64,000 nucleotides of DNA, from the NCBI GenBank assembly GCA_963804955.1, contig CAWDSQ010000005.1, forward strand, positions 128,001 to 192,000. The letters are read 5' to 3'. This document shows positions 1 to 64,000 of the stretch, piece after piece. This DNA comes from an uncultured delta proteobacterium (lineage in GTDB: Bacteria > Desulfobacterota > WTBG01 > CAIYCZ01 > CAIRTM01). Numbering within the stretch: the first letter of the stretch is position 1; each line of letters opens with the position of its first letter. Under the pieces are notes generated by a model. The model did not search any database. It was not told where the DNA came from and saw only the letters and a list, made by a program, of their open reading frames with translations. A program made the position numbers and the translations under genes.

Positions 1-3000
1 TTTTTCGATGCGATAGGTTATGTCAAACTGTTTGCCTGCCAGCTGCAGCCCGACATGCAGGCCGTCTAGAGCTTTGGGGATAACCGGATCAATGACCAGC
101 CGTGATGTTTCCCAGCGCAAGCCCAAAAAGTTTTGTATGATCAGCCGCACGCAGATGCCCGCGCCGCTTGAATAGACGCGCCAGCCGCCTTCCAACGGAA
201 CCTCGCCCCCTTTTACCTTTTCATAATGCTCAAATGCCTCGTAGCGGTCGGCGAAGGCAGGGTCGGAGCTTGAGTAGTAGCAGTTGGCCTGGCGCAGCGC
301 TGCCGGCGGCACCATGCCGCTGATGGCAATGGGGTTGGCCATGCACAGGGCTTTGAAAAAGCCGTCTGCATCGCCGAAATGCGCGAGCGCTTCAGCATAC
401 CGCAGGTGGGCATGGGTGTACATGAGACCGTTTTCCCGGCCGAAAAAACTGGTGCTCTCGGCGCGCTGAAAATATGTCTGCGGCCCGCCATGATACTGCA
501 GTGGGCGGTCGAACAAATGCGCGCCGTCGGGTCCGAGCAAATGCTCTTTGATGATGTCCAGATGGAAGCCTGCCTGCTGCGGCGTGAGTATACCGTTTAT
601 AATTGCATGTATCATCGGAAGCAGGCTGTAGGAAAGTCCGGTCGTGCGGTCGCGCGGATGAATAAGATACTCGATGCCGCCGCCTTCAGCATTAAAATAG
701 GCAAATCCGGGGATTGCTTCATCAACTAGCAGCGTGCTCTGGAACTCTTTGCGGATTTCGGCTGCCATGGCCTCAAATTCTGCTGCGCGGTCCCTGCGCC
801 CCAGCTGATGCAAAGCATCTGCAAGGGAGGTAAAGGTCTGGTAGCTGAGCGTCACGGTCCAGGCGCTGCACAGATGCTCGCGCATGCCGGGCTGCACGGG
901 CTGAAGCGAGTCGTTCCAGTCGCCGTTGCCATAGGCAGACAGATGCGTTCCGGCAATGACCCTTTTGTGTATCACTGCCAGGGCGCGCTCCACATGCTGC
1001 CGCAGGGTTGCCTGTTCAGCAATTTTGTCGCCCTCGGGATGAAAAAACGGCACAGTCTGGTCAAGAAGCTGCGAGTCTTGCGTAGCTCTGAGATACTGCG
1101 CAAGGGCCAGCACCGGCCAATAGACGATATCGCCGTGGGAATCACCGGGCCGGATGCCTCGCTCACGGTCAAAGAACATGAACCACTGGGGCCAGTCGCC
1201 GTCGGGGTTCTGCTGCTTGAACAGGCGCAGCAGGATATCCCGAACCGGCTCAAAGCGGCCCAGCGACAGCAGCATTTCCACAGGACCCTGAGACACGTCA
1301 CGCGTGCCCCAGCCGCCGCCGGAATACTGCTCAAGGCCGCGCGGGGAGAGATAGTGTATCAGGGCATTATTGATGAACCAGGGAGCTATTTCCCCCAATC
1401 GCTCCGCTGCAGGGGCAAGTGGGCTGTTAGCAGGCGGATCGATGTGAAGTCCGGCAGTAATAGCGCTCCAGAAATTGCTCAGCCCCTGTTGTGCTCCGGC
1501 CGATTCGGCAATCAGGCAGCCGGCTATGCGCAAACCGATGGCTGCCCCCGGAGCGGTAACCATGCAGAGAAACGGCTGGCTGCGGGAGGCGCCGTCGGAA
1601 AACAGCAGTTCATCACCGCCGAATTTCTCGATACATGTGCCCGGGGCTGTTTGTATGCGGAATCCGCCGTCGGGGAAGCGCCGGCCAACATCGCAGTCGG
1701 GCACTGAGCGCACGAATATGGCATCTGCTTCTTTTACATACGAAACCGGACTGGAAATGCTGCCGTCATCGCCGTTCATGGCCACATGAAATGATAGAAA
1801 AAAGCGCACCGGCTTGCCTGCCAGCACTTTTACCGACAGGCTCAGCTCATGGCGGTCCGCAGGACCCGTGCTTCGAACGGCGATCGTACCGCCACCATAT
1901 TTATATATCCAGCGGCAGCTGTCGGGGGCCAATTCATAAGCCGAGGGCATGTCAAGGAGATGCCATCCGTCGTCAAGCTCCACAAAAATACGCAGGCCAT
2001 GGCTGCGGAAAAGCCCCAGATAACTGTGGGTGGTTGAGAGAAACCGGTTGATGCTCACATGGCCCTGCGTCACCATGGAATGAAAGACGCCGGACATCCA
2101 GACCGTGGAGGTAAGGGCTGTCTCATCAGGGGTCAAAGCGTTTCCCGTGCGCAGCAGATGCCCGTGGGGCCGCAGAACCTGCAGCTCTTTGTCCTTGAGG
2201 ACCACATGGCGGTTATCGCCGGTAAAAAACGAAAGAAGCCTGCCGTCTTTACTTTCTGCATGGCGTAGCCCGGTGCCGAAGAGAGAGGCAATGTCCGATG
2301 CATCAAGTTCAAGAGCTGCAAGCAGCTGCGCGGTGCTGAAAAGGCTTGCCGCCTGGCGCACACAGGAGCAAACTGCCGGTGCATGCGGCGGCAGGGCTTC
2401 CGGCAGGGCAAGCGCTGTATCAATAAAAGCAGCATCGGCTGCCGATGTTGCCGATTGTTTATCAGCTTCAAACCAGCCGAAAAAGCCGCGCTGTGCTATG
2501 GCTCCCGGTTCCACTACCATCGGAATATCCTGCATTGCAGCCATTGAATGCTCATGCTGCCGCCGGGCGCCGGCCAGGCCTTCGGTAAGTCCAACGGGTA
2601 TGCGGCCTGCGCGGCTTGCGAGCCCGTAGAACTGAAGAGCATCGGTAGCAAAGCTCACTCCGCAGCCAAGAGAGCCAATAATGCTCCAGGGGCAGCGTCC
2701 GCCCATGGACTGGTTCTGCCGCGACGCAAGCGCAAAACCCTGTTTCAGATGAGTAAGCGGGGTGTGATCGATATAGTGGCTCACATAATATTCATTGAGC
2801 CGTATAGCGCCGTAATGGGCAAGGCCGAGGTCCTGGGTGTAGATGAGATCGCAGGTCATAGTTTCGGCGCCGGTGTTTTCAAGTCTCACGTGCCAGAACC
2901 AGGCAGGCGCTGACTGAGCAAGCACCAGCCGCAGGTGGAAGCGCAGGTCCAGCCATTCACCGCAGGCGATTAACCCATGATCATCGATCTGAAAAGAGGC

Positions 3001-3216
3001 CGGGCTGAGCGGCCCCAGAAGCGGTATAGCCTCCACGGTCTCTCCCCTGCGGCGCAGGTAGATGTTGGCGGGGCCACCCTCCAGCTCGTTGCCGAGGAAA
3101 AGGTTCAGCATGATGTCGCCGCAGTCCATACGCCGGATGGAGCCGTTGGCGTTCACCTCGACCTTCAACCCGGAAGGGCTTTCAATACAAACAGGAAAAT
3201 TTTTCTGAAGGGTCAT
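1..3216 (-). CDS. GH94 glycoside phosphorylase, 1,2-beta-oligoglucan phosphorylase-like (3' end outside window)
   Basis: Not in the ORF track, apparently because it has no stop in the window. Read manually: ATG at 3216 gives MTLQKNFPVCIESPSGLKVEVNANG..., and the same frame holds at base 1 (...QFDITYRIEK). Motifs MYTHAHLRYAE, YYSSSDPAFADRYEA and GGWRVYSSGAG match SOGP-type GH94. Confidence 0.8.
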   Translation of the reverse strand, partial: MTLQKNFPVCIESPSGLKVEVNANGSIRRMDCGDIMLNLFLGNELEGGPANIYLRRRGETVEAIPLLGPLSPASFQIDDHGLIACGEWLDLRFHLRLVLAQSAPAWFWHVRLENTGAETMTCDLIYTQDLGLAHYGAIRLNEYYVSHYIDHTPLTHLKQGFALASRQNQSMGGRCPWSIIGSLGCGVSFATDALQFYGLASRAGRIPVGLTEGLAGARRQHEHSMAAMQDIPMVVEPGAIAQRGFFGWFEADKQSATSAADAAFIDTALALPEALPPHAPAVCSCVRQAASLFSTAQLLAALELDASDIASLFGTGLRHAESKDGRLLSFFTGDNRHVVLKDKELQVLRPHGHLLRTGNALTPDETALTSTVWMSGVFHSMVTQGHVSINRFLSTTHSYLGLFRSHGLRIFVELDDGWHLLDMPSAYELAPDSCRWIYKYGGGTIAVRSTGPADRHELSLSVKVLAGKPVRFFLSFHVAMNGDDGSISSPVSYVKEADAIFVRSVPDCDVGRRFPDGGFRIQTAPGTCIEKFGGDELLFSDGASRSQPFLCMVTAPGAAIGLRIAGCLIAESAGAQQGLSNFWSAITAGLHIDPPANSPLAPAAERLGEIAPWFINNALIHYLSPRGLEQYSGGGWGTRDVSQGPVEMLLSLGRFEPVRDILLRLFKQQNPDGDWPQWFMFFDRERGIRPGDSHGDIVYWPVLALAQYLRATQDSQLLDQTVPFFHPEGDKIAEQATLRQHVERALAVIHKRVIAGTHLSAYGNGDWNDSLQPVQPGMREHLCSAWTVTLSYQTFTSLADALHQLGRRDRAAEFEAMAAEIRKEFQSTLLVDEAIPGFAYFNAEGGGIEYLIHPRDRTTGLSYSLLPMIHAIINGILTPQQAGFHLDIIKEHLLGPDGAHLFDRPLQYHGGPQTYFQRAESTSFFGRENGLMYTHAHLRYAEALAHFGDADGFFKALCMANPIAISGMVPPAALRQANCYYSSSDPAFADRYEAFEHYEKVKGGEVPLEGGWRVYSSGAGICVRLIIQNFLGLRWETSRLVIDPVIPKALDGLHVGLQLAGKQFDITYRIEK

Positions 3217-3429
3217 GGCATGATTCCTCGGGATGGTTCTTTCAGCCTAATGGTGAGCAATCCCCACCATTTGAAATATTTTTCCCTCAACCAATCTTCA
3301 CATCCAGTCGCAGGAGATAACCCAGTACAGAAGCGGGTTCCTCGCAGACCGGATTTTGATTTTTTCATGGATGCCGCAACTGACGCCTTATCTGATTTCT
3401 CCAGCCAATGGTTGGAGTTATTAATTTAC

Positions 3430-3666
3430 TTATGTCGCCCCGGCAGTTGTCCCCCGGCCCTTTCGTTTTTTTACCGTATATTCGACGTGTGATTCTTGTA
3501 CGCTGAGCTGCTCAGGTGGTACTTTAACGACCTTTCCGTCCTTCCAGATGGTAAGGGGGGCGCCGGTTAGTTTGTGATCCTCAATAACTTTGGCAACAGC
3601 CCGCTTAAAGGCATTTTCAGCGGTCAGGGCGAGCTTTTTTCCTGTAGGATTTGTTTTTTTGATCAT
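3430..3666 (-). CDS. small basic hypothetical protein (antitoxin-like orphan)
   Basis: GGAG RBS then MIKKTNPT...AFKRAVAKVIEDHKLTGAPLTIWKDGKVVKVP; resembles small proteins usually found downstream of zeta-toxin-like kinases. Confidence 0.55.
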   Translation of the reverse strand: MIKKTNPTGKKLALTAENAFKRAVAKVIEDHKLTGAPLTIWKDGKVVKVPPEQLSVQESHVEYTVKKRKGRGTTAGAT

Positions 3667-3751
3667 GGTCAACTCTTTCCATTGTTTATCCATTCCGCTG
3701 GACACGCTCCGCTTTGTCCGGCCTACAATTTTGTTCTGTTATTCAAACATA

Positions 3752-3930
3752 TCAGGGCATATTGTCCCATGTGCGGCCCAGCAGCATACGGCCATTGGCT
3801 CGTTTGGCACGTTTCTTACCATCAGCGCCCCAGCCGCCCCATTGCTTGAAGAAAAAGGAAATACCATACAGATCGCAGCGGCTTTTAATGTTTTCAGCCC
3901 ATTCAGGCATCATAGGTCTTGCTTGTGCGG
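3752..3930 (-). pseudogene. C-terminal fragment of phage Gp37/Gp68 (DUF5131) protein
   Basis: ARPMMPEW...FFFKQWGGWGADGKKRAKRANGRMLLGRTWDNMP is the typical DUF5131 C-terminus; the N-terminal part is missing. Confidence 0.75.
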
Positions 3931-4225
3931 CCATAAGCAAATAAATTTTATGATTTTTTATCAAATATCAGCTTGCGGCTTTTATGTCAAAACAATGCTG
4001 CATAAACAATAGCAGATGGTTTTGTCAGATAAGGTCGAAAATGGTGTATTTATTGTTTTTCAGCAACCTAAGCGATTCAACAGTAGGGAGGGTTGTCAAC
4101 CGGGTGAAACTGCTGGCCAAGCCCTGCGCATAAATTTTTCTTTCATGATAGGTCGCTTTAAAGTATGAACAATGAATATTGAAATGCTTCCTCATGGGTG
4201 AACTCACTACACAAAGTACAGCCAT

Positions 4226-5581
4226 ATGACCTTCCCGAAAAATTTTATCTGGGGCGCGGCAACATCGGCCTATCAGATCGAAGGCGCGGCAGGCGATGAC
4301 GGCCGGGGCCCCTCGATCTGGGACGAGTTCTGCCGCAGGCCCGGAGCGGTGCGGCAGGGTGCAAGCGGCGCCATTGCCTGCGACCATTATCACCGCTACC
4401 GGCAGGATGTGGCGCTCATGCAGGGGCTGGGGCTTCAGGCATACCGGTTTTCTATTTCATGGCCCCGCGTTCTTCCCTCCGGCATGAGCCGGGTAAATGT
4501 TGCAGGCCTTGATTTTTACGACCGCCTGACCGATTCGCTTCTTGCCGCAGGCATCACGCCGTATGTCACCCTCTATCACTGGGATTATCCGCTGGCGCTG
4601 CACCGGTTCGGCGGGTGGCTGCACCCCGAGAGTTCCGACTGGTTTGCGCGGTATGCCGAAGTCATTGTCGACAGGCTCTCAGACCGCATCAGGCACTGGA
4701 TCACCTTTAATGAGCCGCAGATATTTGTTGGCTTCGGCTATCAGGACGGCAGCCATGCGCCGGGTGAGAGGCTGGAGCTTGCGCAGGTCCTGACGATCGG
4801 CCACAATGTGCTGCTGGCCCATGGCAAGGCTGTGCAGGCAATCCGCAGCCGCGCAAAAGTCAAGCCCTCTCTGGGGTATGCAGTGGCGGTGAGTCCGGTT
4901 GCCGTACCTGCAACAGAAACCAGAGAGGATATATCTGCGGCCCGTGAAGTTTTTTTCGCCGCTGCCCGGCCCTTAAGCATAAACAATTCGTGGTGGACAG
5001 ACCCTGTGGTGCTGGGACGATACCCGCAGGACGGCATCGCGCTTTTTGAAAACGCCCTGCCGCAGATCGGCGTCAACGATTTTGCCACTATCTGCCAGCC
5101 CCTTGATTTCCTCGGCCTCAATGTCTACTTCGGGGAGCACTATCGCGCAGGCGCTCAGGGAGCGCCTGAAGCGGTACCGGCACCGCCCGATCAGGAGCGC
5201 ACGAGCTTCAACTGGCCCGTGGCGCCCGACTCCATCTACTGGGCGTCGAAATTTTACGCAGAGCGCTACGGGCTGCCCATCATCATTTCGGAAAACGGCA
5301 TGGCATGCACTGATGCGGTCAGCCCCGATGGCTCGGTGCACGATGCCCAGCGCATCGATTTTCTCCGTCGCTATCTCAGCCAGCTCAAGCGCGCTATCTC
5401 AGAGGGTGTTGATGTGCGCGGCTATTTTATCTGGTCGCTTCTGGACAATTTTGAATGGGCCGAAGGCTATACCCAGCGGTTCGGTATCGTGCATGTCGAC
5501 TATCCGACGCAGCAGCGGACTCTAAAGGATTCTGCCACATGGTACAAAGAGGTAATTGCTGCAAACGGCGCGACGGTTTAG
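4226..5581 (+). CDS. GH1 beta-glucosidase
   Basis: FIWGAATSAYQIEG, TFNEP (acid/base), ISENG (nucleophile), WSLLDNFEWAEGY. Confidence 0.95.
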   Translation: MTFPKNFIWGAATSAYQIEGAAGDDGRGPSIWDEFCRRPGAVRQGASGAIACDHYHRYRQDVALMQGLGLQAYRFSISWPRVLPSGMSRVNVAGLDFYDRLTDSLLAAGITPYVTLYHWDYPLALHRFGGWLHPESSDWFARYAEVIVDRLSDRIRHWITFNEPQIFVGFGYQDGSHAPGERLELAQVLTIGHNVLLAHGKAVQAIRSRAKVKPSLGYAVAVSPVAVPATETREDISAAREVFFAAARPLSINNSWWTDPVVLGRYPQDGIALFENALPQIGVNDFATICQPLDFLGLNVYFGEHYRAGAQGAPEAVPAPPDQERTSFNWPVAPDSIYWASKFYAERYGLPIIISENGMACTDAVSPDGSVHDAQRIDFLRRYLSQLKRAISEGVDVRGYFIWSLLDNFEWAEGYTQRFGIVHVDYPTQQRTLKDSATWYKEVIAANGATV

Positions 5582-5656
5582 GGGGCAAGGTTTCAGTTTC
5601 GGATTCCGGCTTCTGTCCCCTGCCCACAGACGCCGGCCCCATGGGCAGTTACGCTT

Positions 5657-5846
5657 ATATGAGCTGGCGCGGCAGCTCCTGCAGGTGCGTTCCGATCTTC
5701 CCGTCATCCTGTGCACAGGCTACAGCGACCTGGTAACGGCAGAGTCGGCGCTGGCCGGCTGCATGCAGGCCTTTGTGATCAAGCCCCTGAACCGGCTATC
5801 CATTGCGGAAACTATACGCAAGGCGCTGGATAAAAGCGCAGCATAG
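5657..5846 (+). pseudogene. truncated duplicate of the receiver-domain C-terminus of the adjacent hybrid kinase
   Basis: [32 protein letters not shown]...KSAA* is near-identical to 8382-8570 and lacks the phosphoacceptor half. Confidence 0.8.
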
Positions 5847-5910
5847 CGGACGGTCATGCCGCTGGATGTCCTACCTTAAACCAACCTGTCGCAAAAAATA
5901 AATAGTGACT

Positions 5911-6046
5911 TAGAGCGTGTATGAAAAGTCATTTAATGTCATCCTGAACGAAGTGAAAGATCCCTGAATTCATTAAAACTACGAGATTCTTCGCTGCGCC
6001 CAGAATGACACAACGAAGGTGCTTTGGCTTTTCGTACAGGCTCTTA
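5911..6046. mobile_element. MITE-like element with internal REP-like doublet
   Basis: Imperfect terminal inverted repeats TAGAGCGTGTATGAAAAG / CTTTTCGTACAGGCTCTTA; internal TGTCATCCTGAACG...CAGAATGACA pair. Confidence 0.6.
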
Positions 6047-6176
6047 GATGCTGATTTAAAAAATATAGTGTGATGTTTTCCATCCCTGTGGCTTTATTTT
6101 AAGAAAATATATTGTTAATGGTATATTTTTAAAATATAAAGACTCTATACAGACGATATGGCCGAAGATATATTTT

Positions 6177-8570
6177 ATGGAAAACCCCCGGGAAAAACGC
6201 GGCATCTTTTTTGCGAACAACTACCGCACATACCGGTTGAGCATTGCCATTGGCTCGATCCTGCTCTATGTTATGCTTTTTCTCCTTTTTCACTCTGTCT
6301 ATCATTTTACCGCCATGCCTATCTTGTCGGTAATCCCGGTGATTGTTATAGGCTGGCTCTATGGCCCCCTCATCGGTGTCCTCGCCGGCCTGCTCAGCTT
6401 TCCCTTCAATGTGCTCATGTTCACTATCGCCGGTATCAGCCTGGTCAACAACATGCTGGTGACCGGCCCCGGCATTGCAGGCACTATCGGCAACATGCTC
6501 ATCGCGCTGATTGTCGGCCGGTTAAGCGACCTGGGGCAGAGGCTCAGCAAAGAGCTCCGAACCAGGCAGATCATCGAGCAGGAGCTGAAACTGCACCGTG
6601 ACAATCTGGAAAAGCTGGTTAATGATAAGACCCGGGAGTTGCAAAAAGCATACAGGAAGATTGAAGAAGACAAGCTTTTTCTCGAGAATATTTTCAGGGC
6701 CTCTCCCGATGCCATTACTGTTGCCGACGATACAGGAAATATAGTAATGGCAAACGAATCGCTCTACGGAGTGTATGGCTATCATCCCGAAGAAGTCATC
6801 GGGGAGCATGTCTCTGTTTTTGCGCCGGATGATGAGCAGGCGGTGCAACGTTCAATGGGCATGATTGAAAAGCTGTATGAGTCAGGTATCATCCGGGATT
6901 TTGTGAGCAAGCGGAAGCGCAAGGACGGAAGCATTATAGAAATCGAAGCCAGCCATGTGCTGCTGAAAAACCCCGACGGCTCCGTTGCAGGAAGCATTTC
7001 ATCAACCAGGGATATAACCGACAGGATACGGTTTGAGGAGATGCTGCGGCAGTCGCATGATTACCTTGAGAATATTTTCAGGGCCTCTCCCGACGCCATT
7101 ACTGTTGCCGATGCCGATGGCTATATTGTCATGGCAAATGAGTCTGTCCGGGATGTGTATGGCTATGAGCCCGACGAGATAATCGGGCAGCATGGATCTA
7201 TTTTCGCCCCGGATGAGGAGAAGGGGCTGCAGCAATCAATGGATCTGCTTGATGAGCTGTTTAAAAAGGGCATCGTACGGAATGCTCTGATTGAGCGGAG
7301 GCACAAAGACGGGAGAACCCTTCAGGTCGAAGCCAGCCAGGTGCTGCTGAAAAATCCGGACGGCTTCTTTGCAGGAAGTGTTTCATCAACCAGGGATATA
7401 ACCGAGAGAAAGAAATTTGAGGATCAGCTCCGGCAGGCGCAGAAGATGGAGGCAATCGGCACGCTTGCGGGCGGCATCGCCCATGATTTTAACAATATCC
7501 TCGCTGCGATCATGGGATACACGGAACTTTCAAAGGATCTGGCGAAAGGCAACAGCACGCTGGAGAGAAATCTTTCGCAAATATTTAAATCCACCGAAAG
7601 GGCAAAAACCCTTGTGCGTCAAATCCTTGCCTTCAGCCGCAAAACCGACAGCGAGGTTATGCCGCTGCAGCTGCACGTTGTAATCACAGAAGCTCTCAAG
7701 CTGCTGCGGGCTTCGCTGCCTTCGATCATCTCCATAGGCTCAGACATAGACAATACGGACGATGTTGTTGTGGCCGATGCCACAGAGATATATCAGATCG
7801 TCATGAACCTGTGTACCAATGCCGCCTATGCCATGCAGCGCAGCGGCGGGGTCATAGAGGTAATACTCAAGCCCGTTGATCTTGATTGGAATTCCGCCGG
7901 TTACTATACCGGTTTAGCGCCGGGGCCGTATGTGCAGCTGAGCGTGAAGGATACGGGCACGGGCATACCCTCGGATATCATCGACCGCATTTTTGAGCCT
8001 TTTTTTACTACCAAGGAAGTCGGCAGGGGCACGGGCATGGGGCTTGCCATGGTGCACGGCATTGTTAAAAGATACAAAGGAGATATTAAGGTTTACAGCG
8101 AGCCGGGCAGGGGCGCTGTTTTCCATATCCTGCTGCCGCGGGCTGAGGCAGAGAAAGTCCAGGGGCATGTCGCCGGGCGGGAAGCGCCTCAGGGCACTGA
8201 ATCAGTGCTGCTGGTGGATGACGAGGCGGTGCTGCTGGATGTGGGAGAAAAAATATTGAGCTCCCTTGGCTACCGTGTCACGACGACGGGAAGCTCGGTG
8301 GAAGCCCTGGAGTTGTTTAAAAAGAACCCTGCGGGGTTTGATCTTGTTATAACGGACCAGACCATGCCGGGGCTGACGGGCTATGAGCTGGCGCAGCAGC
8401 TCAAGCAGGTGCGTTCCGATATTCCCATCATCCTGTGCACGGGGTACAGCGATCTGGTGACTGCAGAGTCGGCCCTGGCCCTCGGCATCAAGGCTTTTGT
8501 GATCAAGCCCCTGAACCGGCTTGCCCTTGCGGAAACGATCCGCAAGGTTCTGGGCAAGAGCGCAGCATAG
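6177..8570 (+). CDS. membrane-bound hybrid sensor histidine kinase (2 PAS, HisKA, HATPase, REC)
   Basis: N-terminal TM helices; two PAS domains duplicated at 384-nt spacing; [13 protein letters not shown]-box; [22 protein letters not shown] and TDQTMP receiver motifs. Confidence 0.95.
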
Positions 8571-8898
8571 TTGAGGTGGGCATGCTCCCCTTGCTCTGCG
8601 TTCTGTCAAAGCGTTCTTTGTCTATGGAAGAGAACATTTTTCTCTGCCGATATGTTCTCGCAGCAGCAGATTTTTAAAAATTCCGTTATGCCGGCACCTC
8701 ACGGTTTATTGCTGCAAACCGTATGATGCTTTTTTAAAAATGGAGAAGGCGTTTACGGATCATGTTCGGGAGGCCTGGCGTTCTCTGCCGCGCCAGTGTG
8801 CTTTGCAGCAAACCCTTCTTGACGAAGCACGTCAAAAGGATTAAAAATCAGTTTCCGGCATCTTTTTATTTTTTTACGCAGGTACGAGAGCTACAGCC

Positions 8899-10674
8899 AT
8901 GCTGAACAATATGAAACTATCGACAAAGCTGATCGGCGGGTTCGGGATAATTTTCTTTTTTTTATTGTCCATAACCGCCGTGATGTTCAATGCCCTTAAC
9001 AAAACGACGGATGCGTTCGAGATATTCATGGAGGAGGACTTTGGCATTGCCAGTGCTGCCCTGAAACTGGAGACGCTGCTGCAGCAATGCCGCAGTGCTG
9101 AAAGGGATTATCTGGAGAGCCCGGACAAGAAGTATATTCGGAAGCATACGGCAATCATAAACGCCTTGTATGATGCCAGCCGGGCAATCGCTGACCTCAG
9201 CGACCGCTCGTTACATTATGAGATGAAAGAAAAAGTGCAGGCCATCCCCCCTCGTGTGGAAGACTATAAAAAACGTTTTGATGAAGCCGTAAAAATGAAC
9301 GAACAGGGCCAGAGCGCTTCCGCAGGGACGGACAATCAGAACGCGCAGACTCTGACAGCCGCGCTTGATGAAGCGGCACAGCAGCTCGAGCTTGCGGTGC
9401 AGGCAGTATCAAGGACTGTAAATAAAGGGGGTTTGCAAAAAAAAGCTGCTGCAAAAGCGGCGGTAAAACAGTATGAAACTACGGCAATAGCGCTGGTTTT
9501 TATCGCGCTGGTGGCGGCAATCGGCATTGCCGTATTAATAATTGCAGGTGTTTTAAACCAGCTGGGCGAGGACCCCAGAACTATTGCCGGCATAGCCAAC
9601 CGCATGGCCGCAGGTGATCTCGGCCTTGGCTTTTACTCAAATGTTAAAGAGGTAAAAGGCGTTTTGCTGGCGATGCAGAAAATGGTTGATCGACTGAAGG
9701 CGACAGCGGATATTGCAGGGGAAATCGCCCGGGGAAATCTTGCGGTAACCGTCGCCAAAATGTCCGACCGCGACACTCTGGGCGCTGCCCTTGAAACCAT
9801 GGTTGATAAGCTGAGCGCTACGATGGCGCAGATATATATTGCGGCGGATAATGTAGCCGGGGGCGCCTGGCAGATGAGCTCGACAAGCCATGCTTTGAGC
9901 CAGGGCGCAACCGAGCAGGCAAGCTCGCTTGAGCAGATAGTAAGTTCCATGAATGAGATCGCTGCACAGGCCAGGCACAACGCTGAGAACGCAACCGGAG
10001 CTGAAAAACTTACCGCTGATACAAAAACGCTTGCCGAAAAGGTTAACCTGCAGATGGACCGCATGGTTGAAGCCATAAAGGAAATCAATGCATCAAGCAG
10101 GAGTATTTTGAGTATCATCAAGGTCATTGATGAAGTGGCTTTTCAGACGAACATACTGGCTTTGAATGCGGCAGTTGAGGCAGCGCGCGCCGGCCGGCAC
10201 GGCAAGGGGTTTGCCGTGGTTGCCGACGAAGTGCGGCGCCTTGCCTTGCGAAGCGCCAGGGCTGCCAGAGAGACGGCGGAACTGATTGAGGGGTCTGTCA
10301 AGAAGGTGGACGACGGCACGGAGATGGCCGGCATGACGGCTGAAGCGCTGAAGGAGATCGTTGCCGCGGCAGGAAAGATAACTGATCTGGTTGCCGAGAT
10401 TGCAGCGGCGTCCAACGACCAGGCACAGGGCGTAGCGCAGATCAGCGCAGGGCTTGATCAGGTAGACCGGGTGACGCAGCAAAATGCGGCGCATGCCGAG
10501 GAGAGCGCATCGTCTGCTCAGGATCTGTCAAATCAGTCGAAGATGCTGCAGCGGCAGGTGTCTGCATTCAAGCTTGGGGAAGGCAGCATCCGCCGTTCGG
10601 CTGAGTCCCTGCAGGCGGGAGAGAAGCAGCGGGCGCTACGGCAGGGGCAGGCACCAGGCCCCCCCCGCTGCTGA
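8899..10674 (+). CDS. methyl-accepting chemotaxis protein
   Basis: Two TM segments, HAMP region, and the IDEVAFQTNILALNAAVEAARAG signalling hairpin. Confidence 0.95.
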   Translation: MLNNMKLSTKLIGGFGIIFFFLLSITAVMFNALNKTTDAFEIFMEEDFGIASAALKLETLLQQCRSAERDYLESPDKKYIRKHTAIINALYDASRAIADLSDRSLHYEMKEKVQAIPPRVEDYKKRFDEAVKMNEQGQSASAGTDNQNAQTLTAALDEAAQQLELAVQAVSRTVNKGGLQKKAAAKAAVKQYETTAIALVFIALVAAIGIAVLIIAGVLNQLGEDPRTIAGIANRMAAGDLGLGFYSNVKEVKGVLLAMQKMVDRLKATADIAGEIARGNLAVTVAKMSDRDTLGAALETMVDKLSATMAQIYIAADNVAGGAWQMSSTSHALSQGATEQASSLEQIVSSMNEIAAQARHNAENATGAEKLTADTKTLAEKVNLQMDRMVEAIKEINASSRSILSIIKVIDEVAFQTNILALNAAVEAARAGRHGKGFAVVADEVRRLALRSARAARETAELIEGSVKKVDDGTEMAGMTAEALKEIVAAAGKITDLVAEIAAASNDQAQGVAQISAGLDQVDRVTQQNAAHAEESASSAQDLSNQSKMLQRQVSAFKLGEGSIRRSAESLQAGEKQRALRQGQAPGPPRC

Positions 10675-10966
10675 TTCGGCACAGCGCTCTTAATCGGAGC
10701 CGTCAGGAAAAGCTTCTCGCAGTGTGCCGCCCCGGGGGTACATGCTGCGGCAGCCTTCATCCAGCCTGAAAAAAATAATTTTCGTTTAACCCTTCACGGA
10801 TCGTTGAAAAAAACCTCTCTCAGCGCACCTTTCCGGCCGGCACAGTTCGTGACAGGCGGCATCCGGCCTGTGAGCCATTTGCTTTGACAAACAACCACGT
10901 GCGCCCTATAGTGTTTTCGCTTCAGGAGATAAAAAGGGCCCCCACGGTAATTTTTAAATATATACA

Positions 10967-11836
10967 ATGTCTCAAGAAACCAAACACATAGCGCTTCGGC
11001 TGGCTCTTACCGTGCAGCCCTGGCTGTTTGATCATCTCTTTGAAGGCACGGCCATACTTCCCGCTGTTGAAATGCTGCAGCACATGGCCCGCGCAGTGCA
11101 GTCGTATCTTCCCTCTGACGGTGCAACCTCCATGCACCAGGCATCCTTTGATCGTTTCCTTCGCATAGAACCCGCATGCACTGTCATTGATGCCTGCTGC
11201 AACCTGGTCATGAAAGAAAACGGCAGTATCCGTGTAACGCTGACAACCGCTTCAAAAGCCGGCAGCGCCGCGGTTTTGAGAATTAAAGAGCATGCAACCG
11301 TCTGTTTTTCCGCAACTGCTGTGCCCGTCACCCAGCCTTCGGCCGGAGCGCTTGCCGCATATCATATCCCCGGTTTTGAAATTCCGGTACGCCGGCTCTA
11401 CGGCGAACTTGTTCCCTTCGGCCCGGCATTTCAGTCTGTGCAGGACAGGGTGACGCTTACAGAAAGCGCGGCTGTTGCCCGCGTCTACGCTCTGGATCAT
11501 CCCGGCGCATTCGGCCCTTTGGGCTCTCCATTTCCGCTTGATGGCAGCCTGCATGCGGCCTGCGCCTGGGCGCAGCGCTACTGCGGTATTGTCGCCTTTC
11601 CGGTGGGGTTTGCTGAACGGGTGATTGTCCAGCCGATTGCGCCCGGTGAAACAGCCCTTTGCACGGTCATACCGGTATGCGTGCATGAAGGGGCTGTCCG
11701 GTTTGATATCTGGCTGCATGATCAGGACGGCAGACTTCGGGAAATGGTCAGAGGGGTAGCAATGAAGGATGTTTCCGGCGGCCGCATGATGCCTCCGGCA
11801 TGGGTGCGCAGCGAATTGCCAGTGCGGCTGGCGTGA
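10967..11836 (+). CDS. stand-alone polyketide synthase dehydratase-domain (double hotdog) protein
   Basis: DHLFEGTAILP (HxxxGxxxxP), FGPAFQ, LDGSLH. Confidence 0.75.
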   Translation: MSQETKHIALRLALTVQPWLFDHLFEGTAILPAVEMLQHMARAVQSYLPSDGATSMHQASFDRFLRIEPACTVIDACCNLVMKENGSIRVTLTTASKAGSAAVLRIKEHATVCFSATAVPVTQPSAGALAAYHIPGFEIPVRRLYGELVPFGPAFQSVQDRVTLTESAAVARVYALDHPGAFGPLGSPFPLDGSLHAACAWAQRYCGIVAFPVGFAERVIVQPIAPGETALCTVIPVCVHEGAVRFDIWLHDQDGRLREMVRGVAMKDVSGGRMMPPAWVRSELPVRLA

Positions 11837-11911
11837 TAGAGCCCTAAGGGCTGGCCCCTCGCGGGTTGATACCCTTCCAGCCAGGGAATGAATCTGAACC
11901 CGGCAAAAAAT

Positions 11912-12984
11912 CTATACCTTGAAACGGATGTTCAGGATATCGCCCTCTTCGACTATATAGTCCTTGCCCTTGAGGTAAAGCTTGCCCGCGGCCTTGAGGC
12001 CAGCCTCGTTTTTGTGTGCCATGAGCTCGTCCGTATTTGAATACCTCTGCGCGGATGAAGCCCCGCTGCAGGTCTGAGTGAATCGCCCCTGCCGCCTCGG
12101 GCGCTGTTGCGTTTCTGCGGATGAGCCACTGCCGAACCTCGTCTTCGCCGACGGTGAAAAACGACATGAGCCCCAGGGCCTTCAGGCACAGACGCGTGAG
12201 CTGCCCCAGGGCCGGCTCTTCGATGCCGAGGTCTTTTAAGAACTCCCTGCGCTCGGCCTCGGATTCAAGGGCGGCGATTTCGGCCTCCATTTTGGCCGAC
12301 ACCTGCATGACCTCCATTTTTTCAGCATCGCAGCAGGCGCGCAGCCTTTCGATAATGGCCATGTCAGCCAAGCGCATCATCTGCGACATTGAGCACGATG
12401 ATCATCTGCTTGAGCGTGATGAAGGGATAGCTGCGGATCAGCATGTCCTCGTCGTGGCTGAGCGCAAGCAGCCGCAGGGGCTGCTCTTTTTCCAAATGCT
12501 CCCGGAAGCGCACGAGCATAGCATGCTCTTTCTGCTGCTTTTCGTCCTTCTGCTTTTTCATCTGCGCTTCGAGCCGTTCAAGCCGCTTTTCAATGAACAA
12601 AAGATCATGCAGGATAAGCTCGCTCCCGACCATAGCAATGTCGCGCACGGGGTCGATGGAGCCGTCCACATGGTAGATGGCCTCATCCTCAAAAGCGCGC
12701 ACCACATGGCAGACGGCATCGACATCGGCAATATCCTTGAAGATATCGCCCCGGGCGATGGACTCTTTTTCAAGTTTGGGCAGCAGCTCTATGTCTATCT
12801 TGGCGCGCATCTGCTTTTTTGGTTTATACATCTGCACAAGCTTTTCAAAACGCTGATCGATAATATCAGCAACTCCCATGGCGGGCTTTTTCTGATCGCT
12901 GTGCTCGGTGAACACATGACCCGTAAGAATTTGAAACAATGTTTTTTTGCCGGTCTGGGGCAGGCCGATAATGCCGATTTTCAT
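11912..12984 (-). CDS. ychF: ribosome-binding ATPase YchF (two apparent frameshifts, near 12365 and 12030)
   Basis: MKIGIIGLPQTGK P-loop; HVVRAFED; SFFTVGEDEVRQW...AGAIHSDLQRGFIRAEV; C-terminus GKDYIVEEGDILNIRFKV* read in a third frame. Confidence 0.88.
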
Positions 12985-13115
12985 GAAAAAATCCTCGAAA
13001 TATTTAAAAAAGTTTTTAAGGCAGACACGCAGGTCTGCCCCTGCAGAATTTTTATTAATGTTGAATTTTGAATCCGGAATCTTGAATCTCTTTACTCCGG
13101 CATCATGACTCCGAA

Positions 13116-15233
13116 CTACTTAACCTGCGCCGCAAGCGGCAGATAATCAACCAGCACATGGGCCGCCTCGGTCAGCACCGGGTCTTTGTCGATGCCGGGC
13201 TCGGCAGTCTGATTATCGGTTGCGGTGGCATTGTCCATGTCGGTAGCATTGTCCGGCAGCTTATCAAGCAGCGGCAGCTTTTTTGCCGCCCGGCGCTTGT
13301 TTTCATGATCAAGGCGCCACTGTTTTTCCTGCGCATCCTCCTTGCGGCGGACTTCTTCGGAAAGAGAGGCCACCGTCTTGTCGCTGACCGCCCGGATATG
13401 GTCGGCCAGTTCCTTCAGATAAATATAGTCGGGATTTTGCGCGGCCCGCAGCTCATGGCTCTGGTTGAGCTTCACAATCGCCTTGCCTGGATCCGGCCAG
13501 GCCTTGTAGCCTGCCGCCTGGATTTTATCCCAGACAAGCGCGTCGGGAAGGGCGCTTTCTCCAATTTTGTTCTTGTCATAGATGCTCGGGCAGGTGATGT
13601 CGGGCGATACGCCCTTGTGCTGCGTGCTGTCACCTGTTATGCGGTAAAATTTGGCCTGCGTCACCTTCAGCTGCCCTTTGTTCAGCGGCAGCAGGGCCTG
13701 CACCGTGCCCTTGCCGAAGGTCTGGTCGCCCATGATGATAGCGCGGTGGTAATCCTGCATGGCGCCCACAAGGATTTCAGAGGCGGAGGCGCTTGTGCGG
13801 CCCACCAGCACCACCAGCGGCCCGGCATAGGCAAGGCCCTGTTCAGGGTCGGTCAGGACGGAAACTTTGTCGCGGGAGTCTTTTACCTGCACGATGGGGC
13901 CTTTGTCGATGAACAGCCCCGACACGGCAATGGCCTCATTGAGCGCCCCGCCGCCATTGTCCCGCAGGTCAAGCACAATGCCGCTGACTTTTTCCTGCAC
14001 AAGCTCGTTTAAAAGCCGGCGCACGTCGGCGGCCGTGCTGCGCAAAGCGCCCGTGCGTGCCTGATCGCCCTTGAAGTCATGATAAAAGGTGGGAACGTCG
14101 ATCACCCCGACTTTGCAGGTCTTGTCGCCTCTTTCGATGGGGATGATTTTTTTCTTGGCAGCCTGCTCTTCGAGCTTGACCGTATCGCGAACGATGCTGA
14201 TGATTTTGCTCTGATGCTCATCGGCGGCATGCGCCGGAACGACCTCAAGCCGCACCACGGTTTGCTTGGTCCCGCGAATGAGCTGCACGACATCGTCGAT
14301 GCGCCACCCGACAACATTGACGATTTCGCCGTCGGCGCCCTGTCCCACGCCGATGATGCGATCGGCCGGCTTGAGCTGCCCGGCCTTGTCTGCGGGCCCG
14401 CCCTTCACAAGGCTCACGACCTTGGTGTACTCGTTTTCATTCTGCAGGACGGCCCCTATTCCTTCAAGAGACAGGCTCATGGAAATATTGAAATTATCCG
14501 ACACGCGGGGCGGCAGATATTCCGTATGCGGATCATAGCAGCGGGCATAGGAGTTCATGAAAATCTGCACGACATCTTCGGGCTTTATCTGCTTTATCTG
14601 GTTGAGCTGATTGCGGTACCGCTTGAGCAGAACGTCGCGCGCCTGATCGGTCGTTTTGCCTGCAAGCTTGAGATTCAAAAGAGACGCCTTGACGCGCCGG
14701 CGCCACAGGTCCGTCAGCTCGGCGGCATCTGCAGGCCAGGGGGCATTTTTGCGTTCGGTCTCAATCTTTTCATCAATGTCGAAATTGAGGGACTGGATCT
14801 TGTTCTCGAGCAGGTCGATGCAGTAGAGGAGCTGCTCGGTAAAGCGCTCCTGATAGCGGTTATAGATTATAAATGCCGGCTTGAGGTCGCCCGAGCCGAG
14901 TGCTTCGTCAAGCGCGGAGCGGTAGCGCTCAAAATCCTGTATATCCTGTGCAATAAATGAGCTGCGCGTCGGGTCGACATCGGCCAGATACCGGTCGAAT
15001 ACGGCGCTGGAAAAACGGTCATCCAGCTCATGGCGGACATAGTGCGTCTGGCCGACCTCCTTAACAACCTCCAGGGCTGTCAGCGACAGCTCTTTTGTGG
15101 GCTCAAGAGACCCGGAATAATCTGTTGCCCGTACTGCGCCCTGCTGCGTGCAGCCCAGAAACAGCCCGTTGACAATGATGCTCCACAGGAAAACGGAGTG
15201 TGCGAATTGTTTCTTAATCACTGCATGATTCAT
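13116..15233 (-). CDS. prc: carboxy-terminal processing (tail-specific) protease, S41A
   Basis: YDPHTEY, LEGIGAVL (PDZ), LDLRDNGGG, SASASEI, TFGKGTVQ. Confidence 0.93.
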   Translation of the reverse strand: MNHAVIKKQFAHSVFLWSIIVNGLFLGCTQQGAVRATDYSGSLEPTKELSLTALEVVKEVGQTHYVRHELDDRFSSAVFDRYLADVDPTRSSFIAQDIQDFERYRSALDEALGSGDLKPAFIIYNRYQERFTEQLLYCIDLLENKIQSLNFDIDEKIETERKNAPWPADAAELTDLWRRRVKASLLNLKLAGKTTDQARDVLLKRYRNQLNQIKQIKPEDVVQIFMNSYARCYDPHTEYLPPRVSDNFNISMSLSLEGIGAVLQNENEYTKVVSLVKGGPADKAGQLKPADRIIGVGQGADGEIVNVVGWRIDDVVQLIRGTKQTVVRLEVVPAHAADEHQSKIISIVRDTVKLEEQAAKKKIIPIERGDKTCKVGVIDVPTFYHDFKGDQARTGALRSTAADVRRLLNELVQEKVSGIVLDLRDNGGGALNEAIAVSGLFIDKGPIVQVKDSRDKVSVLTDPEQGLAYAGPLVVLVGRTSASASEILVGAMQDYHRAIIMGDQTFGKGTVQALLPLNKGQLKVTQAKFYRITGDSTQHKGVSPDITCPSIYDKNKIGESALPDALVWDKIQAAGYKAWPDPGKAIVKLNQSHELRAAQNPDYIYLKELADHIRAVSDKTVASLSEEVRRKEDAQEKQWRLDHENKRRAAKKLPLLDKLPDNATDMDNATATDNQTAEPGIDKDPVLTEAAHVLVDYLPLAAQVK

Positions 15234-15629
15234 ATAAATTCCCTATAAACCAAATATTTTTTTGCAGGTATATCATATTGCCGCCTGAAGATAAATTAAT
15301 ATTAAACCGGAGGGGATATCCAGTATGGCGAAGACGCCAAAACATACCTGTTCAAGCTGATTGAATTTTTATTGTAGTTGATAAAACAGGATCCGGGGTT
15401 TCAGGAGCATTGAAGACTGGTAATAAAAATGCCAATTTTGACCTCGGGCACGGTGACCTGCGGTTTAAAGAGCGCTGGCAATAGTGGGGGATAAGCCGCC
15501 GATTATATTGTTTAAACCTATAGATTAACCGGCAGCCGGGGCAATGCTACTGATTCGAATGGCTGATGTACTTATTTATCAGGACTGTTCTCCGTGTGCG
15601 GGGCCGCAGGGGCGGCCCCGGTGAAAAAA

Positions 15630-16068
15630 TCACTGGCCGAGGATAGAGCCATACACCTGCTGCAGCACTTCGCGGCAGCTCCGGAGCTTTCCGGGTCAAT
15701 ATCCTGCAGCACCTGCTGCTGGGTTGCAAGGGCTACTGGCTTTAAAGCCGCCAGCAAAGCCGTGCCCTGCGCCGTGATGGCCAGCAGCTTTTGCCGCCGG
15801 TCGTCGCTGGCTGACTCACGGCTGATAAGGCCTTTTTTTCAAGGCCCGCTGCAAGCCGGGCTATGGTGGTTTTGTCCAGATAGGCCAGTTCGGCAAGCTG
15901 CTGCTGCGACTGGCCGCCGGCATTGCGGATATTTATGAGCAGGGTCCACTGCTCGACGGTAATCTCGCAGCCTGCCTGCCGGAATTTTTTCTGCAGCATA
16001 TTGAGCATGGCACGGGACGTGCGCCCGAGCATATGCCCGAAACTGCCGTCGTGTTCAAAAATATGCAT
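15630..16068 (-). CDS. MarR family regulator (frameshifts near 15835 and 15690)
   Basis: ITVEQW, SQQQLAELAYLDKTTIARL, DDRRQKLLAITAQG, ending ...EVLQQVYGSILGQ* across shifted frames. Confidence 0.8.
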
Positions 16069-16102
16069 TAACGAAACGCCCATAAAAGCGTCTGCATAAT
16101 TG

Positions 16103-16116
16103 GTTGTATATGCAAC
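16103..16116. promoter_or_regulatory. candidate MarR autoregulatory operator
   Basis: Near-palindrome GTTGTATATGCAAC about 35 bp upstream of the marR start. Confidence 0.45.
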
Positions 16117-16185
16117 GTTATTAACGGAAAAACAGTTCTCTGTCAAGACAGTGATGAATTTTTTATTCACGCTCTATTGCATGAT

Positions 16186-16371
16186 TAGAGCATTTTTCAA
16201 AATAGTATAGCCCCTTTGCGCACAGGTGAGCTTTTGGTGAAGGCAGACCGTGCGGTTCGAGCGATAGCTTTTCCATTAGTGCCTGTTGCTTTTGCGAGAA
16301 TAGAGCACGGGCAAACGAATCAAAAGCTCATCGGCTGTGCGCATGATTACAACAAAAAGAAAAATGCTCTA
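16186..16371. mobile_element. MITE, copy 1
   Basis: Perfect terminal inverted repeats TAGAGCATTTTTC / GAAAAATGCTCTA with nested internal inverted repeats; second copy at 29377-29561. Confidence 0.85.
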
Positions 16372-16372
16372 G

Positions 16373-16442
16373 CCCGTTCGTGGTGAGCTTGTCGAACCAG
16401 GAAAGGGCTAAAATGCCCTTCGACAGGCTAAGGGCGAACGGA
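16373..16442. repeat. REP-like inverted doublet
   Basis: CCGTTCGTGGTGAGCTTGTCGAA ... TTCGACAGGCTAAGGGCGAACGG. Confidence 0.6.
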
Positions 16443-16480
16443 GATAGCGTTTTCGTTTTCGGAAGCTGGTTTTTTATGAA

Positions 16481-16507
16481 GGCTACAGTATTTAGAAAAA
16501 TGCTCTA
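16481..16507 (-). repeat. isolated inverted MITE end
   Basis: Reverse complement TAGAGCATTTTTCTAAATACTGTAGCC matches the left end of the 16186 MITE. Confidence 0.6.
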
Positions 16508-16514
16508 TCCTTTG

Positions 16515-17789
16515 TTAAGGGCACTGAATTATGCGCTGAGCCCACAGGCAGCCGCCGCAGGAGGGGAAGGTGTTGCCGAAGCAGTCTTCTTTGTTGTCTT
16601 TGGAGAGATTGCACCCGCCACAGAAAACGCAGGGTGAAAAATCAAAGGCCTGGAGCTTTTCCCGCAGCCGCACATAATCCTGAGACCGCCAGATATCCTT
16701 TAGAGGCTGATTGGCCAGGCAGCCCATCACACAGCGCTGCATGAACCGCTCGCGGTCATTGAGAAAGCTCACATGGCTGTGCATGAGGGGGATGCAGGGG
16801 CAGACGCTTCCGTCCCAGGCAAGGGCGCAGGATCCCCGTTCGATAAACGGGCAGGCCCGCAGCTGCGTAGCTCCGCCGCCGGGGTTCTGCGCATTCAGCG
16901 TGCGCATGACCTGCCGCAAAACGCCGCCGGTGGCATCATTGATATCCATAGCGGGAACATACAGATGCGGCGACAGCGGAGACGGGTCGGCACTGTCGGC
17001 GGCAAGCGCATCGGCATACAGCAGTTCGTCGCGCATCTCGGGGGCATAGGGCATAATATTGGTGATCATGAACCGGTCCGCCCCCAAACGCCTGCCGATA
17101 CGGAGCACCTCGGGCAGTTCGGCGATATTACGCCGCATGGCGACAAAAACAATGCCGATATGGGGACTCGGGCCCGGGCGCAGATCACGGAAGCGGGAAA
17201 CATTTTCCAGGACGCTCGGAAGCGCCGCGCCCAGGCGCACATCGGCATAGCTTTCAGGATGGGCGCCGTCAATGGACACCCACAGCACCTCAAGCCCGGC
17301 TTCGATGAGTCCAGCCGCAATAGCCTGATTCAGGAGCATGCCGTTGGTGATCAGCTCAACGTGCGGGCTCACCGAGCAAGCCTGACTGACCATGCCGAGA
17401 ATGTCGGGATGCGCCAGCGGTTCCCCGAGCCCGCCAAAGAATACCGATGCCCCGCTCCCCATATCCCGCAGCCCCTGCAGGGCAGCCGAAAATATTTCCC
17501 CGGTCATCTGCCCGAGCGTTTCATCCCAGGTGTTGCGGATGCAGGTGCGGCAGGAGAGATTGCACCGGTTGGTGGGCTCGATATAGAGCCGTGCAAGCCG
17601 GGCTGCCGGGCGGCCCAGGAGCAGGCCGTCGCGAAATTCGGTAGCAGGCACGCTGCTGCCCGGAGCAAGCCCGAAATGATCAGCAAGCTCTCTGGGAATA
17701 ATGAGCCTGCCCTGATCATCGACTAGAATGTCGTTGCAGCGTCTGGGTTTCATGTGTCTCACAAGCTGAAGGGTTGTTGTACTGCTCAC
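16515..17789 (-). CDS. radical SAM/SPASM protein with N-terminal AbrB-like domain; tungsten-cofactor oxidoreductase maturase-like
   Basis: CNLSCRTC (CxxxCxxC); SPASM cysteines; C-terminus CVFCGGC...DCFGNTFPSCGGCLWAQRIIQCP; divergent from aor. Confidence 0.8.
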   Translation of the reverse strand: MSSTTTLQLVRHMKPRRCNDILVDDQGRLIIPRELADHFGLAPGSSVPATEFRDGLLLGRPAARLARLYIEPTNRCNLSCRTCIRNTWDETLGQMTGEIFSAALQGLRDMGSGASVFFGGLGEPLAHPDILGMVSQACSVSPHVELITNGMLLNQAIAAGLIEAGLEVLWVSIDGAHPESYADVRLGAALPSVLENVSRFRDLRPGPSPHIGIVFVAMRRNIAELPEVLRIGRRLGADRFMITNIMPYAPEMRDELLYADALAADSADPSPLSPHLYVPAMDINDATGGVLRQVMRTLNAQNPGGGATQLRACPFIERGSCALAWDGSVCPCIPLMHSHVSFLNDRERFMQRCVMGCLANQPLKDIWRSQDYVRLREKLQAFDFSPCVFCGGCNLSKDNKEDCFGNTFPSCGGCLWAQRIIQCP

Positions 17790-18523
17790 CCCCGGCGGCG
17801 TGATTGCAGCTTAGAGCTTAGAAATACCACAAAAAGCCAGTCAAGTTGAGTAGAATATTTCCGGTTTTCCGGCAAAGTTCAAAAGATGGCGGCTGAAACG
17901 ACAGCCGCTGCGGCACCGCTCCGGGAACCCTTTAGCAAAGCTGCAACAACAAAATACGACTGGCAAACTGGAGCGATTCGGTTTACTGCGCTATCAAAAC
18001 GCGGTGCATCGACTATGTCTAAGGCAGGGCTTCTTTCGGACATAGCCTTTCGGCTGTCTCGCACCGACTTGACATTTCAGGCGCTTGCAGCTCGGCGTAT
18101 TGATTAGGAAGCAGTTGAATATGCTGATTAATAATAAAGTCAACGGAAAAGATACTAAGCTGCTTTGAGTTTATACGCTATGAAAAAAAATTCGGTTTTC
18201 TTTTCAAAATGTGTATGCGAAAAAGTTGACTTTTAAAAAATTTCATATTAATAAGAAGACGTTTTTTTACTGCATACATTCAATACAAAAGATTTTTACC
18301 AGTTCCCCATTCCGGGTGAGCCGAGAAAGCCGGATCAGGTATCTGGACCGCGATGTTTGCGACGGAAGTATGAAGGGAGAGAGTTGCGGCTCTTCAGGCT
18401 TTTTTTATTCAAAAAACACTCAGCTGTCAAAAGTTGCCTCCAGACTGAAGCGGAATTTATAAAAAAAAGGAATTAAAAAACTTTCGTTGCGCCTGCTCAT
18501 AGTTGAAGCAACAACATTATTAA

Positions 18524-20362
18524 ATGGAGGCCCTTAATATGGAAGCATGGAGCGGTAAAATTTTACGGGTGGATTTAACTGCGCGGGAATTTGCGTTTGA
18601 AGATATCGACCCGGAAATAGAAAAAGACTATATCGGCGGCAGAGGCGTTGGAACAAAAATCTACTGCGACGAGGTTGATGCCGACATTGATCCCCTGAGC
18701 CCTGAAAACAAGCTGATCTTCATGACCGGCCCCCTGACCGGCACAGGCGCACCATGCAGCGCCCGCTACATGGTCATTACCAAGTCGCCCCTCACCGGCG
18801 CCATTGCCTGCTCGAATTCCGGCGGGTACTTTCCCGCCGAGCTGCGGTTTGCCGGCATCGACGGCATCATTTTCGAGGGCAGGGCAGACGAGCCCGTGTA
18901 TCTCTGGATCAATGACGACGAGATCGAAATCCGCACGGCAGATCATCTGTGGGGCAAGACCACGCATGAAACCGAAGATCTGATACGGGCGGAGATTTCA
19001 GACCCCTGGCTTGCAAAGGAAATTCATATTGCCTCCATCGGCCCGGCGGGCGAAAATCTCGGCAAACTCGCCTGCATTATGAATGACAAGCACCGCGCAG
19101 CAGGCCGCTCGGGCGTGGGCGCTGTCATGGGCTCAAAGAACCTGAAGGCGGTTGTGGTTAAAGGATCAAAGGGCATTGGAAAAATAAACCGCGACGCTTT
19201 CAAGAAATCCGTGCGCACTGCCATGGATAAGCTGAAGGCCGGACCGGTTACCTCCCAGGGCCTTCCCAAATACGGCACGGCGATTCTTGTGAACATTATC
19301 AATGAGTGCGGCATCCTGCCCACCAACAATTTCCAGACAGGCACATTTGCCACAGCGGGCAAAATCAGCGGCGAAACCATTGCCGAGACAACCCTTACCC
19401 GCAACAAAGGCTGCTTTGCCTGCACCATCGGCTGCGGCAGAGCCACCAAAATTGATGACCCGAAATATCAGGGCCACGGCGAAGGCCCTGAGTATGAAAC
19501 CGTTGAGCTCATGGGCGCAGACTGCGGCATTGATAATCTCGCGGCCATCACCAAGGCAAACTATATCTGCAATGAGCTCGGCATGGACACGATATCGGCG
19601 GCCTGCACGGTTGCCACTGCCATGGAGCTCTATGAAAAGGGCTATATGCCGAAAGAGGATGCGGGCATGGATTTAAGCTTCGGCAATGCCGATGCCCTGG
19701 TTAAGCTCATTGAGCAGATGGGCCGCAGAGAAGGCCTGGGCGCAGTAGCGGCAGACGGCGGCTATGTGCTGGCGGAAAAATACGGCCACACCGAGCTGTT
19801 CATGGGCGTTAAAAAACAGGAAATACCGGCCTATGATCCGCGCGGGGTGCAGGGCATGGGCCTTACCTATGCAACGTCTAACCGCGGGGCCTGCCATGTG
19901 CGCGGCTACCTGATTGCCAATGAAGTGCTCGGCGTGCATGCGAAAATGGATCCACACACAACCAAGGACAAGCCCGCGACAGTGAAATTTTTTCAGGAGC
20001 TTACCGCGGTTGTCGATTCAGCGGGCCTGTGCCTTTTTGTAACTCTGACCCCGAACATGGGCTATGAGGACATGCGCGACATGCTCAATGCCGTGACCGG
20101 TTTTAATTACACCACGGAAGAGGTCATACGGGCCGGCGAGCGCATCTGGAACCTTGAGCGGCAGTTCAACCTCAGGGCGGGCTTTACAAAAGCCGATGAC
20201 ACGCTGCCCGAGCGCCTTCTGAAAGAACCGTTGCTGGAAGGCGGGGCCAAGGGCCTTGTGTGCGAGCTTGATGTCATGCTGCCCGAGTATTACCAGCTGC
20301 GCGGGTGGGATGAAAACGGCATTCCCACAAGCGAAAAGATTGCCGAACTCGGCCTTGCATAA
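18524..20362 (+). CDS. aor: tungsten aldehyde:ferredoxin oxidoreductase
   Basis: GKILRVDLT, YIGGRG, AAGRSGVGAVMGSKNLKA, CFACTIGC, EGPEYET, ELGMDTIS, NRGACH. Confidence 0.95.
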   Translation: MEALNMEAWSGKILRVDLTAREFAFEDIDPEIEKDYIGGRGVGTKIYCDEVDADIDPLSPENKLIFMTGPLTGTGAPCSARYMVITKSPLTGAIACSNSGGYFPAELRFAGIDGIIFEGRADEPVYLWINDDEIEIRTADHLWGKTTHETEDLIRAEISDPWLAKEIHIASIGPAGENLGKLACIMNDKHRAAGRSGVGAVMGSKNLKAVVVKGSKGIGKINRDAFKKSVRTAMDKLKAGPVTSQGLPKYGTAILVNIINECGILPTNNFQTGTFATAGKISGETIAETTLTRNKGCFACTIGCGRATKIDDPKYQGHGEGPEYETVELMGADCGIDNLAAITKANYICNELGMDTISAACTVATAMELYEKGYMPKEDAGMDLSFGNADALVKLIEQMGRREGLGAVAADGGYVLAEKYGHTELFMGVKKQEIPAYDPRGVQGMGLTYATSNRGACHVRGYLIANEVLGVHAKMDPHTTKDKPATVKFFQELTAVVDSAGLCLFVTLTPNMGYEDMRDMLNAVTGFNYTTEEVIRAGERIWNLERQFNLRAGFTKADDTLPERLLKEPLLEGGAKGLVCELDVMLPEYYQLRGWDENGIPTSEKIAELGLA

Positions 20363-20397
20363 TGCTCGGGCAAACTTTTCCGGAAAAGCGCTGAGCC

Positions 20398-20652
20398 ATG
20401 AACATAGAAGTTCGGACATTTATAAACTTTAAGAGCTATATGCCGCCGGATGCAAAAGACGGCAAGGCAGTTCTTGCCATACAAGACGGGGCAACATTTT
20501 CTGATTTACTGAAAGTTCTGGGCATACCAATGGAAGAGCCCAGGATTGTGGTGCTCAACGGCGTTTCCCAGGGTACAACTCCCGAGGTCAATACGCGCGT
20601 TTTACAGGAAGGCGATATTGTTGCCATTTTCCCCCCTATCGGGGGGGGGTGA
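20398..20652 (+). CDS. MoaD/ThiS sulfur-carrier protein
   Basis: Ubiquitin-like size; C-terminus GDIVAIFPPIGGG. Confidence 0.9.
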   Translation: MNIEVRTFINFKSYMPPDAKDGKAVLAIQDGATFSDLLKVLGIPMEEPRIVVLNGVSQGTTPEVNTRVLQEGDIVAIFPPIGGG

Positions 20653-20709
20653 GATTTAGTATATTTGGTGTTATAATAAAACAACTTAAGGGCATCAACG
20701 GGGTATACT

Positions 20710-21090
20710 ATGAAAAAAATCAAGATCGACCAGCAGAAATGCACCGGCTGCCGGAACTGCGAGACCGCCTGCTCCCTGAATCATAACGAGGATACGGTCA
20801 ATCCGCAGAAGTCAAGAATCAGGGTATACATGGAAGAGGAAAAGGACATCTACTATCCTCTCATCGCAGGCCCTTTCACTGAAGCCGAGTGCACGTCAAA
20901 GCTCATTGTCAACATCGACGGCAAGGACCATGACGAATGCACCCTGTGCAGGGCTTCATGCCCGGGCAGGCCATGGTTCAAGGAGCCCGACACGCAGGTC
21001 GCCCTGAAATGCGATTTCTGCGGTGATCCGCCCGATCCGCAGTGCGTGCTGGCATGCACCAGCGGCGCTTTGACCCTTATTGAAGTGTGA
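20710..21090 (+). CDS. 4Fe-4S protein, BamC-like small subunit
   Basis: CTGCRNCETAC, AECTSK...IDGKDHDECTLCRASCPGR.WFKEPD...LKCDFC, a pattern recalled from class II benzoyl-CoA reductase BamC. Confidence 0.8.
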   Translation: MKKIKIDQQKCTGCRNCETACSLNHNEDTVNPQKSRIRVYMEEEKDIYYPLIAGPFTEAECTSKLIVNIDGKDHDECTLCRASCPGRPWFKEPDTQVALKCDFCGDPPDPQCVLACTSGALTLIEV

Positions 21091-21220
21091 TTGCATTGTT
21101 GCTCTTTTCTTGTGCTGCAGCTGCAAGACCACGGGCAAGCTCACGCAGGGAAAATACTTTAATCTTTAGACCGGGAAACGGCAAAAGTTTTTTGCCGGTG
21201 CTTCTGGAGGTTTAATCACG

Positions 21221-24200
21221 GTGTCCAGTCAGTCCGGATGCGGTTGCTGCCCACAGCCCGCTCTACCTATGTCTGATCAGAATCTGAATTGCGTTGGAAC
21301 TGCCAGTTCAGCTGTAATAAAAGACGATGGACCCAAAGTCGGGTCCGTGCTTGTTGTCGGCGGCGGCGTCGGCGGCATTCAGGCAGCCCTTGACCTTGCC
21401 GAGTCAGGCTACTTTGTCTATCTGGCCGAAGAGACCCCTGCCATCGGCGGGGTCATGGCGCGCCTTGATAAGACCTTCCCCACCAATGACTGCTCCATGT
21501 GCATTCTGTCTCCCAAGCTCGTGGAGTGCGGCAGGCATTTAAATATCAAAATCATACCCTACTCTGAAATTCAGAGCGTTGACGGCAGGCCCGGCAATTT
21601 TTCAGTAAAGATAAAACGGCATGCAAGCTTTGTCGATTCTGTAAAATGCACGGGCTGCAGCGAGTGCGCCCAGGCCTGCCCGGTTGAGGTTCCCAATGAG
21701 TTTGAAGAAGGCCTCACCAACAGAAAAGCCATTTACCGGCCCTACCCCCAGGCAGTGCCCGAATGTTTTCACCATTGATAAAATAGCAAAAGCGCCCTGC
21801 CGCGACGGCTGCCCCGCAGGCATCAATGTGCAGGGCTATGTCGCCCTGATAGGGCGGGAAAAATACCGGGAAGCACTCGATCTTATACGGGAAAACCTGC
21901 CCCTTCCCGGCGTGATCGGCAGAGTATGCCCGCACCCCTGCGAAACCGTCTGCAACCGCACAAAAATTGATGAGCCCCTTTCCATCTGCAGCCTGAAGCG
22001 CTATGCCGCAGACCAGGCAGGCTCTGAATTTGTAGCGCCCGCGATTGAAAAGCGGGAAGAGAAAGTCGCGATTATCGGCTCGGGCCCGGCTGGACTTACC
22101 TGCGCATACTTTCTTGCCCTCAAGGGCTTTAGCGTCACCATATTTGAAGCCCTTCCTGTTGCCGGCGGCATGCTGCGCGTGGGCATTCCCGACTACCGCC
22201 TGCCTCCGCCCGTCATCGAGTCTGAAATCGATATCATTAAAAAACTTGGCGTTGAGATAAAGACGAATACTCCGGTAAGCAAAGGCTCAATCGATACTCT
22301 TTTATCCGATGGCTATAAAGCCGTTTTCATAGCGGCAGGCAGTCACCGGAGCATGCCTCTTGACATACCGGGCGAGGATGCGAAGGGCGTTATTCCCGGC
22401 GTTGAATTTTTGCGCACGGTGAGCCTGGGCAAAAAAGTTGCAGTCGGCAAAAAGGTCGCCATTATCGGCGGCGGCGATGTGGCCATTGATGCTGCGCGCA
22501 CATCACTGCGCATGGGCGCCGAACAGGTTTCAATCATCTACCGCCGCTCCCGCAGGGAAATGCCCGCAAGCGCCGATGAGATTGAAAGCGCCCTGTATGA
22601 AGGCATAGCCATTGAATATCTGGCAGCCCCGGTGCGGGTTGTGGCTGAAAACAATACGGTGAAGGGGCTTGCCTGCGTGCGCATGAAGCTCGGGAGCCCC
22701 GACATGAGCGGCCGCAGAAGGCCCGTGCCGATCGAAGGCTCGGAATTTATCCTTGATGTCGACACGATCATCCCTGCCATCGGGCAGTTAAGCGATCTTT
22801 CATTCCTGTCTGATGCCGAAGAGGTGAAATGCTCCAAGCATGACCGCATCATTGCAGATTCGGTAACCCTTGCAACAAGCCGGACAGGCGTATTTGCCGG
22901 CGGCGACTGCGTGTCCGGGCCCTGGATCGCGATCGAGGCGGTTGCGGCAGGCAAGCGCGCAGCCATATCAATTGAGCGGTTTTTAAACGGGCAGGATCTC
23001 AAGGCAGGCCGTGAAAAACCTCCGGCGGTGAAGCCGTCTCCCGAGCTTGAAGACCGGTTTATGCACAAGCCCAAGGCTCCGCGCCAGAAAATGGCGCATA
23101 TTCCCAACGACAAAAGGAAGGGCAATTTCAGCGAGGTGGAGCTTGGCTTCACGCGTGAAGAAGCTCTCAAAGAAGCAGAGCGCTGCCTGAACTGCGGCAT
23201 TTGTTCAGAGTGCATGCAGTGCGTGGCAGCCTGCAAGGCAGGCGCCATAGACCACAGCTGTACCGAAAAGATAGATGAGATCAATGTGGGCTCGGTCATA
23301 CTCAGCCCGGGCTTTGATGAATTCAGGACCGATGCCGAGTATCTGAGCCAGAGCGGCTACACAAGCCTTATCTCGCAGTACGGCTACAGCAAATACCCCA
23401 ATGTCCTCACCAGCATCGAGTTTGAGCGAATACTGTCAGCCTCCGGCCCGTATGAGGGGCATCTCTTGCGGCCTTCAGACAAAAAGCCGCCTAAAAAAAT
23501 CGCCTGGATACAGTGCATCGGCTCCCGCGACGAAGCCTGCGACAGCGGCTACTGCTCATCGGTGTGCTGCATGTATGCCATCAAAGAGGCGGTCATTGCA
23601 AAAGAGCACAGCCCGACCCCACTGGACGTGACCATTTTCTACATGGACATGCGCACCTACGGCAAGGACTTTGACAAGTATTATGAGCGCGCCCGGGATG
23701 AGCACGGCATACATTTTGTACGCTCCAAGGTCTACGGTATCAGCGAGCCGAACGGCAATGGCAACCTTGCAGTCCGGTATGCCGAAGAAGGCGGCGCTGT
23801 GCGCACGGATGAATTCGACATGGTCACCCTGTCGGTTGGCTTGAAGCCGCGCAAAACCGCTGTTGAGCTTGCCGGCCGGCTCGGCATTGATCTTAATCAC
23901 TATAATTTCTGCAAGACCGACGGCTTTACGCCCGTCAACACATCACGCGATGGCATTTATGTATGCGGCGCTTTTCAGGGGCCAAAAGACATTCCTGAAA
24001 CCGTCATGCAGGCAAGCGGCGCAGCCGCGGCATCGGCAGCCCTTCTGTCTGAAGCCCGGGGAACCCTTGTGCAGAAAAAAGCCTTCCCCCCGGAAAAGAT
24101 CATCACCGGCGATCCGCCCCGGATCGGGGTTTTTGTCTGCCACTGCGGCATCAATATCGGCGGGGTGGTGAATGTGGCCGAGGTGAAGAAGTACGCGGCA

Positions 24201-25793
24201 ACGCTTCCCAATGTCGCGTATGTTGAAGAAAACATGTACACCTGCTCGCAGGACACGCAGGAAGCCATCAAGGAAAAAATCGAAAAGCACCGCCTGAACC
24301 GCGTGGTGGTTGCCTCATGCTCGCCGCGCACCCATGAGCCGCTTTTTCAGGAAACCATTCAGGAGCAGGGCCTTAATAAATATCTTTTTGAAATGGCCAA
24401 TATCCGCGACCAATGCAGCTGGGTGCATCAGAAAGAGCCTGCAAATGCAACGCAGAAGGCAAAGGATCTCGTGCGCATGGCTGTCGCCAAGACGCGCCTT
24501 GCCCAGCCCCTGCAGCAGATATCGCTGAAAACCACGCCCGTAGCCCTTGTCATGGGCGGCGGCATCTCGGGCATGGTGAGCGCTCTGAACCTGGCTGATC
24601 AGGGCTTTGAGGTACATCTTGTGGAAAAGGGCATGACCCTTGGCGGCATGGCGAAAAAAATCCACTTCACCCTTGAAGGCGGCGATGTGCAGGCATATCT
24701 CAAGGAACTGATCGAGAAGGTGACGCATCACCCGAAGATTCAGGTTTACCTGCGCGCCGCTATTGCCGAAACCTCGGGCTATATAGGAAACTTTGTCACC
24801 AAAATAAGCTTCGGGACAAAAAAGGAAGTGAAAGAGGTGAAGCACGGCGCAGTGGTTATAGCAACCGGCGCAGACGAGGCAAAGACCGCCGACTTTCTGT
24901 ATAAAAAGCACCGCGGCGTGGTGTCGCTTCTTGAGCTTGAAAGTGAAATTGCAAAGCAGAGTAAAAAGGTCAAGGACTGCCAGACCCTGGTCATGATTCA
25001 GTGCGCCGGATCCCGCGACAAGGACAGGCCCTATTGCAGCCGTGTCTGCTGCAGCGATGCTGTGAAGAATGCCCTGCTCCTTAAAGAGCTGAACCCGCAG
25101 ATGCAGATCTATGTCCTGTACCGCGACATGCGGACCTATGGCCTCAAAGAGGATTTCTACCGCAAGGCCCGGCAGAAGGGCGTGCTTTTTATTCATTATG
25201 AAGCCGATACAAAGCCCGAGATCGTGCCGGTCAAGGACGGGGCAAAGGAAGTGCTGCGGGTGACGGTTCAGGAACCCCTGCTCGGGGAGAAAATCGTCAT
25301 TGATGCTGATCTTGTGTCTCTTGCCCTTGGCGCCGAAGCGCCTGCTTTCAATAAAGAGCTGTCGCAGTATTTCAAGGTGCCTTTGAATCAGGACGGCTTT
25401 TTCCTTGAAGCCCATATGAAGCTGCGGCCTGTCGAGTTTGCGACCGACGGCGTTTTTATGTGCGGCCTTGCCCACAGCCCCAAATTCATCGAGGAAAGCA
25501 TTGCACAGGCCCAGGCAGCTGCCTCGCGCGCAGGGGCCGTGCTTTCGCGGGAAATTGTCGAGCTGCCGGGCACCATCTCATTTGTCAACCCGAGCAGGTG
25601 CGCGGGCTGCGGCGTCTGCGTAAGCGTATGCCCGTTTAACGCAATTGCCATGGACACGGAAAAGAATATCGCACAGATTAACGACGCCCTGTGCAAGGGC
25701 TGCGGCGCATGCACAAGCTCCTGCAAGTCCGGGGCGATAAATCTGTACGGATTTACCAATACGCAGATTATGACCGTGCTGGATGCGCTGTAA
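21221..25793 (+). CDS. hdrL: HdrL-type protein: HdrA with inserted GltD/NfnB-like NAD(P)H module, Cys form (frameshift near 21760)
   Basis: GGAGG RBS and GTG start; VGGGVGG, LDKTFPTNDCSMCIL; CPAG..VQGY/GRVCPHPCE, IGGGDVA..YRRS; CIGSRD..YCSSVCC; duplicated HdrA core; C-terminal ferredoxin. Confidence 0.88.
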
Positions 25794-25920
25794 GTAATTT
25801 TAAGAACGCAGTGACAGGTTTCAAACCTGTCATACAGCAAAAGGATTCCGGGCGAGCCGGAATGACAGTGTGTTTGATTGCGCCCCCCTTGTTTGTGCGG
25901 GGCGCTACTGAGGAACTGCA

Positions 25921-26361
25921 ATGGAAGAAAATAAAGATACGCAGTGGCAGCCAAAGATCGTCACATTCCTGTGCAACTGGTGCAGCTATGCAGGGGCTGA
26001 CCTTGCCGGCGTCTCCCGGCTGCAGTATCCGCCCAATACGCGCACCATCCGGGTTCCCTGCTCAGGCCGGGTAAATCCGCTGTTTATTCTGCGGGCTCTG
26101 GAGAACGGCGCCGACGGCGTGCTCGTGTCGGGCTGCCATCCCGGCGACTGCCATTACCTCAGCGGCAATTATGTAGCGCGCAGAAAGTTCGCCATTTTCA
26201 GCAGCCTGCTGGAGTATCTCGGTATTGAGAAAGGCCGGGTGCAGTATACCTGGGTGTCGGCTGCCGAGGCAGGCAGGTTTGCCGATATGATCACTCAGGT
26301 GACCGAAGATGTGCGCAAGCTCGGGCCTGCAAAAAAACTGGTTAAGCAGAAGGTTGAATAG
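25921..26361 (+). CDS. flxD: MvhD/FlxD [2Fe-2S] subunit, Cys form
   Basis: FLCNWCSYAGADLAG, CSGRV, GCHPGDCHY. Confidence 0.9.
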   Translation: MEENKDTQWQPKIVTFLCNWCSYAGADLAGVSRLQYPPNTRTIRVPCSGRVNPLFILRALENGADGVLVSGCHPGDCHYLSGNYVARRKFAIFSSLLEYLGIEKGRVQYTWVSAAEAGRFADMITQVTEDVRKLGPAKKLVKQKVE

Positions 26362-27315
26362 ATGGAACACCTGACAACCCAGATACGGGAAGTTGCAAAG
26401 AAGCTTTTTGAAGAGAACAAGGTTGACCTGATCATCGGTTTTGAGCAGGGCAGCCTGCCCCTGCGGGCAACCCCCTGCTTCATTCGCAGTGCTGAGGATA
26501 CCAAGAGACTTGTCTGGAACAGCGGCTGCGGCAATAATCTGGCAGCCTATGTGCCTGACTACAGCACGGAAAGAATCGGCATTATCGTCAAGGGCTGCGA
26601 CAGCCGCTCTGTGGTCGGGCTCATCAAAGAGCAGCAGATCGAGCGCGACCGGATCGTCATTATCGGCGTTGCCTGCACAGGCATGATCGATTGCAAACTG
26701 GTTGAAGAAAAGCTTGCAGGCCGGGAAGCTCTATCTGCTGAAGACGGCGCCGAGGATATTACCTTTAAGGGCCGCGGCTTTGAAGAGAAGGTGAAGAAGA
26801 GCGATCTTCTTGATGAAAGCTGCAGATTCTGCAAGCACCGGAACCCCGCTGTCTGCGATATCATGATCGGTGCTTCGGTTGAGGAAAACAAAGAAGGCGA
26901 TGAGTTTTTAACCGTCACAGAGTTTGAAGCAAAAAGCGCTGAAGAGCGCTGGGAGTATTTTAGCCAGCAGAGCCAGAAATGCATCAGGTGCTATGCCTGC
27001 CGCAATGCCTGCCCCTTGTGCTATTGCAAGGAATGCTGCGTGGACAGCTCGCAGCCCCAGTGGTTCGGGAAATCAACAGCCCTGTCCGACACGCAGGTAT
27101 TTCATATTATGCGCACTTTTCATACCGCGGGCCGCTGCGTTGACTGCGGCGCCTGCATGCGGGCATGCCCCATGGATGTTGACCTGCGGTTTTTAAACAA
27201 AAAGATCGATAAAGAGGTGCGCGAACTGTTTTCCTTTGAGGCCGGCATGAGCCTTGATGATGCTCCGCCGCTCAATACGTTTAAGGCCGATGATCCGCAG
27301 GAGTTTATAAAATAA
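26362..27315 (+). CDS. flxC: FlxC-like 4Fe-4S protein
   Basis: KGCDSRS, CIRCYACRNACPLCYC, GRCVDCGACMRACP; position after flxD. Confidence 0.8.
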   Translation: MEHLTTQIREVAKKLFEENKVDLIIGFEQGSLPLRATPCFIRSAEDTKRLVWNSGCGNNLAAYVPDYSTERIGIIVKGCDSRSVVGLIKEQQIERDRIVIIGVACTGMIDCKLVEEKLAGREALSAEDGAEDITFKGRGFEEKVKKSDLLDESCRFCKHRNPAVCDIMIGASVEENKEGDEFLTVTEFEAKSAEERWEYFSQQSQKCIRCYACRNACPLCYCKECCVDSSQPQWFGKSTALSDTQVFHIMRTFHTAGRCVDCGACMRACPMDVDLRFLNKKIDKEVRELFSFEAGMSLDDAPPLNTFKADDPQEFIK

Positions 27316-27372
27316 AATTCTATTGGCATTGGCTGGTTGGATGCCAAACAAACGGTGCACAAAAGATATGAA

Positions 27373-27467
27373 TCGTCACCCCGGCGCAAGCCGGGGTCCA
27401 GAGTAGGGGCACGATGCATCGTGCCCCTACATGAGAATCCTGGATACCGGCTTTCGCCGGTATGACA
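27373..27467. repeat. composite REP-like repeat
   Basis: GTCACCCCGGCGCAAGCCGGGGTCCAG, GTAGGGGCACGATGCATCGTGCCCCTAC, CTGGATACCGGCTTTCGCCGGTATGAC. Confidence 0.75.
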
Positions 27468-27494
27468 AAAATGAGAGCGGAACTAATAAGCGCA

Positions 27495-28508
27495 ATGGAA
27501 ATAAAGATACTCGACAAAAAAGATCTGCCCGCATTCGTAAGCGAACTGGCCTCCGGCTTTCAGGTGTTTGCTCCTGTCAGAAAAAAGGAAGGCGTCGTGT
27601 TTGCGGCTGTGGCATCAAGTGATGACATATGCTTTGATGCCGCCAATACCAAAAAAAGCGTCAAGGAGCATTTTCTCCCTCAGCGCGAGCAGCTTTTTGC
27701 CTACAAAGAAGAAGAGATACGCGAGCCGTCTTTTCCCGATACGCACATGGTGGTCCTGGGCGTCAGGCCCTGTGATGCCCGAAGCCTTGCGATTCTCGAT
27801 AATGTATTCAACAGCAAAGACTACCCGGATCCCTATTATCTGAACAAGCGGGGCAACACCGTGGTTATCGCCATGGGCTGCACAGCACCTGAAAGCACCT
27901 GCTTTTGCACCTCCATCGGCGGCGACCCGTTTGCAACAGATGGCGCTGATGTGCTTATGATTGATACCGGAGAGGCATATGTGCTGCAGCCGGTGACTGA
28001 AAAGGGCAACGGCTTTCTTGCCGCCAGGAAAGCACTAACCCCCCCCGCTGACAGCCACGCGCAGGCACAAAAGAAAACTATGGAAGGCGGCCGCGCAGCT
28101 CTGAAACCACAGGTTCAGCCTGCGGAAGTAAAAAAGAAGCTGGATGAAAATTTTGAAAGCCCGATATGGGCGACTTTGCATGAAAAGTGCCTCGGCTGCG
28201 GCATATGCACATTTCTGTGCCCGACCTGTCACTGCTTTGATATGCTTGACGAGTCCATCGGCACGGCAGGCGAGCGCATCCGCATCTGGGATTCCTGCAT
28301 GTTTCCCCTGTTTACCCTCCACGCCTCAGGGTCAAACCCGAGGCCCGGCGCCAAGGAGCGGGTGCGGCAGCGGGTCATGCATAAGTTTAAATATTTTGTC
28401 GACAATTTCGGCACGGCAGCCTGCACGGGCTGCGGCAGATGCATCAAGTGCTGCCCGGTCAATCTTGATATCCGGCAGGTGCTCAATCAGATACAGGATC
28501 AAAAATAG
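27495..28508 (+). CDS. flxB: FlxB (AsrA-like) 4Fe-4S protein
   Basis: GVRPCD, CFCTS, CLGCGICTFLCPTCHCF, WDSC, CTGCGRCIKCCP. Confidence 0.85.
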   Translation: MEIKILDKKDLPAFVSELASGFQVFAPVRKKEGVVFAAVASSDDICFDAANTKKSVKEHFLPQREQLFAYKEEEIREPSFPDTHMVVLGVRPCDARSLAILDNVFNSKDYPDPYYLNKRGNTVVIAMGCTAPESTCFCTSIGGDPFATDGADVLMIDTGEAYVLQPVTEKGNGFLAARKALTPPADSHAQAQKKTMEGGRAALKPQVQPAEVKKKLDENFESPIWATLHEKCLGCGICTFLCPTCHCFDMLDESIGTAGERIRIWDSCMFPLFTLHASGSNPRPGAKERVRQRVMHKFKYFVDNFGTAACTGCGRCIKCCPVNLDIRQVLNQIQDQK

Positions 28509-28514
28509 ACAGCT

Positions 28515-29354
28515 ATGAAGAATCCCTACATACCCGAGCAGGCGCGCATCGAGCGTATCGTCATTGAAACCGATGACAGAAACATCAAGTCCTTTGACCT
28601 TGCCCTGATTGATACGGACAGGGCCAAAAGCTTTCAGTTCGTGCCGGGCCAGTTTGCCGAGCTTTCCCTGACCGGAAAAGGCGAAGCGCCCTTCGGCATT
28701 GCCTCATCCCCGAGCGAGCAGGGCATGCTCAAATTCAGCATCAACAAGGCGGGCCTGTTCACTACGGCCCTGCACAATTTGGAAGAAGGGGCGCTTGTGG
28801 GCATTCGCGCCCCCCTGGGCAATTATTATCCGGTCAAAGAGCTTGAAGGCAAAAATGTGGTGATCGTAAGCGGCGGCTTTGCCTTTACAACGCTCCGGTC
28901 GCTGATCATCTATCTGCTGCAGGAGGATATCCGGCCGAAGTATAAGGATATTACCGTCATTTATGGCGCGCGGCGGCCGGGCATGCTTCTGTACCGCGAT
29001 GAGCTTGAGGCCTGGGCCAAACGCTCAGATATTAACCTGCATATCACCGTTGATGCCCCGGCTGAGGGGTGGAGCGGTCTGGTTGGGTTTGTGCCCGCCA
29101 TCACCAAAGAGGTGGCGCCGTCTGCAGACAATGCCGCTGCGCTGGTGTGCGGCCCGCCTGTCATGATAAAATATACGATTCCTGTTTTAAAGGAGCTGGG
29201 ATTTTCACCCGAGCAGATCATACTCTCGCTTGAAATGCGCATGAAATGCGGCATCGGCATGTGCGGCCGCTGCAATATCGGCGGCAAATACGTGTGCAAG
29301 GACGGCCCGGTCTTTACGCTGGCGCAGTTAAACCAGATGCCTGATGAATACTAG
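28515..29354 (+). CDS. flxA: FlxA FAD/NAD(P)-binding [2Fe-2S] oxidoreductase
   Basis: PGQF, CGPPVM, LEMRMKCGIGMCGRC...CKDGPVF. Confidence 0.88.
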   Translation: MKNPYIPEQARIERIVIETDDRNIKSFDLALIDTDRAKSFQFVPGQFAELSLTGKGEAPFGIASSPSEQGMLKFSINKAGLFTTALHNLEEGALVGIRAPLGNYYPVKELEGKNVVIVSGGFAFTTLRSLIIYLLQEDIRPKYKDITVIYGARRPGMLLYRDELEAWAKRSDINLHITVDAPAEGWSGLVGFVPAITKEVAPSADNAAALVCGPPVMIKYTIPVLKELGFSPEQIILSLEMRMKCGIGMCGRCNIGGKYVCKDGPVFTLAQLNQMPDEY

Positions 29355-29376
29355 AAAATTATTGGAATTTGGATTT

Positions 29377-29561
29377 TAGAGCATTTTTCAAAATAGTATA
29401 GCCATATACGCACAGGTCGAGCTTTTGGTGAGTGCAGCCCGTGCGGTTCGAGCGATTGGCTTTGCATCATTAGCTGGCTTCACTTTGCGAGAATTTAGCA
29501 CGGGCAAACGAATCAAAAGTTCACCTGTGCGCACGGCTACAACAAAAAGAAAAATGCTCTA
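29377..29561. mobile_element. MITE, copy 2, inserted between flxA and hdrC
   Basis: Same terminal inverted repeats and closely similar interior to 16186-16371; TA at both ends. Confidence 0.85.
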
Positions 29562-29609
29562 GATTTTGGACTTATAAATCCAAAATATCTCAACACGGAG
29601 GTAAAAGTT

Positions 29610-30080
29610 TTGGAAGCAATTGAAATAAACAAACTGAATCCTGACTTCAAGCATGAGGTTTCAGAGCATCCCGGCGGCGACGGCATCAAGGCGTGCTTTG
29701 CCTGCGGCGCCTGCACCGGCGGCTGCCCGGCATCGGAGGCTGACCCTGCCTATGATCCGCGCAAGATCATCCGGATGATACTGCTCGGGATGAAAGAAAA
29801 AGTGCTTTCCTCAGACCTCATCTGGCTGTGCAGCACGTGCTACTCCTGCTCCTTTCATTGCCCGCAGAATGTGCAGTTCGTGAAGGTCATGGGCGTGCTG
29901 CGCGACATGGCGGTGAAGGAAGGCTATGCGCTGCCCGGCTTTCTTAAAACCATGGAGTCCATCGACAAATTTTCGCAGACCGTGCGGCACAATATGGTCA
30001 TGTCGATTGTTGATAAAAAGAAAGAGGATTTCAGCATTAACACCAAAGACCTTTTGAAACAGGTCGCAGACAGACTGTAA
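29610..30080 (+). CDS. hdrC: heterodisulfide reductase subunit C-like
   Basis: GGAGG RBS and TTG start; CFACGACTGGCP, PRKIIRM, IWLCSTCYSCSFHCP. Confidence 0.88.
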   Translation: MEAIEINKLNPDFKHEVSEHPGGDGIKACFACGACTGGCPASEADPAYDPRKIIRMILLGMKEKVLSSDLIWLCSTCYSCSFHCPQNVQFVKVMGVLRDMAVKEGYALPGFLKTMESIDKFSQTVRHNMVMSIVDKKKEDFSINTKDLLKQVADRL

Positions 30081-30089
30081 GGAACAGCT

Positions 30090-33000
30090 ATGAGCGTACA
30101 GGCAAAAAACACAGGTGCAGTTATGGTGGTCGGGGGCGGCATTGCCGGCATTCAGGCATCCCTTGATCTGGCAGAGCTTGGCTATTTTGTCTATCTGGTG
30201 GAGCAGTCCTCGGCCATCGGAGGCACCATGGCCCAGCTGGACAAGACATTTCCAACGCTTGACTGCGCAATGTGAATTTTGTCTCCCAAACTCGTTGAGT
30301 CTGGAAGACATGCAAATATAAAGATCATATCCAATGCCCAGGTTGCGTCCATCGCGGGCGAGCCCGGAGCATTCAGGGTCAGTGTGCTCAAAAAGCCGCG
30401 GTACGTGGACGAGGAGAAGTGCACGGCCTGCGGCACCTGCACGTCATACTGCCCGGTTGAAATTCCCGATGAGTATAATGAGCGCCTGAGCAAAACCAAG
30501 GCACTCTATATTGCCTATCCGCAGGCAGTGCCTGCCTCATTTACCATCGACCCGAAGCACTGCCTTTTTCTGGTGAAAAAGGAATGCCGGCAGTGCGAGC
30601 AGGCCTGCAAGGACATTAAGGCAATCCAGCTCAACCAGAAGGACGAGACCATAGAGCTTGACGTTGGCGCACTGATTCTTGCGCCCGGCTTTGACGAGTT
30701 TGAAGCCCGAAAAAAGCAGGATTACGGCTATGGCGAGTTTGCCAATGTCGTCACGAGCATTGAGTTTGAAAGAATTCAGTCAGCCTCCGGCCCGTTTCAG
30801 GGCCATGTTGTGCGGCCCTCGGACAGCAAGCCCCCAAAAAAAATAGCCTTTCTCCAGTGCGTGGGCAGCCGCGACATGGCCACCAACAGCTACTGCTCCT
30901 CGGTCTGCTGCACCTATGCGATCAAGGAGGCGATCATTGCAAAAGAGCATGACCCTGACCTTGATGTCGCCATTTTCTATATGGACATACGAACGCAGGG
31001 CAAGGGCTTTGAAAGCTTTTTTGAACGGGCTAAAAATCAGTTCGGCATCCGATTCGTGCGCAGCAAACTGGCTGAGCTTGAAAAGGTTCCGGACACGGAA
31101 GATATGCTGCTGAAGTTTGTGACCGAAGAGGGCAGACATGAGCAGGAAGCCTTTGACCTTGTGGTGCTGTCGGTGGGACTTGAGCCCTCGCGCTCGTCAA
31201 AGGACCTTGCGGCCAGGCTCGGCATAAAGCTCAATAAAGAGGGCTTTTGCAGCACCGGGGAATTTTCTTCGACCAGCACAAGCCGCGAAGGCATTTTTGT
31301 GGCAGGCGCATTCCAGGCGCCCAAGGACATTCCCGAAAGCGTCATTCAGGCAAGCGGCTCGGTGGCCCTTGCGTCATGCCTTCTGTCTGATGTCCGGGGC
31401 ACCATGGTGACAAAGCAGGAGTATGTTGCCGAGACTGATGTGTCTGCGGAAAAGCCCCGCATCGGCGTTTTCGTCTGCCACTGCGGCATCAACATTGCCG
31501 GCGTTGCCGATGTTGCTGCAGTCAAGCAGTATGCCGCAGGCGCTTCCCGATGTCGTGTACGCGGAGAATTCCCTGTATGCCTGCTCGCGTGACTGCCAGG
31601 AAAAAATAAAGCAGGTTATTAAAGAGCAGAACCTGAACCGCGTGGTGGTGGCGGCCTGCACGCCGCGCACGCATGAGCCCCTGTTTCAGGAAACATTGCG
31701 CGAGGCGGGCTTGAACCGCTGCCTGTTTGAAATGGCCAATATCCGCGACCACTGCACCTGGGTGCATGCCCATGAGCCGCAGGCTGCAACGCAGAAGGCA
31801 AAAGACCTCGTGCGCATGGGCGTTGCCAAGGCGCGGCTCCTGTCGGCAATGAAGGAAGAGACCATCGGCGTAGACCCGAAGGGTCTGGTGATCGGCGGCG
31901 GGCTTTCCGGCATGACAGCGGCCCTTGCCCTTGCAGACCAGGGCTTTGATTGTTACCTGGTTGAAAAGGAGCAGGAGCTTGGCGGCCATTTACGGGGTCT
32001 GTTCTCGACGCTGCATAAAAACGATCCCCAGAAGCTTCTGCACGAGACCGCTGAAAAAGTAAAAAATCATCCGCGCATAACCCTTTTTACCGGCACTGAA
32101 ATAAGCAAAATCAAAGGCTATATCGGCAACTTTACCACAACGATCGGATCAAATGGCACAGCGCGCGAGCTTGCCCACGGCATAATTGTCGTGGCAACCG
32201 GCGCCGATGAATATCAGCCCGATGAATATCTCTACGGCCGGCATGACGGCGTTGTCACGCAGAAGCAGCTTGGCGCAAAACTTGCCGCCGAATCCTATGC
32301 GCTCTCCGATATCAAAGACGTGGTCATGATACAGTGCGTCGGCTCCCGCACGAAGCAGCACCCCTACTGCAGCAAGCTGTGCTGCAACACGGCAATAAAA
32401 AATGCCCTGAAGATAAAGGAGCTGAACCCGTCGGCCAATGTGTATATCCTCTATAAAGACATTCGCTCCTACGGGTTCAATGAAGAATTTTACACCGAGG
32501 CCCGCAGAAAAGGCGTCATGTTCATACGCTATGATGATGCGGCTAAGCCGGTTGTGCAGGAAGAGGACGGCAGCCTTACCGTATCGGTTCTTGACCCACT
32601 GCTGGGTGAGCAGATTATGCTGCGGCCGTCGCTTGTGGCTCTTGCCGCAGCGGTTGTGCCCGCGGCAATGACAAGATATCAAAGCTTTTGAAGGTGCCGC
32701 TCAATGCCGAAGGCTTTTTTCAGGAAGCCCATGTGAAGCTGCGGCCCGTTGACTTTGCAACCGACGGCGTATTTGTCTGCGGGCTTGCCCATTCGCCGAA
32801 ATCAATGGATGAGGCTATCTCGCAGGCCCAGGCAGCGGCCGCTCGCGCAGCTATTCCGCTTGCTCGCGGCTATGTGCGGGTTGAGCCTGTTGTCAGCTCC
32901 GTGAATGAGGATGCGTGTTTCGGCTGCGGCATCTGCGAATACCTGTGCCCGTACGGCTCGATCACGGTACAGGCGACCGAAAGCGGCGACAAGGCCCGAA

Positions 33001-33125
33001 CGATTTCCGCCTCCTGCAAAGGCTGCGGCGTCTGCGCTTCAAAATGCCCGCGCAAGGCTATCAGCATGGGCAGGTTCACCGATGAGCAGATTCTTTCGCA
33101 GATCAGCGCGCTGGTGGAGAAATAA
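30090..33125 (+). CDS. hdrA: selenocysteine-containing HdrA (UGA 30273-30275; frameshifts near 31540 and 32670)
   Basis: [23 protein letters not shown] continues in frame and aligns with NDCSMCILSPK of hdrL; duplicated HdrA cores plus C-terminal ferredoxin. Confidence 0.9.
30280..30310 (+). promoter_or_regulatory. bacterial SECIS-like hairpin
   Basis: TGTCTCCCAAACTC-GTT-GAGTCTGGAAGACA, 12 of 14 pairs; G-first loop 18 nt after the UGA. Confidence 0.75.
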
Positions 33126-33131
33126 ATTCTA

Positions 33132-33190
33132 GTAGGGGCGCACCTGTGTGTGCGCCCTGGTTATGGGCAGACACACAGGTCTGCCCCTAC
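33132..33190. repeat. GTAG-type REP doublet
   Basis: GTAGGGGCGCACCTGTGTGTGCGCCC...GGGCAGACACACAGGTCTGCCCCTAC; related half copy near 13020-13045. Confidence 0.75.
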
Positions 33191-33242
33191 CGGAACCCCG
33201 GTTTCAACTGGATGATTTATTAATTAGATACAGGGTCACAAC

Positions 33243-34020
33243 ATGAGCTTTGAACCGAAAATCCTTGGCATCCTGTGCAACTGGTGCGCCTACGCAGGAG
33301 GTGATCTGGCCGGTGTATCGCGGCTCCAGTATCCGCCCAATATGCGGGTGGTGCGCGTCATGTGCAGCGGCAGGGTTGAGCCCTCGTTCATAATGCAGGC
33401 GCTCATCGACGGCTGCGACGGCGTCTGGGTGGGTGGCTGACACCCGGGCGAATGTCATTACCAGTCTGGTAATTGCGAAGCAGTCAATATGATAAACGTT
33501 GTTAAAAGGATACTGCGCCATAGTGCAGTAAATCCTGAACGTGTGCTCCTTGAATGGGTGTCGGCTGCCGAGGCAGTGCGCTTTGCCGAGGTGGTCACAT
33601 CCTTTACCGGTAAAATCCGTGAGCTTGGCCCATTGAGTGATGACGCGAAGCAGAACACCGAGGCCCAACAGCTTAAATTGCATGCTGCACTAAATGCCTC
33701 AAACAGCGAAAAGCTTCGCTGGGTTGCTGCCAAGCAGACCGAGTTCATGAAAGACGGCAACAGGTACGGTGAGGTTTTTACAGCTCATGAAACCGGCCGT
33801 TTTCTTGACGGCGTGATCATCGAGGAGATGATCATTCAGCAGATACTGCTGCTTCTGCAGCAGGAAGCCCTGTCAGTGGTGGAGATAGCCAAAAAGCTTG
33901 CGGTGACGCCGCAGTCAATATTTACCTATATAGTGAGTCTGGGGCGGAAAAAAATGGTCGAGGATTGCCCATATTCGCGACCGCGACCCCTTATACACAT
34001 TGAGCAAACAGGCAGCTTAG
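33243..34020 (+). CDS. mvhD: selenocysteine-containing MvhD with C-terminal helical/HTH extension (BamF-like; UGA 33438-33440; frameshift near 33960)
   Basis: VGG-UGA-HPGECHY aligns with SGCHPGDCHY of flxD; the frame continues into ORF 33489; tail LSVVEIAKKLAVTPQSIFTYI is HTH-like; likely end ...LYTLSKQAA* at 34020. Confidence 0.88.
33457..33473 (+). promoter_or_regulatory. bacterial SECIS-like hairpin
   Basis: ATTACCA-GTC-TGGTAAT perfect stem; G-first loop 23 nt after the UGA. Confidence 0.75.
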
Positions 34021-34035
34021 CAGGATATAAAAATC

Positions 34036-35670
34036 GTGGCAGCAAAGAAAGTATTAGTCATAGGAAGCGACTCCGCAGGCCTTCAGTCCGCCCTGGAGCT
34101 TGCCAATGCCGGCAATGAGGTGTATCTGGTTGACCATTCACCCGGCATCGGCGGTGAAGGGCTCGGCGCAAGTCATGATGCCGGTTTTTCCTCTTCGCGC
34201 TGGCAGGAGGTAAAGAGCCATAAAAATATACGGCTTATCGGCAATGTTGCCTTTGATGATATCAAGAAAGACAATGGCGGCTTCAGGGTTAAGCTCAGAA
34301 AAACAGCCGCGCGCATCATCGAAGAAAAGTGCGACAGCTGCGGCGAGTGCATCAAGGTCTGCCCCGTGCACCTCTGGGACGACTGCAGCGCAGGCCTTGC
34401 CCTGCGCACCGGTATCGATTTTTTCAACACCGAAACAAAAGCATACAATCTCATTAAAGAGCGGCCGATCTGCGAGGAAACCTGCCCGGTGCATCTGGAT
34501 GTGCGCGGCTATGTAGGACTGATTGCCGACGGCAGTTTCAAGGAAGCCTTCGAGCTGATCAGGCAGCGGATTATTTTTCCCGCAACACTGGGAAGGGTCT
34601 GTCCGCATCCATGCGAGGAAAAATGCAACCGGACCTATAAGGACAAGCCCCTGTGCATCAGAGACCTGAAGCGCTTTGCAGCAGACTTCGGTGATGAAGA
34701 CGCCATTCCCAAAATCCATCCTAACGGCAAAAAAGTGGCCGTCATAGGCGCAGGGCCTGCAGGCCTTGCCTGCGCCTATGATCTGGCTTGCGCCGGCTAC
34801 GGGGTCACGATCTTTGAAGCGCTTCCTGTTGCAGGCGGCATGCTTGCAGTTGGTATTCCAAAGTACCGCCTCCCGCGCGATATACTCAACCGGGAAATTG
34901 ATTATGTGAAACAGCTGGGCGTTGAAATAAAAACCGGTGTGCGCATCGGCGCAGACATTGCTTTTGAGGATCTTTTCAAGCAGGGCTATCAGGCGGCCTT
35001 CATTGCCGTAGGGTCCCACAGGGATCAAAAGCTGAAAATCCCCAACGAAGAGGCTGACGGTGTTGTTTCCGGCATAGAATTTCTGCGCGATGCCGCTCTT
35101 GGCAATCCCGTGAAGCTGGGCAAACGCGTCGCCATACTCGGAGGCGGCAATGTTGCCATGGATGCAGCCCGTACATCCCTTCGGCTCGGCGCGCAGGAGG
35201 TAATCATCCTCTACCGCAGAACCCGCGATGAAATGCCTGCCATCCCCGAGGAGATAGAGGCTTCGCTGCATGAAGGCATTAAAATTGAATACCTTGTGGC
35301 GCCGCTGGAGGTTCTGGTTCAAAACGGAAAAGTTGCCGGGCTGAAATGCAACCGCATGGCCCTTGGCGAGCCTGATGCATCGGGCAGGCGCCGGCCCGTG
35401 CCGATTGAGGGTTCGGAATTCGAGCTGGCCCTTGATACGGTAATACCTGCCATCGGCCAGGCCTCGGATATCTCGTTTCTGCCGCAGGACAGCGGCATTG
35501 CCGCAACCACCTGGGGCACTATTATTGCCGATCCGAAAACCTGCGCCACCAGCAGGGCCGGCGTATTTGCCGGCGGAGACTGCGTGACCGGGCCATGGAT
35601 TGCCGTGGGAGCGGTTGCCGCAGGCAAAGACGGAGCAGCAGCAATTCATCAGTATCTTCAAGAGAAATAG
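34036..35670 (+). CDS. degenerate HdrA N-terminus + ferredoxin + GltD/NfnB-like FAD/NAD(P)H oxidoreductase (N-half of a split HdrL)
   Basis: VIGSDSAG (degenerate Rossmann motif), CDSCGECIKVCP, GRVCPHPCE, IGAGPAG, GGGNVA..YRRT, FAGGD. Confidence 0.85.
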   Translation: MAAKKVLVIGSDSAGLQSALELANAGNEVYLVDHSPGIGGEGLGASHDAGFSSSRWQEVKSHKNIRLIGNVAFDDIKKDNGGFRVKLRKTAARIIEEKCDSCGECIKVCPVHLWDDCSAGLALRTGIDFFNTETKAYNLIKERPICEETCPVHLDVRGYVGLIADGSFKEAFELIRQRIIFPATLGRVCPHPCEEKCNRTYKDKPLCIRDLKRFAADFGDEDAIPKIHPNGKKVAVIGAGPAGLACAYDLACAGYGVTIFEALPVAGGMLAVGIPKYRLPRDILNREIDYVKQLGVEIKTGVRIGADIAFEDLFKQGYQAAFIAVGSHRDQKLKIPNEEADGVVSGIEFLRDAALGNPVKLGKRVAILGGGNVAMDAARTSLRLGAQEVIILYRRTRDEMPAIPEEIEASLHEGIKIEYLVAPLEVLVQNGKVAGLKCNRMALGEPDASGRRRPVPIEGSEFELALDTVIPAIGQASDISFLPQDSGIAATTWGTIIADPKTCATSRAGVFAGGDCVTGPWIAVGAVAAGKDGAAAIHQYLQEK

Positions 35671-35678
35671 GAAACAGT

Positions 35679-36460
35679 ATGCCGGAGCAAGCAGGACGCT
35701 ATATAATTAATTATACCGATATCCCGGCAGAGCGGCAGCGCATGCCAGAGCTCGAGGTGGCCGCCCGGATACAGAGCTTTGACGAAGTCGAGGTCGGCTT
35801 CAGCCGGGAGGCTGCCCAGCAGGAAGCCCGCCGCTGCCTCAGCTGCAGAAGGTGCCTCGGGTGCGGGCTTTGCCTTGCCGTATGCAAGCCCAGGGCAATA
35901 GTGTTTGAGCAGCAGGATGACATTATTGACATCACATTTGATGATGTCGTTATCTCCTCTACTGCAGATGAGCAGATGCCAATCAAAAAAGGCGAATTCG
36001 GCTACCGGCAGTATGCCAATGTCGTGAGCGGTCTTGAGTTTGAAAAAATCCTGTCGAGCGACGGCCCCTATGGCGGCATGGTGCTGCGGCCCTTCGACGG
36101 ACGTATTCCTCAAAAAATCGCCTTTATTATTGCCGAGCAGACGCAAGCGGCAGCATGGCCTATAGTATGAATCAGGCAGCTCTGCTGCTTGAGAAAGTGA
36201 AAGACGCCGGAATCTTTGTATTTTGTCCTGAAGGCCAGTGTGCTGCAGAGTCTTCCGGCCCGCATATCACATTAAAAAAAGCGGCCATAGCCGGTGTCAA
36301 AGAAAATGCGGAAAGCGGTAATATCCTCATCGCGTATACGGAAAACGGCGGTGCGCAGGAAGAGGATTTTTGCATGGTGGTAGTTGTGCGCCCGCCTGAA
36401 CCCTCCCGGGCGATACAGGAAATTTGCAGCAAATTCGGCAAGAAGCCCTTAGCCTTATAG
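35679..36460 (+). CDS. ferredoxin + truncated HdrA-core fragment (C-half of a split HdrL; frameshift near 36150)
   Basis: EARRCLSCRRCLGCGLCLAVC, YANVVSGLEFEKILSSDGPYGG..RP.D...P.KIAFI; lacks the CxGSR/YCSxVCC motifs. Confidence 0.7.
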
Positions 36461-36591
36461 GTTTCTCCGGTTATTGATGCAAGGGGGGGGGCTGGCATCA
36501 GGACGTAATTTTTACCATTGCAGAAAAGCGGGTGCTCTGGTATTTTTTTAAACAATTCGGCAACAAAAACAAAACACGTATTGGAGGAACT

Positions 36592-37360
36592 ATGAAGCAA
36601 AGAGCGGTAGTATTTTTGGCGGCATGCGCCGTACTGTTTTCAGCGGCGCCGGTATGCGCCTTGACCCCGGGAACCTGTGCTGACTGGGAAGGGAAATGGG
36701 TTTTTTCCTATGATAATGAAAGCAACAACGACAATATAACAATAACCTCTGTCTGCTCAAAGCCGACGCCTGTCATCTGCCACTCCTGCCTGCATGCCTA
36801 CAGGGTCCGTGCAGGACTCTTGGCTGTGCGTTGCAAGAGGCTATAAAGGCAATGAATCAGACAATCAAAGCGTTCAGATCCGCCAGATTTCCATGGATAC
36901 CAGCCACTTTGCTTATTATGAGGCAACGGATGCAGAAATTCTTGCCGGTGGCCAAAACACGCCCTATGACCTCATTGCCAACGATAATTATACTAAGTGC
37001 GAGTTTATTACCAACGGAGCCAATTTCGGCCTTCTTTCGGGCGAAAAGGATAATTGCACTGATAATGATACACCCCCCGTGGATAACTGTACGCTGGAGA
37101 GAATCATCCCCGGCAGGATCAGCACGCTGGCGGCCATTATTCAGCCCATTATGCCTTTTGTTATTATCGGCAGCGGAGACCCCGCATTCGAGAGGGGCGA
37201 CAGGGCTGCTTTCGACAGCGATGCGATCAAGCCCCTGATTCAGCTGCGTATCGGCAACAAAATTATCATTGCTATTTGCCTGGTGCGTCCGTTTAAACTA
37301 ACCTCCGGCGAGGTGGAGGTTTCCGTAGGCGACTGCTTTGGATCGATAACGGTCAAGTAA
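36592..37360 (+). CDS. secreted Cys-containing hypothetical protein (frameshift near 36785)
   Basis: GGAGG RBS; signal peptide MKQRAVVFLAACAVLFSAAPVCA; continues in ORF 36794. Confidence 0.6.
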
Positions 37361-37405
37361 AGGTGCTCATCATCCTGCTCTGATCGTACTGAAACGCTAT
37401 GTTCT

Positions 37406-37439
37406 AAAAGGCCTGATGCCCGGCATCAGGCCTTTTTTT
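37406..37439 (+). terminator. intrinsic terminator
   Basis: AGGCCTGATGCC/GGCATCAGGCCT stem followed by a T tract. Confidence 0.85.
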
Positions 37440-37497
37440 CTTTCAGAAGCCCCCCGATATATGCTATAAAAATGTAGACAAGAAAGGGGGATTGCAT

Positions 37498-37767
37498 ATG
37501 GCCATTAGCGGAAGTCCTAAAATGCTTGCAGGGGATATTGCCAAGGGGGTCACCAGCCTCACGGTGTCAAATATCAAGCAGTATACCCCGGCGGATCTCA
37601 AGACGATCATGGTCAATATCGGCATTGTCCAGCGGGAAATACGGGGCGAGCAGGTCCCTATTGACGACGTGATGGCAGTGAAGGCAAAAAACCAGAAGCT
37701 GCAGCGCCTGAATCAGGCCGTTTCCACCATATCGAGCTATGCAAAGCAGCGACGCATACCCTTGTAA
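37498..37767 (+). CDS. small hypothetical protein
   Basis: GGGGGA RBS; clean 89-aa ORF with coiled-coil-like C-terminus. Confidence 0.65.
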   Translation: MAISGSPKMLAGDIAKGVTSLTVSNIKQYTPADLKTIMVNIGIVQREIRGEQVPIDDVMAVKAKNQKLQRLNQAVSTISSYAKQRRIPL

Positions 37768-37886
37768 ATCAAAGCTGTACCCATGGCGTTTTCCTTGACA
37801 ATTTTTCGAAAATCCATGTAGACTATATCGATTACAAATAACTTTAAAAAGCTATAGTGCATGTTTTGCATGAAAGGAGTTACAGC

Positions 37887-39441
37887 ATGGGCTTGATCAC
37901 GGAGAAAATTGATGCATTGGTTGCAGAAAAGAGAAAAAGTACAAAAGATGGGCGGCGCCAAAGGCATTGAAAGCCAGAAGTCGAAAGGCAAAATGACAGC
38001 GCGCGAGCGCCTCAACCACCTGTTTGACCCCGGCACGTTTCAGGAAGTTGACATGTTCGTGCAGCACCGCTGCGGCTATTTCGATATGCCCGAGACCGAC
38101 ATCCCCGCCGATGCCGTCATAACGGGCTACGGCAAAGTGAATGGCCGGACCGTGTATGCCTACGCCCAGGACTTTACTGCCCGAGGCGGCACGCTCGGTG
38201 AAATGCATGCCAAGAAAATCACCAAGGTGATGGATCTTGCCATGAAGGCCGGCGCCCCCTGCGTGGGCCTCAATGACTCGGGCGGCGCCCGCATTCAGGA
38301 GGGCATCGATGCTCTGTTCGGCTTCGGTGAAATATTTTTCCGTAACTCTGCCGCATCAGGTGTTATTCCCCAGATTACCTGCATCATGGGCCCGACGGCA
38401 GGCGGCGCAGTGTACTCCCCTGCCATGACCGACTGGATCTTCATGGTGAAGAATTCCAGCTACATGTACATAACCGGACCCGAAGTCATTAAATCGGTGA
38501 CCGGCGAAGAAACCGACCATGAAGGCCTGGGCGGCGCCATCGTGCATAATACGAAAAGCGGCGTGGCGCAGTTTGCCGCTGAAAGCGATGCTCATGCCCT
38601 TGATATGATCAAGGAGCTGCTTTCCTATCTTCCGTCAAACAATATGGAAGATGCTCCCCGTGTCGATACCGGCGACAGCCCCGACCGGGAATGCGCCGAA
38701 CTCAACACGCTTATTCCCGACAACCAGAATCAGCCCTATGATATCAAGCAGGTTATCGCCAGCATCGTTGACAACGGCGTGTTTTTCGAGCCCCACGAAC
38801 ATTTCGCTCAGAATATTGTCGTCTGCTTCGCCCGCCTCAACGGCGATGTGATCGGCATCATCGCCAACCAGCCCATGGTCATGGGCGGCGCCCTTGATGT
38901 CCATGCATCGGATAAAGCCTCGCGCTTCATTCGCTTCTGCGATGCTTTCAATATCCCGCTGCTCACTCTTGTGGATGTGCCCGGCTACTTGCCCGGCACG
39001 GATCAGGAGTGGAACGGCATCATTCGTCACGGCGCAAAACTCCTGTGGAGCTACTCCGAGGCAACGGTGCCCAAGATGACGCTCATTACCCGCAAGGCCT
39101 ATGGCGGCGCCTATATCGCCATGTGCTCCAAGCACCTGGGCGCAGATTTTGTGTATGCCTGGCCGTCAGCCGAGATCGCGGTCATGGGCGCCGAAGGGGC
39201 TGCAAATATCATTCACCGCGCGCAGATCAAGGCAGCCGAAGATCCCAAGGCAAAGCGCAAGGAAAAGATCGACGAGTATCGCGACCTTTTCAACAATCCC
39301 TATATTGCTGCGGCGCGAGGCTATGTCGATGCGGTGCTGGTGCCGGCTGAAACCCGCAAGGTGCTCATCAGCGCACTGGACGCCATGCGCAACAAGCGCG
39401 AACACCGCCCGGCAAAAAAGCACGGAAATATTCCCGTGTAA
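37887..39441 (+). CDS. acyl-CoA carboxylase/methylmalonyl-CoA decarboxylase carboxyltransferase subunit (5' frameshift near 37920)
   Basis: AAGGAG RBS with ATG at 37887; GKMTARER, DSGGARIQEG, GPTAGGAVYSP, RKAYGGAY, KKHGNIP. Confidence 0.92.
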
Positions 39442-39458
39442 GGCAAACCTGTGCATGC

Positions 39459-39492
39459 AAAAAGCCCCGCGGATTTCCGCGGGGCTTTTTTT
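39459..39492 (+). terminator. intrinsic terminator
   Basis: GCCCCGCGGA-TT-TCCGCGGGGC stem followed by a T tract. Confidence 0.85.
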
Positions 39493-39581
39493 ATTGAAAG
39501 AAGCGTTCCTTGTCCTGTCTAGTGTTTTAGATCATTTAACTACATACTCCAGGACATACAGTTCTCTGTCATCTCTCTCAA

Positions 39582-39732
39582 GAGACTGTTTCGCAATACA
39601 AATAAATGTCATTCTGAGGAGCTGCAGGCGACGAAGAATCTCGTTCTTTTATTAAAACCATGTACTTTTAAAACGGCTGAGATCCTTCGTTTCACTCAGG
39701 ATGACAGCACTATTTAATTGCGACCCAGCCTC
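39582..39732. mobile_element. MITE-like element with internal REP-like doublet
   Basis: Inverted ends GAGACTGTTTCGCAAT / ATTGCGACCCAGCCTC; interior resembles the reverse complement of 5937-6010. Confidence 0.6.
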
Positions 39733-40023
39733 CTGGACAGGGGAGGCTGGGTGGGGTGGATAAAAAATAAATTATGACAGAGTACTAGGATATAAAGTTG
39801 TCTGTCATCTCGACCAAAGGGAGAGATCTTATAGTCTGCAAGAGGACTCTGCCGGGGTGGACGCTGTTTTTCTGCCGAGGGGAACAGTATAATGCGGTCG
39901 ATGGCGCGCATAGATATTCTGTCCATACAAGGGGCGTTTACGATTCTGAAGTGAAAGGTGAACGGCTGCATCGTAGAGTTGTCCGTAAGACTGTTCAACA
40001 CTGATTCGTCTCTATGTATTTCA

Positions 40024-40062
40024 AGCCTCCAGCGGGTGTACAACCGGCGGGAGGCTTTTTTA
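40024..40062 (+). terminator. intrinsic terminator with no obvious upstream CDS
   Basis: AAGCCTCC...GGAGGCTT stem followed by a T tract. Confidence 0.7.
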
Positions 40063-40191
40063 TAGGAAGGCTGCGCCGGGCGCAGATGCGGGGCATTCAT
40101 TATTTCTTGCTTCTCATCTTTCCGGCATTGTATTACTATTTCCGGAATATTCTGCAGACCCCGAACTGAACCTTAACAGACTGGATGCCCC

Positions 40192-42993
40192 ATGACAGGT
40201 CAAACCGCCAGAAAAATACTGCTTATCGGCTGGGACGCGGCAGACTGGAAGATAATCAATCCGCTGCTGGATGCCGGGAAAATGCCCAACCTGGAGCAGC
40301 TGGTGGAGCGGGGCGTCATGGGCAATCTCAGCACGCTCTACCCGGAGCTGTCGCCCATGCTCTGGACATCGATAGCCACAGGCAAGCGGCCTTTCAATCA
40401 TGGCATTCACGGTTTTACCGAGCCCGACCCCGACGGGCAGGGCGTGCGGCCTGTGACCAATCTGTCGCGCACGACCAAAGCCCTGTGGAATATCCTGTCG
40501 CAAAACGACATCAAGTGCAATGTCATCGGGTGGTGGCCGTCGCATCCGGCAGAGCCGATCAATGGCGTTATGGTTTCAAACCACTATCAGCGCATAGCCG
40601 GTAAAATCGATGAGCCCTGGCCCGTGATGCGCGGCGCCGTGCACCCGGTGCGCATCACCGATAATCTTGCGCGCCTGCGCGTGCACCCGCAGCAACTCGA
40701 CGGCGGGCATATTCAGCCTTTTGTTCCGGACATCAGCGGTATTGATCAGGAGAAGGACCACCGGCTGGAGACGCTTGCAAAAATAATTTGTGAAACGCTC
40801 ACCATTCGCAATGCGGCCCTGGCCATCATGCATCATGAGCCCTGGCGGTTTACGGGCGTGTATTTCGACGGCATCGATCATTTCGGCCATGCCTTCATGC
40901 GCTATAATCCGCCCCGGCAGCCCTGGGTGGATGAAAAGGATTTTGAGACATACTCTCATGTCGTTGAAAGCGGCTATATCCTGCACGATATCATACTGGG
41001 GGCTCTGCTTGAAGAAGCAGGCAGGGATACGACCGTTATCATCGTCTCAGATCACGGTTTTCACTCAGACCATCTGCGGCCCCGCCATATCCCGCATGAG
41101 CCGGCAGGACCTGCTGCTCAGCACCGGCCCTACGGCATTTTCGTGATGGCGGGCCCGGGCATAAAACAAGATGAACTGATTCACGGGGCTTCGCTGCTGG
41201 ACGTCTGCCCCACGGTGCTCACGCTGCTGGGTTTGCCGGTGGGCGAAGACATGGACGGCAAGCCTCTTGTGCAGGCCTTTGAAAATCCGCCTGCGGTGTC
41301 GGCCATACCGAGCTGGGACGCGGTTGCAGGCCCTGCGGGCATGCATTCATCAGAAAAGCGTATTGACCCGGTTGAGGCGCAGGAGGCCATACAGCAGCTC
41401 GTAGCGCTGGGGTATATTGAAAAACCTCCAGAGAACAAACAGCAGGCCATTGACCAGTGCGTTCGTGAGCTCAACTATAACCTGGCCCGCGCTTATATGG
41501 ATGCCTCCCGGCACGCCGAGGCTGCGGCCCTGCTGGAGGCACTGCTTGAAAAATGGCCTCATGAGTACCGCTTCGGCATACATCTGGTGAGCTGCCTGCA
41601 GGCCCTTGACAAAAGGCTCGAAGCCCGGCGCGTGCTGGAGGACCTGTTGTCGCGCAAGCAGAAAAACGCCAGGGAAGCTCTGCCTAAATTGAAGGAGCTG
41701 CGCGAGAAGCTCGGCGACAAAACATTCGAGGATATGACTGAAAAGGAAAAAGAGGACATACAGAAACTGCAGACGGCAGCTTCGCAGAACCCGTATGCCA
41801 TGGAATATCTCATGGGCCGCCTGCTGTTTGGCGAGGGCAGGCTGAAAGAATCACTTGAGCATCTGCTCAATGCTGCTCGGGCCGATACCGGCCAGCCGGG
41901 CCTGTATGCCCAGATCGGTGAAGTATATCTGCGGCAGAGGCGGTTTTTCGACGCCAATGAAAGTTTCGGAAAGGCACTGGAGCTTGACCCCGATCATGCT
42001 CCATCGCATCTGGGGCGCTGCCGCAGCCTGCTGGGGCTTAAAAGCAATTTCGAGGCTGTTGACGAAGCGCTGGAATCCATCGGGCTCAACTATCACAGCC
42101 CGGTGAGCCATTTTCTGCTGGCCGTGGCCCTGCACCGGCTCGGACGGCTTGAGGAAGCCATCAAGGCCCTGCAGGTTGCCGTGCAGCAGAACCCGAATTT
42201 TCCGGCAGCCTACCGGCGCATGGCCTTTATCTACCGCCGCGGTTTGAAAGACCCGGACAAGGCAGCCGAGTGCCGCCGTCTGGCCACCGGGGCGGTGCAG
42301 CGCATACGCGACAGCAAGCATATCCCGGCGGCAGACCTGCGGCCGCATCCGGGTGCAGGCGGTGAAGAGCAGGGCGCAACCGGGGCGGGTATTCCATCGC
42401 CTGTGGAAGGGCCGGTTGATCGCAGGGAGATCATAACCATCGTGTCCGGTCTTCCGCGATCAGGAACATCCATGCTCATGCAGATGCTTGCCGCAGGCGG
42501 GCTTGCGCCTTTTTCCGATGGAGAGCGAACAGCAGACGAGGATAATCCCAAAGGCTATTATGAGCATGAAAAAGTTAAGGCCCTTGCCCGGGACAATACC
42601 TGGCTCGGCGAGGCTAAAGGCGCAAGCATTAAGATCGTGTCGCCGCTTCTGAAATTTCTGCCGCCCGGGCTTGCCTGCCGCATCATATTCATAGACCGTA
42701 ATCTTGACGAGGTTGTCCGTTCGCAGCGTGTCATGATAGAGCGGCAGAGCGGCACAGGGGCCAGGCTCACCGATGAGCGCCTCAAGGAGGCATTTCGCAA
42801 ACAGGTGGAAACGGCAAAAATTCACATGGCGCGCAGCCATATGCAGGTGCTGTATCTCAGCTATGATCTGTGCGTGGAGCATGCTGCTGAAGCAGCCCGG
42901 CAGGTAAACGCTTTTCTCGGCGGCGGTCTGGATGAGGCTGCCATGGCCGCAGCGGTCGATGCGGGCCTCAAGCGCCAGAAGGCAACAGCATAA
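40192..42993 (+). CDS. alkaline phosphatase/NPP-superfamily + TPR + sulfotransferase-domain fusion
   Basis: IGWDAADW, LSPMLWTSIATG, VSDHGF; TPR repeats; VSGLPRSGTSMLMQML PAPS-binding loop. Confidence 0.85.
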   Translation: MTGQTARKILLIGWDAADWKIINPLLDAGKMPNLEQLVERGVMGNLSTLYPELSPMLWTSIATGKRPFNHGIHGFTEPDPDGQGVRPVTNLSRTTKALWNILSQNDIKCNVIGWWPSHPAEPINGVMVSNHYQRIAGKIDEPWPVMRGAVHPVRITDNLARLRVHPQQLDGGHIQPFVPDISGIDQEKDHRLETLAKIICETLTIRNAALAIMHHEPWRFTGVYFDGIDHFGHAFMRYNPPRQPWVDEKDFETYSHVVESGYILHDIILGALLEEAGRDTTVIIVSDHGFHSDHLRPRHIPHEPAGPAAQHRPYGIFVMAGPGIKQDELIHGASLLDVCPTVLTLLGLPVGEDMDGKPLVQAFENPPAVSAIPSWDAVAGPAGMHSSEKRIDPVEAQEAIQQLVALGYIEKPPENKQQAIDQCVRELNYNLARAYMDASRHAEAAALLEALLEKWPHEYRFGIHLVSCLQALDKRLEARRVLEDLLSRKQKNAREALPKLKELREKLGDKTFEDMTEKEKEDIQKLQTAASQNPYAMEYLMGRLLFGEGRLKESLEHLLNAARADTGQPGLYAQIGEVYLRQRRFFDANESFGKALELDPDHAPSHLGRCRSLLGLKSNFEAVDEALESIGLNYHSPVSHFLLAVALHRLGRLEEAIKALQVAVQQNPNFPAAYRRMAFIYRRGLKDPDKAAECRRLATGAVQRIRDSKHIPAADLRPHPGAGGEEQGATGAGIPSPVEGPVDRREIITIVSGLPRSGTSMLMQMLAAGGLAPFSDGERTADEDNPKGYYEHEKVKALARDNTWLGEAKGASIKIVSPLLKFLPPGLACRIIFIDRNLDEVVRSQRVMIERQSGTGARLTDERLKEAFRKQVETAKIHMARSHMQVLYLSYDLCVEHAAEAARQVNAFLGGGLDEAAMAAAVDAGLKRQKATA

Positions 42994-43183
42994 AGCTCAG
43001 CCCTGAGAATCCAATGCTTTCGTTGTTGAGGCAGGCCCCGCCTGTCAGGCAAAGGGTCGTTTCTATAGCGGCTTCTGTGACGAGGATGCGCATTGCAGTA
43101 ATTTTCCAACGAGCATATGCGTCAATGCTTGTTTTGTTGAGCCCATGCGGCGCAGCGTTCAGCCTCACCCCGGCCAAGGGATT

Positions 43184-45827
43184 TTACTGGAGCTGCCGGC
43201 CGGCAAGCCGCTTGGTAAGCTTCACCGCTTCAATGATCAGCAGCGGCACGAATGACAGCAGTATGGTGATGCCGAGCTCTGTCCCGGAAAGCCGCTGCGT
43301 TTTAAACACCGGCTGCATGATTGGCACATACACAATCAAAAACTGTAAAGCGCAGGTAAGGATGATCGCACCGAGCAGGGCCATATTGCCGCTCACTCCT
43401 GTGCGAAAAAATGATTCAGATCCCGAGCGCACCCCGAGGGCTACGGCCATGCGCCCCAGCACCAGGCTGGTAAAGAGCATCGTCTGCCAGGGCAGATCAT
43501 GCCGCACGGCAAAAAACAGGAAAGCAAGGGACGCAAGGCCGGACAGCAGGCCGACAACCATCATGAACATGGCCCTGCCGCTGGCGAACACGCCTTCGCC
43601 ATAGGGCCGCGGCGGTCGCTGCATGACACGGGGATCCGCCGGCTCGGCAGTGAGCGCCAGGCCCGGGAAGCTGTCGCACAGCAGGTTCATCCACAGTATC
43701 TGAATGGGCACCAGCGGCAGGGGCAGGCCGAGAAAAGGCGCAAGAAAGATGAGCCAGATGGTGGCAGCATTGGAGGTAAGGGAATACATGATGAACTTGA
43801 TGATATTATCGTAAATGCGGCGGCCTTCCCTGACCGATTTCACAATGGTTGCGAAATTGTCGTCAAGCAGGATCATGTCGGAGGCTTCCTTGGCGACATC
43901 GGTGCCCGTAATGCCCATGGCAATGCCGATATTGGCGCTTTTGAGCGCCGGGGCGTCATTGACGCCGTCGCCGGTCATGGCGGCAAACTGCTGCCTGTCC
44001 TGCAGGGCGCGGACTATTTTGAGCTTCTGCTCGGGCGCCACCCGGGCATACACGCCGATATGGTCGACCTTGCGCTCGAACTCTTCAAGGCTCAGCTGCT
44101 CGAGCTCCCGGCCGGTCAGCACTTCATCATCCCTGTTTATAATGCTCAGCCGCCGTGCAATAGCCCGGGCGGTAACGGGGTGATCGCCGGTTATCATAAT
44201 GGGCCGGATGCCGGCGCTTCGGCACAGCTCGACTGCCTCGCGGGCTTCCTCGCGGGGCGGATCGATAAGGCCCGCAAGCCCGATAAACTCAAGCTGTGTT
44301 TCCACCTGTGAGGTCAGCAGCTCCGCAGGCTCGTGATCCCATCGCCGCAAGGCAAACCCGAGCACCCGCAGGCCCTGCCCGGCAAGCCCGTCGGCTGCCG
44401 CATGCAGAGCGCTGTGATCGGCGGGGCTGCCCTCCAGAGGCTGCGGGCAGTGCGCGAGAACAGATTCCAGCGCGCCCTTGGTGAAGGCAACAATGCTGCC
44501 GTCAGCGCAGCGGTGGAGCGTGGTCATCATTTTGCGCTCAGAGTCAAAGGGCAGCTCGGCAATGCGCGGAAAGGCCTTTTCAAGAGCGGCCTTATCAAAG
44601 CCTTTTTCACGGGCAAACTGCCAGAGAGCTGTTTCCGTCGGGTCGCCGTAGACCGAGCCCCCGGCATCAACATAGGCATCATTGGAGAGCGCCATGGCGC
44701 GCAGCAGCATTTCCTGCTGCGGGCCGTCAGCGGCAAATCCGGGCAGGCGGGGACCGTCGAACAATGCAGCGCCGTCATGCACGGCTTCGACGGTCATTTT
44801 ATTCATGGTGAGCGTGCCGGTTTTATCAGAGCAGATGCAGGTGACCGACCCCAGGGTCTCGACCGCCGGAAGGTGCCTGATCAGCGCGTTCTGCTTCACC
44901 ATTTTTTTTGCGCCGAAAGCAAGGGAGATCGTGATAACGGCAGGCAGGGCCTCGGGTATTGCCGCCACTGCCAGGCTCACGGCGGTCAGGAACATGAGCA
45001 CCAGCGGCTGGCCCTGCACGAGGCCGGTAGCGAAAATGATAGCCACAACAGCCAGAATCACAAGCGCCAGTTTTTTGCTGAACAGGTCGAGCCGGTGCTG
45101 CAGGGGCGTGCGCGACACTTTTTCCTCTTCCAGCATATGGGCGATTCTGCCCAGCTCGGTCTGCATGCCGGTTGCCACAACCAGGCCGCTTCCCCGGCCA
45201 TAGGTTATGGCCGTGCCGCTGTATACCATATTGGCCCTGTCGCCGAGCGGCAGCGATGCGTCCTCAAGCGGCCGAATATGTTTTTCAACAGGTACGGATT
45301 CGCCGGTGAGCGCCGATTCCGCGGCCCGCAGCTGCGCGCTTTCAAGCAGGCGCATATCGGCAGGCACAATATTTCCGGCCTCCAGCAGCACCACATCGCC
45401 CGGCACGATATCGGCAGGCTGCTACGGCTGCCGGCGCGCCGTCGCGCAGCACAGTTGCTGTGGGCGCAGCCATGCCCCGCAGGGCAGCAATTGCCTTTTC
45501 AGCCCGAAATTCCTGAAAAAACCCTATGACGGCATTGAGCATCACAATGGCAAGAATGGCATAGGCCTCGACCGGATCACCGACTACGCCGGCAATGACC
45601 GCCGCGATAAGCAGAATGATTATAAAAAGATCCTTGAACTGATCAACGATCATCATCAACGGTGAGCGCCGAGCCCCTTCCTTCAGCATATTGGGTCCCG
45701 ACTGCTTAAGCCGCTGACCTGCCTCATGAGCGCTCAGGCCTGAGCTGGAGGCGGCCAGCTCAGCCATGTTTTCATCAGTTGTTTTGGTATGCCAGGCACC
45801 AGGGTTTTTTTCTATGGAGTCGCTCAT
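43184..45827 (-). CDS. P2A-type cation-transporting (Ca2+-like) P-type ATPase (frameshift near 45418)
   Basis: TGES, AIPEALP, ICSDKTGTLT, TGDH, TGDGVNDAPAL. Confidence 0.93.
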
Positions 45828-45949
45828 GGGATTGTCTCAAAAGGTGTTGTCTATTTTGCTTGATCAGGCGCGAACAGTACCGGCAGCATGGTGCACGACT
45901 AGCTCATGCTGCGGCTGTACGGGAAAATCGTCCGGATGCAACGCAGCAT

Positions 45950-46255
45950 TTATTGTTTAAAAACTGAAAACAGCTTGTTAAGAACCGGTGTGCCGAGTTT
46001 TGTCACTGCCTCGAGTTCCCCGGCATCAAGCCATACGCCCAGGCATGCCGAACATCTGTCGACTTTGATGCCCCGGTAATCGATTTCAACCAGGTTCATA
46101 CCGCATTTGGGGCAGCACATATAATGCAGTTCCTGCAGCCGCTTTTTTTCTACTGCTGCAAGCTTATTCTGTTTCTCCTGCTCGGCTTTTTGCAGGCGCT
46201 CGAATTCCAAACGGGCAAAATATTCTTCTTCGTGTTCAGTCGGTTTTACGGGCAT
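45950..46255 (-). CDS. zinc-ribbon (zf-TFIIB-like) protein
   Basis: EEEYFAR, CPKCG...VDRCSACLGVWLDAGEL. Confidence 0.85.
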   Translation of the reverse strand: MPVKPTEHEEEYFARLEFERLQKAEQEKQNKLAAVEKKRLQELHYMCCPKCGMNLVEIDYRGIKVDRCSACLGVWLDAGELEAVTKLGTPVLNKLFSVFKQ

Positions 46256-46579
46256 ATACATTTTCCTTTCCTGATACATTAACAGTTTCGAGTTTACGGG
46301 TTTATTGATAGCAAAAATCACATAACATTTCCATGACAATACCATTAAAAATGTCTAATGTTTGCAGCAGCCCGCAGATAAACAATACTGCCTGAAATGT
46401 TCCTGCCGGTGTGCGCTTCGCTGCCTGTCACTGCTAGCACGTATGATCGGGGGAAATAGACTTTAAAAAAAACCACAATGCAACTTTATTGACTTTTTAT
46501 ACATAAAAAACTATTTTTAACTCAATTGACTCCACAAACTTCAGCTGCAGAATCGCGGTGCGGATACTAGTGGCCAAAG

Positions 46580-47396
46580 ATGATCGAGAGCATTCAAAAC
46601 TACAGCCCCGTCATGCAGGCATTTCTTGCCACTCTTTTCACCTGGGCCGTGACCGCGGCCGGGGCGGCGCTTGTTTTCCTGACTAAAAAGGTCAACCCAC
46701 GGGTCATGGACTCAATGCTCGGGTTTGCCGCCGGCGTTATGATTGCCGCAAGCTTCTGGTCGCTGCTCGCGCCGGGCATAGCAATGGCCCGGGAGATGGG
46801 CTACACGCCATGGCTGACCGCCACGATCGGCTTTATGGCCGGAGGCGCCTGCATGCGGCTGGCCGACTGGCTTCTGCCGCATCTGCATCCGGGCCTGGCG
46901 ATGAAGTCGGCCGAGGGCATCAAGACGTCCTGGCAGCGAAGCACGCTGCTGGTGCTGGCGATCACCCTGCACAATATCCCCGAAGGCCTTGCCGTGGGCG
47001 TTGCTTTCGGCGCTGTGGCCGCAGGCCTTCCCTCTGCCACGATTGGCGGCGCCATAGCTCTGGCAATAGGAATCGGGCTTCAGAATTTTCCGGAAGGAAC
47101 GGCCGTGTCGATGCCGCTGCGGCAGAGAGGGCATGAGCCGGATGAAAAGTTTCATGCTGGGGCAGGCTTCAGGCATGGTCGAACCGGTAGCCGGCGTGCT
47201 CGGGGCTCTGTTTGTGCTGCTCATGCGGCCCGTGCTGCCCTATGCGCTCTGCTTTGCCGCCGGAGCAATGATTTTTGTCGTCGTCGAAGAGCTGATACCG
47301 GAATCCCAGCGCAATGAGGCGCATATCGACCTGGTCACCATGGCAACCATGGCTGGCTTTGCGGTGATGATGATTCTTGATGTGGCCCTGGGCTGA
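46580..47396 (+). CDS. ZIP family metal transporter (frameshift near 47123)
   Basis: [49 protein letters not shown]. Confidence 0.92.
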
Positions 47397-47665
47397 GCAA
47401 ACCGGGCTGGACCTTTCTGCAATAAAATCAGCCTTCAGCTGCGCCCGTTCATTAAACAAAGAAGGTTTGACCGGTGCCCGCCTGCGCACTGGCTGCGGGC
47501 TTGACTGACAGAGGCCCCCCTGTTTCGGCCCCCTCATAGTAGTGTCCGGCGCCGGCAGAGGTAAGCCGGCGCCGGAATGATATTGTTTAATGCAACCGCC
47601 CCGCATGCCATAAGCATTATTGCCCTGTTTGACGGCGCATGTTTTTCCCGGCAGGAGTATATGCG

Positions 47666-50050
47666 TTAATCGGTGTCTTCCGCTTCAGGTAGTTCGGCAT
47701 AATTGCCGACAGTCCGTTTTTCCTTTTTACCGAAAATTTTAATAACAAAGCTGCGCTTTTTTAACGCTGTCGAGACATTGCCGGCGGCATCCTTTGCCCA
47801 GGCGTACAGGGTTTTGCCACCTGGTGTGCTAAAGGTGTAGCTGGCCGGCGGAGTTGATGTCCACCCGCTTGCGTCAGCCTCTGGCGGCATCGGTTCTTCC
47901 GTCGCCATATACCCTGTGACAAGCTCATTGTCCGTGGCGGTAAATATCCGTATTCTGACAGTCAGGGAGAGCGAAATTGGCGGAATCGCAAATCTCTTAA
48001 TCACAGGTGCTGATGTATCAGCCAGCGCGATAGTGAGGGTGTCACTTGACTGCGCGGAGATGTTGCCGGCGGCATCCTTAGCCCAGGCATACAGGGTCTT
48101 GTCACCTGCCGAGCCGAAGGTGTAGCTTGCCGGGGCCGTCGTGCTCCAGCCGGGGTCAGCTGTCGACGGGGCCGCCGACTTTTCCGTTACCAGGAAACCG
48201 GTCACCTCTGTGTCATCGACAGCAGTAAAGACCGTGATTTCGACGGTGAGTGAATGTAAGAGTGTCGTCAAAACAAAGCCGGTGATTTCGGGCGGTTCAG
48301 TGTCCGGAAGCGTGATACTGACGGTGTCGCTTACCGGTTCGGAGATGTTGCCGGCGGCATCCTTAGCCCAGGCATACAGGGTCTTGTCGCCTGCTGTGCT
48401 GAAGGTATAGCTTGCGGGGGCAGTTGCTGTCCAGCCTGCAGCGTCGATCGATGGTGTCGCTGAAGTTTCTGTTACCAGGTAGCCGGTCACATCTGTGTCA
48501 TCTGCAGCCGTGAATGTTGTAATAACTACAATCAGCGAGCTGGAATTTGCAGGTAGCGCAAACCCTGTGACCACGGGCGGTGTTGTGTCGGGAAGCGTGA
48601 TAGTCACCGTTTCGCTGAGGGGCGCTGATATATTGCCGGCGGCATCCTTAGCCCAGGCATACAGGGTCTTTGAGCCTGCTGAGCTGAAGGTATAGCTTGC
48701 CGGGGCAGTTGCTGTCCAGCCTGCAGCTGCGGCCGATGGTGTCGCTGAAGTTTCTGTTACCAGGTAGCCGGTCACATCTGTATCATCTGCAGCCGTGAAT
48801 GTTGTAATAGCTACAGTCAGCGAGCTGGAGTTTGCAGGGATGACAAAGCCGGTGACCACGGGCGGTGTTGTGTCGGGAAGCGTTATAGTCACCGTATCGC
48901 TGAGGGGCGCTGATATATTGCCGGCAGCATCCTTAGCCCAGGCATACAGGGTCTTTGCGCCTGCTGTGCCGAAGGTATAGCTTGCGGGAGCAGTTGCGCT
49001 CCAGCCTGCAGCTGCGGCCGATGGTGTCGCTGAGCTTTCTGTTGCCAGATAGCCGGCCACATCTGTGTCATCTGCAGCCGTGAATGTTGTAATAACTACA
49101 ATCAGCGAGCCGGAATTTGCAGGTAGCGCAAACCCTGTGACCACGGGCGGTGCCGTATCGGTCAGAGTTATAGTCACCGTGTCGCTGAGGGGCGCTGATA
49201 TATTGCCGGCAGCATCCTTAGCCCAGGCATACAGGGTCTTTGAGCCTGCTGAGCTGAAGGTATAGCTTGCCGGGGCAGTTGCGCTCCAGCCTGCAGCTGC
49301 GGCCGATGGTGTAGCTGAAGTTTCTGTTGCCAGATAGCCGGTCACGCCGGAAGCATCGGTTGCTGTAAAAGCCGTAATAGTTACCGTCAACGAACTGGAG
49401 TTTGCAGGTAGCGCAAAGCCTGTGACCACGGGCGGTGTTGTGTCGGGAAGCGTGATGCTGACGGTGTCGCTGAGGGGCGCTGATATATTGCCGGCGGCAT
49501 CCTTAGCCCAGGCATACAGGGTCTTTGCGCCTGCTGAGCTGAAGGTATAGCTTGCCGGGGCAGTTGCGCTCCAGCCTGCAGCTGCGGCTGATGGTGTCGC
49601 TGAAGTTTCTGTTGCCAGATAGCCGGTCACGCCGGAAGCATCGGTTGCTGTAAAAGCCGTAATGGCTACAGTCAGCGAGCTGGAGTTTGCAGGTAGCGCA
49701 AACCCTGTGACCACGGGCGGTGTTGTGTCTGAAGGAGCAGGATGGCTGGTCGCGTCGCCGGGAAATGTTCGGGCATTGATCTCTGTAATATTTGTAAAGC
49801 CATCGCCGTCTGAATCGATATTTGCTATCGCAGGGTAACTGTGATTGTTGTTTTTATAGCTTGTCGCATACGAGTTCAGCACGGAAGTTTTTCCGCCCGG
49901 ATGGCACAGAACGCAGGTGTTGAGGACAGTTCCCGATGTTCCATAGGCAGAGTTGAAAGATGTGAGGTATGTGCTTTTCCCATACGCCACGCCAATGCCC
50001 ACTGAAACCGCCAACAGGGTTGTAATTGCTACCATGACTTTGTGTTTCAT
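47666..50050 (-). CDS. secreted protein with N-terminal CxxCH/DxDGDG domain and seven 95-aa Ig-like repeats
   Basis: AAGGAG RBS; signal peptide; TCVLCH; DSDGDGFTN..E; 7x DTxPP...KTLYAWAKDAAGN. Confidence 0.85.
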   Translation of the reverse strand: MKHKVMVAITTLLAVSVGIGVAYGKSTYLTSFNSAYGTSGTVLNTCVLCHPGGKTSVLNSYATSYKNNNHSYPAIANIDSDGDGFTNITEINARTFPGDATSHPAPSDTTPPVVTGFALPANSSSLTVAITAFTATDASGVTGYLATETSATPSAAAAGWSATAPASYTFSSAGAKTLYAWAKDAAGNISAPLSDTVSITLPDTTPPVVTGFALPANSSSLTVTITAFTATDASGVTGYLATETSATPSAAAAGWSATAPASYTFSSAGSKTLYAWAKDAAGNISAPLSDTVTITLTDTAPPVVTGFALPANSGSLIVVITTFTAADDTDVAGYLATESSATPSAAAAGWSATAPASYTFGTAGAKTLYAWAKDAAGNISAPLSDTVTITLPDTTPPVVTGFVIPANSSSLTVAITTFTAADDTDVTGYLVTETSATPSAAAAGWTATAPASYTFSSAGSKTLYAWAKDAAGNISAPLSETVTITLPDTTPPVVTGFALPANSSSLIVVITTFTAADDTDVTGYLVTETSATPSIDAAGWTATAPASYTFSTAGDKTLYAWAKDAAGNISEPVSDTVSITLPDTEPPEITGFVLTTLLHSLTVEITVFTAVDDTEVTGFLVTEKSAAPSTADPGWSTTAPASYTFGSAGDKTLYAWAKDAAGNISAQSSDTLTIALADTSAPVIKRFAIPPISLSLTVRIRIFTATDNELVTGYMATEEPMPPEADASGWTSTPPASYTFSTPGGKTLYAWAKDAAGNVSTALKKRSFVIKIFGKKEKRTVGNYAELPEAEDTD
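47765..49730 (-). repeat. seven tandem 285-bp coding repeats
   Basis: GCCGGC.GCATCCTT.GCCCAGGC recurs at about 47780, 48065, 48350, 48635, 48920, 49205 and 49490. Confidence 0.95.
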
Positions 50051-50239
50051 AAAACGCTCCTTGCTGTTTTGTATGTACTACGCCATAAAATAAGTCTTTT
50101 TAATATTCAGGGGGCTGCCTCCGGTGTTCATCGGGCCTGGCCGGTCAACCGGTATATATGCGGCAGGAGGAACACACCTCCGGTCATAGAGTGCTGATAC
50201 GTATATACCCGATGATAATTACTGGATAATGGCGTGAAA

Positions 50240-50255
50240 ATTACGATTTGGTAAT
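50240..50255. promoter_or_regulatory. CzcR/CusR-type response-regulator box
   Basis: ATTAC-GATTTG-GTAAT, 22 nt upstream of a minus-strand TATCAT -10 candidate (50212-50217). Confidence 0.6.
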
Positions 50256-50263
50256 GCTTGGAG

Positions 50264-51712
50264 TCAGGCAATGGGAGGAAATGTGAGGGTTACTGTGGTA
50301 CCCTGAGCAATCTGGCTTGTTATATCAATTGTACCATCGTGCATATCTATGATCGATTTGACAATTGCAAGGCCTAACCCGGTACCCTCGGCATCAAAGG
50401 CTTTTGCATTGCCGCCTCTATGGAAGCGGTTAAATATTTTCGGGATATCCTCCGGAGCTATGCCGATACCCGTATCGCGTATGGCGATGGCAACAGAATC
50501 ATCGGGCTGCGTGCTGACCGAAATCTGTATTTCGCCTCCCGGAGGCGTGTAACGCAGTGCGTTTGAAAGGATATTGGTTATGGCGCGCCTGAAAAGCAGG
50601 CGGTCCGCATGCAGCGCGGCTGAGCCCCTGCAGCCTACCGTAATATTGCGCTCTTCCCGAAAAGCATCGGCATAATCAAGAACCTGCTCTATTTCTTTAC
50701 AGGGCTCTAGGAGTTCCGGGGCAATCCTTATATTCGTGCTTTCCGTTTTCGCAATAAAAAGGAGATTTTCAATAATATGGGCAAGCTTCTGAAGCTCCTC
50801 AAGGCTTGACCCGATATGCTGCTGATACTCGGCCTCTGTACGGGGCCGGGAAAGGGCGACTTCAGCCTCGCCGATAAGGTTGCTGATGGGCGTGCGCAGC
50901 TCATGGGCAAGATCCGAAGAAAAATCCGACAGCCTGAGGAAGGAATCTTCGAGGCGATCAAGCATTTCATCAAAAGAGGTCGCAAGCTCCCTGAGCTCTT
51001 TGGGCCATTGCGCAGGGTTGACCCGCCGGGCAAGCTTTGTCGCCCGGATTCTCTGTATAACCCGCGTTATTTTTACCAGCGGCATCAGCGACCGCCGGCT
51101 GATAAAAGCCACAGCAGCTCCGGAAACCAGCATGCCGACGATGAGTGCCGCTGCAGCCATGAGCCGGTAGCTGCGCAGTATGCCGGCTTCATGGGAAATA
51201 TCAACCGCCGCCTGAATAAGATAGTTTTTTTTCGCTGGACCCGGTCCCTGCGCCCATGCCGCCATCATCATCAGCATGCCCGCTTCATTGAACGGCTTTT
51301 TTTTGATTATTGCCGGCTGGCTGCTGACGCCGACGGGCGGGGGGAAATCCGCACCGGAAAGATTTAAGTTTTTGTCAAAGTTATCAGCAAGGATAGCATT
51401 CTGCTCATCGGAGATTCGGGCATAATATTTGAGGTGCTGCCGCTCTATTTTCCCGATAAGCGCCTGCTTGAGCGCCTGCCGGTCATCCGGCCCCTCCCGG
51501 ATAAGAAATCGCAGGCTCTGTATTTTATCGATGAGAATATTTCTGTTTTCGTGTTCAAGGCTGCTGACCAGCGCGTAGTAGAGAAAGCTCTCAATTGTAA
51601 TAAGAATACAGAATGCCGAGAGTGTTGAGATGCTTATGAGGCGCTGAGCAATAGACAGCGACCTTCGGGAGGCAAAGCCAGAGCCTTTACCGTGAACGCC
51701 GTTCAAAGACAT
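50264..51712 (-). CDS. heavy-metal sensor histidine kinase (CusS/CzcS-like)
   Basis: Two TM segments, WPKEL HAMP, FSSDLAHELRTP, NALRY, GTGLGL. Confidence 0.92.
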   Translation of the reverse strand: MSLNGVHGKGSGFASRRSLSIAQRLISISTLSAFCILITIESFLYYALVSSLEHENRNILIDKIQSLRFLIREGPDDRQALKQALIGKIERQHLKYYARISDEQNAILADNFDKNLNLSGADFPPPVGVSSQPAIIKKKPFNEAGMLMMMAAWAQGPGPAKKNYLIQAAVDISHEAGILRSYRLMAAAALIVGMLVSGAAVAFISRRSLMPLVKITRVIQRIRATKLARRVNPAQWPKELRELATSFDEMLDRLEDSFLRLSDFSSDLAHELRTPISNLIGEAEVALSRPRTEAEYQQHIGSSLEELQKLAHIIENLLFIAKTESTNIRIAPELLEPCKEIEQVLDYADAFREERNITVGCRGSAALHADRLLFRRAITNILSNALRYTPPGGEIQISVSTQPDDSVAIAIRDTGIGIAPEDIPKIFNRFHRGGNAKAFDAEGTGLGLAIVKSIIDMHDGTIDITSQIAQGTTVTLTFPPIA

Positions 51713-52364
51713 AGCCTACCCCCCGAACAGAACGAATAAGCTTCTGCGGAAACGGATCGTCCAGTTTCGACCGAAGCCGCCTGATTGCCACATCGACAAA
51801 ATTCGTATCGCTGTCAAAATTTATGCCCCACACATGCTCCGCTATCGCCGTGCGCGATAATATTTGCCCTATCCTCTGAACCATAAAGCTCAAGAGCATG
51901 AATTCCTTTTGCGTCAGGTCGATAGCCGTTCCGCTTCGACTCACTTTATGCGTCAGCATATCGATCTGGAGATCGCCGGCTGAATACTTTTTGGGCTCCC
52001 ACACCTGGCCTCGCCGCTGAAGAGCCTGTATGCGGGCAACAAGCTCTGAAAATGAAAAAGGCTTGATCAGATAATCATCTGCGCCAAGGTTTAACCCTTT
52101 TACTCTTTCCTCAACATTGTCCCGGGCGGTAAGAAAAATGACCCTGGTTTGATGTCCCTGCCGCCTGATTTCATGTAAAATCGACCAGCCGTCCCTGTCA
52201 GGAAGCATGACATCGAGAATGATCAGGTCATAGTCGAAGGTAATCGCCATGCGCAGCCCTTCTTCACCCCTCTGAGCAGTGTCAACGACAAAACCCTCCT
52301 CCGAGAGGCCCTTTTTAAGGTATGCCGCCATCTTAACTTCATCTTCTATAATTAAAATACGCAT
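51687..52364 (-). CDS. heavy-metal response regulator (CusR/CzcR-like, OmpR family)
   Basis: ILDVMLP, GADDYLIKPF, VWGINFDSDTNFVDVAIRRLR. Confidence 0.92.
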   Translation of the reverse strand: MRILIIEDEVKMAAYLKKGLSEEGFVVDTAQRGEEGLRMAITFDYDLIILDVMLPDRDGWSILHEIRRQGHQTRVIFLTARDNVEERVKGLNLGADDYLIKPFSFSELVARIQALQRRGQVWEPKKYSAGDLQIDMLTHKVSRSGTAIDLTQKEFMLLSFMVQRIGQILSRTAIAEHVWGINFDSDTNFVDVAIRRLRSKLDDPFPQKLIRSVRGVGYVFERRSR

Positions 52365-52393
52365 TACCAATTCTCCCCCGAAAAAAAACTACC

Positions 52394-52538
52394 TAGTGGC
52401 TGAACGAAAACCCTGTTTTTACGTCTTTGTCATTTCGACCGAAGGGAGAAATCTTTGCATTTGTTAGAGATTTCTCAGTCGCTCCGCTCCTTCGAAATGA
52501 CAGTTTTCGCGGATAGCGGGGTTTTCGTTCAGACATTA
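52394..52538. mobile_element. MITE-like element with internal REP-like doublet
   Basis: Inverted ends TAGTGGCTGAACGAAAACCC / GGGTTTTCGTTCAGACATTA; internal TGTCATTTCGA...TCGAAATGACA, with a related half copy at 39804. Confidence 0.7.
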
Positions 52539-52933
52539 CCTATAGAAAACGGCATGTATATTAATTGCACAAGCAGCCTCATCTTTATGCTCTCCCCTCA
52601 TCTGCAGGGCAACGGCATCTTCCAGCAGGTTTTTATAAAGTCCCTCGCACCCATACAAAAAAATTATGGCCGTATGAGTTTCATACAAGCTCCTGCATGT
52701 GATATAGGTTCGTTTTCAGATAAAATCAAGAGTCACAAATAAGGGGGGGCTGGAGCCGCTATTCCCGCGGTGCTCATTGCTGGTGCAGTATCGTGCATCG
52801 GAAGCACTTTGATAGCCCCCTTACACGTAGACGAGGGAGCGGAGCGCGGCCTGCTGCCGGAACCGGCAGCAGGGCCTTGACAAGCTATTATTTTTATAGG
52901 ATAATAAACAAAAATAACTACATTATTTCCTCT

Positions 52934-53350
52934 ATGAACATATCGGCGTGCAGATCGCGTTTTAAAAGAATTGTCATTGCAGTTCTCCTGCTGACTTTTG
53001 CTTCATGGTCACATGAGGGGTTTGTTATATGCTATGGCGCTGATGGCCATGTTGAAATTGAACGGCCTTCCGACAAAGACTGCTGCAAAACAACGGTAAA
53101 GTCTGCACCAGTAACGCTTTTAGAGCAATTTGAAGTTATTCATTGTTTTGATGTTCCCATCGGGGCTGCAAAATATATCGCTTCGACCAGCCATACTGCT
53201 TCGTTTCAACAGTATGTTATACCCCTGAGTGTTGTTTCGCCGTTGCTTTTTTCCATAAACCAGCCCTGCCCGTTAGTCTATAACCATGATATGCCACCCC
53301 CTCACAACCCGCTGCTTGCAGTTTTAAAAACAGTAGTTCTTCTTATTTGA
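52934..53350 (+). CDS. small exported Cys/His protein upstream of czcC (CzcI-like position)
   Basis: Hydrophobic N-terminus, VICYGADGHVEIE, DCC, HCFD, C-terminus LKTVVLLI. Confidence 0.6.
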   Translation: MNISACRSRFKRIVIAVLLLTFASWSHEGFVICYGADGHVEIERPSDKDCCKTTVKSAPVTLLEQFEVIHCFDVPIGAAKYIASTSHTASFQQYVIPLSVVSPLLFSINQPCPLVYNHDMPPPHNPLLAVLKTVVLLI

Positions 53351-53481
53351 AAATCCCCTGTTTCTTTCACATTTCCGCGCTTCTGTAACTGTTAATTATA
53401 TAAGCAAAAGAATTCTTGCGTGAACATCATCATGCCGTGCATGATCGATGCTCCGATACTGTGCATCTAAGGAGGATTTTT

Positions 53482-54839
53482 ATGCATATTCGCTATTATT
53501 ATCTCATGGCTGTTATGTATTGCGCCGTTTTTTCGGGTTGCGCGGCACAAAACCAGGATGTCTTTCTGTCGGATCAGCGCAAGCTGGGCAGGGAGTTTGC
53601 AACCTTTGTTCCCCCGAAGAAGTTTTCCGACAATCAAACGTCGCCAGTCAATTGCTCCACAGCCCGCAGGCAGCGCTGACCCTGCAGCAGGCCCTTGCCA
53701 CCGGGCTCATGCACAGTCCCGAGCTCGCCTCTTTTGCCTGGGATGTGCGCGCTGCCGAGGCGCGGGAGCTTCAGGCAGGGCTTCTGCCGAATCCCGAAAT
53801 ATCAACGGAAGTTGAAAATTTCGGCGGCAACAATGAAATGCAGGGATTCAAAAGCGCAGAAACCACGGTTCAGATCAGCCAGCTGTTTGAGCTTGGCGGC
53901 AAGCGCGGCTACCGCAAGCGGACTGCCGAGCTTGAAAAAAATCTTGCGGGCTGGGAGTATGAAATAAAGCGGCTTGATGTGTTTGAAAAAATCTCTACGG
54001 CCTTCTGGGAGGTTCTGGCAGCCCAGGAGCGCGCAGCCATCGCTGAGTCCCTCTTGAAGCTTGCAGAACAGTCCTGTTCGTCCGTTGCGGAACAGGTTGC
54101 CGTCGGCAAGGCCCCGCCGGTTGAAGAGGTACAGGCAAAAATCGCCCTCACAACAACCGAGCTGCAATGCAAAAAAATAAAAAGCGATCTTCAATCAGCC
54201 CGCAGCAGGCTTGCTCAGGCGGTCGGCACTTCCGGCCCGGCTTTTGAAAAAACCGAAGGCCGGTTTGATGCTGTCGCCCCCCTGCCCGAACTTGACAAGC
54301 TGCAGGCAGCCCTTGCTGAAAGCCCTGATATGCTGCGGTGGAAATCCGAGCTTGAGAAACGCCAGGCCGAGGTGAAGCTGAAAGACGCCGGCGCTCTGCC
54401 CGATATTACCGTCAGCGCAGGTCCCCGTTACTTTAACGACACGAATGACAAAGCACTGGTCATGGGGTTTTCCGTGCCCATTCCGCTGTTTAACCGAAAC
54501 CAGGGAGAGCGGCAGGAAGCGCGCTGCAATGCTGCAAAGGCAGAAGAGGAGCAAAAAGCCGGTTTTATAAAAACACGAAGCGACCTGACCCAAACCTATC
54601 AAAGCTGTTCATCGGCCTTTGCGCTGGCTGCCGCTCTTCGCGACAGGTCGATTCCCGGCGCAGTTCAGGCTTTTGAAGCTGCGCAGGAAGGCTACCGGCA
54701 GGGAAAATTCAGCTACCTTATGGTGCTTGACGCACAGCGTACCCTTTTTGAACTGAAGCAGCAGTATGTTGATACACTTGCAGATTACCATGCAAACAGG
54801 GCAGCCCTGGAACGTCTGGTGGGGCAATCCATACAATAA
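53482..54839 (+). CDS. czcC: outer-membrane factor, TolC/CzcC family (frameshift near 53655)
   Basis: AAGGAGG RBS; lipobox FSGC; LLPNPE, SQLFELGGKR, PIPLFNRNQG, GKFSYLMVLDAQR. Confidence 0.85.
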
Positions 54840-54863
54840 ATAAAATTTAACAAGGTAACTATC

Positions 54864-56402
54864 ATGAAAAGAAGAAAATATTTTACCGTATGTCTTGCCT
54901 GTTGCGCTTGTATGTTTGCCGCAGGTCTGTTTCTACAATCATGCTCAGATGCTGAAAAGGCCTCTCCTGCGGCACAGAAAGCCGCAGAGGCCGATATCGC
55001 CGTCGCTGCAAACGCAGATAAAGACAGAGTCCTGCGCGGCGCACCGGAAAAAGAGCATGCAGAACCTGCCGATGAGCATGAGGGCCATAACCACGGGCCG
55101 GTTGATGCTGTGCAGGATGAGAAAAAACAGGCAGAAAATGAAGACGGACATGTCGCGGCGAAGGACGAACATCCGGAACATGCGGATGAACATGAGGGCC
55201 ATAACCATGCAGCCGAAGCATCTGACCTTGACCGGCCGATTGATGAAATGTGGGCCGCGAAGTGCGAGCACGACATCCTGCATTATACCTGCGATGAATG
55301 CCGCTATGAGCTGGGAGTCGTGAAGCTCTCGCCGGGCGTTTTCGGCACTGAGTCTGAGCCCGGGGTTGTTGCCGCGACAAAAGTCGGCAGACAGCAGATG
55401 CCACAGTCGGTTCCCCTTACCGGCGAGGTCAAAGCCCATGAAAACAGGACCGTCAATATTTCAAGCGCCGTCAGCGGCATTGTGAGTAAAGCAGCGGTGG
55501 CGAGCGGTCAGCAGGTAGCCAGTGGTGACCTGCTGCTGCTGATTGACAGCCCTGATATTGCAGGGGCAAAAGGAGATTATAGAAGGCTGCTTGCATCGCT
55601 TGAGCTGGCAAAGAAAGCGGTGCAGCGCGAGGAGCGCCTTTTCTCAAAAATGGTCTCCTCCCAGGTTGACGTTGAAACGGCAAAGGCGCAGCTTTCGCAG
55701 GCGGTTATTGAACGGGCAAATGCCCGAACAAAACTGCTGAATATCGGCCTTTCCGATGAAGATATCTCCACACTTGAGCGGGCGCCCCTGGAGACAATTA
55801 CCGGCCTGCTCGCGGTTCGTGCACCGCATGCCGGTATCGTGCTTGAAAGAGCTGTCAGCAACGGTGAACGGGTAGAGCCGGGAAAAAACCTGCTGCTGCT
55901 GTCGGACCTTTCGCAAATATGCGTCTGGGCGGACCTGAAAGAAGATGATTTGATCCGGCTCAACGGCAGCAGGCACAACGCTGCAGTTGAGGTCGAGTCA
56001 ATGGCCAGCCCGGGTAAAGTGTACAAGGGCACAATAGATGGTATCTCCGGCATCATGAATGAACAGACCAGAACGGCGCAGGCGCGCATCACGCTGGATA
56101 ATCCCGAAGGACTTCTCAAGCCCGGCATGTTTGTCACTATACGGCTCATGCTTCCCGGCGGCGGCGATGCTCTGGCGGTTCCCAAAGTGGCGGTTCTTGC
56201 CGATGCCGGGCGGACCTTTGTTTTTGTTCACAAGGAGGGCGACTACTGGATTCGCCGCCCCGTGTCCCTGGGGGCAACGTTTAATGGCTTTGTCGAAATT
56301 AAAGACGGGCTGTCAGCCGGTCAGAAAATTATTGCTGACGGCTCGTTTCTGCTGAAGTCTGATGTTCTGCGCTCGAAAATGGGCGCAGGCTGTGCTGACT
56401 GA
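54864..56402 (+). CDS. czcB: RND periplasmic adaptor, CzcB family, with His/Cys-rich N-terminal extension
   Basis: Membrane-fusion/lipoyl motifs, LKPGMF; duplicated ADEHEGHNH; CEHDILHYTCDEC. Confidence 0.88.
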   Translation: MKRRKYFTVCLACCACMFAAGLFLQSCSDAEKASPAAQKAAEADIAVAANADKDRVLRGAPEKEHAEPADEHEGHNHGPVDAVQDEKKQAENEDGHVAAKDEHPEHADEHEGHNHAAEASDLDRPIDEMWAAKCEHDILHYTCDECRYELGVVKLSPGVFGTESEPGVVAATKVGRQQMPQSVPLTGEVKAHENRTVNISSAVSGIVSKAAVASGQQVASGDLLLLIDSPDIAGAKGDYRRLLASLELAKKAVQREERLFSKMVSSQVDVETAKAQLSQAVIERANARTKLLNIGLSDEDISTLERAPLETITGLLAVRAPHAGIVLERAVSNGERVEPGKNLLLLSDLSQICVWADLKEDDLIRLNGSRHNAAVEVESMASPGKVYKGTIDGISGIMNEQTRTAQARITLDNPEGLLKPGMFVTIRLMLPGGGDALAVPKVAVLADAGRTFVFVHKEGDYWIRRPVSLGATFNGFVEIKDGLSAGQKIIADGSFLLKSDVLRSKMGAGCAD

Positions 56403-56414
56403 GAGGAGGCCACC

Positions 56415-59400
56415 ATGCATAAAACCATAGAACTGCTTCTGCGCTCCCGATTTCTGGTGCTGGCGCTCACCATGGTGACTATTCTGGGCGGCATCATAGC
56501 CTGGATGAGGCTTCCAATCGACGCTTTTCCCGATGTGAGCAATGTGCAGGTTATGGTGCTTACCGAAGCGCCGGGCCTTTCCGCCGTTGACATAGAGCAG
56601 CAGGTTACCTATCCGATCGAGATGCAGATGGGCGGCGTGCCAAAGGTACTGCAGGTGCGCTCCCTGTCTAAATCAGGGCTTTCACAGGTTGTTATCGTTT
56701 TTGAAGACAATGTTAACATCTATTTTGCCCGGCAGCAGATATTTGAGCGTCTTCAGGCTGCAAAGGAGAGCCTGCCGCCGTCGGTCGAGCCCGAGCTTGG
56801 CCCCATCAGCACGGGCCTTGGCGAAATTTTTCAATATACCCTGGAAAGCGAAACGATGTCCCCCATGGAGCTGCGGACCCTTCAGGACTTTCTGATCGCC
56901 CCGCAGCTGAAATCCATCCCCGGAGTCAATGAGGTCAACAGCTTCGGCGGATTTGTGAAGCAGTATCAGGTTCTGGTGCGCCCTGAAGGGCTCCTGAAAT
57001 ACGGCCTGATACTTCGTGATGTGGTGGAAGCCGTTGAAAAGAACAATGCCAATGCCGCAGGCGGATTCATCGTGCGCGGGTGGGAGCAGACCTATATCCG
57101 GGGGCTGGGGCTTTTAACCGGCATTGAGGATATCAACCGGATTGTAGTGAAGGTTGATGACGGCACGCCTGTTTACGTAGATGATATAGCCGATGTTGTT
57201 GTCGGCCCGCAGCCGCGGCAGGGCGCTGTCACCCGTGACGGCAAGGGTGAGGCTGTGGCCGGCATGGTCATCATGCTGCGGGATGAAAATTCGAAAGATG
57301 TCGTATCGCATGTAAAAGACCTGCTCCCCAAAATACAGAACAGCCTGCCGAAAGAAGCGCGCATCAATGTGTTTTATGACCGCACGTCTCTGATACAGGC
57401 CTGCATCAATACCGTGCTGAATGCTTTGCTTGAAGGCGGTATTTTTGTCATTCTGGTATTGTTTCTCTTTGTAGCAGAATTTAGAACCGCCCTGACGGTT
57501 CTTGCCTCGCTGCCGATCACCTTTCTTGCCACCTTTCTTGTCATGGGCTGGACCGGCCTCACGTCCAACCTTATGAGCCTCGGGGGCCTTGCCTTCTCCG
57601 TGGGTATGATTGTCGATGCCTCAATCGTTATCGTTGAAAATATCCGGCGCCATTTCGCCGAGCACCGCGATCCGGCGCTGCGCCGCCAGATAACCGTGCA
57701 GGCTGTCTGGGAAGTTGCGCGTCCCGTGGCGTTTTCAGTCATGATCATCATTATTGTCCTGGTGCCGCTGTTCACCCTGCAGGGGATCGAGGGAAAAATG
57801 TTCATGCCCCTGGCGCTGACAATGATCTATGCCCTGCTGGTTTCGCTGATTGTCGCCCTGACGATTGTGCCGGTGCTTTCTGAAATGTTTCTGAGGCAGA
57901 TTGCAGAGAAGGAGTTCGGCTTTGTGCGGCGGTTCCATCACGGGTATCTCAACCTGCTGGCCGCTGCGCGCAGGAAGATAAAAACGACGGTCTGCATATC
58001 CCTGCTTTCACTTATTGCCGCGGGCCTGCTCGCTCTGACAATCGGCACTGAGTTTATGCCGACCCTTGACGAAGGCGCTATCGCCATCAATGTTGTGCGG
58101 TTGCCCAATGCCTCGCTGGACGGGTCAAAGGATGTTTCCACGTTCATGGAAAAGCGGATTCTGGCATCATTTTCCGAGGTCAGCGCCGTGGTGAGCAAAA
58201 CAGGCCGGGCTGAAATTTCAGAAGACCCCATGGGCCCCGAGCAGACGGATATTTTTATAATGCTCAAGCCGTATAAAGAGTGGACAACAGGACGCAACAA
58301 GGCAAAGCTTATAGAAGCGCTTCAGAGAGAGCTTTCAGCCATACCCGGCATACGGCTTTCGTTTTCCCAGCCGATTGCACTGCGTGTCAATGAATTGATA
58401 TCCGGTGTAAAAAGCGATCTTGCGGTAAAAGTGTACGGCAGCGATCTTGAGAAGCTGAAGGACTATGCAGACAAAGTCGCCGGGAAGCTTTCAACTATTA
58501 AAGGAGCTCATGATGTCCGGGTAGAGCAGGTGTCGGGCATGGAGCAGATTGAAATAGAGCTTAATCGCGCGGAGATGGCCAGGTTCGGAATAAATATCGC
58601 TGATGTGAATGAGGTGATCGAGACAGCCATTGCAGGAAAAGAAGCGACCCGGGTTGTTGACGGCCAAATGCGCATTGCCACGGTTGTGCGCTTCCCGGCA
58701 TCCGCCCGCTCCGACATGACCGTTATTGAACGCCTGATTCTGAGGGGTCCCGCCGGCGAGCAGATACCCCTTGGCCGGATCGCAAAAATATCTACTGTCG
58801 AGGGGCCGGCGCAGATTACCCGCGAAAAAAGCATGCGCCGCGTTGCCGCAGAGGTAAATATCCGGGGCAGGGACCTTGGCAGCTTTGTCGCCGAGGCTCA
58901 GCAGTCGCTTTCAGATATTGAAAAAGAACTGCCCACCGGCTATTTTCTTGAATATGGCGGGCAGTTTGAAAATCAGCAGCGGGCCATGCGGCAATTATCA
59001 ATCGTTGTTCCTATAGCGCTTCTGATTATTATGCTGCTGCTCTATCTGGCGCTCGGGTCGCTGCGAGACTCCCTTCTTGTTGTGCTGAACCTGCCTTTTG
59101 CCCTTGTCGGCGGCATTGTCGCCATTAAAATCTTCGGCATGCCCCTTTCGGTATCGGCATCGGTTGCCTTTATCATACTGCTGGGCATTGCCGTACAAAA
59201 CGGCGTGGTGCTGATAGCATTCTTCCGCCAGCTCAGAGAAGAGGGAAAAAGCGTTGACGAGACAGTCCACATGGGCTGCAATCTGCGCTTTCGGCCGCTG
59301 CTCATGACGGCGCTGACCTCATTTATCGGACATTTGCCCATGCTCTATGCCACCGGCTCAGGCGCCGACATTCAAAAGCCCCTTGCCGTCGTTGTTATGG

Positions 59401-59492
59401 GAGGGCTTATAACATCAACGCTGCTGACCCTGCTTGTGCTGCCGACAATTTACGGCTGGCTTGAACAAAGAGCGGAGGGTCGAAACAGCTAA
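56415..59492 (+). CDS. czcA: HME-RND heavy-metal efflux pump, CzcA family
   Basis: LPIDAFPDV, NLMSLGGL, GMIVDASIVIVEN, RFRPLLMTA. Confidence 0.95.
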   Translation: MHKTIELLLRSRFLVLALTMVTILGGIIAWMRLPIDAFPDVSNVQVMVLTEAPGLSAVDIEQQVTYPIEMQMGGVPKVLQVRSLSKSGLSQVVIVFEDNVNIYFARQQIFERLQAAKESLPPSVEPELGPISTGLGEIFQYTLESETMSPMELRTLQDFLIAPQLKSIPGVNEVNSFGGFVKQYQVLVRPEGLLKYGLILRDVVEAVEKNNANAAGGFIVRGWEQTYIRGLGLLTGIEDINRIVVKVDDGTPVYVDDIADVVVGPQPRQGAVTRDGKGEAVAGMVIMLRDENSKDVVSHVKDLLPKIQNSLPKEARINVFYDRTSLIQACINTVLNALLEGGIFVILVLFLFVAEFRTALTVLASLPITFLATFLVMGWTGLTSNLMSLGGLAFSVGMIVDASIVIVENIRRHFAEHRDPALRRQITVQAVWEVARPVAFSVMIIIIVLVPLFTLQGIEGKMFMPLALTMIYALLVSLIVALTIVPVLSEMFLRQIAEKEFGFVRRFHHGYLNLLAAARRKIKTTVCISLLSLIAAGLLALTIGTEFMPTLDEGAIAINVVRLPNASLDGSKDVSTFMEKRILASFSEVSAVVSKTGRAEISEDPMGPEQTDIFIMLKPYKEWTTGRNKAKLIEALQRELSAIPGIRLSFSQPIALRVNELISGVKSDLAVKVYGSDLEKLKDYADKVAGKLSTIKGAHDVRVEQVSGMEQIEIELNRAEMARFGINIADVNEVIETAIAGKEATRVVDGQMRIATVVRFPASARSDMTVIERLILRGPAGEQIPLGRIAKISTVEGPAQITREKSMRRVAAEVNIRGRDLGSFVAEAQQSLSDIEKELPTGYFLEYGGQFENQQRAMRQLSIVVPIALLIIMLLLYLALGSLRDSLLVVLNLPFALVGGIVAIKIFGMPLSVSASVAFIILLGIAVQNGVVLIAFFRQLREEGKSVDETVHMGCNLRFRPLLMTALTSFIGHLPMLYATGSGADIQKPLAVVVMGGLITSTLLTLLVLPTIYGWLEQRAEGRNS

Positions 59493-59537
59493 ACAACGGC
59501 GTTCAAATATGATGTGCTGCCTGCAAAGGAGAAGAGC

Positions 59538-59879
59538 ATGAAAGAAATTAAAGCCTTTATTAAACCCCATATGCTGTCACATGTCGTTATGGCTTTGAGC
59601 AGCCTTGAAGGGCTCTCAGGCCTGAGTGTAACAAAAGTCCAGGGCTTTGGGCGCAGCAGGGCAAAGGGCGCCCGGCACCGGATCGTTGAAGACCTGATCG
59701 ATTATGTGCCCCATGTCAAGCTTGAGATAGTGTGCAGGGATTCCCTCGTCGAGGAGATTGTCGCAATTATTGAAAAGACAGCCCATACAGGGCTGTCCGG
59801 CGACGGAAAAATTTTCGTTTCCGCCATTGAAACCGCGGTCAGGATCAGCACGGGCGACCGTGATGAGGCAGCCGTGTAA
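59538..59879 (+). CDS. PII-like protein of the czc-associated type
   Basis: MKEIKAFIKP, GFGR, AHTGLSGDGKIFV, VRISTG. Confidence 0.88.
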   Translation: MKEIKAFIKPHMLSHVVMALSSLEGLSGLSVTKVQGFGRSRAKGARHRIVEDLIDYVPHVKLEIVCRDSLVEEIVAIIEKTAHTGLSGDGKIFVSAIETAVRISTGDRDEAAV

Positions 59880-59923
59880 CAAGCCCTGGTCTGAGCAAGC
59901 AATCATCAGAAGGAGCATAAAAT

Positions 59924-61312
59924 ATGAAAAAATACAGGTACCGCCTTATCGGATTGTGCATAGGATTGTGTGCTCTATGTGTGTCGTGCACGCCATCGCA
60001 GGATACGGCCAACTATAAAAAATATTTGACGCAGGACACAGCTATTAAGGGCAAAGCGGGAGTTCTTGTCACTGCTCTGGGGCAGCCGGAGCAGTATGAT
60101 TTTACGTTTTCCAACAACTACCTGAAGCAGATATTCAATGCCGCTTTCCCGTGGTATCTCAAGCCCGTCATCCTGCGCGACAGCGGCACCGTGCTGCTTG
60201 ACCCGGCAAGCCCTGTTGCTGAAACCGAGTTCAAGCCCGCAACCCTTATGGACTGCTACGGCAGCACCAAAGATGCCGCCGGCAAGCCCTATATGCAGAT
60301 GGAGTATGCCTGGGTAAAGCCGCGCGAGGAGGGCAAGCCGGGGCATTTTCTCCTGGACAAAAAGAACGGCCTTATCGATATCGTCGAGAAGTCAGCCATC
60401 AAGGTCTGCGCGCATTACTACGGCCGCATGCCCGGCAATAAGGTTCCCTACATGGCACAGCATCAGGCCCTGTTCGCCGATGTGCAGCAACTGCTCCAGA
60501 CGGAGTTTCCGGGTGTTCCGTTGCGTACGGGCTGGGCCATGTATCCCGAGACGGTCAAAAAAGCCATTGATGAGCTGATTGCGCAAAAGGTCGAAACCAT
60601 CGTCGTGTGCGACCTGTTTGCCGTGTATTCAAATCTCGAACAGTTCAGCGCCCTCTTCCCTGAAATCGAGCATATGGTCGCGGGCAGGGCTAAAATAATT
60701 TACGCGCCCCAGACAGGCGCTTTTGCCTCCTACCGCGCCGCCTTCGTGCAGATGGCAAAAGATGAAATCGCCAAGCTGCCGCCGCAGGCAAAGAAGCTGC
60801 TGGTGCTGACACGCCATGGTTTTCCCGAGATGCCCGGGGAGCCCTACCATGAGCTTGCCCCTTCGTTTTACGGCAGCCTGCTGAAGGAGGTCGAGGCTGG
60901 CCTGGCCGGCACCGGCACCCGGATACTGTTTGCCGACACGGAATTCGCCGACGGTAAGGATGACCCGAAAAACACGCGCCTGGCAAGCGCCGAGGCCCTT
61001 GAGCAGGGCCTGGCTGAGAAGTATGACGTCGTGGTATATGTTCTGGTCGACTTTGTGAGCGAGAACACCGACACGGTCTTCTGCGCCCGCGACGAAGCCC
61101 TGGAGCCAATCGGCTTCAGCTATGGCGGCCAGGTGCCCTATGCCGATTTCAGCATGCCCTTTAGAACAGAGCTGGTTCATGAGAAAACGCGCATCATTGT
61201 TGCAGGCACGCCCGTGGGGCCGCTCTACCGGCCGCTGGTTGCCCGCGGCATCATGGATGCCGTGGCCACGATTCTGGGAGGCAAACCGTGGCCGCAGCTT
61301 TCAGGAAAATAA
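59924..61312 (+). CDS. lipoprotein with ferrochelatase (class II chelatase)-like motifs
   Basis: AAGGAG RBS; basic and hydrophobic signal ending VSC; GVLVTALGQP, YP..KAIDEL....ETIVVCDLFAVYS, LVLTRHGFP, VDFVSENTDT. Confidence 0.6.
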   Translation: MKKYRYRLIGLCIGLCALCVSCTPSQDTANYKKYLTQDTAIKGKAGVLVTALGQPEQYDFTFSNNYLKQIFNAAFPWYLKPVILRDSGTVLLDPASPVAETEFKPATLMDCYGSTKDAAGKPYMQMEYAWVKPREEGKPGHFLLDKKNGLIDIVEKSAIKVCAHYYGRMPGNKVPYMAQHQALFADVQQLLQTEFPGVPLRTGWAMYPETVKKAIDELIAQKVETIVVCDLFAVYSNLEQFSALFPEIEHMVAGRAKIIYAPQTGAFASYRAAFVQMAKDEIAKLPPQAKKLLVLTRHGFPEMPGEPYHELAPSFYGSLLKEVEAGLAGTGTRILFADTEFADGKDDPKNTRLASAEALEQGLAEKYDVVVYVLVDFVSENTDTVFCARDEALEPIGFSYGGQVPYADFSMPFRTELVHEKTRIIVAGTPVGPLYRPLVARGIMDAVATILGGKPWPQLSGK

Positions 61313-61383
61313 TTCAAACGCAAGCACCGTTAAACCGGCACGGGGCTTGTGTTTAAATCTGCTGACCCGGCCTGCATCAGAAC

Positions 61384-61424
61384 AAAAAAGCCCTGCGCGG
61401 CAGCTTCCGTGCAGGGCTTTTTTT
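61384..61424. terminator. bidirectional intrinsic terminator
   Basis: A tract, GCCCTGCGCGG...CCGTGCAGGGC stem, T tract, between convergent genes. Confidence 0.85.
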
Positions 61425-61438
61425 AACAGCTCTCAAAC

Positions 61439-62835
61439 TCAGAGCGCCCGCATAAAAACCACAAGGTCCTTCTTTTCCTGATCGGAAAGTTTCAGCCCCT
61501 GAATGATATTGAAAAACTCAACCACATCGTCAAGCGTGAGCAGCCGGCCATCGTGCAGATAGGGCGGCGACTCCTTGATGCCCCGCAGGGGGAAGGTCTT
61601 GATCGGGCCGTCGGCTGAGGCCATCCGGCCATTGATCATCTGCGGCTTGAAGAACCGCTCGGCCTTCAAGTCATGCATGGTATTGTCGGTATAGTAGGGC
61701 GCGGGGTGGCACACAGCGCATTTGGCTTTGCCCATGAACAGTTCCTGTCCGCGCATTTCCTGCTCGGTTGCTTTGGCCTGATCGAGCATGCCGTAGATGT
61801 CAAGCTTGTCCGCGGGCGGAAATCCCAGTATCGACATGAATTCAGACATGAAATGCACCTGGCTGCCCCGGTCCAGAATATTGACGCCTTTTTTCGTGGC
61901 GATGACGGGGTCGCCGTCGAAATAGGCTGCGCGCTGCTCAAACTCGGTAAAATCCTCGATGGATCTTCAAGGCCCGCTGCGAGCCGAACAGCCGCTGGAA
62001 GGCGACGCCCCGCAGGGTGGGGGTGTCGAGGCGGTGGCGAAATTCCTGCGGCCGGATATCGCCTACAAGGTGCGTGGTGCCGTTGGTGTGGCCGTTCACA
62101 TGGCAGTCGAAACAGGTGACACCGAGGCTGGGCTTTTCCGAGCGCCGGTCATCGGTGGCATTGAACTGCTGCTGGGGAAAGGGCGTGACCAGCAGCCGCA
62201 GGCCCTCGAGCTGCTTGGGGTTCAGGATGCCGTCGAAAATTGCAAAATAATTGTCCGTTGTCACCACTTTGCCCTTTGACACATCGCCCGAGGTCCGGCC
62301 GCGTGTTCAGGAATATGGCAGGCGGAAATTCCGCAAGGAAATGATCGGGCAGGTCAAAGTCAAGGTCAAAGCGCGTCAGGTCGCGGTCGGTCTGCTTCTT
62401 TATCTCGTCGATATGAAATTTCGGGAACACCATGCCGCCTTCCGGGTGATTGGGATGCGGCAGGGGCAGAAAGCCTTTGGGAAACACGCCCTGTTCCTTA
62501 ATCTCGGCCGGGCTCATGGCGGCAAGCTTCTCCCAGGTCATGCCCTGCGGCAGCTTCGCCCGTGCGCCATCCTGCACGGCCTTGCCGCGCGTCATGGTCA
62601 CCCCCTGCGCGGGGGCGTTTTTCAGATCATAGCGCTCCTGCAGCAGCGCTTCATGTTTCTGCATAATGGCCGCTTTGTCGGCTTTCATCTTTGCCATGGT
62701 GTCGGCAAAGGGCCTGGTGATGTCGACGGGCGAGTAGCTGGTAGCTTTTTTCTCCGCTGCCCCGCATATGCCGGCAATGCTGCTTAAGGCAAAGGCTGCC
62801 AGCACAATAAAGGCCAGACGTGTTGTAGTTTTCAT
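61439..62835 (-). CDS. periplasmic di-heme cytochrome c peroxidase/MauG-superfamily protein (frameshifts near 62290 and 61965)
   Basis: Signal peptide; CFDCH and CAVCH heme motifs; DTPTLRG, TFPLRGI..SPPYLHDGRLLTL. Confidence 0.82.
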
Positions 62836-63013
62836 TGCAAGTCTCCTTTTTGTTAGCGGTTTTTATTGTCTTCAGAAAACCAGCTACTATGGCGATGGTT
62901 CCTGAAGAAGGCAACTCAAACACGCAGTGCGGGTAGTTGTTGACTGCCTGCATACTCTGCGTTTCCAGCCCTTCAGTTCATAGATGCTCACCTCCTTTGC
63001 CTGCTGAAAATAG

Positions 63014-63045
63014 TGCAGTGACTCCGCCATGGCGGAGTCACTGCA
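63014..63045. repeat. perfect 32-bp palindrome
   Basis: TGCAGTGACTCCGCCATGGCGGAGTCACTGCA equals its own reverse complement. Confidence 0.9.
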
Positions 63046-63104
63046 GCTGTATAAAAAAACGAAAAATCGGAACTCCTTTTGTATAAAGAGCACTCTACAA
63101 GGCC

Positions 63105-63357
63105 CTAGAAGCAGCCTGCCCATTTCGGAATCTCGCCGAAGGCTATGCCCAGCGCGTCCGCCACGCCCTTGCCATAGGCAGGGTCTGCCTTGAAGCAGTT
63201 GCCGATATGGCGGAACTGAATATCCCTGGGCGCAGTGCCGATGGACCTGGCCGTATTTTCAAAAAGAGCTTTCTGCTGCCGGCCCTGCGGTCATGACATT
63301 CTGGTTATCTGCTGCCGGTGCTCCGGTATTGTGGGTGAGCTTTTTTGTGTCAGCCAT
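63105..63357 (-). pseudogene. katA: monofunctional catalase remnant with large internal deletion
   Basis: [26 protein letters not shown] (catalase N-terminus) joined out of frame to [42 protein letters not shown] (catalase C-terminus). Confidence 0.85.
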
Positions 63358-63582
63358 GGAGGCTCTCCCTGTTTAATGGTTTGGATACAGTGTTTTACAA
63401 TGATTACGGATGCTTTTGTCTGGTGGAGGTAAGCTCCTTTCAAATGTAGTGTAGACTTTTTCTTTTTCAAGCGTTTTTATACTAAAGAAGCTTTAGTGGC
63501 AGGAGTGTTGATTTTTAAATAATGAACACTTAAAGACTTTTATTATTTTATAAGAATGGTTTTCCAAATAGGGCAAAAAAAT

Positions 63583-64000
63583 TTAGGCCCGCTTTTGGCA
63601 TGCAGGGCACATGCCGAAAAAATCAAGCCTGTGCGATATGATTCTATAGCCTGTCTTTCGGCTCATTTCCGCGCTCAGGCTGTCAAGGCCCGCAAGTTCC
63701 GGATCCATAATTTTTCTGCACTGCATGCAAATGACATGCGGATGCGGAAACGGCCGGGTGCCGTCATAGCGGTTATTGCCATCATGAAAGCCCAGTTCCA
63801 GCACTTCGCCAATTTCCTTGAGCAGCGATACTGTTTTATAGACCGTTGCAAGGCTTGTAGTGGGAAATTCCACCCGCACCGCCTTATATATATCAGAGAC
63901 GCTCGGGTGCTCCTGGCTTGCCGCCAGTATGCGCAACACCGCATATCTCTGCGGCGTAATGCGAAAATCGCAGCTTTTCAGCTTTCCGATCATCGCTTCT
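63583..64000 (-). CDS. Fur-family regulator, PerR-like (start may lie outside window)
   Basis: RITPQR, EHPS, SLATVYKT, RYD...HPHVICMQC, CPAC; located upstream of catalase and peroxidase genes. Confidence 0.85.
   Translation of the reverse strand, partial: EAMIGKLKSCDFRITPQRYAVLRILAASQEHPSVSDIYKAVRVEFPTTSLATVYKTVSLLKEIGEVLELGFHDGNNRYDGTRPFPHPHVICMQCRKIMDPELAGLDSLSAEMSRKTGYRIISHRLDFFGMCPACQKRA

Follow-up and report, generated by a model that had tools for sequence, protein, structure and literature searches.

A tungsten AOR gene conserved next to HdrA-, Flx- and NfnB-like genes without HdrB: parts for a possible flavin-based bifurcating complex

Background

The locus described here raises the question of whether a tungsten enzyme of the AOR family and the Hdr-, Flx- and NfnB-like proteins encoded downstream of it belong to one electron-bifurcating enzyme, and of what takes the place of HdrB, for which no gene is present in the cluster. 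The locus lies in a window of 64,000 nucleotides (positions 128,001 to 192,000 of contig CAWDSQ010000005.1, assembly GCA_963804955.1), to which all coordinates below refer. The host is an uncultured bacterium of the sulfate-reducer type. In the literature, we found no description of an AOR-Hdr-Flx/Nfn-like enzyme type.

Results

The cluster is a co-oriented array on the plus strand (18524-36460) that runs from the AOR gene to a two-gene HdrL2, and Pfam searches recovered all the genes named in the initial annotation, at the same coordinates and on the same strands. The first gene (18524..20362) encodes a WorL/AOR large subunit of 612 aa (Pfam AFOR_N, E 2e-86; AFOR_C, E 1e-153), for which PDB scores, motif alignment and the phylogenetic tree concur in the assignment originally made, namely, a true AOR. 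The best scores were with WorL of A. mobile (714 bits), AOR of P. furiosus (702) and AorB of A. aromaticum (638), and both motifs quoted for AOR are present (gegpeyetv and snrgachvrg); an identity as BamB, which scored 220 bits as compared with the 714 bits of WorL, was rejected. The next gene (20398..20652) encodes a MoaD/ThiS-like small protein with a Gly-Gly-Gly end (Pfam ThiS/Ub-Mut7C), which is retained behind the AOR gene in L001-L007 and probably has a role in cofactor maturation rather than that of a subunit. Divergent from the AOR gene, on the minus strand, is a gene for a Radical SAM/SPASM protein (16515..17789; Pfam Radical_SAM and SPASM) that is related to the maturases of tungsten-cofactor oxidoreductases (NCBIfam TIGR04317 W_rSAM_matur, E 1e-80; 271.5 bits, under the cut-off of 380); this gene is absent from G001, a 95%-identical relative. 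Upstream of the cluster, also on the minus strand, a MarR-family gene (15742..16170; Pfam MarR, E 1.6e-8), which has a counterpart in G001, is a possible candidate for its regulator.

The small subunit (20710..21090; 126 aa; Fer4) had been described as BamC-like, and this holds insofar as, in the PDB search, it is much nearer to BamC (4z3w_E, E 5.7e-36) than to AorA (8c0z_C, E 1.9e-12) or WorS (9mqx_E, E 5e-7), but not to the extent of membership in the canonical BamC clade: in the tree, it belongs to a short-form sister group to BamC that partners many non-BamB AOR-family enzymes. Its 12 cysteines, which correspond to three [4Fe-4S] clusters, are invariant across 24 homologues, and at E<1e-8 the genome has no second copy of the gene. 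Some short-form genes adjoin genes for 2-oxoacid oxidoreductases.

Downstream, HdrL1 (21221..25793; Pfam, PDB) is a fused double HdrA, BamE-like and in the Cys form, whose inserted ferredoxin domain encloses an NfnB/GltD-like NAD(P)H-FAD module; its PDB matches include HdrA (5odc) and NfnB-like proteins (9bov, 9n5u, 8oh5, 4ylf_B), and it is collinear with HdrA2. It is followed by FlxD, an MvhD-like [2Fe-2S] adaptor (25921..26361; Pfam FlpD, E 4e-55), an FlxC-like FeS protein (26362..27315; FrhB_FdhB_C and Fer4), an FlxB-like FeS protein of the sulfhydrogenase beta/AsrA type (27462..28508; Fer4_22, E 1e-33; NCBIfam matches to ShyB/AsrA/HydB under cut-off) and an FlxA-like NAD(P)H:FAD [2Fe-2S] subunit (28515..29354; FAD_binding_6, NAD_binding_1, DHODB_Fe-S_bind) that matches the gamma subunit of sulfhydrogenase I (9nez_C, E 1e-53) and NfnA (4ylf_A, E 8e-16). 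The HdrC-like protein (29610..30080; 156 aa; Fer4_8/Fer4_17) contains two CX2CX2CX3C motifs, matches TIGR03290 HdrC (E 2e-29; 102 bits, under the cut-off of 160) and is encoded by the only close copy in the genome. The gap between the FlxA and HdrC genes is filled by a MITE-like repeat of about 190 nt (29375..29563), not a part of the enzyme. Blastn gave 15 matches to it in the genome, 14 of them elsewhere than this gap; among the 12 listed, 9 have lengths of about 180-195 nt and identities of 70-87%, one of them being at 16185-16372 of the window.

HdrA2 (30090..33125, delimited by translation and alignment with HdrL1; Pfam HdrA pieces at 30279-33125) is a fused double HdrA with selenocysteine (Sec), the proposed Sec codon being the TGA at 30273-30275 ([13 protein letters not shown]), opposite the Cys of DCSM-C in HdrL1. 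The long MvhD (33243..34020; about 259 aa; Pfam FlpD remnant at 33489-34118) contains a second proposed Sec codon, the TGA at 33438-33440 (GG-U-HPGECHY), opposite the Cys of SG-C-HPGDCHY in FlxD, to which it was aligned. The genome encodes tRNA-Sec and SelA. BamE-like proteins of bam clusters are collinear with HdrL1 and HdrA2 at 46-49% identity, and their ORFs break at the position of the HdrA2 Sec. Similarly, the extension of the long MvhD is homologous to the MvhD-long/BamF-like proteins of bam clusters up to residue 204-240, so that the proposed likeness to BamF is borne out by collinearity with BamF of real bam clusters, although the Sec occupies a different Cys position. HdrL2a (34036..35670; Pfam, PDB) combines a degenerate HdrA N-terminal part (GSDSAG for GxGxxG) and one ferredoxin motif with a GltD-like, NfnB-like NADP(H)-FAD module (PDB matches 9bov, 9n5u, 8oh5 and NfnB 4ylf_B/5jca_L); its counterpart in G212, a genome from another family, is a 553-aa ORF with 61% identity. 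HdrL2b (35679..36460, identified from its sequence and comparison with HdrL1; one 272-aa ORF in G212) carries the second ferredoxin motif and a Cys-poor remnant of the HdrA TrxR domain.

The linkage between the AOR and the hdr/flx genes, on which the initial annotation depended, proved to be kept across genomes. The complete order of 15 genes is intact in G212, where all genes are single-frame, HdrA2 and MvhD each containing one in-frame stop, and where three junctions have gaps of 3-20 nt (20 nt between FlxA and HdrC) versus the repeat-filled 117-255 nt in the window. Among the seven loci with AOR identity of at least 70%, AOR-MoaD-ferredoxin is followed by HdrA, FlxD and FlxA in six (L001-L004, L006, L007); L005 retains AOR-MoaD and lacks the remaining cluster genes. 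A MAG of Dehalococcoidales (L027) shows the order AOR-ferredoxin-[HdrD~double HdrA]-FlxDCBA, and in L025 and L118 the arrangement beside AOR and/or ferredoxin is double HdrA(Sec)-MvhD(Sec)-[HdrC~NfnB-like fusion]. The similarities are incongruent: with the L003 type, AOR shares 72-76% identity and FlxA 44-46%, whereas with G212 the values are 55% for AOR and 73% for FlxA (FlxD, FlxC-like and HdrC-like proteins, 80%, 64% and 72% to G212, respectively). AOR and the Hdr/Flx module thus have different histories, and the catalytic part can be exchanged independently of the electron module.

That the cluster lacks HdrB was confirmed: there is no CCG domain among the 18 cluster proteins searched with Pfam, and the genome's 23 CCG matches all lie on contigs other than that of the window; a distal hdr locus on contig C14 carries its own HdrC and CCG frame. 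By contrast, the idea that the enzyme type is defined by having no disulfide-reducing site fails, because an HdrD/BamD-like CCG protein occupies that place in the closest AOR orthologues (the L003 type) and in L027; the absence of HdrB is lineage-specific. The CCG-less variants possess NfnB-like NADP(H) modules, and some genomes have these as fusions with HdrC, for example L025 (585 aa) and G315 (66% identity along the entire length). Among the 150 matches listed, at least eight, including that of G315, cover both the HdrC and the NfnB-like parts, with frame lengths of 596-681 aa. In the Pfam-annotated loci, the CCG-bearing L003 and L027 have no NfnB-like modules, and L025 and the window have NfnB-like modules and no CCG.

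The sole strong terminator-like hairpin on the plus strand (14-bp stem) is at 37406-37436, past the end of the cluster. Metatranscriptome contigs match the cluster in eight stretches and extend across the FlxD/FlxC and HdrC/HdrA2 junctions, a weak support, since RNA libraries may contain DNA.

Discussion

The gene content, the conservation of the unit and the part-by-part homology to named subunits are direct observations, and the cluster would supply the parts for a soluble tungsten/selenium/iron-sulfur/flavin enzyme system. We judge the chances to be about even that these parts form one AOR-Hdr-Flx/Nfn-like bifurcating complex. This reading is favored because the linkage and the 15-gene unit are conserved, the core is homologous to that of class II benzoyl-CoA reductase (BCRII), HdrC is fused to NfnB-like modules in relatives, the Flx, HdrC and small-subunit genes are single-copy in the genome, and transcription signals are compatible. 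In such a complex, the AOR and its three-cluster BamC-like subunit would connect to the low-potential arm of the BamE-like fused HdrA (HdrL1, HdrA2), a wiring modelled on BCRII, where BamBC sits on BamE. The remaining arms would terminate at pyridine-nucleotide sites rather than at a CCG-type disulfide reductase, one at FlxABC via the MvhD-like adaptors FlxD and long Sec-MvhD, and the other at the NfnB-like NADP(H)-FAD modules of HdrL1 and HdrL2a via the HdrC-like two-cluster protein. In this scheme, flavin-based bifurcation or confurcation would tie the aldehyde/carboxylate couple, with a standard potential of about -580 mV, to a pair of NAD(P)(H) couples. Two reactions would fit, one Nfn-like, with AOR in place of ferredoxin, and one like that of WOR1, which jointly reduces NAD(P)+ and ferredoxin. 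The single complex, the arm used by AOR, the direction of the reaction in vivo and the choice of nucleotides are inferred. A point against this reading is that a system with two arms ending in pyridine nucleotides would have little driving force, except where it uses NADPH and NAD+ in the manner of Nfn.

A possible, if rather doubtful, alternative is that the genes are neighbors for the sake of co-regulation and encode two enzymes, a WorLS-type ferredoxin-dependent AOR and a separate Flx-Hdr/Nfn-like ferredoxin:NAD(P)+ bifurcating oxidoreductase that recycles the ferredoxin. Conserved gene order is also compatible with functional coupling via free ferredoxin, and the incongruent similarities of AOR and the Flx/Hdr module and the AOR-MoaD pair of L005 point the same way. 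The position of the small subunit outside the canonical BamC clade counts against the single complex. Moreover, in 12 of 29 loci, the short BamC-like subunit occurs with AOR-family genes but with no Hdr within 1.5 kb in the DNA fetched, and the same pairing, with no Hdr nearby, is found in larger stretches (L108, L110, L112, L113, L120); therefore, the short form is not specific to Hdr partners. In Desulfovibrio, Flx-Hdr and AOR are reported to act as separate enzymes in ethanol metabolism (PMC10084766). However, an HdrA-, HdrC- or HdrD-like gene directly follows the ferredoxin gene in 17 of 29 loci of the phylum (kin that are not independent), in L027 the HdrD~double HdrA fusion is directly 3' of the small subunit, and the junctions measured in G212 are tight. 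In addition, in the sole homologous system with a structure, BamC is docked on the inserted ferredoxin domain of BamE, the low-potential arm, as reported in a cryo-EM preprint on BCRII (10.64898/2026.04.10.717634).

It is unlikely that the cluster encodes two tandem complexes, one of AOR, the small subunit, HdrL1 and FlxABCD, and the other of HdrC, HdrA2(Sec), long MvhD(Sec) and HdrL2ab, the latter working independently as an NADPH-linked bifurcating enzyme, with free ferredoxin or a product encoded elsewhere as its low-potential partner. Each half does include a separate HdrA and a separate MvhD-type adaptor, L003 and L027 contain the first half alone (AOR-Fd-(HdrD)-HdrA-FlxDCBA), and L025 and L118 contain the second type with AOR-Fd and no Flx. 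Yet the halves are joined in identical order in G000, G001 and G212, and the second-half type itself adjoins AOR and/or the small subunit in L025 and L118, so either half is a possible partner of AOR.

Returning to the genes themselves, the five frame breaks within 15 kb (near 21757, 31538, 32664, 33964 and 36137) are probably indels of this assembly. Four of the five are absent in G001, and three of those, together with the fifth, are absent in metagenome contigs from independent runs. The break in HdrL1 near 21757, in a run of T, is common to G001 and, as such, also speaks against one complex; contigs of X2 have one base fewer, which restores the frame (16 of 31.3 depth), and this form is missing from X1 (0 of 5.35) and X4 (0 of 5.31). 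HdrA2 has breaks at 31538 (+1) and 32664 (-1), whereas G001 encodes it in a single frame of 1014 aa that contains one TGA, and G212 in a single frame that contains one stop. The extra base at 33964, by which the assembled long-MvhD frame continues to 34118, is missing in G001 and in all covering contigs of X1, X2 and X4. Among the apparent gene splits, only the HdrL2a/HdrL2b boundary (35670/35679) is real, being kept in G001 and G212; the split hdrL initially reported is in part an assembly artefact, HdrL2b having a break at 36137 here and a single frame in G001. Decay of the cluster, with hdrL1, hdrA2, mvhD and hdrL2b as frameshifted pseudogenes, is suggested by the number of breaks and by the one common to G001 but is highly improbable given their absence elsewhere, the three breaks of G001's own where the window is intact, the similar breakage of many other genes in this genome (AFOR_N in 2-3 pieces at 6 loci, a split P-type ATPase) and the intactness of every gene in G212.

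A conserved AOR-Hdr-Flx gene cluster

A co-oriented run of forward-strand genes (18524-36460) encodes a real and conserved variant of the multi-subunit tungsten oxidoreductases that has apparently not been described before, and its list of parts is secure. The AOR gene (18524-20362), the first of the run, is followed by genes for a MoaD/ThiS-like protein with a C-terminal GGG (20398-20652), a ferredoxin-like small subunit of 126 aa (20710-21090), HdrL1 (21221-25793), FlxD, FlxC, FlxB and FlxA in that order (25921-29354), an HdrC-like protein (29610-30080), HdrA2 (30090-33125), in which two HdrA units are fused and the frame contains a TGA, a long MvhD whose frame likewise contains a TGA (33243 to about 34020), HdrL2a (34036-35670) and HdrL2b (35679-36460). 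Pfam and NCBIfam models identify the complete FlxA-D domain set of FlxABCD-HdrABC; among the 18 cluster proteins, Pfam detects no CCG domain, and none of these proteins contains domains of BamGHI (NuoEFG/HydABC-like). The HdrC-like protein has two CX2CX2CX3C motifs and matches TIGR03290 with E 2e-29, at 102 bits, which is under the cut-off of 160.

The flanks are unrelated, consisting of a tail-specific protease, a carboxyl transferase, a P-type ATPase, an RND efflux system and two-component systems. Upstream of the AOR gene lie a MarR gene (15742-16170) and a divergent, maturase-like radical-SAM/SPASM gene (16515-17789). The segment 16162-17649, which carries the latter, is missing in G001, a relative with about 95% DNA identity, where some 440 bp are found instead; the radical-SAM gene is therefore no fixed member of the cluster. 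Directly behind the cluster, a single-copy stretch of 930 bp (36476-37405) with small ORFs and no Pfam match is also absent from G001 and is followed by a strong terminator-like hairpin (37406-37436). Terminator-like hits in the region number 34, against 25.2 +/- 5.5 in shuffled sequences, that is, not clearly above chance, and the lack of internal terminators is weak evidence for a single operon.

Several gaps between the genes hold repeats. A MITE-like element of about 190 nt fills the FlxA-HdrC gap (29375-29563) and recurs between the marR and radical-SAM genes (16185-16372). It matches 14 further sites of the genome; nine of the matches listed are about 180-195 nt long, with identities of 70-87%, and the depth of metagenome contigs peaks at the two copies. 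GC-rich palindromic, REP-like repeats fill the FlxC-FlxB gap (27316-27461) and the HdrA2-MvhD gap (33126-33242), with 12 and 11 further genome matches, respectively; the same two gaps measure 3-5 nt in G212, a genome of another family.

Frame breaks and selenocysteine

Several cluster genes shift frame as assembled (comparison with G001; loci L001 and L074), and we read these breaks as assembly errors, not as decay. Single-base indels that set the window apart from G001 lie at 31538 (+1), 32664 (-1), 33964 (+1) and 36137 (-1); conversely, three coding indels at window positions 20914, 22210 and 28078 are confined to G001, the window being intact there. The double HdrA of G001 is encoded in a single frame of 1014 aa with one TGA. 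In agreement with this comparison, contigs of three independent public sequencing runs (X1, X2 and X4) contain one base fewer than the window at 31539 in 9.97 of 17.5, 11.5 of 18.3 and 0 of 6.32 depth, respectively, an extra T at 32663 in 4.37 of 8.71, 10 of 17.2 and 0 of 6.75, and one base fewer at 33964 throughout (8.75 of 8.75, 16.2 of 16.2 and 5.91 of 5.91). These are Logan contigs, so their depth gives no ranking of expression, and no habitat is named from the run shares of 0.2-0.33. The break in HdrL1 is common to the window and G001 and sits in a run of T; the in-frame form exists in X2 contigs, in which one base fewer at 21757 (16 of 31.3 depth; 0 of 5.35 in X1 and 0 of 5.31 in X4) yields the continuous ...AVPECF-TIDKIAKAPCRDGCP. 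We reject a pseudogene or decay reading of the cluster on the basis of the comparison with G001, the contigs from independent runs and the intact genes in G212. The boundary between HdrL2a and HdrL2b is genuine: a stop codon is followed by a start nine bases on, and this arrangement is kept in both G001 and G212.

Indels are common across the genome: at six loci the AFOR_N match is broken into two or three pieces, and a P-type ATPase is split. The latter (43184-45827, reverse strand) consists of two overlapping ORFs, with single-base indels relative to G001 at 44435, 44701 and 44753 that are probably further assembly errors.

In alignments, the TGA at 30273 in HdrA2 pairs with the Cys of DCSMC in HdrL1, and the TGA at 33438 in the long MvhD with the Cys of SGCHPGDCHY in FlxD; relatives retain one in-frame stop at each of these sites, and the genome encodes tRNA-Sec and SelA. 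SECIS-like folds are unconvincing behind both codons: the hairpin downstream of 30273 (-12.7 kcal/mol, z = -1.59) is equalled by 14 of 200 shuffles, and the sequence downstream of 33438 gives z = +0.22, so the selenocysteine assignment rests on the alignment with Cys, the conserved stop, tRNA-Sec and SelA.

The tungsten subunit and its small partner

Judged by its sequence, the large subunit belongs to the canonical AORs (AOR sensu stricto, WOR clade-87 type) and is predicted to contain tungsten-bis-pyranopterin and to oxidise aldehydes. It matches AFOR_N (E 2e-86) and AFOR_C (E 1e-153) over its full length and, as the initial annotation held, possesses true AOR motifs rather than BamB-like sequence. 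Its best solved relatives are Acetomicrobium mobile WorL (9mqx_D, 714 bits), Pyrococcus furiosus AOR (1aor, 702) and Aromatoleum aromaticum AorB (8c0z_A, 638), followed at a distance by FOR (340), WOR5 (239) and BamB (220). The EGPEYE, NRGxCH, CxxCxxxC and DSAGLC stretches align with those of 1aor and, going by the residue roles in the P. furiosus enzyme, presumably supply the catalytic Glu and His as well as the four Cys ligands of the [4Fe-4S] cluster. In a FastTree phylogeny of 96 AOR-family rows, L001, which stands in place of the window, groups with L002-L007 in a clade with support of 98, far from the BamB rows; the AORs that carry a small subunit form a supported clade apart from the archaeal single-subunit AORs. 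This is the only canonical AOR among the approximately 20 AOR-family loci of the genome, the next paralogue being 38% identical.

The small subunit contains 12 Cys that are invariant across 24 homologues, which implies three [4Fe-4S] clusters; PMC13328260 distinguishes small subunits with three and with four clusters. The proposal that this protein looks like BamC holds in that BamC is the closest solved relative (4z3w_E, E 5.7e-36, aligned at residues 11-137 of 179) and in the number of clusters, but the protein falls outside the clade of BamC forms of about 180 aa: in the small-subunit tree, nine long forms (178-187 aa) encoded beside BamB-like genes make up a separate clade with support of 96, and the window's protein belongs to a 36-row group of short forms. 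The match of 20710-21090 to AorA is far weaker than that to BamC (E 1.9e-12), and the match to WorS is weaker still (E 5e-7). On these grounds, the subunit is BamC-like rather than a canonical BamC. The family is widespread: of 401 genomes in the phylum sample, 164 have a match at E <= 1e-10. When the small subunit was co-folded with the first TrxR/ferredoxin unit of HdrA2, in a run without controls, the score of 0.00 (mark 0.32) lent no support to their pairing and counts neither for nor against it.

HdrA-type flavoproteins, NfnB-like modules and the long MvhD

HdrL1 and HdrA2 are collinear fused double HdrAs: in each, a TrxR1 domain with an inserted ferredoxin domain is followed by the HdrA N-domain, TrxR2 and a ferredoxin domain at the C terminus. 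Over the full length, both align at 46-49% identity with the BamE-like ORFs of real bam clusters, and those of four bam-cluster loci (L126, L128, L130 and L133) are interrupted at HdrA2 residue 61/62, the same Sec position; HdrA2 itself has a single TGA in G001 and, in G212, a single in-frame stop. In HdrL1, an NfnB-like module separates the two cluster motifs that belong to the inserted ferredoxin domain. A second NfnB-like module belongs to HdrL2a/b, which look like a degenerate HdrA scaffold, with GSDSAG replacing GxGxxG and without the Cys-rich CVGSRD...CC motif. The modules of HdrL1 and HdrL2a match 4ylf_B (E 3e-98 and 3e-93) and 5jca_L (E 4e-89 and 3e-92). As there is no 8c0z (AorABC) chain among the solved relatives listed, we rejected them as relatives of AorC.

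Among 150 matches listed for the phylum sample, dozens of NfnB-like modules lie in open frames of about 1400-1520 aa of the HdrL type. The name HdrL was given to an HdrA/glutamate-synthase fusion of Desulfobacterium autotrophicum HRM2 and, in contrast to what the accessible text of that 2009 paper states (PMC2702500), such proteins are far from unique to this organism.

The long MvhD aligns with the MvhD-long proteins of bam clusters up to residue 204-240, that is, through the extension. The earlier comparison with BamF is thus upheld by collinearity but not by the position of Sec: the stop is at GG* in all five loci with the window type (the window, L074, L106, L025 and L118) and at CxW* in 6 of the 7 bam-type loci, and each type has Cys at the other's Sec site, in the window type at CNWC. 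The BCRII cryo-EM preprint (10.64898/2026.04.10.717634) places Sec19 of BamF near the N-terminal CxWU site.

Conservation of the cluster and the absence of HdrB

Among the 70 loci in our survey of AOR relatives (fetched flanks; neighbours called at 40% identity and 80 bits), the small-subunit gene adjoins AOR in 11, and 8 of these also have HdrA-like genes in the fetched flank. The aor-to-hdr linkage that the initial annotation required to be conserved is indeed found in six of the seven loci with AOR identity of at least 70%, which share the order AOR-MoaD-small subunit-...-HdrA-FlxD-...-FlxA; the seventh, L005, has AOR-MoaD only. In the phylum sample, an HdrA-, HdrC- or HdrD-like gene lies within 1.5 kb after the small-subunit gene in 17 of 29 loci, several of them close kin. 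G212 retains the entire 15-gene order, every gene in a single frame, with gaps of 3-20 nt at FlxC/FlxB, FlxA/HdrC and HdrA2/MvhD, compared with 117-255 nt in the window, where the extra width is made up of REP- or MITE-like repeats. The AOR is nearer to the L003 type, its closest orthologues (72-76% identity, against 55% for G212), whereas FlxA and FlxD are nearer to G212 (73% and 80%, against 44-46% and 58-64% for the L003 type), which points to different histories of the AOR and the electron module, with module exchange.

The claim that HdrB is lacking holds for the window: the cluster has no CCG protein, and none of the 23 CCG matches in the genome is on its contig. CCG proteins do occur elsewhere in the genome, and the distal hdr locus on contig C14 has its own frame combining HdrC and CCG. 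Across related loci, the absence of HdrB is a variant and not the rule, since L003-type loci and L027, from a Dehalococcoidales MAG, have CCG/HdrD proteins. In L003, the only closest orthologue annotated with Pfam, a 389-aa HdrD/BamD-like protein (Fer4_8 and CCG, E 1.8e-23) is encoded in the stretch that separates the small subunit from HdrA; an 86%-identical copy takes this position in L105, as does an HdrC-like match in L076-L079, and L027 has its HdrD-like part fused to the double HdrA. In L025 and G315, an HdrC-like domain is fused to an NfnB-like module, without CCG, and 8 of the 150 matches listed, G315 included, combine HdrC and NfnB-like parts in a single frame of about 600-680 aa. In the CCG-less variant, an NfnB-like NADP(H) module is the likely partner of HdrC.

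In L111 (G194), an AOR-family gene (43% identical) is followed by genes for a small subunit, a double HdrA and an HdrC-like protein without CCG, and by NuoE-, NuoF- and 2Fe-2S/Fer4-type genes; BamB and BamD are both missing from this Bam-like set.

Relationship to known systems

The closest parallels are with BCRII of Geobacter metallireducens, Bam[(BC)2DEFGHI]2, which likewise combines a W-pterin subunit of the AOR family with a small subunit of three [4Fe-4S] clusters, a fused double HdrA whose Sec occupies the same position, an MvhD that exceeds the usual length by more than 100 aa and an HdrA-type bifurcating flavin with the low-potential arm leading to the tungsten enzyme, the last feature being predicted from the genes in the window. 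Unlike BCRII, the window has a W subunit from a clade separate from BamB, a small subunit of 126 aa rather than 178-187 aa that lies outside the BamC clade, an HdrC-like protein only, without BamD/CCG, FlxABCD and NfnB-like modules in place of BamGHI, and Sec of the long MvhD at GG-U rather than CxW-U.

With FlxABCD-HdrABC of Desulfovibrio vulgaris, an NADH dehydrogenase/heterodisulfide reductase that PMC10084766 ties to alcohol/aldehyde metabolism, the window shares the FlxA-D set and order and relatives of HdrA and HdrC in one cluster; it differs in the lack of HdrB, the two fused double HdrAs, the NfnB-like modules and the inclusion of AOR and a BamC-like subunit in the run. The class IV WOR1 (WorABCSL) of A. 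mobile and Eubacterium limosum contains the closest solved large subunit and couples aldehyde oxidation to several electron carriers (PMC12318220), as proposed here for the window; however, the window's bifurcating module is of the HdrA/Nfn type, with no BfuABC-type WorABC, and its small subunit would hold three clusters, not four. AorABC of A. aromaticum (Class III, NAD-linked) resembles the window in that its large subunit is a bacterial AOR, accompanied by a small FeS subunit and a flavin/NAD site, with MoaD-like and maturase genes nearby. The window's small subunit, however, is nearer to BamC than to AorA and, going by the solved relatives listed, its NfnB-like module is not AorC-like. NfnAB (NfnSL) is represented by the NfnB-like modules and, distantly, by the NfnA/PyrK-like FlxA; in contrast to NfnAB and the HRM2 HdrL, the window's modules form part of scaffolds derived from HdrA, either nested within them or attached, and are encoded in the same run as AOR.

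Among the genes of HRM2 hdr loci drawn in Fig. 4 of PMC2702500, the legend names Aor5, a ferredoxin and an Fe/S protein, the Aor neighbour being given without interpretation in the accessible text. In D. multivorans, a Sec-HdrA1 co-localised with MvhD1 and a pyridine nucleotide-disulfide oxidoreductase was detected only with butanol, propanol and butanoate (PMC5109826), a pattern that fits a role in alcohol/aldehyde metabolism. The five-class WOR scheme, in the accessible portion of PMC13328260, contains no Hdr-type class, and the typing of clade 87 in that of PMC12318220 comprises the BF, N, M and U types only; AOR-Hdr clusters would fall under Class II or, via the IPR023753 criterion, Class III. 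In the open-access literature searched, we found no description of an AOR-BamC-like-HdrA-Flx enzyme.

Proposed wiring and significance

Assembly and reaction are both inferred. In BCRII, as described in the cryo-EM preprint, electrons enter via BamF and are bifurcated at the first flavin of BamE; the low-potential electron reaches BamC and BamB by way of the inserted ferredoxin domain, and the high-potential one goes to BamD (10.64898/2026.04.10.717634). By homology, AOR and the small subunit would occupy the low-potential arm, Flx and the MvhD-type adaptors would provide entry, and HdrC with the NfnB-like module would form the high-potential arm. As two arms would carry pyridine nucleotides, the feasible chemistry would be Nfn-like: NADPH would be the middle donor, and NAD+ and a carboxylate would be the high and the low acceptor, respectively, or the reverse. 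This scheme rests on redox potentials, that of the aldehyde/carboxylate couple being about -580 mV. Alternatively, in a WOR1-like scheme (PMC12318220), an aldehyde would be the donor and ferredoxin and NAD(P)+ the acceptors, in which case AOR must enter at the middle port.

The Nfn-like scheme can be carried further, to an Nfn-type transhydrogenase in which a tungsten AOR replaces ferredoxin, with joined flavins, a selenenylsulfide switch and a family of port-swapping relatives; as a whole, we consider this extended reading improbable. The reaction would be RCHO + H2O + NADH + 2 NADP+ <-> RCOOH + NAD+ + 2 NADPH. The HdrA-type and NfnB-type bifurcating flavins would be joined via their low-potential iron-sulfur arms, as suggested by the nesting of the NfnB-like module in the inserted ferredoxin domain of HdrA, and the long MvhD would harbor the switch, with Sec on the opposite partner from that in BamF; the putative pair would be Sec66 (GG-U) and Cys15 (CNW-C). 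Conceivably, the enzyme would belong to a wide AOR-family group in which the third port of the HdrA core is CCG/HdrD, NfnB-like, Flx or Bfu-like.

To our knowledge, tungsten AORs are the only enzymes that reduce non-activated carboxylic acids, and we know of only a few types of electron supply or harvest at about -580 mV, namely, free ferredoxin, NAD (AorABC) and the Bfu module (WOR1). A partner of the HdrA/Flx/Nfn type, if real, would be a further, apparently unclassified route for AOR electrons and would place an ordinary AOR on the electron-splitting core by which BCRII reduces aromatic rings. This core would then be a swappable platform, with HdrD, NfnB-like, Flx and NuoEF-like ports found in relatives, and would bear on energy conservation in sediment sulfate reducers and syntrophs, on the evolution of BCRII and on NAD(P)H-driven biocatalytic reduction of acids to aldehydes.

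Other AOR-family loci

The genome has an unusually large AOR-family complement, with 28 AFOR_N matches at about 20 loci; at one of these (contig C7, 460610-465911), AFOR_N occurs together with CCG frames that hold TGA. In four other genomes (L121 in G176, L122 in G145, L123 in G112 and L114 in G008), an AOR-family gene and a short small subunit are found beside subunits of 2-oxoacid:ferredoxin oxidoreductase. L121-L123 also encode a double HdrA and a second AOR-family gene with a small subunit and HdrC, and L121, which was annotated with Pfam together with L114 only, has a CCG gene as well.
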